A DNA stretch of 64,000 nucleotides from Methanobacteriota archaeon (GTDB lineage Archaea; Halobacteriota; Bog-38; Methanoflorentales; Methanoflorentaceae). Below the pieces are notes generated by a model. The model was given only the letters and a program-made list of their open reading frames with translations, had not been told where the DNA came from and made no database searches. The stretch spans positions 32,001 to 96,000 of the forward strand of contig CAVRAO010000012.1 of the NCBI GenBank assembly GCA_963719035.1. Direction: 5' to 3'. This document shows positions 1 through 64,000 of this stretch, in pieces (within the stretch, counting starts at the first letter, position 1; the number at the start of each line of letters is the position of its first letter). The translations under genes were made by a program, and so were the position numbers.

Positions 1-193
1 CCGCTGGCTAATAATCTCGGTGATGGTCGCTCTTGCCATTCAGCTCGCCGTCGTTTATGTGCCAGCGCTCCAGTCTGCTTTTCGGACGGTTCCCGTTGCG
101 CCCTCCCAGCTTGCGTACGTTTTTGCCGTGTGTCTTTCGATCTTTGTATTAGAAGAGGTACGTAAGCGATTGATGCCAGTTAAGGCTACGTAG
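1..193 (+). CDS. C-terminus of cation-transporting P-type ATPase (partial, runs off 5' end)
   Basis: Frame from base 2 reads RWLIISVMVALAIQLAVVYVPALQSAFRTVPV...EEVRKRLMPVKAT*, typical of the last TM helices of type II P-type ATPases. Confidence 0.8.
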   Translation, partial: RWLIISVMVALAIQLAVVYVPALQSAFRTVPVAPSQLAYVFAVCLSIFVLEEVRKRLMPVKAT

Positions 194-231
194 TCATCCA
201 TTTTTTGTCAATAAACGACGTAGGAACAGGG

Positions 232-690
232 CTAAGGTCGAGGAGGCCGAACGATCATAACGCACGCGTCTGCGTTACGCATTATTACGGTGAGCGTCCC
301 ACCCAAGAGTCGTCTTGCTGGGGAGAGACTTTTCCTATCTCCGAGCACGACGAGATCGTATATGCCTTCGCGCAATTCGTCCAATATCTCCTCACCAGCT
401 GGGCCCTCCCGAACGATTGCACGTGCGGTAAGGCCATGCTCGCGCATGTATTCGCACAGGGGGAGTAAAAAGATCCTTTTTGCCGCTTCTTTCTCTGAAT
501 CAACGTCTTTGAAGAGTCCTTCTATTCGTTCCAAGTCCTCTCTAAAGATTCTCTTGTAGCTGTCGTAGATGCCATGCTCTTCAAGCACGTACAGGAGCGT
601 ATACTCGATATCCTTCCGAAGCGCATCGACAGCACACTTAAATCCCTCATTCGTGACGGGTGATCCGTCAACGCAGATAAGGACTTTCAT
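232..690 (-). CDS. Universal stress protein (UspA family)
   Basis: MKVLICVDGS start; GPAGEEIL...DLVVLG...LLGG...ADACVMIV USP motifs. Confidence 0.9.
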   Translation of the reverse strand: MKVLICVDGSPVTNEGFKCAVDALRKDIEYTLLYVLEEHGIYDSYKRIFREDLERIEGLFKDVDSEKEAAKRIFLLPLCEYMREHGLTARAIVREGPAGEEILDELREGIYDLVVLGDRKSLSPARRLLGGTLTVIMRNADACVMIVRPPRP

Positions 691-715
691 ATAACCACCA
701 CTGCTAAGCTTTCCA

Positions 716-2023
716 TCAGTAAAACCCCACGAGGTACTTTATGTAGAGGAGGAGATTGCAGAGCACGAGAGCCAGCAACGTCGGCGGAGCTGCAATTTTT
801 ATCCATCTAAGCCACCCCATGCGGGTCCCATGCTTTTCAAGTGAGCTGTAAGCTACGACGTTTGCAGACGCGCCAATGGGCGTCAGATTGCCTCCGATGT
901 CCGTACCTAATGACACCGCCCATACCATCATGGATGTCGCAAGAATTGACGGGACAAACGACATGTCCCGGATGACATAGCTCATGGTTAAAGCGAATGG
1001 CACGTTATCGATCACGCCGCTCGCAAAGCCCGATCCCCACAAGAGCAGGGACATGAGTACTACGTTGTTGCCAGCTGCGAAGCTTACCAATCCGCTGGCA
1101 AACGCTGCTATAACGCCCGTTTTTTCGAGCCCTCCGACGATGATGAAGAGACCGATAAAGAACAGGAGCACGTCATAGTCGACCTTTTTAAGGACCGTTT
1201 CAGTCTCTTGTCCTCCAATGAGCAAGAGGACAAAGGCCGGAATCAACGCGGCGAGGGGAACGGTTATCGGAATATTCCACGCTTCCTGAATGTATTCGTG
1301 AGTGATAAGGAGGACCACGGCCGCTAGAAGTGCGCCAAGGCCGAGGCGGAGCAGCCACTTGTTGGTGATTGAGCGCTCTGGGCGAATCGCAGCAAGCGCA
1401 GAGGTGTCGATCTCAACCGAAGACGTCACGTTTTTTCGCTGCATGAGAAAGAGCACGCCAACTGCGAGCAGCGCAGCGACGACCGCAATAGGACCGTTAT
1501 TTACAGCAAATTCGTTAAAGCCAAATCCGAGTTGCGTGCCGAGAATGACGTTGGGCGGATCGCCGACGAGCGTTGACGAACCACCAATGTTAGCGACGAC
1601 GACCTCGCCGACGACGAGCGGAACCGGGTCAATCTTCAGAATCTTGGCAATCTCTATAGTGAGCGTCGCTAAAAAAAGCATGACGGTGATGCTGTCGACA
1701 AAGGCTGCTAGCAACCCAGCGAGGAGCGGGAACACAATAAGCATCGTCCGGGGGTCGTACTTGAGCTTCTTTGCTACGACGAATGAGAGGTACGAAAAGA
1801 ACCCCGCATCGGACAACACGATAACGATGACGAACATCCCGAGGAGGAGGCCGATCGTCTCCCAGTTGACGTAGTTGATTGCTTCGTTCAGATCTAGGAT
1901 GCCGAGGATGAGTAGGACAATGCTTCCGGCACCGACGATGATTGTTCTGTTGATTTTCTCTGTCGCTAAAATGCCGTACACTATGAGGAACGTCAGAAGG
2001 GCAATGATAGCGGCTGATTCCAT
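716..2023 (-). CDS. ArsB/NhaD (IT superfamily, SLC13-like) permease
   Basis: 435 aa hydrophobic; ANIGGSSTLVGDPPN, IDNVP and GGNLTPIGASANVV motifs. Confidence 0.88.
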   Translation of the reverse strand: MESAAIIALLTFLIVYGILATEKINRTIIVGAGSIVLLILGILDLNEAINYVNWETIGLLLGMFVIVIVLSDAGFFSYLSFVVAKKLKYDPRTMLIVFPLLAGLLAAFVDSITVMLFLATLTIEIAKILKIDPVPLVVGEVVVANIGGSSTLVGDPPNVILGTQLGFGFNEFAVNNGPIAVVAALLAVGVLFLMQRKNVTSSVEIDTSALAAIRPERSITNKWLLRLGLGALLAAVVLLITHEYIQEAWNIPITVPLAALIPAFVLLLIGGQETETVLKKVDYDVLLFFIGLFIIVGGLEKTGVIAAFASGLVSFAAGNNVVLMSLLLWGSGFASGVIDNVPFALTMSYVIRDMSFVPSILATSMMVWAVSLGTDIGGNLTPIGASANVVAYSSLEKHGTRMGWLRWIKIAAPPTLLALVLCNLLLYIKYLVGFY

Positions 2024-2524
2024 CGGGGATTCACAGCTCCGTTGCAGAAGCGGCTTTTATGAGCGTAAATAGCCAAAGAAGATTCTTTAAGATATAGGTT
2101 TCACATTGATCCATTTTCTAGGATCAAGCGGACAGAGGAATATTTCGTGCGGATTTTAATGTTTAGATGGCAAAACAACATCTGATTGACAAAGTAAGGG
2201 CTTGTTTAATTTTTTTAACAAAAAATAGCGGGGATTTACTATAACACCGCATCAAGAAGGCGGAGGTCAATATAAGCTCACCCCAGTTTGCATCTGAGGT
2301 TGTTTCTGTGGAGCGCTTTAATCCTCCTCGCTGCTTTATTGAGCACGAGGGGGGAAAATCTCGGGCGGTCGTCTATTATCGTCAAGCCACAACCGAGCTA
2401 AGCTGATTTTAGCGTAAGCAGCCGACCAGCAACGGCATGCTCTGCGTGTCGCGCCACTTTCACTGGGAGTACATTTATACTAATTGACATACATGATACG
2501 CGCTCACTCGAAGGGGATAACCGC

Positions 2525-3289
2525 GTGAAAATTAGCTGGCGAGTGTATTTCGGGGCTTTGTTGGTTGCGATCTCGGCACTTCTCTATTTGGTTCATTATT
2601 ATGAATTTCGCGACCTCCATCACCTCGCAATCTACGGACTTGGTGATCTTGCCTTTCTGCCGATCGAAGTACTTCTCGTCGTCCTTGTAGTTGACTGGGC
2701 AATCAACGAGCAAGAAAAGCGGAGTCAACTTACCAAACTTAACATGGTGATCGGCATCTACTTCAGTGAGGTCGGCACCGCGCTGCTGAAAGCGTTTTCA
2801 AACTTTGACCCGAATATCGAAAGTATACGCGATGAGCTTTTAGTGAAGGACAGATGGACCACTCGCGACTTCAGCGAGGCGAGCGTACGTCTGAAAAAGC
2901 ACAAATATAAGCTCGTTTACGAAAAGGACGACCCAAAAGCAATGAAGTTTCTAGAGAATCTGCGCAGGTTCCTCATCTCAGAGCGGGCGTTTTTGCTCCG
3001 CCTCCTCGAAAATCCGAACCTCCTCGAACAAGAAACCTTCACCGATCAGCTTTGGGCGGTCTTCCATCTCGCCGATGAACTCCAGTACCGATCAGATCTC
3101 GTTCACCTGCCCGATAGCGATTACCGACACCTCGCTGTAGACGCGGGACGAGCGTATAGCGCGCTCACCTCCGAGTGGCTCAGGTATATGGCGCACCTGT
3201 TGAAGCGATATCCGTACCTCTTCTCCCTAGCGTTGCGCACAAATCCATTCGACGTGTCTGCTTCGCCCATAATCAACGACGCAGGCTAA
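2525..3289 (+). CDS. Conserved hypothetical protein with N-terminal membrane anchor
   Basis: 254 aa ORF, two N-terminal TM segments followed by a soluble domain (LLENPNLLE, YPYLFSLALRTNPFD). Confidence 0.75.
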   Translation: MKISWRVYFGALLVAISALLYLVHYYEFRDLHHLAIYGLGDLAFLPIEVLLVVLVVDWAINEQEKRSQLTKLNMVIGIYFSEVGTALLKAFSNFDPNIESIRDELLVKDRWTTRDFSEASVRLKKHKYKLVYEKDDPKAMKFLENLRRFLISERAFLLRLLENPNLLEQETFTDQLWAVFHLADELQYRSDLVHLPDSDYRHLAVDAGRAYSALTSEWLRYMAHLLKRYPYLFSLALRTNPFDVSASPIINDAG

Positions 3290-3551
3290 TTCCCTGCAGC
3301 AACGGCTCGATCCGCTACACAGCCCTTTTGTAGACAGTGCGGTGCAGAACTCGAAAAAAGCGGCACGTACTTGAGCAGCCGCTAAGAGGTATGATCCCGT
3401 ATCATCACTAGCTATCTTAACTTAACATAAACCCTCCAAGTCGATTAACACAGTTAGTTAGGCATAAAAAGTCAAATAGCCCCCCTATTAAGATGTCGCC
3501 AAAAGCGATGAACGAAAAAACATTAAGCGCGCAAGGTCCCTAGTTCTTCCT

Positions 3552-4196
3552 ATGAATTACAAAGACGTTGCGGGTGCGCTGCTGCTCATCGCAGGTATCG
3601 TCGCAATAATGGGAATAATTACCACTGAAGCAACATATCCTGGCTATAGCACAGCAAAGAATGATATTAGCGATTTGGGAGCAACAAGACCGCCCAATAG
3701 CATAATCAAACAGCCCGCTGCGACTATCTTTAGTGCGACGCTCGTCGTAGTAGGCCTGCTTATGACAGGTGGTGCTCTTTGCACCTATCGCGCTTATGGA
3801 CAAAGCAGGTCGTCGGGGCTTCTCGCACTCTTTCTTGGGCTCTTTGGCGTCGGCGCGATAGGAGTAGCGCTCTTTAACGGAAGCACCGATGCGAGCCTTG
3901 TTGCCCACACGCTGTTCGCGCTGCGCACCTTCATAGCGGGGGCGGTCGCCGCTATCGTGGCCTTTGCAGTGGTACGTTCACCATTTCGCTACATTTCTGT
4001 GGTACTGGGTGTCATCGCATTAGCAGGTCTCGTGCTGGTCATCATCGTCGGGGATGCCAACCCCGTCTTTTCGGCTATTGGCAATGGAGGAGCAGAGCGA
4101 TGGATCGTTTATCCATCTGTTCTCTGGGTCATAGGATTTGGCGGTTACTTGATGGGGCTCCCGCTCCCGCGGAATGAGCACGTTAAGGCGACGTAG
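3552..4196 (+). CDS. DUF998 family membrane protein
   Basis: YPGYS...ISDLGA, conserved His, GGAERWIVYP motifs. Confidence 0.85.
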   Translation: MNYKDVAGALLLIAGIVAIMGIITTEATYPGYSTAKNDISDLGATRPPNSIIKQPAATIFSATLVVVGLLMTGGALCTYRAYGQSRSSGLLALFLGLFGVGAIGVALFNGSTDASLVAHTLFALRTFIAGAVAAIVAFAVVRSPFRYISVVLGVIALAGLVLVIIVGDANPVFSAIGNGGAERWIVYPSVLWVIGFGGYLMGLPLPRNEHVKAT

Positions 4197-4296
4197 ACCT
4201 TTCGTCAAGCAGTACATCGTTTGGGGCACAAAATCAGCGGAGCTGGCTTCATACCCCATCATCGGATTTATCAAAAAGCCACTTTCGCAGCTTTTT

Positions 4297-5577
4297 TTAA
4301 TTCTTTTTCTGTAAGGTCAGGTACGAAATGCCCAGCGTAATAGCCAGCAGGGCTGACCCGATGGCCAGCGTATATAAGGTGAGCTGGAAAAGGAAAAACA
4401 CGCAGACGAGCGTCCCCAGTATGGGGGTGACCGGGATTCCCGCCAGACTAACCGGGACACGGAAAGGGCGGTGAAGCTGTGGAGAGTGTAAGCGCAGTGC
4501 GATCACCGCCGCGTTGATCACGAGGAAGGTCACATAGAGGGTGAAGTTCGTAATCTGGGCATCCTCTCGTATGTCGCCTAAGAGAAGGAAGACTAGCGAG
4601 ACGCCGATGACGACTGCGATAGCGATCCCCGGGGTGCGTCGGGTTCGATGCACCGTAGCGAACCGTCCGGGAAGAGAACCGCTCTTCGCCATCCCATAAA
4701 CGAGCCGGGAGGAAGCGATGAGCATAAGGAGCACGGTGTTTGCCGTGGCGAAAAGCGCAATGATGGTGAACAGGGTAGAACCGCCGCTTCCCAGATACGT
4801 ACTGGCAATCTCTGCGAAGGGAGCCGGTGAGGAGGCGAGGCTCATAAAGCCCACCGCGCTCACCGCGGCCACAGCCACCAGCAGATAGAGGACGATGGTA
4901 ATGACCAGGGCGAAGATGAGCCCGCGGGGAATGTTCTTTTCCGGCTCCCGCGTCTCCTCTGAGAGTTTCACCATCTCTTCAAAACCCTGGAACGCAAAGA
5001 AAATCAGGGCGGCCCCGGCAAACACCCCGGAGAGCCCGGATGGCATCTCCAGGTAGTTAACCGAGCCGAGGTGGGGTAACCCAATGGCGATAATCCCTAC
5101 AAGACCCGCTACTTCTATGAGGGTGAGCACGATTGCCACCCTGGTGGACTCACGGATGCCCCAGGCGGTGAGGAAGCCTAGCCCAAGCAGGAGTGCCACT
5201 GCCACCGGAACGAGAGGGAGGCCAGTAAAGGAGGTAAAGTAGCCCGCAAAGCCTAAGGAGACCGTAGCTGCACCCACCACCCCGGAGAGGATCACCATAA
5301 TCCCAATGATGAAGGCGAGCCTTTGGTGGAAGGCATTTGAGACATAGTCGTACTCTGCTCCTGCGGTGGGAAACATCGAGGAAAGTTCCGCGTAAGAAAG
5401 CCCGGTGAACACGGCGATGAGCGCTGCAAATGCAAAGGAAAGCCAGACCGCGTTGCCGGCGAGTCCTGCCGCCTCCCCGATCAGGACATAAATGCCCGCG
5501 CCAAGAATGATTCCCGTCCCGGAGAGGGTCACCTCCAGGAGGCCGAGTTCACGTTTCAGGGGCACCGGTGATTTCAT
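4297..5577 (-). CDS. APC family amino acid permease
   Basis: GIILGAGIY, SYAELSSMFP-AG-EY, FFAFQGFE...EET motifs, about 12 TM. Confidence 0.9.
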   Translation of the reverse strand: MKSPVPLKRELGLLEVTLSGTGIILGAGIYVLIGEAAGLAGNAVWLSFAFAALIAVFTGLSYAELSSMFPTAGAEYDYVSNAFHQRLAFIIGIMVILSGVVGAATVSLGFAGYFTSFTGLPLVPVAVALLLGLGFLTAWGIRESTRVAIVLTLIEVAGLVGIIAIGLPHLGSVNYLEMPSGLSGVFAGAALIFFAFQGFEEMVKLSEETREPEKNIPRGLIFALVITIVLYLLVAVAAVSAVGFMSLASSPAPFAEIASTYLGSGGSTLFTIIALFATANTVLLMLIASSRLVYGMAKSGSLPGRFATVHRTRRTPGIAIAVVIGVSLVFLLLGDIREDAQITNFTLYVTFLVINAAVIALRLHSPQLHRPFRVPVSLAGIPVTPILGTLVCVFFLFQLTLYTLAIGSALLAITLGISYLTLQKKN

Positions 5578-5726
5578 ATGACGTACGCTTTCTTATGCAC
5601 GAGGGAGAGACAAATATCACCCCTCAACCTAACACGGGTCAGGCGGTCATCGCCAGTTTGTCGGTGTTCCAGCTTCGACTGGACTAAAGGAACAAATTAA
5701 TTGTCGATTAAGGTACCTGATACGAG

Positions 5727-6236
5727 TCAGGCCGTTGCAGTCACTGTCGTAGTATTGCGTGCTGCTTCAAATACGAGCTGAGGGTTGCCCAGACTGTCTG
5801 ATAATGTCAACTCGTTATTGCTCATCGCATACGAGGTAACGTTCTTGAGCAACAGTAAATAGGTGGTCTCCTGAATCATTACGCCGTCTGGATCTGCACA
5901 GAACATAAGCGTTGACCCTACCTGCTCGATATTTATCTCTGTTTTATTGAGCTCATAGCTTCCAAAGTAGCGGTTGCACCCGGAAGAGCCCGTGATATTC
6001 CCGTCGTCAAAAATAGCGGTGATTGTCGTATTGGGCAGCGTGTTTTTCACACCTGTTTCGGTCGCAAGCGATGTAAGTTTCCATGTCGTCCCTTTGAGCT
6101 GCAGAGCGGGCGATGTGGTTGATGTCGTTGCGTTTGGCGAAGGCGTCACGTTGCTCGTGCATCCCGCAGCAGCTGCTGTGGAGAGTAACAACATGCTCAT
6201 CAGTAAAACAAGGGAGATTTTTCTCATAATATCCAA
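5727..6236 (-). CDS. META domain lipoprotein (HslJ-like)
   Basis: Lipobox AAGC; GTTWKL, GSSGCNRY, STLMFC META motifs. Confidence 0.88.
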   Translation of the reverse strand: MDIMRKISLVLLMSMLLLSTAAAAGCTSNVTPSPNATTSTTSPALQLKGTTWKLTSLATETGVKNTLPNTTITAIFDDGNITGSSGCNRYFGSYELNKTEINIEQVGSTLMFCADPDGVMIQETTYLLLLKNVTSYAMSNNELTLSDSLGNPQLVFEAARNTTTVTATA

Positions 6237-6342
6237 TTCACCTCAGCAGGGAGCTAGAAGTGGCTTTAGACACGTACGTCATTGCGCAATGTCGATATTC
6301 ACACTTCTATCGGGTATAGAGAAGTTAATATAAACGCTTTTG

Positions 6343-6387
6343 TTTCTGAGTATTCTGATTTATCTGAAAAATATAAATAGGCTGAAG
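6343..6387 (+). promoter_or_regulatory. Putative AbrB-type operator/promoter: three 9-bp-period TTCTGA-like repeats, TATA box, TAGGCTGAA
   Basis: tttctgagt attctgatt tatctgaaa aatataaataggctgaa; same architecture upstream of the second AbrB-arsM pair (22107-22151, minus). Confidence 0.65.
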
Positions 6388-6399
6388 ACCATGTATAAT

Positions 6400-6672
6400 A
6401 TGACTATGCAAAATCAAGCCTCGTATAGTGTGCCTGGTGATTCTGACAAGAATACCTGCAAGGTTGAAGCGGTGGTGAGCGTTGACGAGCGTGGGCAGAT
6501 GGTGTTGCCTAAAGACCTCCGTGACCGTGCCCAGATACGGGCAGGTGACAAACTGGCGGTCGTTAGCTGTGAACGAAACGGTACTATCTGCTGCCTCTCT
6601 CTTATCAAGGTCGAGGAACTGTCTGCAACGGTTAAGGGCTTTTTAGGCCCTATCTTTAAGGATACGCTCTAG
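6400..6672 (+). CDS. AbrB/MazE/SpoVT-fold regulator, HgcC-like (Cys-containing)
   Basis: CKVEAVVSVDERGQMVLPKDLR...GDKL...CCLSLIK; start taken as ATG at 6400 downstream of the TATA box. Confidence 0.85.
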   Translation: MTMQNQASYSVPGDSDKNTCKVEAVVSVDERGQMVLPKDLRDRAQIRAGDKLAVVSCERNGTICCLSLIKVEELSATVKGFLGPIFKDTL

Positions 6673-6689
6673 CAAAGGGGTGAATTGTT

Positions 6690-7517
6690 ATGGAAGAGGA
6701 GAAGATAAAGGGCGCCGTCAGAGACGCCTATGCGAAAGTGGCAAAGAATGAGCCACGCAGCTTCGCTGTGAATAGGTGCTGCGGCGGGAGCAGTATTTTT
6801 GTGCGTGATATAAGCACGGCAGTGGGTTACAAGAAGGAAGAGCTCGACTCAGTGCCAGCGGGGGCCAATCTTGGCCTTGGCTGCGGCAATCCCACGGCAT
6901 TGGCCTCGCTGGAAAAAGGTGACACAGTGCTTGACCTTGGAGCGGGTGCGGGTTTCGATTGTTTCCTTGCTGCCAATATTGTCGGCGTGGACGGAAAGGT
7001 AATAGGCGTTGATATGACTCCTGAAATGGTTGACAAGGCCCGGTCGAATGCGCGTGAAGGCGGCTATAAAAACGTCGATTTTATGCTTGGTGAGCTGGAG
7101 CACCTGCCGGTTGTAGACCATTCAGTAGACGTCCTTATTTCGAACTGTGTGATCAATCTGACGCCTGACAAGGCGGCGGTCTTTAACGAAGCGTTCCGCG
7201 TGCTGAAGTCTAAGGGGCGATTTGCTGTTTCTGATATCGTTTTGCTAAAGGAGCTTCCTGAAGCTGTGAAGCAATCAGTTGCCGCATACGTTGGCTGCCT
7301 TTCAGGGGCAATTATGAAGGATACCTACTTGGAAACTATCCGTGCGGCCGGGTTTGAGGGCGTGCGCATTGTTGATGAGGCTGCGTTCCCACTTGACTGC
7401 ATGGCGAATGATCCTACTGCACAGACGATCGGGAACAGCCTTAACCTGACCCCTGAAGAGTTGGATGATGTTGCAACCGCTGTGAGAAGCATAAAAGTTG
7501 TTGGGGAAAAGCCTTAA
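6690..7517 (+). CDS. arsM: Arsenite S-adenosylmethionine methyltransferase
   Basis: N-terminal [33 protein letters not shown] motifs. Confidence 0.93.
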   Translation: MEEEKIKGAVRDAYAKVAKNEPRSFAVNRCCGGSSIFVRDISTAVGYKKEELDSVPAGANLGLGCGNPTALASLEKGDTVLDLGAGAGFDCFLAANIVGVDGKVIGVDMTPEMVDKARSNAREGGYKNVDFMLGELEHLPVVDHSVDVLISNCVINLTPDKAAVFNEAFRVLKSKGRFAVSDIVLLKELPEAVKQSVAAYVGCLSGAIMKDTYLETIRAAGFEGVRIVDEAAFPLDCMANDPTAQTIGNSLNLTPEELDDVATAVRSIKVVGEKP

Positions 7518-7607
7518 AAGCCCCTGGAAACGGTGCTAGCGCTCGCAAAAGCGCTTGGATGCAACTGACGCTCTTAGCTTTGCCCCTAATAGCAGCTTAA
7601 GCGTGAA

Positions 7608-8792
7608 CTAGGTGGTCGAACGTTGCAAGCTGTAGATGTAGCCGTCAGAAGCACAGAAATAGAGCCCGTCCTTTTGGTCGAGGCCAAAGGACGTAATACG
7701 AACGCCCGTAGCCGCAAGCTCACTGTTGGTGCTGTTCATACCGTCATACCGCAGCGCCCAAATCCGACCTGATCCATAATCTCCGAAGACGTAGGAGCCC
7801 ACTAGCTCAGGGAACGCGGCACCTCGATAAACGAAGCCTCCGGTAACGGAATATCCAAGGGTGCGATTATAGTCCCAGATTGGGAGAGCGAGGCCCGTTT
7901 GATTGCATCCTGACTGAGGAGAATAACAGAGGTTCCCTTCCATAATGTTCCAGCCGTAATTACCGCCACTCTTAACGATATCGATCTCTTCTATCCTATC
8001 TTGACCGACATCTCCAACCCACAGCCGACCTGTCAGTGAATCAAAGCTAAACCGCCACGGATTACGCAAGCCATAGGCGTAAATTTCCTCACGGAACCCT
8101 TGGCTGTTTCCAACGAAAGGATTGTCACGGGGGATGCTGTAGTTTAAGCTGCCAGACGCAGAATTAACGTCGATACGTAAGATCTTGCCAAGCAGCGTCG
8201 AACGATTTTGCCCGTTGCCTGAAGGATCGCCCGCGCCACCACCATCGCCCAACCCGATATAGAGGTACCCGTCTGGTCCAAAAGATATTTGTCCGCCGTT
8301 GTGGTTGGGGAAGGGCTGCTCGACTTGCAGTAAAACCTTTTCGCTGTTTACGTCTGCTTGGTTACCGTTGATTTGGGAAACAGAGAAACGCGAGACGACA
8401 GAGCGTAGCGGATTGTTAGTTGTGTAATACACGTAAAAAAAGCCGCTCTCGTTAAATTGTCGGGGAAACGCCAAGCCCAAAAGGCCAAGCTCTCCGCCGG
8501 AAGTAACACGATCGCTGATGTTTAGAAAGGTACTCGCAGCGTTCGCGCTCTCGTTGTTTTTAAATACCTTTATCACGCCAGCCTGTTCGACGACGAAAAG
8601 CCTATCACTCCGGTCTCCTGCGTTGTAGATCCCAACGGGGTCTCGGAACTGAACGTTGGGAAAGGCGACTTTAACAGTGTACTGATGTGGCGTTTCAGAG
8701 GTTGGAGAGTTCAGAAGGCCTTGGAATACAGAAACGCCTACGATTAAGGCAATTAATGCGATAACGATGAGGGCAGCAATTTTTCGCTTCAT
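7608..8792 (-). CDS. PQQ-dependent glucose/sorbosone dehydrogenase family protein
   Basis: GLLGLAF, NHNGG, GDGG, GLRNPWRFSFD, GGNYGW motifs; N-terminal anchor. Confidence 0.9.
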   Translation of the reverse strand: MKRKIAALIVIALIALIVGVSVFQGLLNSPTSETPHQYTVKVAFPNVQFRDPVGIYNAGDRSDRLFVVEQAGVIKVFKNNESANAASTFLNISDRVTSGGELGLLGLAFPRQFNESGFFYVYYTTNNPLRSVVSRFSVSQINGNQADVNSEKVLLQVEQPFPNHNGGQISFGPDGYLYIGLGDGGGAGDPSGNGQNRSTLLGKILRIDVNSASGSLNYSIPRDNPFVGNSQGFREEIYAYGLRNPWRFSFDSLTGRLWVGDVGQDRIEEIDIVKSGGNYGWNIMEGNLCYSPQSGCNQTGLALPIWDYNRTLGYSVTGGFVYRGAAFPELVGSYVFGDYGSGRIWALRYDGMNSTNSELAATGVRITSFGLDQKDGLYFCASDGYIYSLQRSTT

Positions 8793-9016
8793 TTGAAACG
8801 CCCAACGTCCATTTGTGATTGATCCCGTTCCATTACCAATCGCTTTGAAGCTCTAAATATATTAGTCTAACGGTACAGACGCTCATGTCCAAATTATCTT
8901 ACCGGCGTCTGCGCTGCGTTATTCGCGCGTTTTTAACAGCTTTAAGGCCGTAAGGGGGGGTGTACAGGGAGTTAGCTCTAAATAGGTTCAACCCTTTTTA
9001 TAACAGAGGTATGTGT

Positions 9017-9256
9017 ATGGTTGTCGGAGTTACGCTCGTAAACGTCGTTCCGGGCTTCGAGCGAAGCGTTTTTGACGCGCTCAAGACGATGTCAAGGATC
9101 AGAGAACTTTATCACGTTTTTGGGGAGTACGATTTTTTGGTAATTTTAGAGGTAGAAAGCCTTCCGGTGCTTAGCAAAACGGTTGATGAGATAAGAGCTG
9201 TGGAAGGCGTTACAACCACTCATACCGTCGTTGGCGCGGAACTCCCAGACTCTTAA
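9017..9256 (+). CDS. Stand-alone Lrp/AsnC ligand-binding (RAM) domain protein
   Basis: LVNVVPG...VFGEYDFLV...IRAVEGVTTTHT; no HTH. Confidence 0.85.
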   Translation: MVVGVTLVNVVPGFERSVFDALKTMSRIRELYHVFGEYDFLVILEVESLPVLSKTVDEIRAVEGVTTTHTVVGAELPDS

Positions 9257-9555
9257 CGGACGCTCTTACGTCTGTTGATCCGGTCGAACAACTTAGATAC
9301 TTTCGAATGGACGTATTAACGACCCTTAAGGTCCAAACGAATCAACAGCGTGAAGTCTAGCCCCTCTTAAAGGCAACGTGCTTAAATTTATTGTCAGTCG
9401 TTAATTTCTCGGAACAAGCTGCTTGTCATCAGAACTTAAATAGTTAAATACAAAACAAATCCAAGATGAGAGGATGATGAGCGAAATAACAAGTCCTGGA
9501 CGATTCTGCACAGGGTGCGTACGCTTCAGGTATTCGTAGATAGACGCACTAAAAA

Positions 9556-10284
9556 ATGATCCAACAAGCATTCGGTGCAGGCTTTTTGGCCGCCTCCGCA
9601 CTCCTTCTTGGCAGCCTCATCGTCATACTGCGACCTGTCAAAACACGCACGATCGGCCTAATCATGGCTTTTGGATCAGGGGCTTTGATCAGTTCGGTGG
9701 CTTATGAACTAGTGGCGGAAGCTTACACGACGGCACCCGGCGAGCCAGTAGTGGGATTAGCGTTTTTCCTGGGCGCCTTTACCTTTTATATTGGCGATAT
9801 ACTGATCGAACGCATAGGGGGGGCCAAACGCAAGAGCGCACATGGCGAACAAAGCGAAGCGTCTCTCGGGATCTTGTTGGGGTCGATCTTAGATGGTATC
9901 CCTGAATCATTTGTCCTCGGAATCTCACTTATTGGTGGGGGGGCCCTCAGTCTAGCGTTCTTCGCCGGCGTGTTCTTATCCAACTTGCCGGAAGGGTTAT
10001 CAAGCACTGCTGGCCTTCTAAAGGCGGGATACGACCGCAAATGGATTCTGACGTTGTGGGCCATCATCGTTGTGATCTCAGCGTTCTCAGCGGCGCTCGG
10101 TTATGCGATTTTGAGCGATGTATCCCCATTTGCCGGCGCGGCGCTGCTGACTTTTGCTGGCGGTGCCATTCTTACAATGCTTGCTGATTCTATGATGCCT
10201 GAAGCGTTTAAGGACACCGGTAAACTCGCAGGGCTGTTAACTGCGCTCGGGTTTGCTGTGATCTTCGTTCTAGGGGTTGCTTAG
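9556..10284 (+). CDS. ZIP family metal transporter (ZupT/GufA-like)
   Basis: AFGSGALIS, LDGIPES, SNLPEGLSS, MMPEAF motifs. Confidence 0.85.
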   Translation: MIQQAFGAGFLAASALLLGSLIVILRPVKTRTIGLIMAFGSGALISSVAYELVAEAYTTAPGEPVVGLAFFLGAFTFYIGDILIERIGGAKRKSAHGEQSEASLGILLGSILDGIPESFVLGISLIGGGALSLAFFAGVFLSNLPEGLSSTAGLLKAGYDRKWILTLWAIIVVISAFSAALGYAILSDVSPFAGAALLTFAGGAILTMLADSMMPEAFKDTGKLAGLLTALGFAVIFVLGVA

Positions 10285-10459
10285 GTAGTTTTAGAGTCAG
10301 CGAGGGGGACTTTGAAGCTAGCCTTCTGTTAATGCGTAATGTAAAGGGCGTTTTTGCTGCTGTGCAAACGCGAAGCTCGCAGAGAATTCGGAGATACTAA
10401 ATAGTTACTCCAAACAAGAATATCGCAAGCAATCACCCCCAAACGATCAATAAGCCACT

Positions 10460-10892
10460 ATGTTGAAACAAGTGGACGACAAGAAAAAGATACTCTTCTT
10501 ATGCACCCATAATGCCGCACGCTCGCAGATCGCCGAGGCGTTTATCACTGCACGGTTGGAGGATCGATTTGTAGCACGCAGCGCGGGAAGTGAACCGACT
10601 GAGGTGCATCCATGCGCCGTCGAAGTGATGGTCGAACTTGGCATCGACTTGTCGAGACAACGTGCGAAATCATTGAACGAGTCTGATGACATACCCTTTG
10701 ACTATGTTGTTACCATATGTGCTGACGCCGCGGAGAACTGCCAAATTTTTCCGGGTGGAGCGACTTACATCCACCATCCCTTCGATGATCCGGAAGTGGT
10801 TGCGGAATCAGGCGCCGAGCACGTGCGCCTTTCAGATACGTGCGTGCCGAATCGGAGAGTGGATCGAGGCTACATTTTCTCAAAATCCGTAA
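10460..10892 (+). CDS. arsC: Thioredoxin-coupled arsenate reductase (LMW-PTP fold), with frameshift(s) near 10820-10850
   Basis: LFLCTHNAARSQ P-loop, TICADAAENC resolving Cys pair, FDDP; C-terminus RIGEWIEATFSQNP lies in another frame and matches the paralog at 43525. Confidence 0.85.
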
Positions 10893-11055
10893 GCCTCTAG
10901 CAATATTAGTCGAATATGATTTAACGAAAAGAACACAGAGCTAGTTTGAGTGTTGTCGTTTAGCTGCGCACGTCTCCAACAAACGCGTATTCGCGGCCGG
11001 TAGAAAAAAGAAAAAAGTGCCAATCCAAATTTATCAAACCGGCTGTGCGTCTCTT

Positions 11056-11358
11056 CTAATCTAACGCAGTCAAACCCGTTATGCGTCGCAGCTGAGCATG
11101 ACTATCCGCGATAGTGGCCTCTAGCTGCTGGTGCGTCGTGTCCGCTAGCTCTAAGATGTGCTTTGCCTCTCCCTGTTTCAAGCTAGCCTCGAATATGACT
11201 GCGGCGTGTTGCCCGCCGTCAAGCGATTTAATCTCATCCTTGAGCATTTTGGCCGTCCGCTCCGCGTTGCCGATTTCAGTTTTCTTGTTGGCGACATTAT
11301 TCGTACTGACAGCGACGCGGCCTGCCTCGTCTTGTTCTGTTTTTGTTTTTTCTTCCAT
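11056..11358 (-). CDS. Small coiled-coil hypothetical protein
   Basis: MEEKTKTEQDEAG... charged helical ORF; start uncertain. Confidence 0.4.
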   Translation of the reverse strand: MEEKTKTEQDEAGRVAVSTNNVANKKTEIGNAERTAKMLKDEIKSLDGGQHAAVIFEASLKQGEAKHILELADTTHQQLEATIADSHAQLRRITGLTALD

Positions 11359-11798
11359 CAAAGGTACAACGACGGGTGATAGCTTATAGCTGCGCAGGTT
11401 CAATACGTCGAAAAAGGAGGGAGTCCAAAACTGTCTGAGCGCATGCGCTGCGCGCTACTATATTGAGATAAAAGTCGTTCCTGTAGGCGCCTCAGTTTCG
11501 TATTTGTGGCGTGGAGAATGAGACGCCCCGCCGTTACGTGTGACACAAAGGCACTGTCACGCTTTTCCACACAATCCCGGTCTCACGCGGCCTTATGAAA
11601 CTACTCCGTGTAGTCCTGATTGGAGATGAACGTGATGGCAACGAATGCAACGACCATAAAAAACGGGGCCTGCTGGTATGGCCCCCATTTCGGCTGCTTG
11701 AACACCACAAACGATCCGAACTGCACCAAGTGCGCAGAGCGTCTCGCCCACGCCGTGGACAGCGAACGTCACCCCGGCATAGCAGCGCTAACTGAGTG

Positions 11799-12113
11799 AT
11801 GGCAAACAAGCAATCAAAAAAGGTTTTGGGCGCGGGTACAGCGCAGAGAGCTGATAGCGTTTGTGATCAAAACAAGGCACGTCTGTGGCTGAGCGATTTC
11901 CGCAAGTTTGCAGAGCAATATGGAGACATCATAGGCTGGGATGCCACGAACCGCAAATATGTCTTGGCGCACGGTATCACGGGAATTGATTGGGAGCACT
12001 ACAAGCATCCGTTGCTGGAACACGTCTATGACGTGTATATAAAGTGCTGGAAAAAAGTAGTGTTCACACGTGAGACGAAAAAGGTCAAGCACCGGTTGTT
12101 GGCGCTTAATTAG
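11799..12113 (+). CDS. Hypothetical protein
   Basis: About 104 aa ORF; its 5' about 60 bp are shared with 17692-17757. Confidence 0.45.
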   Translation: MANKQSKKVLGAGTAQRADSVCDQNKARLWLSDFRKFAEQYGDIIGWDATNRKYVLAHGITGIDWEHYKHPLLEHVYDVYIKCWKKVVFTRETKKVKHRLLALN

Positions 12114-12199
12114 ACAGTCCATCAAACAATTCGGTTGAATGAGGATTACGTTACATCAAGCGTTTGCTTTTACACGGGACGTTCAGTGTGCAGACTAGG

Positions 12200-12571
12200 C
12201 TAGAACCGCGAAAATCCTGAGCTGAGTTCGTGCACGACGACGGTCGACCCACCCGTCGTCTGGGAGAGTCGCATCTTTTCCAACAGACTCTGACTTGGCT
12301 TGCCGTAGATGTCGATTTGAGACAGATTGATGAGCTCTTGCGGGAAAGCGGATCCTGTCATTTCCATGTGCAACTCCACTGATGCGGAATTGGGGTGTAC
12401 CTGGATGACTGTCAGTTGCGTGCCGCCTTCGTTGAGGTATGCGTTATAGGCGCTCATCTGAGGCTCTTTTGCCTTGACTAACTCGACCAAATTGTTCATT
12501 ACCGCCTTGAGCTCCTCGAGCTTTCCCTCACGGATTTCAGAGCAGCCTACGATCACTATATTCTCTGACAT
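12200..12571 (-). CDS. Dimeric alpha/beta-barrel (ABM-like) hypothetical protein
   Basis: GKLEELK...KAKEP..AYN.YLNE..TQLTVIQVHPNSAS...H pattern; AAGGAGTG RBS. Confidence 0.7.
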   Translation of the reverse strand: MSENIVIVGCSEIREGKLEELKAVMNNLVELVKAKEPQMSAYNAYLNEGGTQLTVIQVHPNSASVELHMEMTGSAFPQELINLSQIDIYGKPSQSLLEKMRLSQTTGGSTVVVHELSSGFSRF

Positions 12572-13099
12572 GTTATCACTCCTTTAACGGACATTCACGC
12601 TGGATGATGCGAAAAGCCTTCTCCTGTTTATCCAAGACCATAACAACGTTTAGAAGTAGACTGAAGAACAGACCCGCGGATACTCCTTCTATTGCGTGCT
12701 CATCTTTCTCATCGTTCGCCTTTTTCACTATTTCAAAACCAATCGTGTCGCAGAAACGGTTATACGTGGAAGTGTCCGCTTCAACTTGTGGAGGTAGGTA
12801 AAATATGGGCGATATAGACATAGACGACTTAAAAAAGTATTGGAAGCGTTGAGTAACAGGAACGCACTGCACGATGGTGATGTTATAGAGGTAGCCAAAG
12901 AAGGCGAACAAGAACCAACCAGGGTAGCGATTTCTGTAATTGATAATGAAGTGGAGTGTAACCAATGTGGTCCGCCGACGCCGCGCAAAAACAAGCAGCA
13001 AAGCCATTAAGCCGCTGGGTGATAAGCGCGTGTTAGCCCTATACGCACACGCTAGTGTTTGGAATGACAAATTGCATTATTAGGACACAAGGAGAACAC

Positions 13100-13702
13100 A
13101 TGATAACAAGCGCTTTTTCACTATTATCGATTGGCGGGGTGGCTATCGCTACTGGGGTTGTGGGTCTATTGGCGTTGGTCACCATCGTCTTGTTCTTTTC
13201 TATTGGTCAACCCTTCGGCACAATTAATGATTATTGCATTGGTCTGACGGCAATCTTGAGCATGGTTTTAGTTTGGATGTTATATCCCGAACATCATGCG
13301 CAGTCGCCGATCTTAAGCCAGGTTTTGCTTATTGTTGCATTGATCGGCGCGATAGTTGTTGTTATTGGTGCAGCACTTACCATCTCAGGAAAAACTGGCT
13401 TTTACCTGTCAGGCATGTATATGGCTGCTGGAAACGCCTTGATTGGATTGTGGCTATTAGGACTAAACTACTCTGCTCTGAGAGGCGATCCTTGGCCGCA
13501 CAGTCTGACCATATTGGGGCTTGTTAGTGGTGTGTTCTTGGCACTCGGCCTGGTGGCCATTCTTGGGATAATCCGCGGCATTGATACAAAAGAGTACGTA
13601 TTTTCTACATACAATGGTATTTGGGGGACAAGCTTTCTTGGATCACTTGTTCTTTATCCCATCTGGTGCATTCTCTTAGGACGCTATCTCTTGCTAAGTT
13701 AA
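13100..13702 (+). CDS. Hypothetical multi-pass membrane protein
   Basis: AGGAG RBS before ATG 13100; about 6 TM segments; GQPFGTIND motif. Confidence 0.75.
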   Translation: MITSAFSLLSIGGVAIATGVVGLLALVTIVLFFSIGQPFGTINDYCIGLTAILSMVLVWMLYPEHHAQSPILSQVLLIVALIGAIVVVIGAALTISGKTGFYLSGMYMAAGNALIGLWLLGLNYSALRGDPWPHSLTILGLVSGVFLALGLVAILGIIRGIDTKEYVFSTYNGIWGTSFLGSLVLYPIWCILLGRYLLLS

Positions 13703-13991
13703 ATTGACGAGAGATTGTATAGCAATCAGGTGCAGGTATACAATCCTATGCTTAAGCCACAAAAAAAAGAATATTTTGAGTTATTTGGCGCCATAAAAAA
13801 GGGTTTTGAGAGTTTTGCGAGGCGATATAGTGGGATGGAATGGATCCAATCGAGCGTATATTCCGACCCACGGTGCGAGGCATCGAGTGGAGTAATTATC
13901 GGCATCCCTTGCCCGAGCACGTGTATGCTGTGTATATGCAATATTGGAGAGCCGTGCAGTTCGATCTGTGATTACATTGCGTGATGGGCAA

Positions 13992-14095
13992 AACGTAGTC
14001 AAAGTGGGATGGAAAGCGGAACCCGGCCAGTATCCCCAGACGGATTTGCTCACGTGTGCGATCACCGCCGAGCGGGCAGGCTTCGACTACTTTTG
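13992..14095 (+). pseudogene. 5' fragment of F420-dependent LLM-class oxidoreductase
   Basis: VKVGWKAEPGQYPQTDLLTCAITAERAGFDY resembles the N-terminus of F420-dependent G6PD-like enzymes; similarity then ends. Confidence 0.55.
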
Positions 14096-14145
14096 TCGGC
14101 TGTTCGCCGGCGAGTTGAAAAAAAATCGAAAACTTCTATTAGCTC

Positions 14146-14367
14146 TTGTTGTTTAGTTGCTGTTTGGATCTGGGGAGAACAATACGGTATTTAGTAGTTA
14201 ATTCGATACTGGGCCTCATCGTACTAGCTTTGGCGAAATTCCTTGGACTCCCAGTGCCCATAAATTGGATCACTGTACTTATTTGTGCACTGGCGGGTAT
14301 CCCTGGAGCTTTGCTCGTGATACTATTATACTGGCTCGGCATCGTCATCCCCATCATCATCCCGTAA
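14146..14367 (+). CDS. BofA-family (pro-sigmaK processing inhibitor-like) small membrane protein; 5' end uncertain
   Basis: VNSILGLIVL...VPINWITVLICALAGIPGALLVIIL motif. Confidence 0.75.
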   Translation: MLFSCCLDLGRTIRYLVVNSILGLIVLALAKFLGLPVPINWITVLICALAGIPGALLVILLYWLGIVIPIIIP

Positions 14368-14452
14368 ATAAAAAGCAGATTTTAGGGGCAAAATGCATTC
14401 CTTGCGTTGCCAGACCCATTAGTCCCTTGCGAACTATCCGCACCTAGAATTT

Positions 14453-15481
14453 CTACTTCCCCAGTCGATAAGCGTAGTTCATGTAAGTTGATAAATCCCA
14501 TGAAAGCACCAGAGAAGGCTCCACATAACAATGAAGGCTACACTCTACGCAGTCCCGTGTTCCCTTCCAGTCAAATCCGCTGATCGCCGATTTTATACCA
14601 GTTTCTAAAACCGAAGCGCTAGCCGTGTATTCGTTGCGAACATAACAAGGCAGCACCAATTTTCCATACGGGTCGACGTTAATTACCGCCCAGGGCTTAC
14701 ACCTCCATCTCTTCTCATGAGCTATCACTTTAAAATAATTAATCGAATTAACGAGCGGGTAGCCTTTTTTCTTCATATCAACGAGTTTCCTAGCTATCTC
14801 TGCGACTTCGTGAGCGTTGAGTGCAGACGCCTCGGCGTCGGAGTACGCATGAGCAACGGAGACGGATATTCCGGCACCCAACTCCTTTGCCAACCGCACC
14901 ATGTCCTCTATCTCATTCAGGTTCTCCTCCACGATCGTCGTGTTGATTGTCACAGGACCCCGCTGTGTGGCCGCAGCTACACCCCGTATAGCTTCTTTGA
15001 AGCACCCGTTAACGCCCCTGATCTCATTATGGGTCTTCTCCAAGCCGTCTAGCGAAACATAGACGACGCCGTTGATGTATGGTGTAATTTCATCTATCCT
15101 TGATTCGAGGAGAGTGCCATTGGTTATGAGACTCGTGTGCAGCGGCAGAGAACGAGAATAAGCAAGAATCTCGACCAAGTCTTTTCTAAGCAGCGGCTCT
15201 CCGCCTTCAAACGCTATCGCACAAACACCAGAATCATAGATCTGCCTTAGAATCGCTTTTTCTTTCTCCAGAATCAAATCTTGGCTGGATCGTTTCCAGA
15301 AGGGGCACATCTTACACCTGAGGTTGCAGTTGTACGTGAGCTTGTGTCCGCAGAACAGCGGAGCCCTTACTCCCAGCGAGTTAGAGATGAGCCCTCGATA
15401 TATCCTCAGACCTAGTCGCAACGTTTCCCTGTAGGCGCTTGCGTGATTTTCTGTGTTAGTATACTTGGTTGCCCGTCTCAT
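14453..15481 (-). CDS. Radical SAM protein with C-terminal SPASM/twitch-like Cys cluster (archaeal PTO1314-like)
   Basis: CNLRCKMC, FEGGEPLLR, TNG, VSLDG; C-terminal C..C.LHC. Confidence 0.9.
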   Translation of the reverse strand: MRRATKYTNTENHASAYRETLRLGLRIYRGLISNSLGVRAPLFCGHKLTYNCNLRCKMCPFWKRSSQDLILEKEKAILRQIYDSGVCAIAFEGGEPLLRKDLVEILAYSRSLPLHTSLITNGTLLESRIDEITPYINGVVYVSLDGLEKTHNEIRGVNGCFKEAIRGVAAATQRGPVTINTTIVEENLNEIEDMVRLAKELGAGISVSVAHAYSDAEASALNAHEVAEIARKLVDMKKKGYPLVNSINYFKVIAHEKRWRCKPWAVINVDPYGKLVLPCYVRNEYTASASVLETGIKSAISGFDWKGTRDCVECSLHCYVEPSLVLSWDLSTYMNYAYRLGK

Positions 15482-15921
15482 TTTCTAGGTCATTTGTGTT
15501 TGTGGATCTATAGAATAAAAACAAAAGCGAACGGCGACTTAAAAATTTCTATTCTATGCGAACGAATTTGTGCAACATCTATTGCATATATTACAGCTCA
15601 TTCTTGGCCTTATTTGCGCTTAATAGTAAGTCTGTACAAACGACATGATAGTTGAATCTTATATTTCGCGCAGAACGCGAAAGAATACAAAATCTTTTTT
15701 TGAGAAGTCGCTAAGCACGCAGCACTAACCGTTATTTTGAGGCCCATGTACGTTAGCCGCATTAAGGTAATATCCGTTCTCAAAGTGATAATGTGTGCTT
15801 GACTATATGGGTTAAAATCCCGTCAAGCCGTTGGTTTGTCAGAAAAGTGTATGAGGGTCTAAACACTCTTTTAAATGTGGTGGCTCGTATTAACTGCAAT
15901 AACATAACTGGAGGGACGAAC

Positions 15922-16074
15922 TTGATCGAAAGCGACTTTGAAGAGCTGAAAAAACGAGTTGAACAGCTTGAGGCGTGTTGTAGAGAATTGCGGGAGAAAA
16001 TACGTCCTGAAAAACTAGTGCCAGATATCTACGAATTTGACGATGAGTTGGCCCGGCTCAAAGGCCGCCTTTAA
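15922..16074 (+). CDS. Small coiled-coil hypothetical protein
   Basis: GGAGGG RBS before TTG; IESDFEELKKRVEQLEACCRELREK... Confidence 0.5.
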   Translation: MIESDFEELKKRVEQLEACCRELREKIRPEKLVPDIYEFDDELARLKGRL

Positions 16075-16764
16075 GGTTTATTTGACATGGCACTTTTTTG
16101 AAAGTGAGATTAGCCCGAATGATAAGAACGGTACAAGCACCGCTATTCCACACCAGCGTACGCTTTGACAGGCGCCTAGTGAACACACCACCCTGATCAA
16201 GCACAGCGCTTCATGCTTTCTTCAAACAACGTTACCACTGAGACATCAGTCCTTTGATAATTCCTCACAGACGAATTTGGTTTCTCATTGAAAGTGCTAT
16301 ACGCGAAATTGCTCAGAGGAAAGCTTCACCATATAGTCGGCAGTAGAATCCGACTACTCGCTGCTGGAAACATAATTGCCAACTAGTAATTTGTCATGCT
16401 GTCCTTATTTTTGACCAAGACTGCAAGTGGATTATGCGCGTTTCCACGTGTTTCTTAACGCGTAGTTATAGAGCTTGGTTCGAGAGTGGCGTTAACAAAA
16501 AGGCGCTTTTTTTAACAGCGTGTTATGAATCGCACGTTTGTCTCACCTGAAAGTAGCGAATCGAACATATGATGAGCTGAGCTGCGAGCGTAATCGGGGA
16601 CAAAGGTGGACTCGGCTAAGGTAGGAATGGCGATAGTCGTTGTGCTGAGCTGCGGTTTTTCGACGATTGCCCTCGCAAGAGTTAACGGGTCGCGCCATCA
16701 AGGGAGTGCTCCCGCGTCCGTCAAGGTTTACGGTGCCCCTAACGATAGCCGTTTGATTCGAGGG

Positions 16765-17196
16765 CTACTTCGGCATTAACACGGCGTCAATGATGTGAAC
16801 GACCCCGTTAGTGCACTCAAGGTTGGCTTCTTTAACCGCAGCATCGTTTATCTTGATCCCGTGCCGCAACCAATGATGTTCGTGAACCTCGAGCATATCA
16901 CCTTGGACAGTAAGAAGAGTCTGCTGCTTGGCCAAATCAGCCGCAAAGTGCTTGCCGGCCACCACGTGATACGTAAGAACGCTCGTCAGCTGTTCCTTGT
17001 CTTTGAGCAAACTGTCAAGTGTGCCAGCTGGAACATTACTGAATGCCTCATTATCAGGAGCAAAGATCGTCAAGGGGCTTTGCCCTTTGAGCGTTTCTAC
17101 CAGATCAGCTGCAATCGCTGCCTTTAAAAAAGTGGATAAATCATCAGCTTGCGTTACTAAGGTCGCAATATCTACATTGAACTTCAATTTAGTCAC
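16765..17196 (-). CDS. Fasciclin (FAS1) domain protein
   Basis: TIFAPDNEAF, LTYHVV, NGVVHIIDAVLMP motifs. Confidence 0.92.
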   Translation of the reverse strand: MTKLKFNVDIATLVTQADDLSTFLKAAIAADLVETLKGQSPLTIFAPDNEAFSNVPAGTLDSLLKDKEQLTSVLTYHVVAGKHFAADLAKQQTLLTVQGDMLEVHEHHWLRHGIKINDAAVKEANLECTNGVVHIIDAVLMPK

Positions 17197-17641
17197 CTGC
17201 TTTACGATTTGGCTTAAAGCCGTTTCTTTTTGGACAGTTATGATAGTTTAAGTTATCGCGCTGTACGCGCGAATAAGCGTAAAAGCTCAAGCTTTTAAAT
17301 AGGCTCCTTATCGCGACGGAGCTCCGAGGGAAGTCCCCGTTCTGTCTGCAGCAACGTCTCTAGATTCGCGACCTTTTGCTATAAGAGTAGTTCGATCTTG
17401 TCTTGCAGGCCTATGGCGACCACGTCCCTCGAATTCTTCGCCAGCTGCGGCTTTTCTGTAAACGAACGGTTGCACTCATTTGCTCCGCAAAAAGAAAACG
17501 TATAAGATTATTCGAGCTAAAATAATCGCACTTAAGTGAAAAAGTGCGGCGTGTGGGCAAGTCAAAAAGTACTACGTTGAATGCCAACTATGCGGCGTAC
17601 GGGTAACGCGCCAGAATTCCTAGAGCGGCGAGGGGGATACT

Positions 17642-17812
17642 ATGACCGACGATAAAAATAACGGCAGAGAATTGCGCGAACCAGCGACGGAAAGCAAGCG
17701 ATCAAAAAGGCGTTGGGCGCGGGTACAGCGCAGAGAGCTGATAGCGTTCGCGATCATCATCGGTATGTTGATAGTCACCGCCACGCTAATCGTGGTGTAT
17801 TTATTAGTTTAG
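17642..17812 (+). CDS. Small 56-aa single-TM protein (not in ORF track)
   Basis: GAGGGGG RBS; MTDDKNNGRELREPATESKRSKRRWARVQRRELIAFAIIIGMLIVTATLIVVYLLV*. Confidence 0.65.
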   Translation: MTDDKNNGRELREPATESKRSKRRWARVQRRELIAFAIIIGMLIVTATLIVVYLLV

Positions 17813-17845
17813 AGGCGATATCGGTCAAAGGAGGTGGTAAGGTAT

Positions 17846-17926
17846 ATGGGCGTCAGGGACTTAGTATGGCTTATTATCGTGATTATAGTCATAGTCGTCG
17901 TTCTGCGTTTTTTGGGTATCCTCTAA
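17846..17926 (+). CDS. 26-aa hydrophobic micro-protein (not in ORF track)
   Basis: AAGGAGGTG RBS; MGVRDLVWLIIVIIVIVVVLRFLGIL*. Confidence 0.65.
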   Translation: MGVRDLVWLIIVIIVIVVVLRFLGIL

Positions 17927-18022
17927 GAGGATTAGACAAATCACTTGCTTATGACGACTGGACGAACGGAATTACCTTAATCATACAAAGCTCGCTTGGC
18001 GTCACACGGCGTATCGTGCTTG

Positions 18023-18322
18023 CAGGCCCCCAAACCGTATCCTACGACCATGATGGGCTTGCGCCTGCCCCACTTATCCGAAAGCCAGCCGGAAAAGATT
18101 TTGAGGATGCTCGCCGTACTCTCTGCTACTCCCTCGATCGCTCCCACGTAACGTAGCTTGCACCGATGACGCTCACGAGGAACAGCGGTATCAGGGGATA
18201 GATCATCTCACTGCTGATATAGTAAAGAGGCTCACCAGCCCCAGGACGATGATGTTTGGTCCCAGACCTGCCAGCATCCGATCCCTCACGTTTGAGCTCC
18301 TCATCTCTTCATTCGAAGGCAT
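18023..18322 (-). pseudogene. Truncated, frameshifted MFS transporter 5' fragment
   Basis: NIIVLGLVSLFT/ISSEMIYPLIPLFL/IEGVAESTASILKIFSGWLSDKWGRRKP (MFS motif A) spread over three frames, then truncated. Confidence 0.75.
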
Positions 18323-18854
18323 ATAAGGTCTCGGTCATTTCGCAAAATCATTAACTGTCGTCGCCAGTACACCTTCATCCCGCGCGATTTCACCAGATGG
18401 ATGCTGGCCGACGTAGCGCGACTAAAATAGCGAGTAAAAAAGCGGTAATCACGAGCAATGGGGTCGCATCAAGATACACGGTGACTTCCTCAATCGGCTA
18501 GCGATCTTGTGGGAGTCATCAGCCTTATGCGATTACAGTGAACTCCATCACCCGTATGTGGGACATAACCATGTTCTTACATAGCTATTACTACTATCTC
18601 GCTCCCGCACGAAAAGTGCTTTGGGGACATCAAGTCACTTGGAATGAGTGAATGTATCCAACAAACAGCTGAAATCGAGGACACGAAGTGCGGGAACAGA
18701 CGACACTGAAAGAGAGCGAAAATGTTAAACAGTTGGAATACCAATTGATATATTGACTAAACCCCCTCCTTGCAAGTCGATATGTTGCACGTCTTGTTCT
18801 TGGGCGTGGTTTAGTCTCTCCGCAATTTATTCAATCGATAACCTTACACAATCT

Positions 18855-19388
18855 ATGGTCTTCGGGTTCGGCACGCCAAATGTGCAAAAAATGAGCGAGA
18901 AGCTCGACATTAAAGGGCTCATCAAGGCCTTAGGGTATGAGAAGGACAGTGACGTTCGCCGTGAGGCTGCAAAAGCCCTTGGCAAGATCGGCGATAGCAG
19001 GGCAGTGGAACCGCTGATAAATGCGCTCAACGACTCTGACAGTGACGTTCGCCGTGAGGCTGCAAAAGCCCTTGGCAAGATCGGCGATAGCAGGTCAGTG
19101 GAACCGCTGATAAATGCGCTCAACGACTATGAAAGTCGGGTCCGCTTATGGGCTGCGACCTCCCTTTCTAAGATAGGTAAACCAGCCTTTGAGCCGTTGA
19201 TAAAAGCGCTCAACGACTCTAACAATGAAGTTCGATGTGCGGCTGCTAAAGCCCTTGGTGAGATCGGCGACAGCAGGGCAGTGGAGACCTTAACTAAGGC
19301 GTTAGACGATACTTGCGTGGATGTTGGCACGAGTGCAAAGGAAGCCCTTCACAAGATGAGCATCAACAGAGGATGCTGTATGGTATAA
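18855..19388 (+). CDS. HEAT/PBS-lyase repeat protein
   Basis: Repeated [26 protein letters not shown] units; ends RGCCMV. Confidence 0.9.
18945..19128 (+). repeat. 93-bp-period tandem duplication (one HEAT unit), near-identical
   Basis: gacagtgacgttcgccgtgaggctgc...gcgctcaacgact at 18945 and 19038; one visible substitution (gca/tca). Confidence 0.9.
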
Positions 19389-19760
19389 CCCTCACTTAAT
19401 GCGCCGAGTTCCATAGGTGCCAGTTGGGCTCAGTAGGCCATCTACAGACGAATACGTGATCTTATTTGGGGAAACAGCGCCTATAGAAAGCGATCAACCG
19501 AAACTCCTCACTTCTCGTAATAGTTCACTTCTGAGGAAGAATTTTCCGGCAAAATCTTACCTCTTCCAAAAGAGTAACAATAGGTGATAGACTTAAGCGT
19601 TATCGTTTTGGTTGCTAGATGTATCCTCACTCATATCTTCTTGTGGCTAGACGTAAATGGAATCCGCTAAATGCTTGAAATCGAAAAAAGAAACAATAAG
19701 CTAGAAGATGAGGATTAGATTATAGGGACCCATTTCTAACTTTTTTAATCAACAAGTCTG

Positions 19761-20294
19761 CTATGCGGTTATAGTAATCTTTGACTGTATTTGCGAAGGT
19801 TGATAACAACTATCACCCGCAAATTTTAGTATGACGTCGTACGTGCCCGGATTCAAGCTGCTTGTGTCGAGATACGCTGTATAAAAACAGTCGGAACCTC
19901 CAGACGATACCGCGCCAATTGTCGCAGAGACCGTTCCGTGGCCACAAATCCGGATCCCTGACGCAAGAACATTGATTCCCATACTGGTTCCCTTTGCCAC
20001 ATTTGGATCGCTGACGAATTGTATTGAGGTCGCTATCATCGCTGAAGGTGTAGGCGTCGTTGCAGTTGGCGATGCGCTCGGTGATGGTGCAACTGTGGGA
20101 GAAGTTGTGGCGGCTGTGGTGGTGGCAGCTGTGGTGGTGGGAGCTGTGGTGGTGGCCGATATAGTAGTCGAAGAATTCGTGCTTGGCATAGCACTTGGTG
20201 TTTGATTAGTATTGCTTGTCGTGCAACCCGCTACTAAAATAGAAGCAACCACGAGCAATAGAACAGCTATCGCAGTTATTAGTTTTAGTTGCAT
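19761..20294 (-). CDS. Surface lipoprotein with Thr/Ser/Pro-rich linker and Ig-like C-terminal domain
   Basis: Lipobox VAGC, TTAATT low-complexity linker, PGTYDVILKFAGD..YQPS. Confidence 0.8.
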   Translation of the reverse strand: MQLKLITAIAVLLLVVASILVAGCTTSNTNQTPSAMPSTNSSTTISATTTAPTTTAATTTAATTSPTVAPSPSASPTATTPTPSAMIATSIQFVSDPNVAKGTSMGINVLASGIRICGHGTVSATIGAVSSGGSDCFYTAYLDTSSLNPGTYDVILKFAGDSCYQPSQIQSKITITA

Positions 20295-20391
20295 ATGCTA
20301 ATGCAAGAGGCGAATGTTGGCTTAACGTTTACTGTTTAGAGAGATTAAATGGAACGCGTTATACACTCCTTATATTCCTTGAACAACCGCG

Positions 20392-20763
20392 TTATGATCT
20401 CGTCATACGTTTCGCCTTTCTCACGATGACTTGGGAGAGAGCTTCAATCTCCTCGGACCGAACCTCTTGCATCCCGCGTTTGATGATTCCTTCCCTTGTT
20501 GCAACAATGTACACATCTGGTCTCGTTCCGATCGTATCCATTCTCTTTTTTACACAGCACTCCTCACACCCATCTACCGCGACGAGATTTTCCTCGTCTT
20601 GGAGTTCCTCCTCCAGCGGACGTTTCAGGGCGGTAAGATGGAGATGACGAGCAATCAGTTTCGGATGTCGGTAACGGAGCCAGGTTCCGGTCCTGGTGGT
20701 GAGCTGCCCCGTATGGGAGATCCCAGAGCATGTCAGGAGGAGGACCTGCCGGTCATCCTTCAT
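20392..20763 (-). CDS. DGC domain putative zinc-binding protein
   Basis: CSG.S..GQLT and VAVDGCEECC motifs. Confidence 0.85.
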   Translation of the reverse strand: MKDDRQVLLLTCSGISHTGQLTTRTGTWLRYRHPKLIARHLHLTALKRPLEEELQDEENLVAVDGCEECCVKKRMDTIGTRPDVYIVATREGIIKRGMQEVRSEEIEALSQVIVRKAKRMTRS

Positions 20764-20938
20764 GCTGTTTCCTCTCGTTGTCGAACTACTAGTAGATTCA
20801 TTCGGTTCCCTGATCCGGACTATTGATTAAAAGTTTATTGGAATTCCTAACACCTTAGAACGCCCATGATCGCATTTGCGACGATCTGCTTAGTTTCTCC
20901 CCTATACTGCAGATGGCAGCTAACAACGAATCTTAATC

Positions 20939-21801
20939 CTACCAGCTTTCGGCTGTTGCATCTGCGGGCTGCGGCTTAGTCCCTACCACTTTTATGCTCC
21001 GCACCGCATCCGCGACGTCACGTAGCTCCTCAGAGGTGAGCACCACACGTTGTTCGATCGCTTGTGCAGACGGGTCATTCGCCATACACTCAAGCGAAAA
21101 GGGCGTCTCATCATCGACCCGCGCACCCTCAAATCCGGCATCACGAATGGCCTGCAGATAGGCGTCTTTTAAGATCGCCCCAGATAAACATCCAACATAC
21201 GCGTCAATCGACTGTTGCACGGCATCAGGCAGTTCCTTGAGTACGACGATATCGGAAACGGCAATGCGGCCGCCAGGCTTGATACCCTGAATGCTTCGCT
21301 AAAGACGGCCCCTTTATCGGGGGTCAGATTGATCACGCAGTTAGAGATCACAACATCAACAGAGTTGTCTGCAGCAGGCAGATGCTCAAGCTCCCCGAGC
21401 CTAAACTCGACGTTTTCGTAGCCACCAGAGCGCGCGTTCGCCCTCGCCTTGTCGATCATAGCGGGCGTCATGTCAACGCCGATAACCCTTCCCCCTTCGC
21501 CTACAATGTTGGCAGCGAGGAAACAGTCAAACCCAGCGCCCGACCCTAAGTCGAGCACGGTCTCGCCTTCTTTGAGTGTGGCTAACGCAGTTGGATTTCC
21601 ACAACCAAGGCCAAGATTTGCCCCATCAGGGACCGAGCGTAGCTCTTCATCCCCGTACCCAACGGCCTTGCTAAGCTCGTAAGCTCGATCGGCGCTGCCA
21701 CAGCAGCCGCCTACTGGGATAAGCGTCAGGGGGTCGCGTTCACGCTTCGCAACCTTTGCATATGCGTCTCTCACGACGCGTTTAACCTTGTCTTCTTCCA
21801 T
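20939..21801 (-). CDS. arsM: Arsenite methyltransferase, second copy, frameshift near 21283
   Basis: Two ORFs join into a full paralog of 6690-7517 ([36 protein letters not shown]) if one base is restored. Confidence 0.88.
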
Positions 21802-21819
21802 GTTACATACTCCTCCTTT

Positions 21820-22083
21820 TTAGTGTAAGCCCATAAAGATGGGGCCGAGCACGTCTTTTACCGTTCCTGAGAGCGCATCAGCTTTGATAAGCGAGATGCA
21901 ACAGACCGATCCGTCACGCTCGTGGCCCACCAGAGCTAGCTTATCTCCTGCGTGGATACCAGCGCGCTCGCGCAGCTCTTTTGGCAGCACCATCTGTCCG
22001 CGCTCATCAATGCTAATGACTGCTTCGACCTTGCAGGTAGTGCTATCGCTTTCAGGCGTACAACAAACGTCTTTATCAGTCAT
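21820..22083 (-). CDS. AbrB-fold HgcC-like regulator, second copy
   Basis: VCCTP...CKVEAVISIDERGQMVLPKELR...CCISLIK; directly upstream of arsM. Confidence 0.87.
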   Translation of the reverse strand: MTDKDVCCTPESDSTTCKVEAVISIDERGQMVLPKELRERAGIHAGDKLALVGHERDGSVCCISLIKADALSGTVKDVLGPIFMGLH

Positions 22084-22106
22084 GATAATCCTGAACGTAC
22101 TTTGAT

Positions 22107-22151
22107 GTTCAGCCTACTTAAATATTTCTGTAAAATCAGAATAATCGGAAT
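22107..22151 (-). promoter_or_regulatory. Putative AbrB-type operator/promoter, copy 2
   Basis: Minus strand attccgatt attctgatt ttacagaaa tatttaagtaggctgaa, matching 6343-6387. Confidence 0.65.
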
Positions 22152-22355
22152 AATGTGCAGAAATATAGGATTTCGAGAACGATAGTTTATCTAGCGCTCC
22201 GACGAACCTCGTCGCCCAGTGAGCGGTATTGGGTTTTACCAACTGAGCGTATTCCACTAACCCCGCGATTACTCCACTATTTTCAAGTTACATTTCCTAT
22301 GACGATTTCAAAGACGTATCGAATTGAACGACGTAAATCCACAGCTATAAATAAC

Positions 22356-22379
22356 ATCAATATATGCAAATATGAATAT
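22356..22379. promoter_or_regulatory. Putative ArsR operator (24-bp palindrome) downstream of a TATA box
   Basis: ATCA ATATAT GCAA ATATGA ATAT preceded by ccacagcTATAAATA; identical core at 44078. Confidence 0.75.
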
Positions 22380-22462
22380 ATAAGGGCATTATAATGTAGG
22401 GCACATTGTCTGGAGGTAATGGGCTAGCCGATAATTGTTCACATATTTTCGAGGTAATCAGA

Positions 22463-23422
22463 ATGCCACGATCGGCCCAAAGGATGACATTGTTGCTGCT
22501 GTCTATCATTGCTGCATTGTTGCTCGTAAGTTCCACAATAATTAATACGTCGGCAACCACCATCGTCCAACTCCAGCCTAACACGGCTAATTCGGGTGAC
22601 AAGGTGTTAGTGTCAGCCAACATGGCGCGAAATGCAAGTACGGTCACGCTTTCGTATTACGCTGATTTAAACAAGAACGGCAAGGAAGACGACGGCAGCG
22701 CGTCGGTGAAAATAGCGAACGTCACTGATGGACGCGCAAACGATGCTGACAACTCTACCAATGGTTTCATACTTTTCTCGTGGCTAACTCCACAATTCGC
22801 CCCTGGGCAGTACTTCCTCAAAGTTGAAGATCCAAATGGACCGACAAGAACCACTGTTTTGACTGTACAGAATGCTCAGCTCAAGCTGATACCAACGATC
22901 TACGGGCCAAACATCAAGACGGACAAAGGACTGATTAAACCAGGAGACACTTTTTCTGTAAGTACGCAGGTGACTGGTAACTGCCGCCTTTGTCATACGA
23001 CAGATAATCCGACGACGCAAAACCCAGGCGTAGATGAACAAAAGGTCAAAAAGGCGTTTTCTGCCGATTTAAGTCAAATTACAGGGAGTCCAAGCGATAC
23101 TGCCGTTGCTCCCGATTATGTGCATCACCTTTTAATCCAATGGATGCCTCTTGCGAGCAAAACGCTTGCCGATAATAAGACTGTCAGTATCACCGTTACT
23201 GGCACTAATCCTGCTGGCAACTTAACAACACAATCGATAGCGTTCGCCGGCGTAAACAAAGCAGTCAATATACCACCAAAGTCAACAAACGAAGACAATC
23301 AGAGCAATACTGCTTCAGCACAATCAACTGGTTCGACAAGCAGCCCACTGCCTGGATTTGAAGCAGTGTTTGTCGTGTTAGGATTGACTTTTGTAGCTTA
23401 TTTGGTGAATAGAAGGCGATAG
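22463..23422 (+). CDS. Secreted surface protein with a CxxCH motif and PGF-CTERM anchor
   Basis: Signal peptide; CRLCH; C-terminal PGFEAVFVVLGLTFVAYLVNRRR; GAGGT RBS before ATG 22463. Confidence 0.85.
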   Translation: MPRSAQRMTLLLLSIIAALLLVSSTIINTSATTIVQLQPNTANSGDKVLVSANMARNASTVTLSYYADLNKNGKEDDGSASVKIANVTDGRANDADNSTNGFILFSWLTPQFAPGQYFLKVEDPNGPTRTTVLTVQNAQLKLIPTIYGPNIKTDKGLIKPGDTFSVSTQVTGNCRLCHTTDNPTTQNPGVDEQKVKKAFSADLSQITGSPSDTAVAPDYVHHLLIQWMPLASKTLADNKTVSITVTGTNPAGNLTTQSIAFAGVNKAVNIPPKSTNEDNQSNTASAQSTGSTSSPLPGFEAVFVVLGLTFVAYLVNRRR

Positions 23423-23424
23423 TT

Positions 23425-24011
23425 ATGCGAAAACATATTTCCACAGTAATCGTGGTCGGACTACTGCTTGTGGCGATGATCTTCGCTGCAGGGTGTACCT
23501 CCAGCGATAACTCACCTACTCCAAGCGTCCCTTCGGCGACAAGGGATCCAAAGTTCGTTCCAAAAAACATATCAGGATATCGTACCTCTCGGACCGCTCT
23601 GTGGGTATCTCGATACAGTACCCCTCTTCGTGGCAAGCGAAAAATGGTTCAGGCTACGAGATCGTTAGTTTTAACGTGAGTGGATCCCCCAGTATGTCGT
23701 TTACGATTTATACCCAGGACTTTTCAGGGACATCGACAACGCTTAACGACTTCTCGCAGAGTGCGCTGCCAACGAATTTGACTAACTTCAAGCTGCTCAA
23801 CTCCACCAATACCACGCTTTCGGGTTATCCTGCCAAGAAGCACGTATTTACATTCATGACTTTCGATAGTGCGACTGCACAAGGCATGCTTCAGCTCACT
23901 TTGGTTAACAGAACTGGTTATATGTTGCTGTATGTAGCGACGCAGGACGTTTACCCGAATTACCTGGGAATTGTGCAAAACATGACGCAGTCGTTTAACG
24001 CAGTCAAGTGA
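23425..24011 (+). CDS. PsbP/Mog1p-like lipoprotein, frameshift near 23588
   Basis: Lipobox AAGC in first ORF; ISIQYPSSW, TTLSGYPA, YMLLY...MTQSF in second; similar to 46709-47332. Confidence 0.75.
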
Positions 24012-24133
24012 CTAGGCCAAGGCACCAATCCCAACACTGTTTCCAAATCCGGCGGTTGACTTTTCGCAGTCTCTGCGCTATCTGGAAAAAAAACAGAAAA
24101 ACTACATTTATTCAGGAAAGAGAGGGATAACAA

Positions 24134-24664
24134 ATGTTCCTCAGTGACTATACCGTAAGGTTAGTTCTCTCAGACTGCAATCCTTCATCTCAAAAGGTGA
24201 ACGCCCTCGTGGATCTATCTGAGGACATTAGCGAGGTACTTCCCTATCTCAACACCGTTCTGAAAGGATTGCAGTATGATCAGGATGAGAAGTTCTTAAC
24301 CGTGAGGAAAGAAGGGCGCTTGATTACCTTCAGGTCAAAACAGATAGCAGTCGCTAAACTAGAGGATGAAAATGAAGCAAGGTCGGTCATGGAAGAATTG
24401 AAAGAGATTGTGAATGCGACTTACGCGAATAGAGATCATATCAAACCGACCTATAGTTCTAGACCGGCCCCCCGGCCTCTTGAGATCTTTAAACTCATGC
24501 CGGGAAATAACTGTAAAGAATGTGGGGAGCCAACCTGCATGACCTTCGCTTTAAAACTGGGTAATGACGAAGTGAAACTAAGCCAGTGTCCGTTGCTCTT
24601 CAAAAAAGAATTTGAAGTAAACCGTTCTATACTAAACGAGATCTTGCCCGACTTGGAAATATGA
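24134..24664 (+). CDS. Fe-S binding protein with CdhE/AcsC-type 4Fe-4S domain (COG4871-like)
   Basis: DISEVLPYLN N-domain; C-terminal PGNNCKECGEPTCMTFA...CPLL. Confidence 0.85.
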   Translation: MFLSDYTVRLVLSDCNPSSQKVNALVDLSEDISEVLPYLNTVLKGLQYDQDEKFLTVRKEGRLITFRSKQIAVAKLEDENEARSVMEELKEIVNATYANRDHIKPTYSSRPAPRPLEIFKLMPGNNCKECGEPTCMTFALKLGNDEVKLSQCPLLFKKEFEVNRSILNEILPDLEI

Positions 24665-24840
24665 CGTGGAAAAGAAGGAGCCTTTGTACAAAAGAAAAAC
24701 AATAAAATTAGCTTTTTGTACCTTCGGACGATGCTGTTTCTTATCGGATCTTTATAACCTCAAATAGGCTGTCGATCGCAGTGGCATCTTTTCACTCTTT
24801 TCTATAGCGCAAGACAACCCAGCCTCCGATCGGTGGCCCT

Positions 24841-25638
24841 CTAAATCTCCTTCCCCTTGTTCACCGCGCGTAACGTACCTCGTCGGCCCCACGTTACCTC
24901 GAAACCTCGCGCTGTCAACACGTCTGCAATTTTTGCACCATCTCGGGCATACTTGACGACGATGGCTCCGATCCGATCAAAAACGTTTTGCGGGGTATGC
25001 GTAAGGATGTCGAGTTCAGCGCCTTCACAATGCATTTTAAGAAAATCGATGCGGTCGAGCCCATTGGAACTGAAGACATCCGCGAGCGTGACAGATTCGA
25101 CGTCAATGGCGCTGACAAAACCCCGGCCGTTCGACGGATAGAACGTGTGTCCGTAACTCTTTTTCTCAGAAATCCACAGCCTCTTAATGCCGCGTGAATC
25201 ACTGACCGCTTGCCTGAGCGCTTTGACGTTGTTTAGCCCGTTAAGAGCTATGTTTTTCTGCAAAAGCCCAAAATTGCGAGGATCCGGTTCGTAACAGATT
25301 ACAGTGTCGCTTGACGTGGTCGCTTGTACGGTAAATACTCCTATGTGTGCCCCGATATCAACCACCGTTCCGTACACGGGCCATTGTGAGTATAGGTCGT
25401 TGCGAAGGATCTCGTTAAGGATTGACAAATCCCCCATTTTAGGACGGAGAACGTATTTTAAGCCATTTCGCGTGGTTATCAGTGTCCCACCGTCCATCGG
25501 TGCAGATGGAAAGAAACGGATGAATAGTGGTACGTACCAGTTTCTTACGAGTACGACTATTCCAATGAACGCGTTTATAAGCGCAGCTATTCCCTTGACG
25601 TAAGAGAACAAGCGTTTGACCGCCCCCACTAGCACCAC
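24841..25638 (-). CDS. FkbM family methyltransferase
   Basis: VVDIGAHIGVFT, YEPDPRN, IDFLKMHCEGAE. Confidence 0.9.
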   Translation of the reverse strand: MVLVGAVKRLFSYVKGIAALINAFIGIVVLVRNWYVPLFIRFFPSAPMDGGTLITTRNGLKYVLRPKMGDLSILNEILRNDLYSQWPVYGTVVDIGAHIGVFTVQATTSSDTVICYEPDPRNFGLLQKNIALNGLNNVKALRQAVSDSRGIKRLWISEKKSYGHTFYPSNGRGFVSAIDVESVTLADVFSSNGLDRIDFLKMHCEGAELDILTHTPQNVFDRIGAIVVKYARDGAKIADVLTARGFEVTWGRRGTLRAVNKGKEI

Positions 25639-25818
25639 CTCAATTGTGCAGACACACGATTAAACTCTCTCAAAACTAAATGCCGCAGCATTATCTTTCG
25701 GTTATTTTTTCGCGGTCATTTTGTCACCTATTGGGCGCGAAAGTTAGGGTCGGATCGTTAGTATATTAGATGGCATTTTCCAAAAATCCTCAAAAATCTA
25801 AGAGGCACGTCTGAATAT

Positions 25819-26442
25819 TCATATTACCGACTGCTTCCCTCTTAGTTTATCCAAAGCGATTAAGGCCGCCGTTTGAACAGGCAGTATGGTGTCGCTCTGC
25901 AACTCTTTTAACGGCTCCACTGCGCGTAAATCGCCAAGCTCTCCAAGTGACGTGGCCGCTGCTATTCGGACATCATAAACAGGATCACGCAATGCATCGA
26001 TGAGCGGGGGAACCCCTCTAATGTCGGACAACTTGCCAAGAGCTTCAACCGCCGCTCTTCGAACCTCCCATTCATCATCTGAGAGCACCTCGATGAGGGA
26101 TGGCACAGCCTGTCGTTCTCCGACCTTACCAAGGGCAACCGCAGCTATCGTGCGGATTTCTTCGTTTTTATTTCCAAGAACGTGTATGAGTGTGTTGACT
26201 GCTTTTTGATCGGCTATCTCGCCAAGCGCTTCTGCCGCTTTGACTCGGACAAACTCTCGTTCATCCCCCAGCGCTTTTGTAAGTGCTGGTACTGCTCGTT
26301 GCGCTCGAGCAACACCTAAAGCCCTTGCAGAAGCGGCACGCACGCGGTAATCGCGTTTGTATTGGAGGGCTCTTATAAGCCCAGCACTGTCTCCGTTTGC
26401 AGCTAGTTTTGCTATATTTGGTTTGAATAATGCTAGGACCAT
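25819..26442 (-). CDS. HEAT/PBS-lyase repeat protein
   Basis: Repeated VR..AA.ALG..GD..AV..LI..L units. Confidence 0.9.
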   Translation of the reverse strand: MVLALFKPNIAKLAANGDSAGLIRALQYKRDYRVRAASARALGVARAQRAVPALTKALGDEREFVRVKAAEALGEIADQKAVNTLIHVLGNKNEEIRTIAAVALGKVGERQAVPSLIEVLSDDEWEVRRAAVEALGKLSDIRGVPPLIDALRDPVYDVRIAAATSLGELGDLRAVEPLKELQSDTILPVQTAALIALDKLRGKQSVI

Positions 26443-26570
26443 TTTTTTTCTCAGGAACGATCCGATACGAGCCGATCGTCGAAGCGTGACAAATAATGAG
26501 GACTATAACGTCAGACGACACAATTGAAACCCGCAATATCAACGTGTCAAGAGGCTGTCAAGTCGCTCTA

Positions 26571-27941
26571 TTATCCTCTTCTCATAAGCATGTAAGTGGC
26601 TCCGGCGATCACTATTGGTACGCCGAGTCCTAACAACGAAAACTCTAGTATGGGCTGTGGTGGTGAGCTCGAAACGCTATCAGTTTGAGCTGCTCGGAAA
26701 GATAGCTCCAGCACTGAGTCGTTCCCTAGGGCATCTGACGCACTGGTTGTGCCGATTACCTGCTTAGAGGCTGTCACTTGAGTGGGCGTCGAAGTAGCCT
26801 TACTAATGGGGGCGATTTTTGTCGGTTGCGGCACTGCCTTCACCGTTGGCACTGCCTTCACCGTTGGCACTGCCTTCACCGTTGGCACTGCCTTCACCGT
26901 TGGCACTGCCTTCACCGTTGGCACTGCCTTCACCGTTGCCGTCGCCGTAGGGGTTGCCGTTGCCTTCACTGTGCTCACTGCCTTCACTGTGCTCACTGCC
27001 TTCACCGTTGGCACTGCCTTCACCGTTACCGTCGCTTTAGGCGTTACCGTCGCTTTAGGTGTCGGCGTTACTGCCTTCGATGCTGACGTTCCAGAAGACG
27101 CTGCTGTTGTGGCAGGATACGTCTTTTGCAGCTCGTTGACGATCTGCTCAAATCCCAGTTGTTTGTATAAAGCTAGGCCGTTGGAATTTATGCTGCACCA
27201 CACGTGAAAATGAGTGAAACCGACCCCATTAGAATAGGACCAGTCGAGCATTGACTTGTAACTCGGTGATCCCCCATTCTTCGAGTTGGTTAGTATCGGG
27301 TTGTGATCGACCCCTTTAGAACTCCCCCACACCCCGGCAAGGATTCCGTTCGTCTTACCTAACGCGGCTGATTCCTTTGCTCCCTGCTGGATGTACTGCC
27401 ACTCTGACGGATAAAAGCTCTCCCAGCTGTTCATCACCGTGCCTGACTGGAGGTGCATGTTCTTCCATAAGCCGCACTGGTCACAGTTGTAGTTAACGTA
27501 GCCCTTGAAGTACCGCGCGAGATAGTTGGCGTCACCTTCACGACCGCCTTCGGACGCGACGTATTCCCATCCCGCAGCTTTGAGTGATTGGAAATATGAG
27601 GCAAAGTTTTCGATTGGAACGCTCTTCTTCTTGCCCGCGTCCCAAATGGGGATTTCGATATCAATAATCCCCTTCATACCGAGCGATTTGATCTTTGCGA
27701 GCTCTTCCTTGTACGGCTTCTGATCACGAACGACAAGATGGACCGTGGAGAACCCGTGCGCTTTAAAGTAGTCAAGCGAGCCATCCCATATCATCGCTTG
27801 GCCACAGCCAACATGATATTCAATCGGGCGGGTTGCCGCAGCCGGTTTGGGCGCGACAGGGGCCGCTGTTGTCGGCGTCATTACAGCTGAAAAGATAAAT
27901 AACGAAAGAATGCTGCAAGTTGCTAGGGTCTTCTTTTTCAT
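26571..27941 (-). CDS. Surface protein: signal peptide, glycoside-hydrolase-like catalytic domain, KAVPTV repeat stalk, PEF-CTERM-like tail
   Basis: Aromatic-rich N-domain (SEGG, SWE), repeat linker, PILEFSLLGLGVPIVIAGATYMLMRRG; hydrolase function is inference. Confidence 0.75.
   Translation of the reverse strand: MKKKTLATCSILSLFIFSAVMTPTTAAPVAPKPAAATRPIEYHVGCGQAMIWDGSLDYFKAHGFSTVHLVVRDQKPYKEELAKIKSLGMKGIIDIEIPIWDAGKKKSVPIENFASYFQSLKAAGWEYVASEGGREGDANYLARYFKGYVNYNCDQCGLWKNMHLQSGTVMNSWESFYPSEWQYIQQGAKESAALGKTNGILAGVWGSSKGVDHNPILTNSKNGGSPSYKSMLDWSYSNGVGFTHFHVWCSINSNGLALYKQLGFEQIVNELQKTYPATTAASSGTSASKAVTPTPKATVTPKATVTVKAVPTVKAVSTVKAVSTVKATATPTATATVKAVPTVKAVPTVKAVPTVKAVPTVKAVPTVKAVPQPTKIAPISKATSTPTQVTASKQVIGTTSASDALGNDSVLELSFRAAQTDSVSSSPPQPILEFSLLGLGVPIVIAGATYMLMRRG
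26830..27076 (-). repeat. 18-bp tandem repeats encoding KAVPTV/KAVSTV
   Basis: ggcactgccttcaccgtt repeated perfectly six times at 26830-26937, with further degenerate copies. Confidence 0.92.
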
Positions 27942-28125
27942 TGCCTTTCAAGCCTCCGTTTGCTGTTTTGTTAGCTAAGCGTTCTTCCTATATTTTGGAT
28001 CGTGCAAAAGAAAACACGGTACGCTAATCAAAACATATGAAAACATAAAAATGTATCGATGTATAGGTATAGTACTAAAAGTCCTTCAGGAGTCGGCATT
28101 AAACATGCTTTTGTCGCGCTGCACT

Positions 28126-29391
28126 TCACTCATCTCGTCGCGGGGCCCATTTAAGAATGACGGTTATGGCTACGATTATGCCGACGATTATTACCAACGC
28201 CGGAATAGCCAGAGCACCAACTCCTCCAGCTAACGCGGATACGCTCTGCTCTGAGGCACTTACGTTCTCATTCCCTCGTCCGACACCCGATCCCGTTGCA
28301 GATGCAAGCTGAACTTTTTCGTATTGCCCTATAGGATGAACAAGCGGGTATCCGTCCCCTGTGGCTGAAGGGGTATCACCGATGCCGTTTCCGTCGCTAT
28401 CCACTCCTTTGTAGTCGGAGTAGTAATTGCCCACGTAGCTCGAATAGGTGCCGCCACTGTACGTATACGTGTACTTCTCGGTCGAGTTCACTAAGTTTCC
28501 TTTTGGGCTTGCAATTGCAACGGGGTTATTAATGAAGTCGTTAAGGTAGAATCGATTTCCCGACGAATAGCCACTATAAACAGCGAGTTTAGCGTTGCCT
28601 GAGAATGTATTAAAAGTAAAAGTGTTGTTATTTGAGTTATCACGGAGGCGAACGGCAAACTCCTCATTTGCATTAATGCTGTTGTTGCTTAGCACGTTAT
28701 TGGACGAGCTGAGCAAGGAGATACCGTAAACGTGGTTGTTGCTGAGGACGTTTTGCACTATGGCATTTGAATTTGACTCACGCATATAAATCCCGTCACC
28801 CAGCGCGTTGCCGTTCCCGCTTTCATGCGTGGCGACGTTGCCGGAAAAGGTATTCCCCGACGACCCATCGAGGTAAATGCCGTAGCCATTATTAGAGAGG
28901 TTGCTGGCGCTCACTTTGTTGTTGGCGGCATGCTCGATGAGCACTGCGTAGACGTTATCGTGCGCAATTATATCGGTCACACTGGACTGTGATGCACCCG
29001 AAAACTCCACGCCAGCGCGTCCGCCTGTAAGCGTGAGCCCTTCTACCAGTATGCCGCTTCCTGAGAGCAAAAATACGTCGTTTGATGGCACCGCCGCATT
29101 CACAATCGTTGTTGCCGCCCCAGCCGATGATTTAATGGTGAGTGATTTGTTTACAACTACGTTCTCGCTATACGTTCCCGGCGGAATGAGGACGGTGTCG
29201 CCTGGCTGAGCTGCATTTACTGCCGCTTGGATCGTGGTATACTGCCCCGTCCCAACGGTAAGCTCATTTGCACTTGCTTGTGTAACGAGCCCAAGGAAAA
29301 GCGAGAAAAGGAGAATGCTGGCAAGCACCCACGGGCGCGCACTCTTTTTTACGGCTGCGCGTTGCTGCGTTGAGGTGAACGTTAATTGCAT
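28126..29391 (-). CDS. Parallel beta-helix (NosD/pectin-lyase-like) surface protein with C-terminal TM anchor
   Basis: YTTIQAAVNAAQPGDTV..PGTYSENV, SNN repeats, GNYYSDY...DGNGIGDTP. Confidence 0.88.
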   Translation of the reverse strand: MQLTFTSTQQRAAVKKSARPWVLASILLFSLFLGLVTQASANELTVGTGQYTTIQAAVNAAQPGDTVLIPPGTYSENVVVNKSLTIKSSAGAATTIVNAAVPSNDVFLLSGSGILVEGLTLTGGRAGVEFSGASQSSVTDIIAHDNVYAVLIEHAANNKVSASNLSNNGYGIYLDGSSGNTFSGNVATHESGNGNALGDGIYMRESNSNAIVQNVLSNNHVYGISLLSSSNNVLSNNSINANEEFAVRLRDNSNNNTFTFNTFSGNAKLAVYSGYSSGNRFYLNDFINNPVAIASPKGNLVNSTEKYTYTYSGGTYSSYVGNYYSDYKGVDSDGNGIGDTPSATGDGYPLVHPIGQYEKVQLASATGSGVGRGNENVSASEQSVSALAGGVGALAIPALVIIVGIIVAITVILKWAPRRDE

Positions 29392-29423
29392 TAACGGGGG
29401 AACCTCGCTACTTGATGGATAAG

Positions 29424-29447
29424 ATCAATATATAAAAATTTATTCAT
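29424..29447. promoter_or_regulatory. Putative ArsR operator (variant)
   Basis: ATCA ATATAT AAAA ATTTAT TCAT, about 30 bp upstream of the 29391 start. Confidence 0.55.
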
Positions 29448-29666
29448 ATGAATAGTCCTGCGGCATCGCAGCCTTTCTTGTACCTGATCTTATATGTAAT
29501 CATAACTACATATGAACAACCATAGATATATATGTAGGAGGTATTACTGCGTACCAAGCTGAACTCGGTGTGAAGCATGCCACGTACATCATATCGCTGC
29601 GCTGAAGCGCAGAATATAATGCATAGTACGGATACGAGCGGACCACGTGTCACAAGAGGGTACATA

Positions 29667-30857
29667 ATGGGCAATGCAAAGACGCCACCAGAACGTTCAC
29701 AACGTCTACTAGAACTTGACATACTTCGAGCATTTGCCATTTGCTTGATCGTGTTCTCTCATTTTCCGCCCCTCTCTACTATCTATATCGATTTATCAGC
29801 CCGGCTATGGTGTGCCACCTTTGGCTTGGCGCTTTTCCTGTTTCTCTCGGGGTTCAGTTTACACCGCAGCAACAGCATCACGAGCGCTGCCGATGTGCTA
29901 CCATTTTACAAAAAGCGCATCATAAGGATCTATCCACTCTACGTGCTGATCATTGCGGTTTATGTGCTGCTCCAAGTCTTGCCGCTTGGTACCCCATTCC
30001 TCGAGACCACGCTGACTTCTGGAGAAATCGCCGTGAACGTGATCGGGTTGCAGGCGCTCTTGAATACTCCCTCATACAATGCGCTCTGGTTTATTGGGTT
30101 AATTCTGACCTTTTACATGATCTACCCGGTAATGATGCTCGCATCCTCAGAAAAAGCCGTCAGGATTGTCATCTTTTCGTGCGCGGCGCTTGCGCTCTTT
30201 GCGTTCTTGAGAATAGCATTTGATATCGTCAACCTTCGCCTGATCTATTATTACGTTATATTTGTCGGCGGGATCCTTGCGAGTAAAGCGCTTTTGACCC
30301 ATGCACACCGATCACACTTCTCGACTCGGCGCAGCCGCATTGTATATATCGTTGGCGCGCTTTCCCTCTTGGGCATTGCGATGGCGTTTTATCAACAAAA
30401 CCTCGGAGAAACAGGGGAGCTTGTAAGCTTTTATGCCAATATGGCTAATTACGTGCCAAAGGCGCTGATCTCGTTTCTCTTTATTTCGTGCGCCCTTTGT
30501 GCTGCTCGGGTCGTGACTATGACGTTTAACAAGCGCTACTACGCCCTCTCACTCTTCATCTCGCTTCTCTCGTACAGCATCTACCTAGTTCATCCCTTGG
30601 TTCTCACCGCGTGCACACGAGCACAGCTCGTTGCTCCGCAACTGAGAGGAGCACAAACTGATGCGATACTCATTTTTATTGGCATCCCGGCGATAGTGTT
30701 AGCTTCATACGTCCTCCAGAAAGGCGTAAATATGCTCACTCTGAGCTTGTGGGTACGAAGAGTGAGTGAACACCTCCACGTGCGTGTACAAAAATCAGTG
30801 AACACTACAACAATCCTGAGACGTGAGCTTAGTATGAAAAAGGTGGATTCGAGATGA
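29667..30857 (+). CDS. Acyltransferase family 3 (OafA-like) membrane protein
   Basis: LDILRAFAI..IVFSH, FLFLSGF, FYKKRIIRIYPLY, LWFI, SYSIYLVH motifs. Confidence 0.88.
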   Translation: MGNAKTPPERSQRLLELDILRAFAICLIVFSHFPPLSTIYIDLSARLWCATFGLALFLFLSGFSLHRSNSITSAADVLPFYKKRIIRIYPLYVLIIAVYVLLQVLPLGTPFLETTLTSGEIAVNVIGLQALLNTPSYNALWFIGLILTFYMIYPVMMLASSEKAVRIVIFSCAALALFAFLRIAFDIVNLRLIYYYVIFVGGILASKALLTHAHRSHFSTRRSRIVYIVGALSLLGIAMAFYQQNLGETGELVSFYANMANYVPKALISFLFISCALCAARVVTMTFNKRYYALSLFISLLSYSIYLVHPLVLTACTRAQLVAPQLRGAQTDAILIFIGIPAIVLASYVLQKGVNMLTLSLWVRRVSEHLHVRVQKSVNTTTILRRELSMKKVDSR

Positions 30858-31798
30858 CGGAAAACAATCTGGCGATTGATGTGACCAACCTCGCAAAGCG
30901 CTTTGGCCCCCTCGTCGCCGTTGACGGTCTCTCCTTTAGCGTCGCGAAAGGTGAACTGTTTGGATTTCTCGGCCCAAACGGCGCTGGAAAGACCACAACG
31001 ATCAGGATGCTCACGGGCCTGCTCACGCCGGACGCCGGGGAGATCTCGATTGGAGAGGTTAACCTACAAAAGCGTCCAATCGCTGCAAAGATGCAGATGG
31101 GCGTCATCCCCGAGATGAGCAACGTGTACACCGATTTAACCGCCAAACAGAACGTCGCGTTGGCAGGGCGGTTTTACGGTATGTCCCGCAAAGCAGCCGA
31201 AAAACGCGCTGACGAGCTCCTCGAGCAGTTCGAGCTCTCAGAAAGAAAGAATGACAAAGTCGGAGGGTTCTCCAAGGGCATGAAACAACGCGTGCTCATC
31301 GCAAGCGCTCTCGTACACGATCCGCACGTGCTCTTCCTTGACGAACCGACCTCAGGACTCGACGTGCACAGCCAGCGCCTTATACGGGCCATCATCAGGG
31401 AGATGAACGACGCGGGCACGACGGTGTTCCTCACGACCCACAACATCGAGGAGGCTAACGCCCTCTGTGATCGGGTTGCAATAATCAACCGCGGGAGGCT
31501 TGCGGCCATCGACACGCCTGAGCGGCTTAAGCAGGCGTTCAAAGAGACACAATCCGTCGAGGTCGCGTTTGATGAACCAGTTGATGTGAGCCCAATCGAA
31601 CGGAGCGGCCTCGTTATCAGGACGGAAAGAGATGGTGAGAAGTGGCGCTTTTACACCGACGATCCCGATGCGCTCGCCAAATTCATCTTCGCCCTCGCCG
31701 AAGCACAGCACCTCATCTTCACCGCATTGAGCATCGAGGGCGCCAGCCTCGAAGACGTCTTCGTCACCTTAACGGAGGGCACAGCACGTGTTCAGTGA
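30854..31798 (+). CDS. ABC-2/DrrA-type exporter ATP-binding protein
   Basis: GPNGAGKTT, FSKGMKQR, LFLDEPT, TTH. Confidence 0.93.
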   Translation: MTENNLAIDVTNLAKRFGPLVAVDGLSFSVAKGELFGFLGPNGAGKTTTIRMLTGLLTPDAGEISIGEVNLQKRPIAAKMQMGVIPEMSNVYTDLTAKQNVALAGRFYGMSRKAAEKRADELLEQFELSERKNDKVGGFSKGMKQRVLIASALVHDPHVLFLDEPTSGLDVHSQRLIRAIIREMNDAGTTVFLTTHNIEEANALCDRVAIINRGRLAAIDTPERLKQAFKETQSVEVAFDEPVDVSPIERSGLVIRTERDGEKWRFYTDDPDALAKFIFALAEAQHLIFTALSIEGASLEDVFVTLTEGTARVQ

Positions 31799-32548
31799 CT
31801 CCATGCGCAGCCACCTGCGCAGCATCGCGCTCGTAGCGGAAAAGGACATGCGCATCTACTACACGAAGCCGCCCGTGTTCATCTTCGGCTTCCTGTTTCC
31901 CTTTATAATGTTCATGGCGTTCTACTTCGGCCGCAGCGCCGACATGTACACGCTCTTTCCCGGACTTGCGGCGATGTTCGTCTTTTTCATCGCCTCGTCC
32001 GTCGGTCCCTTAATCACCCCGTGGGAGAAGCGGGCAGGCACCTATCAGCGGCTGCTCTCCTTTCCCGTCACCATCAACACCCTCATTCTCGGAGACGTTG
32101 TAGCCGGCATGCTCTTCGGCATCGTCATCAATGTCATCATCATTGCTCTAGGAATAGCGGCATTTGGCTACGCTGTGAGTGTTACCGGAGTCCTGCTGAT
32201 GGGCGTGAGCTTGATATTAGGCGCGTTCTGTTTCTCAGCGCTCGGCGTGCTCCTCGCGTCGCCAGCGAGTACAACCCGTCCAACGTCATGATGCTCTCAA
32301 GCCTCGTCCGCTTTCCCCTCATCTTTATCAGCGGTATTTTTGTACCGATCGCGAGCTTGCAGGGGATCGCGAAGGTCGCGGTCTACTGCTCGCCCATCAC
32401 CTACCTCGTCGCCGGGTTCGACCTCAGCTTGCTCGGCAGTACAGCGATACCTATCGTGCTCACATGGGCTGCGCTCATCGGCTTTAGCATCGTTTTCGTG
32501 GCGCTGGCAGGCGTGCTCCACCGGCGAAATCTCATGAAAGGCCTGTGA
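31788..32548 (+). CDS. ABC-2 type permease, frameshift near 32268
   Basis: Two overlapping ORFs join into a typical permease of about 250 aa (FPLIFISGIFVP, SPITY). Confidence 0.82.
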
Positions 32549-32820
32549 CTAACGCTGATTGTAGGATGGACGTCTCAGTGCAGTATTTCAGGTTGTTTCG
32601 TACCTTTAACTAACCACCAAGAACGTTCCAGCAAGTGACGCCGACTCATTTTGCGTCTGATCGAACACCAGCGAATCTGGCGCGGCTCTGTGATTGATAC
32701 TTGAAACCAAACATGTGAGCCGACTTCGAGGGACCGTTGTCTAACCGTATCAGTCGCCACAAAGGGCTGCCGTCAGCCGCACAAGTTTGTCGCTCTGTGT
32801 GTGCTTTGTGGCACACCTTG

Positions 32821-33144
32821 TCAAAAAATTCGCATCTTTTTATTCATAATATTCTTTTTGATCATATCCAGAGCGGTTTCCAGCGCTCCGCGAACTGCTT
32901 CATCTTGCTCATCGTTTAATGCGTAGATAAGAGACGCTGTTGCACTCGCATCGCCCATCATCCCAAGGGCCAATGCAACACTTAACCGCACGTCTGCATT
33001 GCTGTCCTTCAACGCTTGTGTAAGGGGGTGCACAGCTCGCGCATCTTCCAGCTCTCCGAGCGTCTCAGCGGCGCTCCGTCGAACCTTCGGGCTTTTGTCA
33101 TTCAATGCAGTGATTAACCCGTCAACATTATCTTGGGCTGCCAT
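32821..33144 (-). CDS. Short HEAT-repeat protein
   Basis: VRRSAAETLGELEDARAVHPLTQAL and VRLSVALALG units. Confidence 0.8.
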   Translation of the reverse strand: MAAQDNVDGLITALNDKSPKVRRSAAETLGELEDARAVHPLTQALKDSNADVRLSVALALGMMGDASATASLIYALNDEQDEAVRGALETALDMIKKNIMNKKMRIF

Positions 33145-33262
33145 CGTTATCACGTCGTTTGTAAGCGCGAAGCGCTAAGAGGGACTGAAGCAATGAAACG
33201 AAGTCACCCTTGCTGCGCTTTGGAGTGACTGCCATCACGGTACACCGCTTTCACATCCTCGC

Positions 33263-35419
33263 TCAAGCGTACCCATTAGAGGCATGCTCAAGCGCCGGGT
33301 GGTTTATCTTCTCCAAGTACTCCGCTAGCTCTTCAGCGTCTGTCGCGATCGTTTCATCAGCGATCTTTTCTACCAAATCGGACAATCCGACCTCTTTTGC
33401 CCGCTTCTCAAGATTTTCACGCAACGCTTCTTTCAACTCCTTGGGCATCCAGACGATTCTCGCGATGCCGCCATCCGCACGTATAAACTTCTTGCTCGTA
33501 ATGAACTGCCTCCCGATACCGACGAACCCGGGCGTTTGATTTCCACACCGACCGACCCCGCAAGAGTCGAGAACTTCGCGCCGATAGGGGTCATGTCGGT
33601 GTATTCTCGGTTGACCACGATGACCCCTTGCAAGTCACTGCTGATCGCCACAATACATTCAAAACACCCACACGACGTTTGCGGGTCCTCCATCATGGTC
33701 TATGATTCATTCGCTCGATGCGGCCATGGGTAAGCTCTCGTACGGCTTCGTTAACGTTTGTCCACTGGCCTTTCTGCTCATCGATGGCAGCGCCCTTTTC
33801 AACCGGCTTATTCGGTCCGTTTGAATCGATGCTAAACCCCGCAGCCGCATCAAGCCAATTCAATGCGCCACACAGCCCTAGGCGTTCAGGAGAGATGATG
33901 CACACGTGGCACGGTGCAAAGCTCTGACACAACGTACACGCGTAGAACTCGTTGACGCTTTCATCGGTCAGTCCAGCGACCCTCCTGTCCCTTTCAGCGT
34001 ATGACTCGTGGGCCTCTGGTAAGTGCTTTTCCACCTCATTCTGGTCGGTGATGATTGTAACTTGTAGCCGGCTGATAATTTCCCCGAACTCTTCCTTCAT
34101 TTTATGAGATAAAGGATATCACCGAAGTGCTTGAAGCGTAACCCGCTGGCCACACTATTCTTACTTAGTCGCACCCAGAGTAAGTTTCTCTGACCCGTAT
34201 GCCACGCGCCCTCTGCGTAATTGATGAACTGGTGGATGCGCCGTTCAACGACGGGTTCAAACTCCTTTTTCATGTGCTTGCCGTATACCTCAACAAATAT
34301 CCCAAGTGCTGATACGCTCCCCTCGTCCATCTCATCGACGTCCTTCCCGATCAGCGCGACATGACCGTCCTTAACCGCGTCGGCGTTGCGGATCTTCACG
34401 AGCTCAAACACCTTTGTCTTGGTTGGACCTCCACACTCGACGTAGGTCTGGGGCTTGCGCACCATTTCTCCCTCGAAGGCGAGACCATACGCTGCCGGCA
34501 GCGACACTTGGCCGAATTTCACCTCCATATCCCGTATCTCTATGGCGTGCGCGACGATCTGACTGTAGTCTTTTTCTACTTCGTACTTGCCCGGCACTTC
34601 CTCCACATCTTGATCGGTGATCGTCGGCGAATCGTTGAACATCGCTGCGAACGCAATCGAAGCCTTGATGTCGTCCACCAGCCCCATCTGGACAACAACT
34701 ACCTTCGGCCTTTTGACAAGGTAATTGTGGAGTTCTGCCCTATCCCCTGGTCGGATGTTACCAAAGGTCAATGCCGCTCTGATAGCAAAACTCAAAGCGT
34801 GAACAGCTTGTGTGGACTCGCCAACACAGAATAGTAATCTATCAATTCCTTTTTGCTCACCAATCTCGATCCCAGCTTCTTTGATCTGCTGTATCGTATC
34901 GAAGGTGGGAATTACGAGCATGCCCTTACTCTGGCAGTCCCTGATGATCTTTGCTAGTAGTTTAGGGTCCTTCGCCTTTCCTACCAACACTAAGACCCCA
35001 GGTATGGTATCATCAACGAATGAGATGCCTAACCTCCGGAGCACTTCGTCGGCAATGAACCCGGTGTATGGGGTATCCGCATACGGGTCAGGATTGTCGA
35101 TGTACTTGAGGGCCTCAACGATTTCTGCAGCGACCATAGTCGCTTCTCCTGAGGCCACAGCGTTGTCAAACGTGTACTCCTCTCTAATCTTGCCCCTCAC
35201 TTCTCCAAGAAGTCGCGGCAACTGCGCGAGTTTCGTCACTCTTTCGCCTGTCCACGCGGTGATGCATGGAAGATAGTACCCGGTGCTTGGGTATCCAATC
35301 TCCTTATCACGCCCGTGTTGACGTATCGCCTTATTGAGGAGCTGATCTGCGTATCCAGTCGCGATAATGGCCCCGTCGATCGCTTTCTTGTAGAGCGCAA
35401 CCTGAGAGAGTTTCAGCAT
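33263..35419 (-). pseudogene. acsB: Acetyl-CoA synthase (ACS), bacterial-type long form, split by 3-4 frameshifts (about 34100, 33700, 33547, 33290)
   Basis: Consecutive ORFs give N-domain YPSTGYYLP, FEGE, ERRIHQFINY, CTLCQSFAP.HVC..SPERLGLCGA, TSCGCFEC, GNQTPGF, RIVWMPK, HPAL; about 718 codons. Confidence 0.88.
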
Positions 35420-35467
35420 CTCTTCTCACTCGTCCTTAGTCCTCGCTTTGCACTTTTTCTCTATCGT

Positions 35468-35491
35468 ATTTATATATGATTATATATCAAT
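35468..35491. promoter_or_regulatory. Putative ArsR operator upstream of acsB
   Basis: ATTT ATATAT GATT ATATAT CAAT, about 50 bp upstream of the acsB ATG. Confidence 0.65.
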
Positions 35492-35821
35492 ATTATGCGC
35501 TGAAAAAAGCTAAAGCAATTGGTTTCAAGCACCAAAGCACGCCCCCAATTTATAAGTCGCAAATAAGTCCCCTTAAGACGTTTTTTGAATAGAACAGGTT
35601 GTGCTCGCAAAGAAAGAACCACCCTGTAAATTCTCCTTGCATATGGGCGTACTAGTTAAGGGCTATGGGTGGGGCTTAATTATTCTAGAGAATTCCTCAG
35701 GGTGATCCTTGGACACGATGTCCAACGCAGAAACTTGCACAACGATTCAGCTCACTTGCCCGTGGAGCGAAGCGGGCTTCAGATCGCGCTTAAAGTGTTG
35801 AGTAGCGTCAAATGGCAACGG

Positions 35822-35845
35822 AGATATATATGATCATATATATGC
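35822..35845. promoter_or_regulatory. Putative ArsR autoregulatory operator
   Basis: Perfect 20-bp palindrome ATATATATGATCATATATAT (35824-35843), about 35 bp upstream of the arsR ATG. Confidence 0.7.
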
Positions 35846-35877
35846 AGATTTAACAAAGGCATCCTAAGATAGACAGC

Positions 35878-36254
35878 ATGAAGATAAGTGACCCTATAAA
35901 ATCGCTTCAGAACTTTGCAGAGGCATACGACATCAACGTCGAGGAGCTAAAAGTACGCTTAACGAAATTGCCGAGGAGATTGATACGCGCGACACGTACA
36001 AACAGGCACGCACGCTCAAGGCAGTAGCTGATTCAACGAGGCTTAAAATTATCAAGGCTCTGAGCCAACACGAACTCTGTGTTTGTGAACTCATGTTGCT
36101 GCTCAATGCACAGCAGTCTGCTGTGTCACATCACCTGCGCATACTCAAAGACGCCAATCTCGTGGTGGAACGACGCCAAGGCAAATGGAGCTTCCACCGA
36201 CTTGCGGGCGATCGCCTTGGAACGCTTTTAAGAGCGCTTGACGAGTTGGAGTAG
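35878..36254 (+). CDS. arsR: ArsR/SmtB metalloregulator with ELCVCEL motif (missed by ORF track; apparent 1-bp deletion near 35958)
   Basis: MKISDPIK...ELKVR / LNEIAEEI...LKAVADSTRLKIIKALSQHELCVCELMLLLNAQQSAVSHHLRILKDANLVVERRQGKWSFHRL...LDELE*. Confidence 0.88.
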
Positions 36255-36376
36255 CGCGAATAGAGCCCATCTCAAATTGCTTTTTTTAGCACGCACGTAA
36301 CCTTCGACCAGTTTTACTGCACTTCGTTTTTGCTGGGCGAGAGAATGAGCACTACGGTTAGGGGCGCTTTCAAAAC

Positions 36377-36400
36377 ATTGATATATGTTAATATATTGAT
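36377..36400. promoter_or_regulatory. Putative ArsR operator
   Basis: ATTG ATATAT GTTA ATATAT TGAT. Confidence 0.65.
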
Positions 36401-36503
36401 ATTTAAGTAGACTGCAACGACAAGTCGTCGACGAACATAGCAGTCGTCCCGGTATTGCCTCAATCGCGCCTAGCGTAGCGGAGACAACTAACAGATATTT
36501 CAG

Positions 36504-37031
36504 GTGAATACTATGACTCAATCGCTTGCACGATGCATCACTGTAGAGCGCTTTCACTCAGTCAACAAACAAGACGATGCCGATGCTCAACGTGGAATGA
36601 TGGAGCTCAGCTTACGCGAGGACGTGCATGAGCTTCAGGGGGTTTTAGAAGGGGTAACGTGTATCGCATTGTGTGATGTCACAGTGGGTGAAGAAGATAG
36701 CCGTCTCGCAGTTGGCAAGAGTGAGTCGATCCGAATTACGTGCAAAGAGCTGGGAATTGCCTCCTTGCTGCTAGATGAGATACTAAATCCAAACTTTGGA
36801 ATGGGTTGCTGTGCTGCGTGCCCATATCAAGCAAACTCTGAGGCGTGCTGTAGGACTTTTACGGATGATGAGCTTGACTCAAAATCGATGTCGATGGCGC
36901 TGGTAGTCGCGGCTATATTGAAGTTGACATTCTGTTCTGAAAGTTCTACAAAGAGCAGTAATGCCAAAGATTCGCTCAGAAAAAAGATTATGCGTAAGTC
37001 TAATATATTTAGATATATTCATATGTTCTAG
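36504..37031 (+). CDS. Cys-rich hypothetical protein
   Basis: 175-aa ORF with GCCAACP and ACC clusters behind an operator copy; start and 3' end uncertain (overlaps the next promoter). Confidence 0.4.
   Translation: MNTMTQSLARCITVERFHSVNKQDDADAQRGMMELSLREDVHELQGVLEGVTCIALCDVTVGEEDSRLAVGKSESIRITCKELGIASLLLDEILNPNFGMGCCAACPYQANSEACCRTFTDDELDSKSMSMALVVAAILKLTFCSESSTKSSNAKDSLRKKIMRKSNIFRYIHMF
36999..37022. promoter_or_regulatory. Putative ArsR operator upstream of CMD-arsP-thioredoxin
   Basis: TCTA ATATAT TTAG ATATAT TCAT. Confidence 0.6.
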
Positions 37032-37067
37032 GTAGAATTTCCAAAGTCAGACGTAGTGGCTCACGAT

Positions 37068-37480
37068 AAGGAGAACGAAAATGACAGAAGAGAAGCAAAT
37101 GATTGTTGATGAAATCCTCACGATGATGGAAAAGGGGTTGGGGGAGGAGCCGAAGCCCATGGTGCTGATGTCAAAGCTTATCCCTGAGTGGATTCCGAGA
37201 CAAGCCCAGGAGAAGAAGTTCGTAATGGAGCAACTAAATCATATTCCATCCAAATACAAACATCTCATCATGATTGCTGCTTCGGCGGCCGTCGGTTGTC
37301 ATCTTTGTACCGAGACGTTCATCAAGATTGCCTGTCGCGCCGGCGTAACCAAAGAGGAAATCGCGGAGGCAATCCTTGCAACCCGGTTCGCCCTGGCCTC
37401 CACCACTTTTGCTACGGCGGTTGAGGGAATGGAATTTTTAACCTCCAAGGAGTGAGGGAAATGGACGAATAACGACACTA
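37068..37480 (+). repeat. 413-bp direct repeat, copy 1 (copy 2 at 42919-43331)
   Basis: Covers RBS, CMD gene and about 25 bp downstream; only difference noticed is 37163 T vs 43014 C. Confidence 0.92.
37081..37455 (+). CDS. Carboxymuconolactone decarboxylase/AhpD-like protein, copy 1
   Basis: KYKHLIMIAASAAVGCHLC...AGVTKEEIAEA motif. Confidence 0.88.
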   Translation: MTEEKQMIVDEILTMMEKGLGEEPKPMVLMSKLIPEWIPRQAQEKKFVMEQLNHIPSKYKHLIMIAASAAVGCHLCTETFIKIACRAGVTKEEIAEAILATRFALASTTFATAVEGMEFLTSKE

Positions 37481-37507
37481 AAAATTCAAAAAATTATGAG
37501 GTAACCT

Positions 37508-38494
37508 GTGGTTCCAGATATTTTACAAGAAGCTGTTAATTACCTAACATACGTGTTGATAGGGTTAGACCCTGCATCTCCGTTAGGCAGTGCAATCAAC
37601 TTCTTCATCTATGATACCATAAAAATTTTAATTTTATTAACGGTAATAATATTCGCTATAGCCTTCTTCAGAAGTTATATATCACCTCTAAAGGTTAGAA
37701 AAGCCTTAGGTAAAAGAAATGAGTATATTGGGAATGTGATAGCTGCTTTAATAGGCATTATCACACCTTTCTGTTCTTGCTCGGCAGTGCCGCTCTTCAT
37801 AGGATTCGTAGAATCAGGAGTGCCATTGGGAGTCACTTTTTCCTTTCTAATTGCTTCCCCTATGATAAATGAAATCGCCATTATCTTATTGTGGGGTTTG
37901 GTGGGATGGCAAATAACAGCCATATACATTATATCCGGTCTCTTCATTGCCATAATAGCCGGTATAATTATTGGGAAGCTTAAATTGGAAGGTGAGGTGG
38001 AGAGCTACGTTTATGAGATGATCGAAAAAATAAAAGCGGCGGAAGCATCAGGAATGACTCTGGAAGAGGATAAACAGACCTTAAAGGAACGTGCCCTCTC
38101 CTCAAGAGATTACACTAAAGACCTATTGAAAAGGATTACGCCTTACGTAATAATAGCAATTGGAATAGGTGCGATTATGCATGGATATATTCCCTCAGAT
38201 TTCCTTGTCACCTATGCTGGTGCAAATAATCCTCTAGCGGTACCCTTAGCAGTTTTGATAGGAGGACCTCTCTATTCAAATGCTGCAGGGATCATTCCAT
38301 TGGTTGCCGTCCTTATTGATAAGGGAATACCTCTTGGAACTGCTTTGGCATTTATGATGGCAGTAACTGCATTATCCCTGCCAGAAATGATTATACTCAG
38401 AAAAGTGTTGAAACCTAAACTCCTAGGAATTTTTGTCGCCACATTGGCAGTGTCTATAACCGCCGTAGGCTATTTATTCAACGCTATAACGTAA
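37508..38494 (+). CDS. arsP: ArsP/DUF318 permease (organoarsenical efflux)
   Basis: TPFCSCSAVP, FLIASPM, PLYSN, LSLPE motifs. Confidence 0.88.
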   Translation: MVPDILQEAVNYLTYVLIGLDPASPLGSAINFFIYDTIKILILLTVIIFAIAFFRSYISPLKVRKALGKRNEYIGNVIAALIGIITPFCSCSAVPLFIGFVESGVPLGVTFSFLIASPMINEIAIILLWGLVGWQITAIYIISGLFIAIIAGIIIGKLKLEGEVESYVYEMIEKIKAAEASGMTLEEDKQTLKERALSSRDYTKDLLKRITPYVIIAIGIGAIMHGYIPSDFLVTYAGANNPLAVPLAVLIGGPLYSNAAGIIPLVAVLIDKGIPLGTALAFMMAVTALSLPEMIILRKVLKPKLLGIFVATLAVSITAVGYLFNAIT

Positions 38495-38563
38495 AATAAC
38501 AGGATCTGTGTAAAATTCATTATTTTGAATATTAAATGTTGATATCAAGACAGAGGTGATTAT

Positions 38564-38803
38564 ATGAAAATAGCGGTATATGGACCGGGATGCGCAAACT
38601 GCCAAAATCTAGAAAAAAATGCTAAAGAAGCTGTCAAAGAAATTGGTATAGATGCTGAAATCACGAAAATTCAGGAAATTGACAAGATACTGGAATCCGG
38701 AATAATTGCAACTCCTGCATTAGCAATAGATGGAGAAATGAAATCCATGGGAAGGGTCCCGTCTGTGGAAGAAATAAAAAAATGGATTAAAGCTAAAATG
38801 TAA
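38564..38803 (+). CDS. Small redox-active disulfide protein (MTH895-type thioredoxin)
   Basis: GPGCANC...TPALAIDG...GRVPS. Confidence 0.9.
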   Translation: MKIAVYGPGCANCQNLEKNAKEAVKEIGIDAEITKIQEIDKILESGIIATPALAIDGEMKSMGRVPSVEEIKKWIKAKM

Positions 38804-39066
38804 AAAAAATCAAGAAAGAAATCCAAATTCTTTCAGCAGACCTTCTTTGAATCTTATAAGGCGATTTTCCAAACGTCTTTGTGCAAATTTATTACGCTTC
38901 AAATGCATCTCGGTGACCCTGATACTCCTTCTTTTTACATTCTTGGTTTCAGTGAAAATACTCGCACGACGGTAAATTGCGCTGTAACACAGTTGGTGAC
39001 AAACGCTGCGTCTTGCCACACGTCTCAACGATGCTGCAGCCCTAAAGCTTCGGAGGTGGTGACGAC

Positions 39067-39309
39067 GTGGATTTAGATGTGAATATTAAAGCTCACGACC
39101 TACTATGGCGACTTATGGATCCTGCGATTAAAAAGCGTTATACTGAAAGCTTTGGCGCAAGAAAGTCGCAGCTCGTTGACTCTGAGATGGCAAAACTTGT
39201 TAAATCCGGCCTCATCTTTGAAAAGGACAATCGATATGACCTTACCTCGAAGGGGCACTCAATCTATAACTTATTGACTAAACAGAAAGGCTGTTGTCAA
39301 CCTATGTAA
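39067..39309 (+). CDS. Small winged-helix protein with C-terminal CC
   Basis: GGAGGTG RBS; LVKSGLI...YDLTSKG wing; ends KGCCQPM. Confidence 0.65.
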   Translation: MDLDVNIKAHDLLWRLMDPAIKKRYTESFGARKSQLVDSEMAKLVKSGLIFEKDNRYDLTSKGHSIYNLLTKQKGCCQPM

Positions 39310-39424
39310 TCGTTAAGACGCAATTGCGGTTGCGAGCCATGAAAGGTATCGGGTCAGTGCGTTAGCAAGACGCTGTTGTTCATATCACGGGCTATTGAAA
39401 TGCGCGAAAGAAGAGGTTTCTTAC

Positions 39425-40513
39425 ATGGTTGAAAAACCCAAAGGACGGCTATCGTTCCTAAACGAATTCCTGACCCTCTGGATCTTTCTCGCGATGATTA
39501 TCGGCGTGACGATTGGGTACTTTTTCCCAGGCGTCCCAGGCGCGCTTAACCAACTATCCGTAGGCACGACCTCTATCCCCATCGCTATCGGGCTTATCGT
39601 AATGATGTACCCGCCCCTGGCGAAGGTACGCTATGAGGAGCTGGGAGCCGTCTTTCGGAACACGAAGGTCTTAGGCTTAGGGCTCGTGTTCAACTGGATC
39701 ATGGGACCGCTCGTGATGTTCGCGCTCGCCGTCATCTTTATGCGCAACTATCCTGAGTACTTCGTAGGACTCATTCTCATCGGCATTTCGCCGTGTATTG
39801 CCATGGTTATCATCTGGATCCACCTCGCTCGTGGCGACGGTGAGTACGCGGCGGCCTTGGTCGCCCTGAACTCAATTATGCAAGTTCTCTTTTACTCAGC
39901 GTATGCCTTCTTCCTCATCACGATCCTGCCACAGTGGCTTGGGATCACCCAAATAGCGACCGTGGTAAACGTGTCCATTGTCGAGATCGCGAAGACCGTG
40001 GCCATTTACCTCGGCATTCCGTTCGTTGCGGGGGTGATTACCCGATACGTGGGGTTGAAACTCAAAGGGCGGGAACGGTACGAAACGCGTTTCGTCCCTA
40101 GGATCGGACCAGTTTCGCTTATAGCGCTGTTGTACACTATAATCATAATGTTTTCTTTGAAGGGGAACCTCATTATATCGCTGCCACTTGACGTCGTGCG
40201 GATTGCCATCCCCTTGCTCGGCTACTTCATAGTGATGTTCTTCGTCCCCTTCTTTATCTGCTGGCGAGTAGGTCTCGATTATGCCAAAACGGCCACACTC
40301 GCGTTCACCGCGGGAAGCAACAACTTCGAGCTTGCCATAGCGGTAGCGGTCGGCGTCTTTGGCTTAAATTCCGGTCAAGCGTTTACTGCAGTGATCGGGC
40401 CGCTGATTGAAGTGCCCGTCTTAATCAGCCTGGTCAACGTAGCCCTATGGTTCTCCGCGAAGTATTTTACCTCTACCGGAGAGTCAACCGCGAAACGTTC
40501 TAAGCATAATTAG
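39425..40513 (+). CDS. acr3: Acr3 arsenite efflux transporter
   Basis: [48 protein letters not shown] motifs. Confidence 0.95.
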
Positions 40514-40558
40514 CGATTAGCAGGCAGCCGTTGATGCGAACCCGCAGCTATATATAGT

Positions 40559-40582
40559 ATTAATATATGCAAATATGTTTAT
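40559..40582. promoter_or_regulatory. Putative ArsR operator downstream of a TATA box
   Basis: ccgcagcTATATATA followed by ATTA ATATAT GCAA ATATGT TTAT. Confidence 0.72.
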
Positions 40583-40611
40583 ATATAAAGGGGCGGTGCA
40601 AAACGACCACA

Positions 40612-41844
40612 ATGAAGGGCGTCACTGAACTTACACATAGTAAACCAATTATCGGACTCTCGATCGCGCTTATAATATTGTTGTGTAGCTCGGCCTTTAG
40701 CTCTGTGGTGGCGCAGACACCATCGCTTTCGAACACTACATCAAGCGCACAGAATCCTCCATGGCCAGTAAATTTATATGAGTTTTACAGAACCGACTGC
40801 CCGCATTGTCAAGCGATAGCGCCAACGATAGACGCGCTGGCACGTCAATACCCGACCCTTCACGTCTATAAGATTGAAACGCAAAATGACGCGAATTACA
40901 GCCTTTTCGTTCAGAAGTTCCTGCCAGCATATAATTTAACGATTGATTCTGTGCCGACCATATTCATCGGCAACAAGAAGTTCGTAGGCGGTGAGGAGTC
41001 AATGCCCGCACTGCAAGCAGAAGTTGCGAGGGCCGTTAAGGCTGGGGCAACGGGTCCAGGCGATAAGATAATGGGCAATGTCGTGCTGACCCCTGCACCT
41101 ATACCACGGACGAACAATACTACTCGTAACTCAACTGCGTCTGATGACGGGACAGACGTTCAAGGTGATTTTCCCCTCCCCCTCTTTATCACGACAGGGA
41201 TAATCAGCGGGCTGAATCCGTGTGTTTTTTCTGTGCTCATCTTCTTGATGGGGACGATCGCCCTAACTGGGTCGCGTGCGAGGGCCATCGCCATCGGGGT
41301 CGCATATATTGCGACCGTGTTTTTTGTATTCTTCCTTTCAGCACTAGCCGTCGTGCAGTTTGTCCGAATTATTGGCGCTTCGAATCTACAATTAACGAAG
41401 ACTTTGATTGGCGTTTTTCTCTTAATCGTCGGGATTGTGTCTATCAAGGACTTCTTTTGGTATAATCGCTGGTTTAGTTTCAAGATCCCGACGTTTACAA
41501 AACACAGCATCAGTACTCTCGGAAAAACCAGTTCATTTATTGCGATTATTGCGCTCGGTTTTATCGCTACGATTGCTGCTTTGCCGTGCACAATCGGTCC
41601 GTTTACGTACTTTTCAACGACATTCCTAACCAGTATGACTACGATGCAAAATTACCTCTACACGGCCCTCTTCTCATTTGCGTTTGTTATTCCAATGATC
41701 ATCGTCTTCGTTGCGATATTTGCGATTAAGGTGAGCACGGACAGGGCTGAAGAGTGGAGAATGAAATCAGCGCGATATATGCGGCTTATAGCCGGGCTTC
41801 TGATGGTATCATTTGGGCTCTTGCTGGTCTTCAGAGTGTTCTAA
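40612..41844 (+). CDS. Secreted thioredoxin/glutaredoxin domain fused to CcdA/DsbD transmembrane domain
   Basis: Signal peptide, CPHC, VP, then LNPC...LPCT TM domain. Confidence 0.85.
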   Translation: MKGVTELTHSKPIIGLSIALIILLCSSAFSSVVAQTPSLSNTTSSAQNPPWPVNLYEFYRTDCPHCQAIAPTIDALARQYPTLHVYKIETQNDANYSLFVQKFLPAYNLTIDSVPTIFIGNKKFVGGEESMPALQAEVARAVKAGATGPGDKIMGNVVLTPAPIPRTNNTTRNSTASDDGTDVQGDFPLPLFITTGIISGLNPCVFSVLIFLMGTIALTGSRARAIAIGVAYIATVFFVFFLSALAVVQFVRIIGASNLQLTKTLIGVFLLIVGIVSIKDFFWYNRWFSFKIPTFTKHSISTLGKTSSFIAIIALGFIATIAALPCTIGPFTYFSTTFLTSMTTMQNYLYTALFSFAFVIPMIIVFVAIFAIKVSTDRAEEWRMKSARYMRLIAGLLMVSFGLLLVFRVF

Positions 41845-42365
41845 AACAACGTAGGCATCCTTATCTGTTAAATTGCAGTTATAAAGCGTCGCTACTAACG
41901 TTATAAAAAAGCTCAGCGGAAATAACAAAAAAAGATCGTCATTTGTCGGAAGCTTATAAAAATGGATGAACGGTGTTCTCGAAAAGCCTTCAAAACGGAA
42001 ACGCACAGAAGGCCCTATTACACAACTGACCGAAGAGACGAATTGAACATAAAGAAGAGCTTGGCATCGTTAGTAATCTCTGCGCTTCAGCCATCATACG
42101 TGAGAGACTCCAAGCACCTGTTCTACGCTGCGGTGAACACTAAAGATCGTGACTACATGCAGGTTGAATCGTTGAAAAACTGATCTAAATGACGAACTGA
42201 CAAAAGTATCGTCGACACCTGCCTAGTTTTGGGAGGATATGCCCCCATATTCAATATAGCAAAACCCTGCGACGCCCTGTTCCGTAAGTATGTTTGCTGT
42301 CCTCCCAAGGGTTTAATAGCCTGCAAAAACGTTCAAAAGGACTTTCGCCACTATGTCACGCTCTT

Positions 42366-42725
42366 TCAGATTGTGCGGTCAAGAGCTATAGCAAGTTGTT
42401 CTGTATGTGTTCTTCCTTGTCTTAAATGAGGACAATTTCCAGACCCATCGCTCGGTTGTTCCAAATTGGGATCGTCAAGCAATACCGGCTTGAGCTTGAC
42501 GCCTTTCCATTTGACCACGCGCTTTCTTTTGGTAACAGGCTTAAAACCGGCTTGTTTGCAGTGCTGATAAAAGCTCTGTGGACCTACGGTATGGCGCATT
42601 CGTTTGAGGTGCGTCCAGTCGCGGTACCTTTGCCAGAGCTCCTTATGTGACGCTTCAGAGTTAGCCTCAATTATACAATTGTCACGAAAGAAACGAACTA
42701 CGTGTGAATTGTTTTTATTGGACAT
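42366..42725 (-). CDS. Stand-alone primase/helicase (D5/P4-type) C-terminal winged-helix-like DNA-binding domain
   Basis: VVRFFRDNC...KELWQRYRDW...QSF...AGF...WKGVKL pattern. Confidence 0.6.
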   Translation of the reverse strand: MSNKNNSHVVRFFRDNCIIEANSEASHKELWQRYRDWTHLKRMRHTVGPQSFYQHCKQAGFKPVTKRKRVVKWKGVKLKPVLLDDPNLEQPSDGSGNCPHLRQGRTHTEQLAIALDRTI

Positions 42726-42777
42726 AACCGTGTGTTGCTTTGTTCGAGAGTTTCGTCACTCCACAACTTTATTTTAT

Positions 42778-42801
42778 ATTGATATATGTAAATATGTCTA
42801 T
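42778..42801. promoter_or_regulatory. Putative ArsR operator
   Basis: ccacaacTTTATTTT followed by ATTG ATATAT GTAA ATATGT CTAT. Confidence 0.7.
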
Positions 42802-42918
42802 ATATTAGTTCGGTATTGTAATGGCTGCTGAACGATATTGACCGTTGTGCTTGCAATCGGCTGATCTTTCACTCTTAAAGGCAACCGTAAGAGGATGCTT
42901 GTAGAAAAAAAACGGAGA

Positions 42919-43331
42919 AAGGAGAACGAAAATGACAGAAGAGAAGCAAATGATTGTTGATGAAATCCTCACGATGATGGAAAAGGGGTTGGGGGAGGAG
43001 CCGAAGCCCATGGCGCTGATGTCAAAGCTTATCCCTGAGTGGATTCCGAGACAAGCCCAGGAGAAGAAGTTCGTAATGGAGCAACTAAATCATATTCCAT
43101 CCAAATACAAACATCTCATCATGATTGCTGCTTCGGCGGCCGTCGGTTGTCATCTTTGTACCGAGACGTTCATCAAGATTGCCTGTCGCGCCGGCGTAAC
43201 CAAAGAGGAAATCGCGGAGGCAATCCTTGCAACCCGGTTCGCCCTGGCCTCCACCACTTTTGCTACGGCGGTTGAGGGAATGGAATTTTTAACCTCCAAG
43301 GAGTGAGGGAAATGGACGAATAACGACACTA
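42919..43331 (+). repeat. 413-bp direct repeat, copy 2
   Basis: Near-identical to 37068-37480, offset 5851 bp. Confidence 0.92.
42932..43306 (+). CDS. CMD/AhpD-like protein, copy 2
   Basis: Identical to 37081-37455 except one V/A change. Confidence 0.88.
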   Translation: MTEEKQMIVDEILTMMEKGLGEEPKPMALMSKLIPEWIPRQAQEKKFVMEQLNHIPSKYKHLIMIAASAAVGCHLCTETFIKIACRAGVTKEEIAEAILATRFALASTTFATAVEGMEFLTSKE

Positions 43332-43524
43332 CGGCTCTCACATTACCCAAACCTAACTTTACTCGGTCTTTATGTAGTGGTTGGCATACAAACAAAAGAG
43401 CTGCTAAATGTACACCGCAGCAAAATCTTGGCCTACCACGCAAACGCGGAGTAAACACCAAGTAAGTGCCACAAGGCATTTACATTTGATGTTGTTGGGG
43501 CTGTTTTCAACACGTGTTAGAAAA

Positions 43525-43944
43525 ATGAACAAGCAGACAATCCCGTTCCTGTGCACGCACAACGCCGCACGCTCGCAGATGGCTGAGGGGTTCGTCAACG
43601 CACGCTTTGAGGATCGATATATAGCGCGCAGCGCAGGAAGCGAACCGACTGGGGTGCACCCATGCGCCATCGAAGTAATGGCCGAGCTCGGCATCGACAT
43701 CTTGAGACAGCATGCCAAATCATTGAGCGAGTTTGATGATGCGCCATTTGACTATGTTGCTACCATGTATACTGACGCCGCGGCGAACTGCCCAATTTTT
43801 CCTGGCGGAGCAAATTACCTCCACCATCCCTTCGACGATCTAGAAGCAGGTGGCGGATCTGGCCTCGAGCAATGCGCGTCTTTCAGATACGTGCGCGACC
43901 GAATCGGAGAGTGGATCGAGGCCACATTTTCTGATGATCCGTGA
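43525..43944 (+). CDS. arsC: Arsenate reductase, second copy (first resolving Cys replaced by Tyr)
   Basis: FLCTHNAARSQMAEG; TMYTDAAANC versus TICADAAENC in copy 1. Confidence 0.85.
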   Translation: MNKQTIPFLCTHNAARSQMAEGFVNARFEDRYIARSAGSEPTGVHPCAIEVMAELGIDILRQHAKSLSEFDDAPFDYVATMYTDAAANCPIFPGGANYLHHPFDDLEAGGGSGLEQCASFRYVRDRIGEWIEATFSDDP

Positions 43945-44077
43945 GCGTATAGCGATATCAGTCGAATACGATTTAACGCTAAAAGTCCAGAGCTAGTTTG
44001 ATGTGTCGTTTCAGTTACGAGTTTTTTCGTTACGAAGCGTGCGACTTGAACGACGCGAATCCACAAGTATATATAAA

Positions 44078-44101
44078 ATCAATATATGCAAATATGAATA
44101 T
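44078..44101. promoter_or_regulatory. Putative ArsR operator downstream of a TATA box
   Basis: ccacaagTATATATAAA followed by ATCA ATATAT GCAA ATATGA ATAT. Confidence 0.75.
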
Positions 44102-44136
44102 ATAAACCAGCGCGTAACGTGCGAGAGGGTTACAAC

Positions 44137-44394
44137 GTGGAAGTCAAGATTCTGGGAATGGGATGCGCAAGGTGCAACAGCCTTGAAAAGATGGTTCGCG
44201 ATGTGGTCGCCGAACAAGACATTGATGCCACAGTAAATAAGGTCACGCAACAGCGGGACATATTAGCATACCCTGTTTTGGCCGTTCCTGCTCTCGTCAT
44301 TAATGAAGAGGTCAAGGCGTTCGGTCGCCTGCCAAGCAAGAAAGAGATTGCCGATTGGCTTATTCAAGCACAGCAAACCCAAGTGAAACAATGA
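44137..44394 (+). CDS. Small redox-active disulfide protein (MTH895-type thioredoxin)
   Basis: VKILGMGCARC...VPALVIN...GRLPS; GTG start after GAGGGT. Confidence 0.88.
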   Translation: MEVKILGMGCARCNSLEKMVRDVVAEQDIDATVNKVTQQRDILAYPVLAVPALVINEEVKAFGRLPSKKEIADWLIQAQQTQVKQ

Positions 44395-44810
44395 ATGATA
44401 GTTTAAAAACGTTAGTAGCTTTAGCTTTGCTGAGCGTGCTCATAATAAGTGTGAGCGGCTGCACTGCTGAGACCTCAGGAAACACGCTGAGCTTCGTAGG
44501 AGGCACGTCGCACCCCTCTGACATAACCACTCTCTTGAAAAAAGGCCCTGTCTTGCTGTACTTCGGCGGTAACTGCACAAGCTGTGCGGAGCAGAAAGTG
44601 ATCATTTCAAACCTCGAGAAACAGTACAACGGGACTGAAGTAACGATACTGCGGATTGACCCATTAAAGGATACAACGCGCAAAGACGTGAATTATGGCG
44701 TGACGACCATCCCGGAAACTATTGTGGTACGGAGTGATGGCGCAGTTGCGAAAAGCGTTGGATTGACCGATGAGCAGACCCTGAAAAACACGATTGAGGC
44801 GGCACGGTAA
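44391..44810 (+). CDS. Thioredoxin-like lipoprotein
   Basis: Lipobox VSGC, PVLLYF...CTSC, IP; ATGA overlap with the upstream gene. Confidence 0.85.
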   Translation: MNDSLKTLVALALLSVLIISVSGCTAETSGNTLSFVGGTSHPSDITTLLKKGPVLLYFGGNCTSCAEQKVIISNLEKQYNGTEVTILRIDPLKDTTRKDVNYGVTTIPETIVVRSDGAVAKSVGLTDEQTLKNTIEAAR

Positions 44811-45466
44811 TGGAGATAAACCCTTTAATCGCTTTTGGAGCGGGACTTGTAAGCGTCTTCTCCCCATGCGTACTTATCGTTCTTCCAGCAGTCATGGCAT
44901 CATCGATAGACCGTGGGAGGTGGCGACCGCTCGCAATCGTACTGGGGCTTAGTATGTCGTTCACCGCTATGGGGTTGTTAGCGTCCGCATTCGGCTCAGC
45001 CTTTCAGAGCGTTAAAGGTTATCTGGACGTAATTGCCATCATCATCGTGATGTTCATTGGCGTGTGGATGTTGTTCAACTTGCACCTACCATATAACACT
45101 CCACGACTGGGGTTCGTCGATGCTGTCTCGAAACGATCGACTAAACTCTCGGGTGAAGGAATCGTCAGCGGTTTGTTGCTCGGGATGTCGCTTGGGATCG
45201 TCTGGTTACCGTGCACTGGTGCAGTGTTAGGCGCGATACTTACGTGGGTCGCAGCACGTGGTAATGTGCTCACAGGCGGGCTTCTTCTTCTGGTATACTC
45301 GCTCGGATTCGCTGTCCCGATGCTAGCCGTTGCGTATTCGACGAAGGTGTCATCAACTCTCGTTGCCAAGACTGCAAATACTATTTGGATAAAACGAGCT
45401 GCAGGATTGGTGCTTCTTATCGTTGGCGTCTACCTGATAAACCAGCGTTTTTTTCTGTTAGGCTGA
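44810..45466 (+). CDS. ccdA: CcdA/DsbD family thiol-disulfide transporter
   Basis: SPCVL and WLPCTG motifs, 6 TM. Confidence 0.9.
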   Translation: MEINPLIAFGAGLVSVFSPCVLIVLPAVMASSIDRGRWRPLAIVLGLSMSFTAMGLLASAFGSAFQSVKGYLDVIAIIIVMFIGVWMLFNLHLPYNTPRLGFVDAVSKRSTKLSGEGIVSGLLLGMSLGIVWLPCTGAVLGAILTWVAARGNVLTGGLLLLVYSLGFAVPMLAVAYSTKVSSTLVAKTANTIWIKRAAGLVLLIVGVYLINQRFFLLG

Positions 45467-45530
45467 GAAGGCTTGCTCGTCATACTGACGCAAGACGTAG
45501 TGGCACATTTTCTGGAGGTACAGAGTCAGC

Positions 45531-46379
45531 GTGAACGCTTATGACGCCTCCTACTATCCGAAAGATCAAGGAGAGCAATACAAGAGACAAGCTTTTCAAG
45601 CTGATCTCCTCAAGCTAACCGTCGCTGTCGTTGCAGAGTTGGTTATTTTTCTCCTCTGGTTTGATGGACCGGTGAGAGAGCGCTATGAAATCCTCGTCCA
45701 CATAGCGCTGCCCATATGCATCGTCCTGCCGATCTTAAATTATCGTTACCTGATCGTGGTGCCGTTCATAGCCTTCTTGCCCGACATGGCGCGAGTGTTT
45801 GATGTCGATATCTCACATTCCCTCGTTATTTTACCGCTCGTCTTCGTAGCAGCCTTCGTGCCTTTTGTGCGTCGCCCGAAGACTGCACTGATCGCAGGTT
45901 ATGCAGCCTTCGCTATCTGGGCAAGCCATCTTATTGTTGATGCACGTAAGTATGCGATTATTGAAAATTTTAGTGGCTATCCGTGGAGCGATCTAGTGTT
46001 TTATACACTCCTTTTAACCGTACTAGGCTTTTTGCTTGTGCAGGTCTTGCGTTTCGGCGATGCCCGTTTCAAGGGGGACGGCTACGGACCTAGAGACAGC
46101 AGTTTAAGCAATCGGACTCCGCTAAGCAGTCAGCCTCCGACAGATGTTCATCGCTTGGACGATACTATGTCGAGCGCTATCTCAAGGCCGCGGTTATCTA
46201 GAACGATAGAAGTGACTGCACCTGAAGGGACCTCTGAAAGATCCAGAGGTAATAAGGCGAGGGATCCTTCGAGTTCATCTGATCATAAGCTGCAATTCGA
46301 TTATGACGGGTTTGTTGTCGGGGATGTGACCTCAAAAAAGGCGCTGAGGAGCAAGATAAGGGGTAAGAAAGGCTCATAG
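45531..46379 (+). CDS. Membrane protein, possible metal-dependent hydrolase (YdjM-like)
   Basis: LPD, SHSL, SHLIVD motifs in TM context; disordered C-tail. Confidence 0.55.
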   Translation: MNAYDASYYPKDQGEQYKRQAFQADLLKLTVAVVAELVIFLLWFDGPVRERYEILVHIALPICIVLPILNYRYLIVVPFIAFLPDMARVFDVDISHSLVILPLVFVAAFVPFVRRPKTALIAGYAAFAIWASHLIVDARKYAIIENFSGYPWSDLVFYTLLLTVLGFLLVQVLRFGDARFKGDGYGPRDSSLSNRTPLSSQPPTDVHRLDDTMSSAISRPRLSRTIEVTAPEGTSERSRGNKARDPSSSSDHKLQFDYDGFVVGDVTSKKALRSKIRGKKGS

Positions 46380-46439
46380 ATGCTCTTTGTCGCGCAATCG
46401 CTTTTGATGCGCTACAAAATACATGAAGCTAAGCGAAAT

Positions 46440-46595
46440 ATCAACGGCATCCAGCGTCAGAAGCCCCGTGAGCATTCTGATCGTTGTCGTTTTTCCGGCG
46501 CCGTTTGGACCGAGAAACCCGAAAAGATCAGAATCAGGAATGCTAGCTGTTATCGACGGTGTGATGGTGCCGAATCGTTTTTTAAATCCTTAACG
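46440..46595 (-). pseudogene. Remnant of ABC ATPase 5' end (paralog of 30854)
   Basis: Minus strand DLFGFLGPNGAGKTTTIRMLTGLLTLDA, isolated and truncated. Confidence 0.8.
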
Positions 46596-46684
46596 CGATT
46601 ACTGCGTTATTTTCAAGTTTAATTTCTTATCACGATTTTAAAGGCGCGTCGAGTTGAACAAAGCAAATCCACAGCTATATATCT

Positions 46685-46708
46685 ATCAATATATGCAAAT
46701 ATCTATAT
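46685..46708. promoter_or_regulatory. Putative ArsR operator abutting a leaderless start codon
   Basis: ccacagcTATATAT followed by ATCA ATATAT GCAA ATATCT ATAT, then ATG at 46709. Confidence 0.75.
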
Positions 46709-47332
46709 ATGATGGATAATCGCAATCTTATCACCGCGCTAGCGGTTGTGGCGCTGTTAACAGTAGCAGCGACGACAGCGGGTTGTGCCACTAATACTAA
46801 TCCTGCACCAACTCCGATCCCTGCGACGCAGACGACGGTTGGGAACAATACGACGTTTTCGAGCGGTGCGGGTTTCAACATCACATACAACAAAGCTCTG
46901 AAGTTAGACTCGTCGACAAATGCTTCAGCTCCCGTCAGAATGTACATCTATCTGAGCCCAAATGAAACAGTTGATGGTGTTTTGGTCGCCACAAAAAGTC
47001 TTACGGCCGGTCAAACACTAAGCGACTTCGTAGATAGCGACGTAAAGGAGCTTAAGAACTACAGCAGTACAGGGTTTTACAAGAACTTTACCATTCTCAA
47101 CGAGACCAATTCCACAATTAGTGGAAAGCCTGCGCACACTATCGTTTGGTCTGGAATTATCCCCATTCAGTATAGCAAGACTCTGGTGACTAATAAATCG
47201 GTTAAAGTGATGCAAACTTTCGTCGTTAATAACAATATGGGCTACGTTATGACGTACAAAGCTATTTCCAGCGACTTCGACACGTATCTTGCGCAAGCAC
47301 AGCGAATAATGAACTCGTTTGCGCTGACTTAA
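46709..47332 (+). CDS. PsbP/Mog1p-like lipoprotein
   Basis: Lipobox TAGC; [21 protein letters not shown]...IMNSF. Confidence 0.8.
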
Positions 47333-47353
47333 AGAACTCCTATTTAACCGGGT

Positions 47354-47546
47354 AGCGAGCAACAATTTCGAGCTCGCTATTGCGGTCGCCATAGCGGTCT
47401 TTGGCATCGGTTCGGGGCAGGCGTTCGCTGCTGTGATAGGGCCGCTCATTGAAGTCCCTGTTCTCATAAGCTTGGTGAACGTAGCGCTCTGGTTTTCTGC
47501 CACTCGTTTTCTTCCAACGGGAGAATCGACGAGCACTCAGGTATGA
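47354..47546 (+). pseudogene. acr3: 3' remnant of a second acr3
   Basis: [47 protein letters not shown]...TGEST...* with no 5' part. Confidence 0.88.
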
Positions 47547-47695
47547 ACACACAAACGTGCCACGTCGGTGGGGCAACATAGCGCCCGTGGAACGAGTCGA
47601 CGTCGTTTAAACGGGTAAAGCATATTAAAGCGCGAAGTGAACTCTATGGTACTCTTTAATAACAAGAAAAACACGGCAGAAAGGAGGAGACGACG

Positions 47696-48286
47696 ATGGT
47701 AGAGAGCCCCTCATACAACGTTGAAATAAAGGAAGATAGTTTTGAGATTAGAGCGTACTCGTCATATATCATAGCTCAAGTTGACGTGGAATCAGATTTT
47801 GATGGCGCGCTCAGGAACGGATTTGAGATTCTTGCGCATTACATTTTTGGAGGAAACAGGAAGAAGGAATCGATCCCTATGACGGCGCCCGTGTCCGAGG
47901 AAAAGGTGTCAGGCTCCGAGGAAATCCCGATGATGGCCCCGGTGACGTCAGAAAAGATAGCGATGACTGCGCCAGTAACCGAAGAACAGGCGGGAGAACG
48001 TGCCTACCGAATCTCCTTCGCCATGCCATCGAAATTCACGCTCGAGTCGCTCCCGGAGCCGCAAGATCCGCGGATCAGGTTTAAGGTGGTCGAGGGCCGG
48101 AGAACGGCCGCGATAAGATTCTCGGGCCGTGTGCACGACAAACTCGCGAGCCAGAAGACCGAGGAACTTAGGGCGTGGCTCTCAAGGAACGGCATTGTAC
48201 CGAAATCAAACTTTGTTATCGCTTTATACAACCCGCCGTTCATACCTGGCATCTTTAGAAGAAACGAGATTATTGTGGATATTTAA
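47696..48286 (+). CDS. SOUL family heme-binding protein
   Basis: ESPSY...FEIRAY, GF..LA.YIFGGN, IPMTAPV (three times), YNPP...RRNEI. Confidence 0.92.
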   Translation: MVESPSYNVEIKEDSFEIRAYSSYIIAQVDVESDFDGALRNGFEILAHYIFGGNRKKESIPMTAPVSEEKVSGSEEIPMMAPVTSEKIAMTAPVTEEQAGERAYRISFAMPSKFTLESLPEPQDPRIRFKVVEGRRTAAIRFSGRVHDKLASQKTEELRAWLSRNGIVPKSNFVIALYNPPFIPGIFRRNEIIVDI

Positions 48287-48588
48287 AAGCGACAGGACAC
48301 CCATATACGTAACTCAGGGAAGGAAACCTTCTTTCTTTTTTCTTAAAGTAGCTCCGTTGCACTCGCGCATCAGCGGGGCCTAGGCGGCTCAGCGCATATA
48401 TCATACCGGATTCGATCGCTTGAGGGATAAACCCTAAACGAACTGCATCGCGTATCGAGGACCTTGGATGGCTGCCGATGATGCACTTGCTTTTTTAATG
48501 AAATCGCTGTTTGCTCTGTTATTCTAGTGCGTAAGTTCAAATAAAAGGAAGAGAAGGTTAGATTGACCTAAAAAAGGGTGATTGAAAA

Positions 48589-49002
48589 ATGAAAAATATT
48601 GTAGAAACCGCGATTGACGCTGAGAACTTTACGACGCTAGTCAAAGCAGTACAAGCTGCGGGTCTTGTCGATACGCTGAGCGGGCCGGGTCCATTCACGG
48701 TCTTTGCGCCGACTGATGCAGCATTTTCAAAGCTGCCTTCAGGAGTGTTAGACAGCGTATTAAAAGACAAAGAAGAGCTTACTAAGATACTCACGTACCA
48801 CGTGGCATCAGGGAAGTATACTGCAAGCGCTGCGAAAAAGATGAAATCAATACCGACGGTTCAAGGCCAGTCGCTCAAAGTGGAAGTTCATCACTTATTT
48901 CACAGAGGCGTTAAGATAAATGACGCTGAAGTGATACACCCTGATATAGAATGCACTAACGGGTTGATCCACGTTATTGATTCTGTGCTGATGCCAAAGT
49001 GA
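48589..49002 (+). CDS. Fasciclin (FAS1) domain protein, paralog of 16765
   Basis: [29 protein letters not shown]. Confidence 0.93.
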
Positions 49003-49208
49003 CGTTATTTTCATCTGTGGTAGAAGCTGCCGAAATTTGAAGCGCATTAGATAGTTGATTTCAGGAGGGTCGTTGTTAACAACCCTCCTACTTTTTTTGC
49101 TACAAACTCGATGGTCCAAGTAGGCATGAGCTACTGGAGCGCTATCGCCTTGGATCTAAGGGCCTTCTAAGCCAATAGCGTCACTTCGCTGGTAACAAAA
49201 TGCCGGCC

Positions 49209-50609
49209 CTAGTACAAAAGGCTCAAGTTTTCCTTGCCCTTTGCGCGTTCTATCTCCTTAGCCTTCGACAGTTCAAGGCTGTGGTACGCCTCCATGACGT
49301 CGCTGTAGAGCAGCTCTACCATGTCTCTACTGAAGTTCTCTTTGACCACCATACGCATCACGGCGACGTCCTGCGCATTCTCGGGAAGGTAGTAAGCGGG
49401 CACAATCCAGCCTTTTTGCCTGAGCTTATCAGATAGCTGGAAGACGGTGAAAGGAGCGTCCTTCAGACGAACTGCGACGAGCGGCAGGGTTCTTTGTTTG
49501 TTGATAAGCTCAAACTTGCCCGTGTCGTTCAGCTTTTCGGCAAGATAGCGGCTGTTTTCCATCATGTTCGTCATGATGTCAGCGTAGCCGCTCTTTCCAA
49601 GCCGTATGAAGTTATAGTATTGCGCGATTATGGTGCTGCTACTCTTCGAGAAGTTGAGAGAGTAGTTTGTCATCTCCCCTCCGAGATAGTTTATGCGGAA
49701 TACCAACTCGTCTGGAAGGTTGTGTTTATCCTTCATCACGAGCCATCCGATTCCGGGGTAGACCAAGCCATACTTATGGCCTGATGCGTTGATTGATTTC
49801 ACCTGTTCGAGCCTGAAGTCCCATTCGAGATCAGGACGGACAAACGGTGCGACAAAGCCCCCACTCGCCCCATCCACGTGGAGGGGTATGTCCCAGCCTT
49901 TGGCCTTCTTGATGTCAAGGAGAAGATCGTTGATCTCTTTGATCGGATCCATCTGTCCGGTAAAGGTGGTACCGAGGACGGCACCGACGCAAATAGTGTT
50001 CTCATCAACTTCCTTAGCGACTTCATCTGCACTGATGATGTAGGTGTCCTCTTGGAGCGGGATAAGCCGTAGTTCGACGTCGAAGTAGCGGGCGAATTTC
50101 TCCCATACCGTGTGGACGTCCGCCCCCATGACGATATTGGGATTATCCCACGATTTTCCCTCGGCTTGTCGGCGCTTTCTCCAGGTCCATTTGTGCGCCA
50201 ACAAGGCGAGCATAATGGCCTCTGATGATCCAATCGTGGCCGTTCCAATGGATTCGCAGCCCTCTGGAGCGTTCCACAGACGGGCGAGCATGTTCACCAC
50301 TCGTTCCTGAATAATTGTGGTTTGAGGATACTCATCATTATCAACGAAGTTCTTGTCCAGGCTTTCCGCGATGAGCTGGTTCGCTTCCGGCTCCATCCAC
50401 GTGGTGACAAAGCTCGCAAGGTTTAAAGCGGGATTGCCATCGAGGTTCAGCTCATCGTGAATGAGCTGATAGGCAGCGCTTGCAGGCATGCCTTCTTCAG
50501 GCATGGCGTATTTCGGCACTGGCTGGTCGAAATAGCGACGGCCGTACGTCGTGGTATGGTCTGTCTCCGACTCTTTCTTCGTGCTCAAATCTACTTTTTT
50601 TGATAACAT
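49209..50609 (-). CDS. gadB: Glutamate decarboxylase (PLP-dependent)
   Basis: [37 protein letters not shown] motifs. Confidence 0.95.
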
Positions 50610-50907
50610 GAAAATCGCCTTTTTGCAATACAACGCCTAGTTTTCGAGGAGTAATCTCCTTTCAGTTTCAGTCGAGCATTCTTGAGCCAGTGGTATTCAG
50701 TTTCGAACTCAGCTCGAGCGTCACGACCGTTTCGGACACGAAGTATGAACCGTTAAGCTTATTAAGATTTTTTAACGTGTTTGCAGCGTCATTGCTCTGG
50801 TACTCGTAACAGCAAACTGGCCGCAGATACTGACGGAAAAAACGCGCGGTGACGCTATTTGATGCACGACAAGGTCTCGGCCTCGACCTTGCTGCCGGAA
50901 GGTCTAT

Positions 50908-51708
50908 ATGCCCGTCGACGGAATGGGAGCGTCTATGGCAAGTGAGATCGTCGAGGAGTCGGACCGCGTCCGCGTCGCGCTGACGTCGCGCGTGCGCCGC
51001 AAGCGGTACTCGCACCTCAACGTCGGTCGTGGCTCAACGTGGTGGGCGCCACGCGCGATTGGCTGGTGGATCGGCATCCTCTTTGCAGTGGGCGCAACCT
51101 GCTTCGCACTTGGTGCGTTGCCTGGATACCTCACTGCTGTTGGTGGGGCGGCCGACGCCGTTACCTTTTTTGTTGGTTCTCTGTGGTTTACGAGCGCAGC
51201 TTTCTTACAATACTTGGAGGTGGTAAACGTCGACCAAGATCCTCCAAGAGCCGACTATCAACAGAAATTCCGTTTCCTTACATTTGAGCCCCGACGAATT
51301 GACTGGTGGTCGACGCTCGTGCAGTTCGTCGGCACGCTTTTTTTCAACGCAACTACGTTCTTCGCCTTGAGTGCAAACCTCTCAGTCAGTCAAGTTAACC
51401 GTCTCGTTTGGGCGCCCGACGCGCTTGGTTCTGTATGCTTTCTCGTGGCGAGCGGGCTCGCGTGGTTTGAAGTATGTCACGCTGTAGCCTGCTGGCGGTT
51501 ACACAGCCTGTCCTGGCGGATCACGTCTCTCAACTTGGTCGGTTCTGTGGCCTTCGGCGTCTCGGCGGTTGCGTCATTTGTTGTGCCGACGACGGGCCTC
51601 CCGCGAAACATAATGCTTGTGAACTTAGGTACATTTGTGGGTGCGCTATGCTTTTTCGTAGGAGCGGTGCTGCTGCTGCCTGAGCGTACCCAACCCGATT
51701 CTGATTGA
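50908..51708 (+). CDS. YrhK-like membrane protein
   Basis: Repeated F..GS..F / GALCF..G TM motifs. Confidence 0.7.
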   Translation: MPVDGMGASMASEIVEESDRVRVALTSRVRRKRYSHLNVGRGSTWWAPRAIGWWIGILFAVGATCFALGALPGYLTAVGGAADAVTFFVGSLWFTSAAFLQYLEVVNVDQDPPRADYQQKFRFLTFEPRRIDWWSTLVQFVGTLFFNATTFFALSANLSVSQVNRLVWAPDALGSVCFLVASGLAWFEVCHAVACWRLHSLSWRITSLNLVGSVAFGVSAVASFVVPTTGLPRNIMLVNLGTFVGALCFFVGAVLLLPERTQPDSD

Positions 51709-51837
51709 AAACAGCGCTAGTCGCTGAGCGCTTGAGTACTTACGCTGCTGGCATGCTGTTTCACCCAAAAAATGGTTTGTTTGAAACGCGGCATTAGCAG
51801 TCGGAGAACAGCCGCAGGTCATGGGTGCTGCGTCGCG

Positions 51838-53493
51838 TCAACCTTTGCGTTCGAGCCATTCGGTGGCCCGCGCAACTGCCTCAAGTGTCGACGAGCCGAC
51901 CTCGTCTCGCGCTAAAAAGACGTTCTCGGCGCCAAAGACCTCCCAATATTTGGACCGTCCTAGCTGCTCATTGAGGTTGTCACTCACGCCGGTGAGCACG
52001 AGCTTGCCGCCGTTGCTTTGAAGCTCTCGTGCATAGCGTCCAAGCACCTTGAGGAAGGTGCTACCGAGTTCACGCCGCCCGCGGAGGCGCAATATCACGA
52101 CCGCGCGTTTTGACTCCTTTGCTTCAGGAAGGAGACTCTGAAGGGTCGGAGCCGAAGCGAAGAAAGCGCTCCCGTAGAAGTCGAGCACCGTAACACGATC
52201 ACTGGGCAGAATCGCGGGCGTTTTGCGTTCGCGGACGGAACCGTCGTCGCTGACCGCAAGCTCAACCAACTGGATGTCTAACGATGTCTTGTAGACGTGA
52301 AGAACAACTGAGGCGGCGACGCCAAACAGCACCGCGATCTGTATGGGCAGCACTAAGGTCGCTCCAAAGGTGAGCACTAAAACCGTGCGCGAGGAGAGGC
52401 TCGTTCGCCATACCTCACGAATCTGCTGGCCCCGAATGATTTCGACACCGGCAAACACAAGTAACGCAGAGATCGTGGGGAGGGGAACGGTTTTTAGCTG
52501 CGCGCCAAAGATGATGACGAGGGCGGCCACGAAAACGCCTGTGAGGATGTTAGCTATACGTGTCTTCGCTCCGGCGGCCAGCACAACGGCCGTCTGTGAG
52601 ACCGAGCCGCCGAGCGGCATGCCTTGGAAGAGGCCCGCGACAATATTGCCAAGGCCCTGTCCGGCGAAGTCGCGCGACACGTCCGGATACTCACCGTCAG
52701 GATTCGGGATGCTGCTGCTAACACCGACCCCTTGGATGAGTCCAATGATGGCGAGGGCGAGAGCCGAACCGAGGATGATTGGGCTTAGTAACAGATTAGG
52801 GAGTGCTGGCAGCAGTGGGCCGATCGAGATATCAGCGATGCTCCCTACGAGCCCCACAGAGCTCAAGCCCAGCAGCTGAACGACTACTGTCGTGACGATC
52901 AACGCGGCGACGGCGGCGAAGTTGCGAAGGCGGGTTTGATAAATCACAATAATGATAACGAGCGTCAGCATCCCTATGGACGCGGATATCGGGTTAACCA
53001 AGTTGAGATGCGCGAGCAGATCCAGCGTTTGCATCAGCTTGTTGCTTCCGGTAGTATCGTAGCCCGCAAAGTTGCCTAACTGTCCAAGTATGATAAGCAC
53101 GGCAACGCCGCTCAAGAACCCCGTCATGACCGCGTTTGAGATAAAACGGGTGAGGCGGCCCAATTTCAGCAACCCTGCAAGCAGCTGAAACACGCCAACG
53201 AGAAAGGTAAGCACGAACAATGCCTCTATTCGGACATCGCTCGCGACACCAGAAAGGGAAGCGCCGACGATAAGGGCCATCGCGGCCGTCGTGCTCACCG
53301 ACATCAGCTCAGAGCTCGTTGCGAGACCAGCTACCGGTATCCCTACGATCAGCGCGCGTAGAGCGTAGATCGGGTTGACACCGGCAAGAACAGCATCGGC
53401 GATCGCGCTTGGAACGTTCACGATGCCGTTCGTCAGGCCGGCGATCGTGTCGGCGCCGAGATGCTCTTTGTAACGTTTCGGGATGGAAACCAT
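51838..53493 (-). CDS. SulP/SLC26 anion transporter with STAS domain
   Basis: DTIAGL, FISNAV..GF, GS.SQTA, YGSAFFAS STAS domain. Confidence 0.9.
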   Translation of the reverse strand: MVSIPKRYKEHLGADTIAGLTNGIVNVPSAIADAVLAGVNPIYALRALIVGIPVAGLATSSELMSVSTTAAMALIVGASLSGVASDVRIEALFVLTFLVGVFQLLAGLLKLGRLTRFISNAVMTGFLSGVAVLIILGQLGNFAGYDTTGSNKLMQTLDLLAHLNLVNPISASIGMLTLVIIIVIYQTRLRNFAAVAALIVTTVVVQLLGLSSVGLVGSIADISIGPLLPALPNLLLSPIILGSALALAIIGLIQGVGVSSSIPNPDGEYPDVSRDFAGQGLGNIVAGLFQGMPLGGSVSQTAVVLAAGAKTRIANILTGVFVAALVIIFGAQLKTVPLPTISALLVFAGVEIIRGQQIREVWRTSLSSRTVLVLTFGATLVLPIQIAVLFGVAASVVLHVYKTSLDIQLVELAVSDDGSVRERKTPAILPSDRVTVLDFYGSAFFASAPTLQSLLPEAKESKRAVVILRLRGRRELGSTFLKVLGRYARELQSNGGKLVLTGVSDNLNEQLGRSKYWEVFGAENVFLARDEVGSSTLEAVARATEWLERKG

Positions 53494-53517
53494 GCGTCCC
53501 CTCGCCTCGGCGTTCGC

Positions 53518-53933
53518 CTACTTATTCTTCATCTCATCGTACAGTTTGCGCATTCTTGGATCACGTAAGTTTGCGCATTCTTGGATCACGTAAGGTGTCT
53601 TTTAGAACATCATCCATCATGGTTCGAGTATGTGTCAGTTCGCTTTTTAGGCCGTCGAGCTTGGTTTCGGTCGCGTACCACTCATCGAATAAAGCGTCCA
53701 TCTCATTGTTCAGTTCAAATATATTCTTTAAGTCTGCGCTCCCCGCATCGTGTGCTTGTTTGGCGACCTGCGATTGTTGATCAGCAACCACACCCATCTT
53801 GGCGATCAGATGGTGCTTACTCGCGATTAGTTTTTGTACTGTCTTGTCCGATCGCTTTTATACGCTCAGCGTATGCGGCACGTTCTTTAAATAAGTCGTC
53901 AAGTTCTTGCTGAGTGTAGATATATCGGGTCAT
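53518..53933 (-). pseudogene. Coiled-coil hypothetical gene disrupted by an extra base near 53820 and a 25-bp duplication
   Basis: MTRYIYTQQELDDL...RE / KHHLIAKMGVV...LRDPRMRKL(YDEMKNK*) reconstructable across frames. Confidence 0.5.
53543..53592. repeat. Perfect 25-bp tandem duplication
   Basis: agtttgcgcattcttggatcacgta x2. Confidence 0.92.
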
Positions 53934-54141
53934 TGGTCATCGTTTAGTCATCGTTCGCGCTTCGCTTCACGTAATCACTGCAGTCCGCATAGCGCTAGTT
54001 CGCCGAAGCTAATAATATTTTTTTATTTTGTGGCGTCGATTACGCTCTAAGGAAAAGCTAAGCAGACCTGCTGAATAAGCGGAAAAACATATCTTCCTTA
54101 AATGCACGCTCTATATAATTAAAAAAAGGAGGTGAAAACAT

Positions 54142-54726
54142 ATGGATCAAGCTGGGGTGCCGACCTATAGCGGAGAACCTGTAGGAGCAACAGCTTACGA
54201 GACGCCTATGCAAGGACCACGCCTCCGTCATCAAAGCGTTGGGATTCGTTTTGCAGCGACAGTGATAGACAGCTTAGTGCTCGGTCTAATCTCTTGGATA
54301 CTAATAGTTTTAGCAATAGGATCAGCTTTTTCTTCGGTTGCACCGATTCAGCCCGCAACTACTGGTGACGTTAATGCGACTGTGGCACAGATTAATGCGA
54401 CTTTGACACAAGTTAGTGGAGCGTTAAGCGCAGGAATTGTTGCTGCAGCAGTCATAACACTTATTGTGTGGTTCCTCTACTATACGCTGCTCGAGGGCCG
54501 CTATGGGCAGACGCTTGGCAAATGGTTTGTTAAGATCAAAGTTGTCAAGGAAGATGGCGCTCCGATCAGCTACGGCGACGCTGCGGTTAGGACAATTCTT
54601 CGCATCATAGATGGACTTTTTGACTATCTTGTCGGTGCCATATTGATATGGACATCAGATAAAAAACAGCGTTTGGGAGATAGACTAGCCCATACAGTCG
54701 TTGTTCAGCTTTGTGACGCTGAATAG
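54142..54726 (+). CDS. RDD family protein
   Basis: RFAATVID, GQTLGK, KQRLGD motifs; GGAGGTG RBS. Confidence 0.92.
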   Translation: MDQAGVPTYSGEPVGATAYETPMQGPRLRHQSVGIRFAATVIDSLVLGLISWILIVLAIGSAFSSVAPIQPATTGDVNATVAQINATLTQVSGALSAGIVAAAVITLIVWFLYYTLLEGRYGQTLGKWFVKIKVVKEDGAPISYGDAAVRTILRIIDGLFDYLVGAILIWTSDKKQRLGDRLAHTVVVQLCDAE

Positions 54727-54746
54727 CTCGCAGATGCTCGCCGCAC

Positions 54747-54763
54747 CTTTTTTTCTTTTTTTT
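54747..54763 (+). terminator. Archaeal oligo-T terminator
   Basis: Long T-tract about 20 bp after the RDD stop codon. Confidence 0.5.
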
Positions 54764-54823
54764 AGCACATTATAACAATTATCTTATAGCCCTTGCTTAT
54801 ACTGTTATATGGAGGTGTAAACT

Positions 54824-54998
54824 ATGGCTGGTCCATTGCTATGGTTAGCGGGTAATCTTCTTGATATGTGCCGTTGTTTGGGGCGTCCTTGGATTTGGAG
54901 GCTTCATCGTGATTGCAGCAACTCTCCTATGGTGGGGCATTATAATATTTGTCATACTATTCGTCGTAGCGCTCATTGCGAGTTTGTTTAGACGGTGA
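54824..54998 (+). CDS. DUF1328/UPF0391-like small membrane protein (not in ORF track; extra G near 54851)
   Basis: GGAGGTG RBS; MAGPLLWLA/VIFLICAVVWGVLGFGGF...FVILFVVALIASLFRR* after removing one base. Confidence 0.65.
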
Positions 54999-55512
54999 GT
55001 ATGAACGGTGAACAAAGACAACTTGACAGTAATTACGGTATTTTTCGCACCTTTAGGGGTTTAGGTATTTGTTTTACCCTTTATTTTTTTTGAGGTCCTC
55101 TAAGGAGGTAAATATACTGTCGTTACTGTTATACTATTTTTTAAACGAGCTGCGGCCATAGTTTACAAACGAAAAAAAAATCAAGTTGCTTAAGAACTTA
55201 TTTGGTTTAAGCAGGGCGGTCACAGTTTTTCTTTCAGAAGGAGAACCGCAGGTACACCTTCTTTAGGGGGGTTGCCTTGTATAATAAGACGCGTCTTCGC
55301 AACTTAGGGGCTTTAGATCTTTTACATAATCCACGATGCTGTTTTACGATAGGTCGTAAACGGAGAGTTATTCACGACCTTAAAATCGAAGCGCCGTAGC
55401 TATTGCGCCCAGCCCCCTCTTTGCAGGTCTAACGATCGGCTTGCTAATGACAGACTTAGAGGGCCTAACGTTTATCGGAGTGGGCACTCGTGACTTTAAG
55501 AAAAAGAATGTT

Positions 55513-56617
55513 TTACGACCCGCTCGCCTGTGCGACAGCTGGCGCTTGTTCTTCCCGCTCTTTGAGAACGTCCTTGTACGTTCGCCACATCGCAAGGGCA
55601 AAGCCCATGATTGCCGGCCCGATTGCAAATCCGACTATCCCAAACGACGCAAGGGCGAACGTGAATGCGATAAGCGTAAGCACCCGCGGAATTTTCGCGG
55701 TCCGTTCCATCCACCGCGGCTGAAGGATATACCGAACGATCAATTCAAAAATGACAATGCTAACGATGAGCACGAGGAGGCCTTGAACCGTTTGCCCTTG
55801 AATCATGAGCCAGATCGCGAGCGGGATGTAAATGAGAGCGCGTCCGATGGACGGAATGAGACCGACAAACACGATGAAGATCGCGAACGTAACGAAGTAC
55901 GGGACGCCAATTAATCCGTAAATAACAGCAGCGAGTATGCCGCAAAGGACGGCTACAACGGCGTATATCACGAAGAAATTATAGTAGATCGGGTTGAGAT
56001 GGTCGAGGAACCGATTGACAAGCGACCAATATTTCGGGGGTGCGATACTCTTGAAATCGTTGACGATGACATCGCCTTTCGTAAGAAGGCCGATCAAGAG
56101 TACGAAAACGAGGATGAGCTGGAACAGTAGTAAGGGGATATTGATAAGAATGTTCCGTGCGACGCCGCCTGCGGTCTGAGTGAACGTCGTAACGATGATG
56201 CTTCCCCCGGTTGCGAGGCCCGCGATAAGTGTAGCTATAGGTCCTGCATTCGCTAGCCCGGGGTTGGCGAGCTTGACCGTGTTGGTGAGCCCTTCGCTAA
56301 GCGTTGCGTTGCTAGCTCGCTGCTCCTGCCGCGATTTGTGCAATTTCGCTCACTACGATAACGGTAAGGTTGAGGAGAGCGAATGACAGGAGGAGGAGAA
56401 CCACGATTACGACTATGAGCGCCGCGATGCCGCGACGATGGATATACTTTGTGAGCCAACTCGTTGGCCACCATAGGACGTACCCGGCCCATAGGGCTAA
56501 CAACAAGGCAAAACGCCAGGGCCAGACCATATACAAAAGCAGCAGCACAACCGCCAAAGTGATGAGAAGAAAGACAACGTTAGCGCGATTTTTTTCGAAG
56601 TATGTAAGATCGACCAT
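55513..56617 (-). CDS. AI-2E family transporter, frameshift near 56320
   Basis: ORFs 56312-56617 and 55513-56343 join into a paralog of 57015-58115. Confidence 0.8.
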
Positions 56618-57014
56618 GGTTCGATATCTGTCAGTTAGTTTTGCGCAAACTTAGGAGTGATGACGACTGCTATATATATTAGTTTTTTGTTTTAATTCAA
56701 CTTTTATAGCGATTTTAGAGTCAGACGACGTTCTCGGCTTAATATATCCAGTATTCGGCCAATAGAGATGAATTTCGTTGTTTGATCGGGTTCGCTATCG
56801 GGAACTTTGTGATTGGCGTTGTTTGAATCAACTTGCAAGAATCTCTCAAGATGAGCGGTTGGAAGCGCAGAGTGGCTGACGCTTTCTCATTTTTCGAAGT
56901 CGCGAATCACGTCATCCAAGAGGCCGCCAAAATCAGAACCCTAATATACGTAAAATACGCTTTTACTTTAGATCGTGCGACGGTGCGATCTAAGAACCAA
57001 GCAGGATAGAAGAA

Positions 57015-58115
57015 GTGATCGACATTGGCAGTTTCCTTGCAGAACGGCGCTATTCCACTTTAGTTCTGCTCATTGCGCTCTTCATTACGTTCTTAGTTCT
57101 CTTAATTTCCTGGCCGTGGGTCAATGTAATCTTCCTAAGTCTCTGGGCCGCGTACATCCTCTGGTTCCCGGCACGGTGGCTTGAGCGGCGTATCCATAGA
57201 CGTGTGCTGTCGTCGTTCCTCGTCATGCTCCTTATCATCGTCCTATATTTGGTAATGATCTTCCAAGTCGTCTACATACTCGCAAATGAACTGACGAGTT
57301 TTACGCTCGCGACGGGAACGGCGAATACAACGCTGGGCAACGCTTTAGCGTACTCCCTTGGCTTGAGCGGGGTTCCTGTAGTGACAAACGTCACGGCCGG
57401 TGCGGGACAGGCGGGATCAAATATCCTCACCGCATCCGTTAATGCCGCATTAGCTATCATACAAGGCATTATTAAGTCAGCGCCGCTGTATCTCTTTCAG
57501 CTGTTCATTGTCACCCTTTTGGTCTGGTACCTGCTCATCAACGGCGATCACATCGTAGCGGAGTTCAAGTCCCTCGCGCCCCGCAACCACCAGGGCGCCG
57601 TGAACGCGTTCTTAGGTCACCTCAATTCGATATACCACGCCCTCTATGTCAACTATATTCTTGCAGCTGTGATCAGCGGTGTCATCGCCCTCGTCTTCTT
57701 CCCAATAATCGGCGTGCCGTATGCGTTTACGCTCGGATTCCTCATGCTCACTGTCGGGGTCATCCCGATCATTGGGAGGGCTCTCGTCTACGTCCCCGTC
57801 TCGCTCTACTTCTTCGTTATCGGGGACCCAATAAAAGGAATCGTAGTGCTCATCGTAAGCATCATATTATTCCAACTCATCGTCGGTATCTACCTCATAC
57901 CGCTATTGGGGCGTCGCAGCAAGGCGAGCATACCAAAACCCGTTGCCCTCCTCGCGTACGTTATTCCCTTTGCAGCGCTCGGGCTTGCCGGGGTCGTTGT
58001 CGGGCCGGCGGTGTATGGGTTTGCCCTCGCGTTGTACCGGACCTACTACGACAAGCGAAAGGAAGAGGATGCGCTTGCAGAACGTCCGCCCTCAGCTGAG
58101 GCTAGCGCTCCTTGA
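57015..58115 (+). CDS. AI-2E family transporter (PerM/YdiK-like)
   Basis: IGVPYA, IPIIG, GVVVGP motifs; about 8 TM. Confidence 0.85.
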   Translation: MIDIGSFLAERRYSTLVLLIALFITFLVLLISWPWVNVIFLSLWAAYILWFPARWLERRIHRRVLSSFLVMLLIIVLYLVMIFQVVYILANELTSFTLATGTANTTLGNALAYSLGLSGVPVVTNVTAGAGQAGSNILTASVNAALAIIQGIIKSAPLYLFQLFIVTLLVWYLLINGDHIVAEFKSLAPRNHQGAVNAFLGHLNSIYHALYVNYILAAVISGVIALVFFPIIGVPYAFTLGFLMLTVGVIPIIGRALVYVPVSLYFFVIGDPIKGIVVLIVSIILFQLIVGIYLIPLLGRRSKASIPKPVALLAYVIPFAALGLAGVVVGPAVYGFALALYRTYYDKRKEEDALAERPPSAEASAP

Positions 58116-58326
58116 CCGGACACTTGACACGCGAGGCGGCGTCAGGTTTGGTTCACGGGCTAACTTAAACGAGGTTTTCGTGCGTCAACTGGCAAACTAT
58201 TGCCCCAACTTGTCCGAGCGATGAAATTGGGGACGCTGGTTCGAGCCTGCGATGTAAGCCACAACGGGCCGGCAGTCGAAGAATCGAGCTACCATCCGAA
58301 GGCCGCGGAATGCAAGCGTTAGAGCC

Positions 58327-59640
58327 TCACGCACCTGCGAGCTTAGCGCGCTGTGACCTCCGCGTCCTCAAGGCGGTACCGATGACGAGCGCCGTAGCGG
58401 TTGCAAGGCCAATGTACCCGAGCTGGTACGTGTTGGCCGTCGCCACGGTGACCGTGAGCAAGATGGCGGCAAATGGTGCACCCAGCACGAGCGTGACAGC
58501 CGCTGCTATGATACCCGTGATCAGCAAACCGGCAGGCACGCTCGGAAAGAGCAGGCTGATGGCGAGGGCTACCATTGTGGAGGCGAACAGCGTTGGGAAG
58601 ATAGGTCCCCCGATATACCCGCTCTTGAACGAGAGTGCCAAGAGGAGGACCTTGAGAATCGCCAGGCCCAGCAACATCAGTACGCCGTATGCTACCGGGT
58701 TAGCGAGGATCGGGTGAATCTGCGCTTCGCCTGAGAACAGCACTTCAGGAACGAAGTAGCCGACGATGGCAATGATCACCCCTCCCGCCATAACGCGTTC
58801 GATGAACCGGTCTTTAAACACGCGGTCCATAACCCTGCCGATGCCCTGAAGCGAAACGCCGATGAAAATCGCCAACAGAGCGCCGATGATGCCGAGGATG
58901 ACCGCACCGACCGAGTATGGAAGCGTAAGCGCATTCGCCGGCGTGGAAGCGATGCTTGAAGCGAAAGCCGGGTACCCGATGAGCGCAAAGAACATGTAGC
59001 CGATCACCCCGGCGACCAGGTTCCACGCGATCTGCTTTAGGCTTCCATTGTCACCACCCAATTCGGTGGCGAACAACGCAGCGAAGAGGGGATTGCCGAT
59101 AATGCCGTTGAGGGCCGAGGCAAGGCCGGCCATGGCGAAGCCCAGCATCGTTCGCTCCGCCAACCGCAGCTTAGTGCCGAGCCACGCGGCTATGTCCACG
59201 ACAAGAAAGGTGAGGGGCCCCTCAGGGCCGACGCTTGCTCCGGAAAGCAGCGAGAAAAAGGACGTCAGCAACGCGCCAGGAAACGTCGAGTAGTCGGGGT
59301 GGAAGTTTGGGTCTGTCAGGACATCTTCCATGCTGCCATGGATCACGTTCGGGGCGCGCATGTACTTCCCCACGAGCCCGACGAGCAACGAGAAGAACAG
59401 GACGAGGACGGGGATCATCCAGCGGTTGGTTACGACGAAGTCGTTCTGCCAGAAGGCCGTGTTAAGAAAACCTAATATTTCTAGAAAAGCCAGCGTGAAG
59501 AGGACAGAAATCAAAGCGACAAAGATGATCTGCCGAATCTTTGGAATCCGTTCGCCTGCTGAAACGCGCACTACTGGTTCGGCTCGGTGTTCAGGGACGT
59601 CTGCTGTTTCTTTCGCGTCAGTCAAAGCCAAATCCCCCAA
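58327..59640 (-). CDS. ClC family chloride channel/transporter
   Basis: GASVGPEGP, FSGE, GYIGGPIFP motifs; start uncertain. Confidence 0.88.
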   Translation of the reverse strand: MGDLALTDAKETADVPEHRAEPVVRVSAGERIPKIRQIIFVALISVLFTLAFLEILGFLNTAFWQNDFVVTNRWMIPVLVLFFSLLVGLVGKYMRAPNVIHGSMEDVLTDPNFHPDYSTFPGALLTSFFSLLSGASVGPEGPLTFLVVDIAAWLGTKLRLAERTMLGFAMAGLASALNGIIGNPLFAALFATELGGDNGSLKQIAWNLVAGVIGYMFFALIGYPAFASSIASTPANALTLPYSVGAVILGIIGALLAIFIGVSLQGIGRVMDRVFKDRFIERVMAGGVIIAIVGYFVPEVLFSGEAQIHPILANPVAYGVLMLLGLAILKVLLLALSFKSGYIGGPIFPTLFASTMVALAISLLFPSVPAGLLITGIIAAAVTLVLGAPFAAILLTVTVATANTYQLGYIGLATATALVIGTALRTRRSQRAKLAGA

Positions 59641-60292
59641 AGGCCGTTTTCAGTCGAATAGGGCGATGCTCGGCACAGCCATCTAGAAGTTTTTGGTGCT
59701 GCATTCACAAAGATCCAGTTTTTTGCAATCCTTAAGACTACGATTTTGAACAAGAAGGTAACTTGTGGATTTTAAAGCTTTCTCTTTTGTCCAACGCCTC
59801 CGGGGGGCAGCCGCCCGGTAAAAAAGGATCTTATACGACCGATGGGTGTGCGTAGGTCTTTACCCTCATCAAAAAAAGAGGCCTGTTAGAACTGCGTGTC
59901 AGAAAAGAATTCCCTGCGAAGTGAACTCGGCTATTTTGTAACCACAATAAGAGATTCTCCTTCTGCAAGGCGTGAATCGCTTCCAGGCACGGCCAGAGTG
60001 CCGTCATTGTTCACTCTGATGAACGGTCTTGTCCCATCGAGCGTGCCCCCTTCTTAGGATAGGGCTTGCCTAAGAAAAAGTGCCTTTTTATGACCCGTGA
60101 CGTTGACTATTGGGGGCCAGCATTCCCAGACACCAGTCAGGGTCGAGCGTTGATAAGGCGATAAAGTCAAAATGTCTTCTGCAGTCTATACGTGCGATCG
60201 GTGTTTCTTGTTAAGCGAAGCTTCTGCGCTAAAAAAGTTATACTAAAAAAGGGGGGGCAACAAATTGAAGCAGAGGGGCCCGCCGCGCTCGT

Positions 60293-60420
60293 CTAAAGAC
60301 CGAGAACCTGTTTCTTCTTAGCTTCAAATTCCTCGTTTGTTGCAATGCTGAGGTTAGCAGATCTGCCAAGCGCTCGAGCTCGGCTGCGTAGTCCGTTGCG
60401 GCGTCCTTGAGGTGCTCCAC
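60293..60420 (-). pseudogene. SHOCT domain remnant (frameshifted)
   Basis: DYAAELERLADL / ...ATNEEFEAKKKQVLGL* in adjacent frames, downstream of the DUF6325 gene. Confidence 0.6.
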
Positions 60421-60649
60421 CTTAGCTTGTTTGTGGCTCTATATGCAGGTTGTCGACTGCCCTTTGTAGCTGCTCGTAAACGGATGCATTCATTGGCATC
60501 CCACCGGGATGAGGGCTGGTGCAAAGGCGGCAGAGCAGGCAATAGAAGCGTAGAGTGATGATCAGGTGCTCCTTGAAGCGGTAGCCCACGCACCGGAGCT
60601 TGCGCAGGTGCTCGAAAAATGGGGGAAGATATTTTAATGGAATCCACGT

Positions 60650-61096
60650 TTAGGCACCTCCTTTTACCATCATCGCTTTCTCTACATCCTGGATCGTTTC
60701 AGGGGAGATCCGCCCCATGTCGATCAGCTCGGCATCCGCGTCAAGGAGTGCCTCCTTGAACTGGATGGCCCAAACGTTCTCGAACAGAAGAAGGGCGGCC
60801 GAGCTGTTGTTGGGCAACGTTGCGGCGATCACTTCTATGTCGCCTTCTGAGAACCATTCACGGGTATTCTTTGACAATTCATTGAACGCAGCTCCCACTT
60901 CTCCTTCCAGGTTCTCTGTCTCGGCTATAACCAGTTTACCATTCTTATCCCTCATAATGAAAACCAGATCGATCACCCGGATAATGCCTTTTTTTTCGAG
61001 TCTCGTCAGCTCTGGGGCAATCTTGCCACTGAACTTGTTTCCGGGAAACCTGACCATCAGGTAGTCCACCGGTCCCATTACCTTGCCTTGTGTCAT
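60650..61096 (-). CDS. DUF6325/DUF1269-like protein
   Basis: MGPVDY...FPGNKF.G.I...IRVIDL...SSAALLLFENVWA. Confidence 0.82.
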   Translation of the reverse strand: MTQGKVMGPVDYLMVRFPGNKFSGKIAPELTRLEKKGIIRVIDLVFIMRDKNGKLVIAETENLEGEVGAAFNELSKNTREWFSEGDIEVIAATLPNNSSAALLLFENVWAIQFKEALLDADAELIDMGRISPETIQDVEKAMMVKGGA

Positions 61097-61359
61097 AATA
61101 CTCCTTCAGTACGCCCCTCTATAAAAGGGATCACTTAAGTTAACTGGGGGAACCCAATTAAAATATCTTCCCGTGATGACGAATAATTATCAGCTGCCGC
61201 TGCCTGAGCATTTTTTACGATGTCTATGTGCAGTTTTGGAAGTGTGTCGAATTGACACTGTCTTAGCGCAGCGGGGTCAACTTCAAGTAAATAGTAAGGA
61301 CCTAGGTCGGCCTTATTTAGATGTTCAAAAAAAGAAGCTGTGAATCAATCAAATGCCAG

Positions 61360-61752
61360 TTAGCCTCTGCTGATTGTTGATATATGGGCTGAGTCAAATT
61401 CGCAAACGATAGTTTCAGGGCTTGACATATCGATTCGAGAGAGGTGAACCACGAGCCTCAAAGGTATGAAAGCATTTGTCTGTCTGTTTATGAAGTCTCC
61501 CTCAAGTTGAATCTGCTCGTCAGTTTTAAGATGCTGGTAGAGCTGTGGCAATAACCTTTGGTCTTCCTTAGGGTCAAGAAAAATTACGCCGTATATGTCC
61601 GCCAGTCCGTCAACCGTAGCCCTTGGGTCTTCAAAAGTCCCCGCGTGTATTTCATCCCGCTTGATTGAGCATCTGGCAAAGCCCTGCCCAGTTTGCTCCT
61701 GATCGTCAAGATAGAAGGTCAAATCACCGACGCTTTCATATTCTTCCCGCAT
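61360..61752 (-). CDS. Hypothetical protein
   Basis: 130-aa ATG ORF with typical soluble composition. Confidence 0.6.
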   Translation of the reverse strand: MREEYESVGDLTFYLDDQEQTGQGFARCSIKRDEIHAGTFEDPRATVDGLADIYGVIFLDPKEDQRLLPQLYQHLKTDEQIQLEGDFINRQTNAFIPLRLVVHLSRIDMSSPETIVCEFDSAHISTISRG

Positions 61753-61965
61753 TGTGTCCCAGATATAGAATGATATCTAAGTCTTTAAACTGTTGGATTT
61801 AAGCACGAAACCGCAGCTACGGTCTAGTTTTTTGAGCTGGGAATTCTATGACTTGGCAAGCATTCAAACAGAGAGTTAATGCACATAACCGCACAACGAA
61901 GACCGGCGAAGCGGTGGCTGTAAAAGACGCATCGCCGCTTACAACGGGGATAACGGAGGTGAAAA

Positions 61966-62094
61966 ATGCCAGGAGCACTGAAAAAAGCTGCAGTAGTCCA
62001 CCACCACAGAGAGAAGGAAGATAATAAAGCAAGGGAAAGAGACGACCGCGACGCGGGGAAAAAAGCTGCAGTAGTCCACCACAGACGCAAGTAA
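61966..62094 (+). CDS. 42-aa charged His-repeat micro-protein (not in ORF track)
   Basis: GGAGGTG RBS; MPGALKKAAVVHHHREKEDNKARERDDRDAGKKAAVVHHRRK*. Confidence 0.65.
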   Translation: MPGALKKAAVVHHHREKEDNKARERDDRDAGKKAAVVHHRRK

Positions 62095-62481
62095 GAGGTA
62101 TTAGACTTTTGCGCGGGGGCCAAACCGATTTTATGAGGAGATTAATTTCCTTAAAACGACACCCGCTCATAGATCGCCTTAGGGCCGACATCCCATGTTG
62201 TTCTCGATTCAGCTGGCTTCCGCGGTTCGATTCGTTAGGTACAGGCCGCGGCATTGCGAGTGGCATCTGTTAGTCGCACGCCAGCAAGTAGCAGGGCGAG
62301 GCTCAGTGAGCGACAAAACCCGTTCTAGACGGGTGTTCGCAGATGAGTACGAATCTCGCTTCAAGACTCCTAAACGGATCACGACTGTCATTTCGCAACT
62401 TTGATTTCATCCCGCAGTAGTTGACTAGACATGTCGGGTGGTTGGGGCGACCAATCGAGTGCCTCAAACTTGTGAGGAACT

Positions 62482-63435
62482 ATGAAACCCACGGAGAAGC
62501 TTCCGGACTTGCTTGAGTTTTTCAACATTATAGCGAGAATCCAGCGTCTCAACGAGGTTTTTCGCCTGAGTGGGCGCATCCGCTATTTGTACGAAGTCCT
62601 GTGCTTTATCCTGATTGTTTTTGATGCCTTTTTCTTGTTCCTTACGGTAGTCTTTCCCTTGAAGCTAGGTGCCGTCCAGTCAATAGCGACGTTTGACGCG
62701 GTCGTGGTGCTCTTCTTATGGGTCGAATACCTGTTTAGGGTGAACGAGCAGGACAACAAGTGGAGCTACGTCGCGTACCAGTGGACCGACATTCTTGCCA
62801 TCATTCCTTTTGACTATCTTGCCCTCGTTTCGTTCGGCGTCGCTCTGCCGCTTACCCTGGTCTTCAAGCTTCTCCGACTCGTGCGAATTTTTGCCCTCCT
62901 CAGGTTCTCACGACGAATCGAAAAAGAAGTACTGGCATTCGCTGAAAAGACTCGTCTCATCTACGGCTTAGCCCTTTACTTGCTGATCATCATCGTCGGC
63001 TCGTTCCTCTTCTTTTCTATCGAATCGGGCGTGAATCCCCACGTGACCGATGTTGACAACGCGCTGTGGTTCATGATCGTGACTATAACGACCGTCGGCT
63101 ACGGGGACGTGGTGCCTTACACCGGGCTTGGCAGGATTATCGCGGTCGTCGCAATGATCTCTGCCATCCTCTTTGCGAGCCTCGTGACGGCCACCACCAC
63201 GACGGCACTCCTTGAGAAGTTCAGGGCCGAACGGGAAAAACTCACCGAAACAAGCAAAGAGACGATCGGAAATGTCATCGCTCAACTGAACGCGATTGAG
63301 GAGCGCTTAGAAAAGCTTTCTACGTTGGAGGACAGCACGGACGAAATCAAGGCTGACCTCGCCGAGCTCAAAGGGATGCGAGCAGAGGTGCAGAGCTTGA
63401 AAGAATCGGTCGAGGGGAAAAAGCAAGAAAAGTGA
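62482..63435 (+). CDS. 6-TM voltage-gated-type potassium channel with C-terminal coiled coil
   Basis: S4-like KLLRLVRIFALLR; TTVGYGD selectivity filter. Confidence 0.92.
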   Translation: MKPTEKLPDLLEFFNIIARIQRLNEVFRLSGRIRYLYEVLCFILIVFDAFFLFLTVVFPLKLGAVQSIATFDAVVVLFLWVEYLFRVNEQDNKWSYVAYQWTDILAIIPFDYLALVSFGVALPLTLVFKLLRLVRIFALLRFSRRIEKEVLAFAEKTRLIYGLALYLLIIIVGSFLFFSIESGVNPHVTDVDNALWFMIVTITTVGYGDVVPYTGLGRIIAVVAMISAILFASLVTATTTTALLEKFRAEREKLTETSKETIGNVIAQLNAIEERLEKLSTLEDSTDEIKADLAELKGMRAEVQSLKESVEGKKQEK

Positions 63436-63713
63436 GTTTCTTGGGGGTTGCGGGCGCGCGTCTCACGGCATTTTTCTCGCCGCATTTCGGACGAGCGTCG
63501 GCCTGAGGGTCTGCCCCCCTCTTTCGTGATGGACATCGCTCCGGGCATGTTTTCTGCACCTCATGTCAATCAGCTCACCGCTCAACATAAAGCCCTTCTA
63601 CTTATCGGCAGCATCGCCGTTGTACTGGTCCTGTTCGCCGACGCGTCGCGAATCTGCCTAATACTTTAATATCTAGATCCTATGTACGGCTATAGTATCA
63701 GGAGACAACACTT

Positions 63714-64000
63714 ATGGCAGAGGAATCGCTGAAAATCAAAATGGATTACGCAGAGTCATCTGAAATCCTCAGGAACTCCCTGAAGATGAGAGGAACTCCC
63801 GTCGCATTGGGCTTCGCGACAACGAAGGATGACATTCCATCCGGGATGACAGAGATCGATAAACGAATCAGGCACTGCATGATGGTGAGCCTTGCGAGAA
63901 GAGAGGGCAGAATCTTCTATTCTACCGCAGATAAACACGAATGTAACGGCGGTTCCTTCGCTTTAGGACTCAGGGATCTTACACCGGCCCTGAAGACAGG
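63714..64000 (+). CDS. DUF169 family protein (partial, runs off 3' end)
   Basis: AGGAG RBS; L...PVA...RHCMMV..AR..G...HEC.GG..ALG pattern. Confidence 0.75.
   Translation, partial: MAEESLKIKMDYAESSEILRNSLKMRGTPVALGFATTKDDIPSGMTEIDKRIRHCMMVSLARREGRIFYSTADKHECNGGSFALGLRDLTPALKT

Follow-up and report, generated by a model that had tools for sequence, protein, structure and literature searches.

A 24-bp palindrome as the probable operator of a resident ArsR repressor in an archaeal arsenic and thiol-redox island

In the 64-kb stretch of DNA analysed here (the window), which belongs to an uncultured, methane-cycling, mcrA-bearing archaeon of the Halobacteriota, a 24-bp palindrome heads about ten archaeal promoters within an island of about 25 kb. 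Judged from sequence comparison, this palindrome is likely to be the operator of the island's own ArsR.

The consensus of the palindrome is ATYRATATAT-N4-ATATATYRAT, in which two half-sites ATYRATATAT are separated by a 4-bp spacer. When up to two mismatches were allowed, ATNNATATATNNNNATATRTNNAT produced 23 strand matches in the window from 12 start positions, three of which (40567, 42786 and 46677) are 8-nt register shifts of adjacent sites, and all of them fall within 22356-46708; the shuffled window gave a mean of 0.04 matches and a maximum of 2. Nine of the ten strong sites listed in a preliminary description of this DNA carry no more than two mismatches to the pattern, and a position weight matrix (PWM) scan of the rest of the window returned no match above 8 bits outside the listed sites. 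Nine of the ten are also fully intergenic, in an island whose intergenic fraction is 0.18, the exception being site 36999, which overlaps the final 33 nt of the upstream ORF, and a start codon lies 0-130 nt downstream of each strong site. The claim that the palindrome recurs upstream of gene starts and is absent elsewhere in the window was thus borne out against both shuffles and PWM. The weak copy also proposed at 28037-28060, ahead of the gene for a 456-aa secreted protein, was not separable from background, having more than two mismatches and a PWM score of 16.5 bits, below the best non-island score in the genome (22.2).

Across the 2.19-Mb genome, the motif was limited to the island and to contig C5, a redundant copy of the region (99.4% identical) that also carries it, barring five AT-rich places, every one with two mismatches (C2:782795 and C4:28248, identical in sequence, C6:128521, C12:2465 and C12:27868-27878; threshold of two mismatches or fewer). 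In leave-one-out scoring, nine of the ten sites exceeded the top position among 2,129,332 background bases; the tenth, 35822, scored 13.3, a value equalled or exceeded at 26 background positions. The exact 16-bp core occurs at seven places in the genome (C5 excluded), six of them in the island. None of 13 paralogues of island genes located elsewhere in the genome was preceded by an operator, the top upstream score being 2.6 bits.

The host is an archaeon that carries TBP and mcrA genes; three or more of the TBP genes are complete two-domain copies, all on contigs other than that of the island, and C11 has fragmentary TBP matches besides. Five sites (22356, 40559, 42778, 44078 and 46685) lie 2-3 nt behind a CC(A/G)CA-NN-TATA element, as had been described, at fixed spacing, and the remaining sites contain TATA-like halves. 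The CCACA-NN-TATA form is uncommon genome-wide (13 matches, four in the island) and is a putative BRE/TATA. Three of these five cassette promoters have 35-130 nt of upstream sequence in common, which shows whole promoters to have been duplicated.

The first cassette-type site (22356-22379; one mismatch, PWM 31.4, leave-one-out 29.0 vs a background maximum of 22.8) follows CCACAGCTATAAATA (22339-22353, plus strand), its putative BRE/TATA, and shares about 130 nt of aligned upstream sequence with the 46685 promoter. It stands 83 nt ahead of the ATG at 22463 and of a plus-strand transcription unit (22463-24664) encoding a secreted surface protein that has a single CxxCH and ends in a PGF-type anchor (22463-23422), a PsbP_2-like lipoprotein (23425-24011; weak match to Pfam PF18933) and a 176-aa FeS-domain protein (24134-24664; PF04060). 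At 23587, inside this unit, the window is 1 nt shorter than the contigs of four public runs. Site 29424-29447 (one mismatch, leave-one-out 25.9 vs 22.5) lies between divergent genes, 32 nt from the start of a minus-strand NosD-like beta-helix protein and 129 nt from that of a plus-strand acyltransferase, and has orthologous counterparts in loci L064, L066 and L063. From it may be driven, as one unit whose co-transcription is inferred, a minus-strand chain identified by Pfam and translations (24841-29391) that comprises the NosD-like gene (28126-29391), the 456-aa secreted protein (26571-27941), a HEAT protein (25819-26442) and an FkbM methyltransferase (24841-25638); the gene order is identical in L064. 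On the plus side, Pfam assigns an Acyltransferase_3, an ABC ATPase and an ABC-2 permease (29577-32548), the last being intact in C5 (253 aa); in L034 the ABC genes come directly after a 36-bit site.

Site 35468-35491 (no mismatches, leave-one-out 29.4), which is kept in all close orthologous loci, is divergent from arsR and lies 48 nt from the ATG of an acetyl-CoA synthase (ACS) on the minus strand (about 33230-35419); the gene for a HEAT-repeat protein of 110 aa (32821-33153) comes next in the same unit (32821-35419). The ACS frame is broken in the window: the translations match residues 18-449 and 452-580 of the Moorella enzyme, the SCGCFEC motif lies in a third frame and public contigs show indels at 34106, 33702 and 33289. 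Intact orthologues of 725 and 727 aa stand behind a 34-bit site in L064 and L065. The island gene is 84% identical in nucleotides and 90% in amino acids to the ACS half of a CODH-ACS fusion of 1400 aa encoded elsewhere in the genome, at whose gene no operator site was found. Its identification as the cell's housekeeping CODH/ACS was rejected in favour of a stand-alone paralogue of the fused gene. The earlier placement of an acetyl-CoA synthase under the operator therefore holds as to the site ahead of it, which recurs in relatives, and fails as to the enzyme's identity.

The arsR-proximal site (35822-35845; core ATATATATGATCATATATAT, a 20-bp perfect palindrome) has three flank mismatches and lacks the flanking ATYR/YRAT, its 16-bp core ATATAT-GATC-ATATAT being exact within the 20-bp palindrome, and the arsR ATG lies 32 nt downstream. 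Ahead of a gene for a DUF2703-like Cys-rich protein (36513-37031, plus strand; PF10865 E 1.5e-4, and 3.4e-7 for the L064 copy) stands site 36377-36400 (no mismatches, leave-one-out 33.8). Site 36999-37022 (two mismatches, leave-one-out 21.9 vs a background maximum of 21.3), with orthologous counterparts in L030, L031, L032, L060, L063 and L064, precedes a plus-strand run assigned by Pfam (37081-40513): an AhpD-like CMD protein (37081-37455), an ArsP-type permease (37508-38494), a Thioredoxin_3 (38564-38803), an 80-aa winged-helix-like protein with a C-terminal Cys pair (HTH80; 39067-39309) and the arsenite efflux pump ACR3 (39395-40513; TIGR00832 acr3, 432 bits), ahead of which no separate site above 8 bits was found in the window by PWM.

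The remaining four sites are of cassette type and head plus-strand genes. Site 40559-40582 (no mismatches, leave-one-out 33.8), after CCGCAGCTATATATA (40542-40556) and with orthologous sites in L064 and L032, precedes a fusion gene (40612-41844) that joins a secreted thioredoxin to a DsbD/CcdA-like membrane domain (PF00085; weak NCBIfam match to DsbD); its paralogue on C8 (80% nucleotide identity) has no operator. Site 42778-42801 (no mismatches, 33.1), after CCACAACTTTATTTT (42761-42775), heads a second CMD copy (42932-43306; PF02627) and a thioredoxin-type arsenate reductase ArsC (43408-43944; PF01451, with a TIGR02691 match of E 2.7e-28 under the model cut-off). After CCACAAGTATATATA (44061-44075), site 44078-44101 (one mismatch, 27.4) precedes an operon assigned by Pfam to a Thioredoxin_3, a secreted thioredoxin, CcdA/DsbD_TM and a 282-aa membrane protein (44137-46379), genes that are syntenic in relatives. 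Site 46685-46708 (one mismatch, 28.8), after CCACAGCTATATATC (46669-46683), abuts with 0 nt the ATG at 46709 of a 207-aa lipoprotein (46709-47332) that is a paralogue of the 23425-24011 gene; lipoprotein paralogues on C2 and C6 (80-84% nucleotide identity) are without operator.

The candidate regulator, an ArsR/SmtB repressor of 125 aa in its intact form with the motif ELCVCEL (35878-36254, plus strand), scored 91.5 bits against NCBIfam NF033788 (cut-off 55) and, as first described, lies inside the island with a palindrome ahead of it. Its reading frame requires no frameshift repair, contrary to the earlier view: the 1-nt gap near 35947 is absent from C5, where arsR is intact, and from contigs of the three public runs X1, X2 and X8, in which a G is inserted after 35947. 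None of the runs catalogued as RNA contains the locus. ELCVCEL is unchanged in 16 of 16 aligned homologues, and aligns with the ELCVCD of the closest solved structure, CadC (3f72; E 1.9e-12). CadC has an N-terminal Cys in its metal site, unlike the island ArsR, which has two cysteines only; the ArsR of R773 has a third, and some orthologues carry an extra N-terminal Cys. Since this residue is missing and only two cysteines are present, the effector range of the island ArsR is uncertain.

Comparison with related genomes ties the palindrome to arsR. Perfect sites were found in seven of seven family genomes with an ArsR orthologue and in none of the 16 without, and in every orthologous locus examined sites flank arsR, although in five (L036, L058, L059, L067 and L069) the arsR-proximal palindrome falls below the 19-bit threshold of the link count given below. 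The palindrome ahead of arsR has a 17-18-nt core that stays invariant in nine orthologous loci, with ArsR identity as low as 62%, amid diverging flanks. In other lineages, an AT palindrome of similar form stands immediately ahead of arsM-arsR, ACR3-arsR or arsR at CVC-type ArsR homologues (38-49% identity), and these loci have no gene for the 80-aa winged-helix protein. A count of site-gene links over 22 loci, made by crude chain-walking at 19 bits on loci that are related and not independent, gave DUF2703-like 12/12, TrxS 8/8, CcdA 8/9, ArsP 7/7, lipoprotein 5/5, CMD 5/5, ACS 5/5, NosD-like 4/5, acyltransferase 3/3 and Trx-CcdA fusion 3/3. Counts were low for arsR (16/21), HEAT110 (9/14), ACR3 (3/14) and HTH80 (2/13), owing to weak proximal sites and to unlabelled arsD/arsA genes that were missed; the islands of relatives include arsD-arsA. 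No site was found at the arsM adjoining the island, the count across loci being 0 of 5 arsM copies examined. The scan of genome and relatives that the preliminary description had proposed supports its idea of one ArsR over many units. The wider claim of control far beyond the classical ars operon is supported by site distribution, co-occurrence and recurrence, and gives way at arsM, at 28037 and on the identity of the ACS.

Within a reading that keeps ArsR as the binder, the signal might be thiol-reactive or redox stress of a wider kind (Sb, Cd, Hg, reactive sulfur or oxygen species), with the thioredoxin, CcdA and AhpD-like content as primary output, which we consider unlikely. Over half of the units code for thiol-redox or envelope proteins, CadC is a Cd/Pb/Zn sensor, and a review (PMC11672702) adds reactive sulfur and oxygen species to the signals detected by ArsR-family proteins. 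The same review gives the family's persulfide sensors an alpha2/alpha5 Cys pair, unlike the alpha3 Cys-Val-Cys of the island ArsR, which also lacks the CadC-like N-terminal Cys, and ACR3, ArsC and an ArsP-type permease are among the products of the units, with arsD-arsA in relatives.

Because site and arsR are physically linked, their co-occurrence shows one shared island rather than which island protein binds, and HTH80, a second small winged-helix-like protein, is also conserved there. That this 80-aa protein, with its invariant C-terminal Cys pair, binds the sites alone or jointly with ArsR is slightly less probable again. It is conserved in the islands, where its gene lies between arsA and ACR3 or, in G018, immediately behind arsR; its AlphaFold model (pLDDT 82) shows a helix-helix-helix-hairpin-helix topology, and its weak Foldseek matches are all winged-helix DNA binders (best E 0.09, not significant). 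Its Pfam HTH_45 match (E 6e-4) is nevertheless under the cut-off, with no NCBIfam match; in most loci its gene is not next to the invariant palindrome ahead of arsR; L034 has six sites and arsR with no orthologue of it within 10 kb; and the distant CVC-ArsR homologues have their ars-operon palindromes without it. Least credible is a special promoter class for a TBP/TFB paralogue, or a duplicated strong cassette, with palindromes as bidirectional TATA boxes and no dedicated repressor: TATA-like halves, multiple TBP genes and the shared upstream sequence of three cassettes fit it, but the 4-bp spacing and flanking ATYR/YRAT are conserved, 24-bp dyads are typical of dimeric winged-helix repressors, five promoters have a separate TATA-like element ahead of the dyad, the motif is missing from all 16 family genomes without the arsR orthologue and the TBP genes are not on the island's contig.

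The palindrome is thus very probably where the island's arsenite-sensing ArsR binds; we infer ArsR as binder, repression, As(III) as effector and the positions of the transcription starts. ArsR would act as a homodimeric winged-helix repressor with an As(III)-type Cys-Val-Cys site, served by one operator at each of about ten promoters of this accessory arsenic/thiol-redox island. As the promoters are of archaeal type, given the TBP genes, the mechanism would be occlusion of the TATA box or transcription start rather than of bacterial -35/-10 elements. In one promoter class the operator begins 2-3 bp after CCACA-NN-TATA and extends to the expected transcription start, and in the other (as at arsR, ACS/HEAT, DUF2703-like and CMD-ArsP) its AT-rich halves themselves resemble a TATA box. 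Bound ArsR would block recruitment of TBP/TFB or RNA polymerase. Arsenite on the Cys pair would free ArsR and switch on together arsR, the ArsP-type permease and ACR3 for efflux, the arsenate reductase, the AhpD-like, thioredoxin and CcdA modules carrying reducing power across the membrane, the ABC transporter, the envelope proteins and the stand-alone ACS paralogue with its HEAT protein. The island is very probably an unusually large arsenic regulon that is otherwise conventional.

The 24-bp AT-rich palindrome proposed as an operator proved to be a repeated feature of the window. A search with the pattern ATNNATATATNNNNATATRTNNAT at up to two mismatches returned 23 strand matches at 12 start positions, whereas dinucleotide-preserving shuffles averaged 0.04 and never exceeded 2; three of these start positions (40567, 42786 and 46677) are 8-nt register shifts of adjoining sites. 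As claimed in the preliminary description, the motif recurs, nine of the ten strong sites matching the pattern within this limit. The tenth, at 35822, carries three flank mismatches, while its 16-bp core is exact and lies within a 20-bp perfect palindrome. The weak copy suggested at 28037 could not be retained: it fails the pattern, and its 16.5 bits in a weight matrix (PWM) built from the sites are also reached by genome positions outside the island, the arsenic gene region at 22356-46708. No position of the window outside this island scored above 8 bits, in agreement with the absence reported earlier. The PWM scan was extended to the whole assembly (2.19 Mb, 13 contigs), as had been suggested, and it showed the motif to be specific to the island. 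With a symmetric PWM the training sites scored 27.7-36.4 bits (21.1 for 35822) and the best outside position 22.2 bits. Upon leave-one-out scoring, nine of the ten sites scored above all positions in a background of 2,129,332 bases; site 35822 dropped to 13.3 bits, a score equalled or exceeded by 26 background positions. Beyond the island, pattern matches were found at five AT-rich places, all with two mismatches, and in C5, a contig that duplicates part of the island. With C5 set aside, seven places carry the exact core ATATAT-N4-ATAT[AG]T, six of them in the island. The seventh, at C12:100571-100586 on the same contig beyond the window, is without the flanking bases and without a neighbouring arsenic gene, and it was put down to chance.

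All ten sites lie 0-130 nt ahead of a start codon, and nine are intergenic in an island with an intergenic fraction of 0.18; the exception, 36999, overlaps the 3' end of the ORF before it by 33 nt. The genome encodes mcrA and several TBP genes, and its promoters are therefore TATA-type ones. Two arrangements were distinguished. Sites 22356, 40559, 42778, 44078 and 46685 begin 2-3 bp past a TATA-like element, which confirms the five CC(A/G)CA-NN-TATA elements noted previously, whereas sites 29424, 35468, 35822, 36377 and 36999 have halves which are themselves TATA-like. The sequence CCACA-NN-TATA, which we infer to be a BRE/TATA element, is rare, with 13 matches in the genome, four of them in the island. 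At five promoters the dyad starts this close behind a TATA-like element, a geometry that would suit an archaeal promoter-occluding repressor, although the rarity of CCACA-NN-TATA makes its promoter role tentative. Site 46685 ends exactly at the ATG, a position consistent with a leaderless mRNA. The promoters at 22356 and 46685 share approximately 130 nt of upstream sequence and the promoter at 44078 approximately 35 nt, so duplication has copied promoter-operator cassettes as a whole.

The candidate regulator is encoded within the island by arsR (35878-36254). This gene, previously thought to need frameshift repair, is split in the window where a base is missing near 35947; its copy in C5 is intact and codes for 125 amino acids, and the extra G is present in contigs from three public sequencing runs. 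Contig C5 repeats C12:42447-78425 (window 10447-46425) redundantly over 36 kb at 99.4% identity, the two differing by 164 mismatches and 44 gap openings, and both contigs contain private frameshifts. None of the public runs found to contain the locus is recorded as RNA. When public-run contigs were aligned to the window, further 1-2-nt indels were located at 21282 (arsM), 23587 (lipoprotein), 29662, 32142/32148 (ABC-2) and 33289, 33702 and 34106 (acetyl-CoA synthase, ACS), in addition to the one in arsR. Based on these indels and the private frameshifts, several of the broken genes are probably assembly consensus errors.

ArsR scored 91.5 bits against NF033788 (cut-off 55), and the fragment encoded in the window matched Pfam HTH_5. 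Structure matches were to CadC, SmtB and CzrA, the closest solved structure being that of CadC (3f72, E 1.9e-12), whose ELCVCD aligns with ELCVCEL of ArsR. The latter motif is invariant in 16/16 aligned homologues, in which the recognition helix is invariant or nearly so. Apart from the Cys-Val-Cys pair this ArsR allele contains no cysteine, and its N-terminal extension of approximately 40 residues has none. Its sequence places ArsR among the ArsR/SmtB metalloregulators, and the helix 3 motif ELCVC(D/E)L predicts an As(III)-sensing protein of the alpha3 CVC type. A 20-bp perfect palindrome found 32 nt before the arsR ATG is invariant in nine orthologous loci, and arsR is accordingly a candidate for autoregulation through its own dyad operator. 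Two related regulators were observed in passing. A metagenome contig (L069:308-769) encodes a 73% identical variant in which Ser-Val-Cys replaces Cys-Val-Cys; its proximal palindrome is shortened, and no site of at least 19 bits is present. A second ArsR/SmtB paralogue in the source genome (38% identity), located with a following gene for a 660-aa product at C6:128513-130810, has a different palindrome of its own, TATATGAATA-GA-TATTCATATA, just upstream, and the same type precedes the homologues in relatives.

Comparison with relatives linked the operator to ArsR. Orthologues of arsR (59-98% identity) were identified in 7/23 other genomes of the family, five of 17 in the genus and two of six in the sister genus. 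A zero-mismatch ATYRATATATNNNNATATRTNNAT was present in all seven of these genomes and in none of the 16 without an orthologue; five of the latter (G013, G017, G019, G021 and G022) gave matches with one mismatch only and the other eleven gave none. These counts span kin genomes, which are not independent, and the site is physically linked to arsR. The scan of relatives envisaged at the outset hence shows perfect sites tracking the arsR orthologue. Every orthologous locus examined, whether from a genome or a metagenome, has sites flanking arsR, and in an alignment of nine regions extending down to a 62% identical orthologue, A-TATATATGA-CATATAT is invariant upstream of arsR while its flanks diverge. 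Similar AT palindromes scoring 25.8-29.1 bits accompany more distant CVC-type ArsR homologues (38-49% identity): they lie directly before arsM-arsR in the loci L018 and L024 and directly before arsR in L073. Another homologue (39% identity), in L022, has a palindrome of 27.8 bits before ACR3-arsR.

The best-supported reading of these sequence data is that of an autoregulated ArsR whose dimer would occupy the 24-bp dyad at or just past the TATA element of each unit, and from which arsenite would release it. That the signal is instead a broader thiol or redox stress seems very unlikely to us; thioredoxin and CcdA genes do stand behind operators, but arsR is linked in the window to genes for arsenic handling, namely ACR3 (TIGR00832, 432 bits), an ArsC-type LMWP, an ArsP_1 permease and ArsM. 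Very unlikely, too, is binding of the operator by an 80-aa protein (39067-39309, +), for which a winged-helix-like fold was modelled with a pLDDT of 82. Its gene is conserved between arsA and ACR3 and in the sister genus directly follows arsR, and its C-terminal Cys-Cys-Gln-Pro is kept in 10/11 aligned orthologues, the remaining one (L067) having Cys-Arg-Lys-Pro. The protein had no significant family match, a sequence search of an atlas gave no usable match, and Foldseek returned nothing at E <=0.001 for the model, so the fold is named by topology only. The gene is in none of the distant loci L018, L024, L073 and L022, which do carry the palindrome, and this argues that ArsR itself reads this class of dyad; the 80-aa protein may serve as co-regulator or as metalloid chaperone. 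We would give little credence to the element being a TBP/TFB-specific promoter class working with no repressor: five of the ten sites do have TATA-like halves, but perfect sites follow the arsR orthologue from genome to genome. A generic AT-rich promoter feature, the objection foreseen in the preliminary description, was ruled out because genome-wide matches are confined to the island and the motif is missing upstream of 13 paralogues. Replication-origin boxes or a mobile-element repeat were excluded by position, with one copy per promoter shortly before the starts.

Under ArsR control as proposed, the regulon would be broad. The sites head units made of a surface protein, a lipoprotein and an FeS-domain protein; the ACS paralogue and a HEAT protein; arsR; a DUF2703-like protein; the AhpD-like protein CMD, ArsP and a thioredoxin (Trx), then the 80-aa protein and ACR3; a Trx-CcdA fusion; CMD and ArsC; two Trx, CcdA and a membrane protein; and a lipoprotein. 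A further site heads a divergent pair, with a NosD-like protein on one side and an acyltransferase and ABC transporter on the other; the secreted, HEAT and FkbM genes downstream of the NosD-like protein probably belong to its unit. The wide regulon first proposed would therefore comprise about ten site-headed units including ArsP, ArsC, thioredoxins and ACS; arsM has no site, and 28037 is doubtful. Recurrence was estimated across 22 loci (L068 was omitted as a near-duplicate of L067): in a crude walk that started at each gene, its same-strand chain was followed upstream in search of a site scoring 19 bits or more. A site was reached for the DUF2703-like gene in 12/12 loci, TrxS in 8/8, ArsP in 7/7, lipoprotein, CMD and Trx3b in 5/5 each, ACS in 5/5 (the window being counted twice), and acyltransferase and the Trx-CcdA fusion in 3/3 each. 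Values were 8/9 for CcdA, 7/8 for FeS176, 4/5 for the NosD-like gene, 16/21 for arsR, 9/14 for HEAT110, 3/8 for ArsC, 3/14 for ACR3, 2/13 for the 80-aa gene (HTH80) and 0/5 for arsM. The low arsR count arises because proximal palindromes score below 19 bits, and those for ACR3 and HTH80 are partly an artefact, since the site-bearing arsD-arsA ahead of them in relatives went unlabelled in the walk. In L033:10642-12815, L058:10911-12758 and further relatives, arsD and a 615-aa arsA stand behind the operator, followed by the 80-aa gene and ACR3; arsDA was not found in the island of the window. The operator is also missing at both arsM copies of the window (20939-21801, -; 6690-7517, +) and at a second arsC (10460-10900), and arsenic methylation seems to fall outside this regulon. 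Two features of the island were recorded separately. A 413-bp duplication (37068-37480 and 42919-43331, 99.5-99.8% identical) carries the CMD gene, whose two copies stand behind different operator-bearing promoters. Between two units lies a 119-aa ORF (42366-42725, -) with no family match, which may be left over from a gene for a primase or of a mobile element; a relative with 73% nucleotide identity adjoins an arsC copy on contig C2.

For many genes of the island, paralogues occur at other places in the genome, with 70-91% nucleotide identity that ends at the coding boundary: those for the surface protein, lipoproteins, FkbM, secreted protein, ABC transporter, ACS, Trx-CcdA fusion, ArsC and membrane protein. 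No operator was found within 300 nt upstream of 13 such outside paralogues, the best PWM score being 2.6 bits. The island ACS, at first taken for the acetyl-CoA synthase of the cell, is a stand-alone paralogue matching only the ACS half of a C2 gene in which CODH and ACS are fused (1400 aa; Prismane 52-620, ACS 708-1397) and which is followed by CFeSP genes. This single-frame fusion of the housekeeping CO dehydrogenase and bacterial-type ACS (L079:5185-9387, -), followed by two CdhD-type corrinoid protein genes, is unusual in an mcrA-bearing archaeon; relatives have the same long frame of 1344-1418 aa. Residues 18-449 and 452-580 of the Moorella ACS align with the window ACS, the CxxC...C...C block is present, and SCGCFEC was found in a further frame. 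By sequence, the product is assigned as a bacterial-type AcsB with three domains and the A-cluster cysteines. Intact orthologues in L064 (725 aa) and L065 (727 aa) have the three domains CODH_A_N, CdhC and ACS_CODH_B_C and a 34-bit site ahead. Interruption of the window ACS is most likely due to assembly indels; a dead pseudogene was considered, a possibility weakened by the break-removing indels in independent contigs and the intact orthologues. In relatives without the island ACS, the same promoter drives HEAT and FeS-domain genes.

We also considered, as a speculative and on balance unlikely reading, that the island provides the cell with a 'second set' of functions switched by arsenite, in which housekeeping paralogues were placed behind a portable promoter-operator cassette. 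This set would include lipoproteins, surface proteins, Trx-CcdA for reductant export, the ABC transporter, and ACS with HEAT/FeS partners. In its boldest form, the ArsR-controlled ACS/HEAT/FeS module could be directly arsenic-related, either by standing in for a methanogen's As-sensitive Ni-Fe-S acetyl-CoA machinery or shielding it, or by joining in methyl transfer chemistry on arsenic.

The classical As(III)-responsive ArsR of E. coli (R773 or chromosomal) acts at an imperfect dyad before its own gene, and that gene is linked to others for arsenite efflux and for arsenate reductase. The island ArsR shares the winged-helix ArsR/SmtB family, the ELCVC(D/E)L helix 3, the dyad before its own gene and the linkage to efflux and reductase genes. 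It differs in its archaeal host and TATA-type promoters, in having about ten operators on separate units rather than one, in possessing two cysteines only (R773 ArsR carries a third) together with its N-terminal extension, and in having CcdA/thioredoxin modules, an ACS paralogue and envelope proteins among its proposed targets. CadC of Staphylococcus aureus pI258 (PDB 3f72, 1u2w), the nearest solved structure by sequence, binds Cd/Pb/Zn through N-terminal cysteines and the CVC pair; the island ArsR has ELCVC aligned, lacks N-terminal cysteines and sits in an arsenic gene context. Archaeal MDR1, Phr, LrpA and similar repressors occupy the TATA box or the DNA immediately downstream of it. The island operator would likewise overlap or directly trail a TATA-like element and reach the expected start site, although those repressors belong to other families or respond to other signals. 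One ArsR/SmtB repressor of Thermus thermophilus, TtSmtB, is reported to act at several separate arsenic-resistance promoters; unlike the island ArsR it belongs to a bacterium, has far fewer targets, and its genes are dispersed around the chromosome instead of lying in one island (PMC5658604, PMC8649762). Multi-promoter control, as reported for TtSmtB and for Pseudomonas ArsR1/2, is thus already known, as are ArsR repressors with dyad operators. ArsR-like regulators are also reported to adjoin arsenic genes and hgcAB, encoding a corrinoid protein related to CODH/ACS subunits, similarly tying the regulator to a Wood-Ljungdahl-related protein; in the island the partner is instead an ACS paralogue with a PF04060 FeS-domain protein, and ArsR has the canonical CVC (PMC7438021). 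Neither a described operator for an archaeal arsenic-type ArsR nor an ACS-ars link was found in searches of open-access papers and preprints. What is new is the setting in archaeal promoters, how many operators one island contains, regulon growth by recruitment of cassette plus paralogue, and the fact that CcdA/thioredoxin, envelope and ACS/HEAT/FeS genes are conserved members.

The repeated motif is real, and its reading as an ArsR operator has good in silico support. With its defined 24-bp operator, compact promoter-operator cassette and some ten natural targets, the locus could supply methanogen genetics with a metalloid-inducible switch. It also makes the growth of a regulon visible, with housekeeping paralogues behind the cassette in the island and the originals elsewhere without it. 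Finally, the conserved placement of the ACS paralogue, HEAT and PF04060 FeS protein genes under one operator would tie arsenic stress to the acetyl-CoA pathway in a methanogen lineage of soils and sediments.

Follow-up and report, generated by a model that had tools for sequence, protein, structure and literature searches.

A free-standing acetyl-CoA synthase gene divergent from arsR, behind a putative shared operator, in a peat methanogen genome

The window (the whole stretch of 64,000 nucleotides that was analysed) carries a stand-alone gene for an AcsB-type acetyl-CoA synthase (ACS) on its reverse strand and, divergent from it on the forward strand, an arsR gene followed by further arsenic-resistance genes (Table 1), the arrangement that an earlier note on this DNA had described. 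The ACS gene starts at the ATG at 35419 and, read correctly, has 727 codons instead of the approximately 718 first proposed, as the true stop codon lies at 33235–33237 and the C-terminal end (...MGTLERGCESGVP) is in a fifth reading frame. Pfam searches of the reverse strand between 33263 and 35419 found CODH_A_N (E 2.8e-29), CdhC (E 5.9e-51) and, in three successive pieces, ACS_CODH_B_C (E 8e-44, 2e-22 and 2e-36), so that all three domains of the AcsB architecture, including the N-terminal CODH-binding domain, are spread over the ACS fragments of the window. Together with the motifs YPSTGYYLP, CTLCQSFAPCHVC...LC and SCGCFEC, these matches bear out the extra N-terminal domain and the full set of A-cluster cysteines that had been claimed for this gene. 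The intact 727-aa orthologue P0001 scored 932 bits against the NCBIfam model of AcsB-type ACS (NF040764, cut-off 800) and aligned end to end (residues 8–715) with the ACS structures 1RU3, 7ZKJ and 1OAO at E about 1e-229.

Table 1. Positions in the window of the ACS gene, its assembly indels, the palindromes and the neighbouring genes.
Feature	Position	Strand	Evidence or remark
HEAT-repeat protein gene	32821..33153	-	Pfam HEAT_2, E 1.3e-19; about 85-90 nt downstream of ACS
Stand-alone AcsB-type acetyl-CoA synthase gene	33235..35419	-	Pfam; tblastn with P0001; dN/dS; structure match via P0001
ACS assembly indel 1	34106..34109	-	two extra letters (TC), in window and contig C5; left out in X1 and X6 contigs
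ACS assembly indel 2	33700..33702	-	garbled GTAC site; window one letter short, C5 one letter long
ACS assembly indel 3	33542..33546	-	one letter missing inside GGTGGTGG (near 33542-33545); not in X6, X7; X2 loose end consistent
ACS assembly indel 4	33289..33291	-	one extra T, shifting the last 18 codons; absent in X1, X2, X6
Palindrome A (ATATATAATCATATAT on the - strand)	35472..35487		coincides in part with the predicted ACS TATA box
Palindrome B (ATATATGATCATATAT)	35826..35841		37 nt upstream of the arsR ATG
arsR (ArsR/SmtB repressor, ELCVCEL motif)	35879..36254	+	NCBIfam NF033788, 91.5 bits (cut-off 55)
Palindrome C	36381..36396		between arsR and the DUF2703-like gene
ars genes downstream of arsR	36504..40513	+	six genes, DUF2703-like through ACR3
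Palindrome D (ATATATTTAGATATAT)	37003..37018		upstream of the AhpD/CMD-like gene
arsM	20939..21801		
AcsC-like Fe-S protein gene	24134..24664		

We examined the A-cluster as the four cysteines of the [4Fe-4S] cubane (C-x2-C-x8-C-x9-C) plus a Cys-Gly-Cys motif. The window ACS keeps these ligands as C494, C497, C506, C516 and C583-G-C585, with C588 in addition (P0001 numbering), all seven aligned cluster cysteines being identical to those of the fused CODH-ACS proteins described below, and the cluster cysteines of P0001 align with the equivalent motifs in 9FR0 and 1RU3. The assignment of metals to individual cysteines, including the two Ni held by Cys-Gly-Cys, we assume from the Moorella structure. 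Archaeal CdhC, the ACDS beta subunit of about 470 aa, was defined by the absence of the N-terminal AcsB domain and by a place in a cdhABCDE operon; the window ACS has that domain and thus falls outside this class. Other families of the phylum have frames of 454–553 aa that match query residues 293–438 only, and the family of the window has acs-type genes instead. By its domains and ligands the gene is a free-standing acetyl-CoA synthase, the A-cluster subunit with AcsB architecture, for which Ni content and activity are predicted.

The main enzyme of this genome is a 1400-aa CODH-ACS fusion with Prismane, CODH_A_N, CdhC and ACS_CODH_B_C domains, encoded in a complete acs operon on a contig (C2) apart from that of the window; this is the separate operon that the earlier note had proposed to look for. 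As the only Prismane and CdhD matches of the genome are on C2, the claim that no CODH or corrinoid Fe-S protein genes adjoin the stand-alone ACS also stands. In 15 of the 20 genomes of the family with a match, the match lay inside an open frame of 1239–1418 aa. The fused enzyme has the form of the single-chain CODH-ACS of Thermoplasmatota-type archaea, whereas the window ACS is an un-fused derivative with its own promoter; a limited literature search on fused acsA/acsB found nothing that looked relevant.

The stand-alone ACS shares 90% amino acid identity with the ACS half of the genome's own fusion, the two copies diverging by about 16% in their DNA, and the homology begins 24 nt past the stand-alone ATG (loose ends at 35395; query residues 4–437). 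Stand-alone ACS sequences formed one clade (SH-aLRT 99 in the N-terminal tree and 98 in the C-terminal tree) inside the clade of the family (SH-aLRT 100), which is itself nested among Thermoplasmata sequences. The description as bacterial-type in the earlier note holds for architecture and not for origin: judged from the identity and these trees, the stand-alone ACS arose within the lineage as a paralogue of the fused enzyme's ACS half and is not a foreign bacterial gene, so that an N-terminal domain is what one expects in this archaeon. Against the fused half, dS was 0.49 over the N-terminal 429 codons and saturated over the remainder. Gene conversion between the copies was considered as a source of this unevenness and set aside, since in the N-terminal tree the stand-alone sequences still form a single clade.

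Four indels (three to four had been noticed earlier) break the ACS gene of the window into five reading frames, and arsR carries one more at 35947. Contigs of four public sequencing runs were aligned to window positions 33150–36300, and every contig that bridged one of these five sites lacked the indel there; at the second ACS indel X1, X6 and X7 read in frame (...NQYT...), and the arsR indel was absent in X1, X2 and X7. The X1 contig pieces otherwise differ from the window by 0–3 letters each. The ACS frame, with four breaks both in the window and in C5, a 36-kb alternative contig that spans window positions 10447–46425 at 99.4% identity, is hence unbroken in the bridging run contigs, as it is in the intact 727-aa orthologues P0001–P0004 (94% identical), and arsR is intact (125 aa) in C5 and in the run contigs. 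X1 may be the sample behind the genome assembly and is therefore not independent evidence, and several bridging contigs have a depth below 7. In the central overlap of the window and C5, seven of nine indel events lay within 7 nt of a GTAC, against a background of 3.5% of positions; of the four ACS indels, however, three lie away from GTAC, and this link gives no cause for those as errors. We read the four ACS indels as long-read consensus errors and the gene, therefore, as intact. In long-read genomes of this lineage, consensus indels linked to GTAC give intact genes the look of dead ones.

A 16-bp palindrome pattern occurs in the window as seven strand-matches at four sites, where 0.07 would be expected, and in the non-redundant 2.19-Mb genome four of the five copies of the exact form ATATAT-N4-ATATAT lie within window positions 35472–37018. 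Between the end of palindrome A and the ACS ATG downstream of it are 52 nt, in agreement with the operator copy previously placed about 50 bp upstream. Three species have palindromes A and B without any change, in an intergenic region that averages 87% column identity, and the palindrome was present upstream of arsR in all eight relatives' loci examined. The ACS gene therefore has, at promoter distance, a putative operator shared with the arsR promoter, and the position, conservation and genome-wide rarity of the palindrome suggest that ArsR binds it. The palindrome is also rich in A and T and could in part be a TATA element that serves both directions. Type-1 ArsR proteins have a Cys-Val-Cys metalloid site and regulate their own synthesis through an inverted-repeat operator. 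The ArsR encoded here is a winged-helix ArsR/SmtB protein with a 40-residue N-terminal extension, and its ELCVCEL motif we take to be like that of R773 ArsR.

An Rfam search of 33000–36700 with E up to 1 gave no match. Among the public runs listed for this locus, none was of RNA. The conserved intergenic block 35669–35833 has no other copy in the genome, and a small ORF within it was rejected as non-coding because substitutions fell 11/14/15 over the three codon positions. A metagenome search with a 24-nt stretch of palindrome A returned no further stand-alone ACS loci; two candidates (L059 and L060) were unrelated and shared only a 27-nt AT-rich match.

Downstream of the ACS gene, inspection of the gap before the HEAT-repeat gene found no palindrome, and the two genes are probably co-transcribed. 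On the other side, the genes that follow arsR encode a DUF2703-like protein (below the Pfam cut-off), an AhpD/CMD-like protein, an ArsP-type permease, an ArsE-family thioredoxin-like protein, a small wHTH protein and the arsenite pump ACR3 (TIGR00832, 432 bits against a cut-off of 282.8); the cluster also includes ArsC and arsM. Two arsM genes and an AcsC-like Fe-S protein had been reported nearby, and we confirmed one arsM and the AcsC-like gene.

The earlier note had asked whether the adjacency of ACS and arsR recurs, and it does in two other species (G007, 86% identity over 2194 nt, and G014, 88% over 1792 nt). A stand-alone ACS is present in 3 of the 18 genomes of the genus, the present one (G000) included; it is missing from G010 and G017, each of which is a single-contig genome, and is therefore dispensable. 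In G010, in G009 and at one locus of G007 (G007:C97), the same two-palindrome region divides arsR from the HEAT gene, which places the window ACS exactly between that promoter and HEAT, and G007 has both ACS-containing and ACS-less versions of the arsR divergon. The HEAT gene of G010 lies about 50 nt from its palindrome, compared with 52 nt for the window ACS. The arsR-divergent unit of G010 and G009 consists of HEAT and a 176-aa protein that, in its C-terminal domain, shares 55% identity over 38 residues with the AcsC [4Fe-4S] domain. As judged from this synteny, the ACS gene is an insertion into a pre-existing arsR/HEAT divergon, of which HEAT is the apparent ancestral divergent partner. A 143-nt ACS-like piece in G018 (L058) was rejected as a remnant of the arrangement, as it lies amid housekeeping genes and has no ars link.

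Our preferred reading, which we consider probable though well short of certain, is that the locus holds an intact, selected, free-standing ACS, a duplicate of the fused half, that is repressed by ArsR, released by arsenite and kept in a spare or tolerant role. The ACS half of the fused CODH-ACS would have been duplicated inside this peat-methanogen family and, in a subset of species, would have become the first gene of a transcription unit divergent from arsR. As the TATA region of the predicted ACS promoter lies within the 16-bp palindrome that also fronts arsR and two other ars genes, and as ArsR has the Cys-Val-Cys site, ArsR should repress ACS, and arsenite should lift the repression of both ACS and the downstream HEAT gene; such arsenite-derepressed expression is the best-supported reading of the sequence. 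The physiological role we infer is to supply spare or arsenite-tolerant ACS capacity when the main enzyme's thiolate-ligated Ni-Fe-S centre comes under attack by As(III). The AcsC/AcsD corrinoid protein of the cell would then be the partner of the free ACS, in the manner of the monomeric ACS of Carboxydothermus. A point against this reading is that the main enzyme is a fusion, so that a free ACS has no obvious CODH to supply it with CO.

The earlier note had named a dead passenger with real indels as the outcome that would count against a functional ACS, and this scenario fails because the indels are absent from the near-identical public-run contigs. A related possibility, that the frameshifts are in the DNA of this particular strain and that the intact run versions come from neighbouring strains, draws on the fact that three of the four ACS indels are common to both long-read contigs, away from GTAC and long homopolymers, and that one is a 2-nt insertion, which is unusual as an error type. 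We regard it as very improbable, since it would set five frameshifts against only about seven substitutions in the listed near-identical X1 contigs, an implausible ratio; at 33700, moreover, the window and C5 contradict each other and both contradict the reads, and similar inter-contig indels occur in other window genes, including arsR, arsM and an ABC-2 permease. The gene has no in-frame stops, deletions or lost ligand residues, and its dN/dS was 0.12 against the G007 orthologue (182 codons) and 0.073 against its own fused half (697 codons), values of 0.07–0.12 that are not those of a pseudogene. By segment, pN was low in all four and dN/dS was 0.02–0.10 in three; in segment 3 it could not be computed because synonymous sites are saturated there. 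It is also conceivable that an intact and selected ACS came to lie beside arsR by chance in a variable gene island, with the palindrome acting mainly as a promoter element and the gene, expressed constitutively or on another signal, providing ordinary extra ACS capacity, for example for free CO. The variability of the region, for which C5 is an alternative contig, the presence of the gene in so few genomes of the genus, the coexistence of both divergons in G007 and the resemblance in sequence of the palindrome halves to archaeal TATA boxes would all fit such an accident. We nevertheless consider it unlikely, as the palindrome is nearly restricted to the ars locus genome-wide, is letter-perfect across three species and precedes arsR in 8/8 loci, which fits the operator of an autoregulated repressor and not a generic promoter, and as the spacing of ACS from palindrome A matches that of HEAT in G010.

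A different proposal is that the ACS handles metalloids directly, either by methyl transfer between a corrinoid protein and arsenic or by binding As(III) through extra cysteines, with the HEAT and AcsC-like proteins as partners. The close stand-alone ACS group has two cysteines that are missing from 13/13 fused halves, Cys503 in the cluster-binding loop (FAPCHVC in place of FAPSHVC) and Cys722 in a 9-residue C-terminal tail; G010 and G009 pair HEAT with the AcsC-like 176-aa protein; and arsM lies 12 kb from ACS. ArsR-like regulators also adjoin the corrinoid protein genes hgcAB (PMC7438021). Even so, we hold direct handling to be quite improbable: a limited literature search gave no biochemical precedent for ACS acting on arsenic, the deeper stand-alone form P0005 lacks both extra cysteines, and the other diagnostic substitutions are conservative and leave the catalytic cysteines unchanged, as fits an ordinary ACS. 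A broader version of our preferred reading, which we offer as tentative and more doubtful than the reading itself, is that ArsR may control the cysteine-enriched ACS isoform and the HEAT protein (and, in sister species, the AcsC-like Fe-S protein) as an unrecognised metalloid-stress module of the Wood-Ljungdahl pathway, either replacing arsenite-poisoned A-clusters or tying Ni/corrinoid methyl chemistry to arsenic transformation.

In its three-domain architecture, N-terminal CODH-docking domain and A-cluster cysteines, the window ACS resembles both the monomeric ACS of Carboxydothermus hydrogenoformans (1RU3), which we take to be functional as a monomer, and AcsB of CODH/ACS complexes (7ZKJ, 1OAO and 1MJG), and it shares with 1RU3 a gene that has no CODH fused or next to it, so that the protein too is presumably made on its own. 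In contrast to these, it belongs to an archaeal methanogen lineage as a paralogue of a fused CODH-ACS half, lies behind a putative ArsR operator as part of a divergon for arsenic resistance, and has the extra cluster-loop cysteine and the cysteine-containing tail. The locus is like known ArsR-controlled ars operons in its ELCVCEL ArsR, in the palindrome before arsR and neighbouring ars genes, and in a cluster with ACR3, an ArsP-like permease, ArsC, an ArsE-like gene and arsM. It differs in that a central carbon-fixation enzyme and a HEAT-repeat protein appear to belong to the regulon, that the putative operator overlaps an archaeal TATA region and that ArsR has its N-terminal extension. The mercury methylation genes hgcAB, which derive from the corrinoid protein of the same pathway, likewise pair a metalloid-type ArsR with a descendant of the CODH/ACS machinery (PMC7438021), but the partner here is a Ni-Fe-S synthase subunit and not a corrinoid protein. 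By PF03599 no hgcA-like gene was found in the genome, the only matches being two acs genes on C2. Regulation of ACS by a toxic-metalloid sensor was not found in a limited literature search.

The oldest carbon-fixation pathway has acetyl-CoA synthase at its core, and peat binds arsenic. If ArsR truly controls this spare ACS, the Ni-Fe-S active site would be a relevant in vivo target of arsenite, and a dominant methanogen lineage of peat (Bog-38 / Ca. Methanoflorens, reported to be the most abundant methanogen genus of northern peat) would have evolved protection of its carbon assimilation. The occurrence of the same enzyme both fused to CODH and free in one organism is also a natural experiment that invites comparison of the two forms.

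We found a stand-alone acetyl-CoA synthase (ACS) gene directly behind a conserved palindrome that it shares with arsR. The unusual part of this arrangement is that an un-fused ACS paralogue has been placed under the putative operator of an arsenic repressor, and a literature search linking ACS to arsR and arsenic returned nothing of this kind; the nearest parallel is that of ArsR-like regulators adjoining hgcAB. The palindrome, ATATAT-N4-ATATAT, occurs in five exact copies in the non-redundant genome to which the window belongs (G000), four of them before genes of the window, and in two copies with one mismatch. Only the copies on contigs C12 and C6 (see table) lie outside the ars locus in this genome, and the genome-wide search found none near the fused CODH-ACS operon on contig C2. 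Palindromes A and B were unchanged in the three species that have the ACS-arsR arrangement (mean column identity of the surrounding intergenic DNA, 87%), and the palindrome before arsR was present in 8 of 8 relatives' loci, one of which comes from a second genus. In the ACS-arsR intergenic region, about 460 nt long, the stretch 35490-35825 includes a block (about 35700-35800) that three species conserve well and ACS-less relatives lack; the block shows no codon periodicity, matches nothing in Rfam and is not repeated elsewhere in the genome. ArsR is a 125-aa protein in C5, the alternative contig described below; its wHTH domain scores 91.5 bits against NF033788 (cut-off 55), and it carries the motif ELCVCEL. 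Within the ars cluster the AhpD/CMD-like gene is duplicated, as a 413-bp repeat of 99.8% identity (37068-37480 and 42919-43331).

Features of the stand-alone ACS locus and of the related loci in the same genome (window coordinates unless a contig or locus is named)
Feature	Position	Strand	Remarks
Complete AcsB-type ACS gene	33235-35419	-	assigned by Pfam domains
HEAT-repeat gene	32821-33153	-	
arsR	35879-36254	+	divergent from ACS; own frameshift at 35947 in the window
Genes 3' of arsR, first set		+	DUF2703-like (below Pfam cut-off); AhpD/CMD-like; ArsP-type permease; ArsE-family thioredoxin-like; small wHTH
Genes 3' of arsR, next		+	ACR3 (432 bits vs cut-off 282.8); thioredoxin/DsbD-like; second CMD copy; LMW-phosphatase-type ArsC
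arsM	20939-21801		split by another indel discordant between window and C5
176-aa AcsC-like [4Fe-4S] protein, window copy	24134-24664	+	9 kb away
Palindrome A	35472		exact; before ACS
Palindrome B	35826		exact; before arsR
Palindrome C	36381		exact; before DUF2703-like gene
Palindrome D	37003		exact; before CMD gene
Fifth exact palindrome	C12:100571 (L074:2072)		4.5 kb past window end; 224 nt upstream of 92-aa membrane ORF
Palindrome copy, one mismatch	40571		
Palindrome copy, one mismatch	C6:63560 (L075:2061)		63 nt upstream of 166-aa ORF, adjoining nitroreductase-like gene
Indel in ACS	33289		run contigs omit one letter (X1, X2, X6)
Indel in ACS	33545		run contigs insert one letter (X6, X7; X2 loose end agrees)
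Indel in ACS	33700/33702		run contigs have C>G and one letter inserted, restoring CAGTACACC = NQYT (X1, X6, X7)
Indel in ACS	34106		run contigs omit two letters (X1, X6)
Indel in arsR	35947		run contigs insert one letter (X1, X2, X7)
Fused CODH-ACS gene, single 1400-aa ORF	C2:655184-659386 (L073:7185-11387)	-	Prismane (CODH), CODH_A_N, CdhC, ACS_CODH_B_C
acs operon	C2		ferredoxin; fused CODH-ACS; AcsD-like and AcsC-like corrinoid-protein subunits; CooC-like ATPase; RACo; AcsE-like pterin-binding methyltransferase

The stand-alone gene encodes the N-terminal domain known from bacterial-type AcsB (CODH_A_N), together with CdhC and ACS_CODH_B_C (the last in three consecutive pieces). Its frame shifts four times (near 34106-34109, 33700-33702, 33542-33545 and 33289-33291), and joining the frames gave 727 codons. 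The ACS motifs listed in an earlier note on this DNA were found in the sequence; the 18 final codons (...SMPLMGTLERGCESGVP, stop 33235-33237) are in a fifth frame, which that note had overlooked. As an enzyme, the window ACS is unremarkable for the AcsB family, and one intact orthologue, P0001, matched solved ACS structures from end to end (E about 1e-229). Its N-terminal CODH-docking domain gave no sign of decay: 13 of 40 clade-diagnostic positions fell in these 310 residues, the lowest density among the three ACS domains, and most of the changes there were conservative.

We considered whether the gene is truly broken in this strain or only appears so in this record. The G000 assembly (13 contigs, 2.19 Mb) includes C5, a 36-kb alternative version of window 10447-46425 with 99.41% identity, 164 substitutions and 48 indel columns. 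In the central overlap, seven of the nine indel events between window and C5 lay within 7 nt of a GTAC, against a chance expectation of 3.5% of positions; indels clustered at a modified motif are what systematic long-read errors would be expected to produce, suggesting that the window/C5 indels are motif-linked consensus errors. Genes split by such discordant indels include arsR, arsM (about 21282) and an ABC-2 permease gene (32271). Three of the ACS indels are common to both long-read contigs, none of them at a GTAC, and at site 33700 window and C5 are both out of frame, each differently. The earlier note had counted three to four indels in ACS and proposed mapping reads over them; to check these sites we aligned contigs from four public sequencing runs (X1, X2, X6 and X7, X1 possibly being the window's source sample) to window 33150-36300. 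The indels were missing from every run contig that bridged an indel site, several of these contigs being shallow (depth 3-7), and pieces from X1 differed from the window, indels aside, by only 0-3 letters each.

Four orthologues (P0001-P0004) are intact at 727 aa, with 94% identity over the first 437 residues, and pN in ACS was low in all four segments tested, each in its own frame. Relative to the fused paralogue of the same genome, dN/dS was 0.10, 0.02 and 0.05 in three of these segments, segment 3 having saturated synonymous sites, and 0.073 when pooled (697 codons); relative to the orthologue in G007, a relative's genome, it was 0.12 (182 codons). We infer from these comparisons that the frameshifts of ACS in this record are artefacts and that the gene is intact and under purifying selection; that it is truly broken in this strain we regard as very improbable.

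A separate complete operon of the cdh/acs kind, whose existence the earlier note had left to be checked, is present on C2 of G000; it is acs-type, of bacterial type, and carries the fused gene, whose ACS half shares 84% DNA identity and 90% protein identity with the window ACS. Since 15 of the 20 matches obtained in a survey of 23 other genomes of the family lay in open frames of 1239-1418 aa, the CODH-ACS fusion is the normal enzyme of this family. The window's genome probably belongs to Bog-38, which two papers equate with Ca. Methanoflorens / Methanoflorentaceae, an abundant peat methanogen. The other five matches were truncated in G014 (1145 aa), G005 (978 aa) and G012 (808 aa) and only partial in G007 and G013. 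In other families of the phylum the frames had the usual CdhC size (454-553 aa) and matched the CdhC domain only.

Two quick IQ-TREE trees with SH-aLRT support only, built from 435 N-terminal and 281 C-terminal columns, each placed both forms in one family clade (support 100). The stand-alone sequences formed a clade of seven rows in the N-terminal tree (99) and grouped with the more distant P0005 in the C-terminal tree (98), and the place of this clade relative to the two genera differed between trees and was weakly supported (82, 91). From these placements, therefore, the ACS duplication took place within the family, and not recently. In the N-terminal tree the family nested among Thermoplasmata AcsB-type proteins with bacterial sequences outside. 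When window 33705-35419 and 33296-33699 were compared with C2, dS relative to the fused paralogue was 0.49 in the first 429 codons and saturated in the other 268; gene conversion in the past may account for this contrast and for the differing N- and C-terminal tree placement. One genome of the second genus also has, among housekeeping genes and 22 kb from its fused gene, an ACS-like remnant of 50 codons that contains a TGA (L058; G018:C1, about 1870241-1870393).

Divergence of arsR from a homologue of the window's HEAT-repeat gene was seen in the relatives' genomes G010, G009 (two loci) and G007 (contig C97), and the same palindrome pair separates the two genes in all three; in G010 the HEAT gene starts about 50 nt beyond the distal palindrome. 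In the window, G007:C215 and G014:C8, ACS stands with palindrome A on one side and the HEAT gene on the other, so that the ACS-arsR adjacency, whose recurrence the earlier note had proposed to examine, is found again in G007 and G014. Both of these loci end inside ACS at contig ends; identity with the window is 86% across 2194 nt in the first and 88% across 1792 nt in the second. The gene order indicates that ACS was inserted into a pre-existing arsR/HEAT divergon. As the ACS-HEAT gap (about 85-90 nt) contains no palindrome and no AT-rich element, the HEAT gene is probably co-transcribed with ACS. Within the genus, stand-alone ACS turned up in three genomes out of 18, G000 counted, and was missing from the single-contig genomes G010 and G017; G007 carries both an ACS-containing and an ACS-less divergon, suggesting a presence/absence polymorphism. 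After the HEAT gene, G010 (L064:318-848) and one G009 locus (L071:243-773) encode a 176-aa protein whose C-terminal domain (PF04060) shares 55% identity with the AcsC [4Fe-4S] domain across 38 residues, and which may belong to the same arsR regulon in these genomes.

In the mechanism that we propose, ArsR would bind the palindromes and block the TATA region until As(III) on its Cys-Val-Cys freed it, and ACS-HEAT would then be transcribed alongside the genes for efflux and reduction. The physiological role of the stand-alone ACS is the weakest step of this mechanism; the simplest idea is that it would supply spare ACS capacity when arsenite harms thiolate-bound Ni-Fe-S centres. Two cysteines of the close stand-alone ACS group bear on this role. 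Cys503 occupies a site of the cluster-binding loop (FAPCHVC) at which all 13 fused halves carry Ser, and Cys722 lies within an added 9-residue C-terminal tail that has no counterpart in any of these 13. Both residues were found in the window (33900-33915 and 33235-33290), P0001-P0004, P0006 and P0110, and the extra loop Cys and the Cys-bearing tail were absent from the Thermoplasmata homologues examined. Being specific to stand-alone ACS, Cys503 and Cys722 may leave room for a more direct metalloid role.
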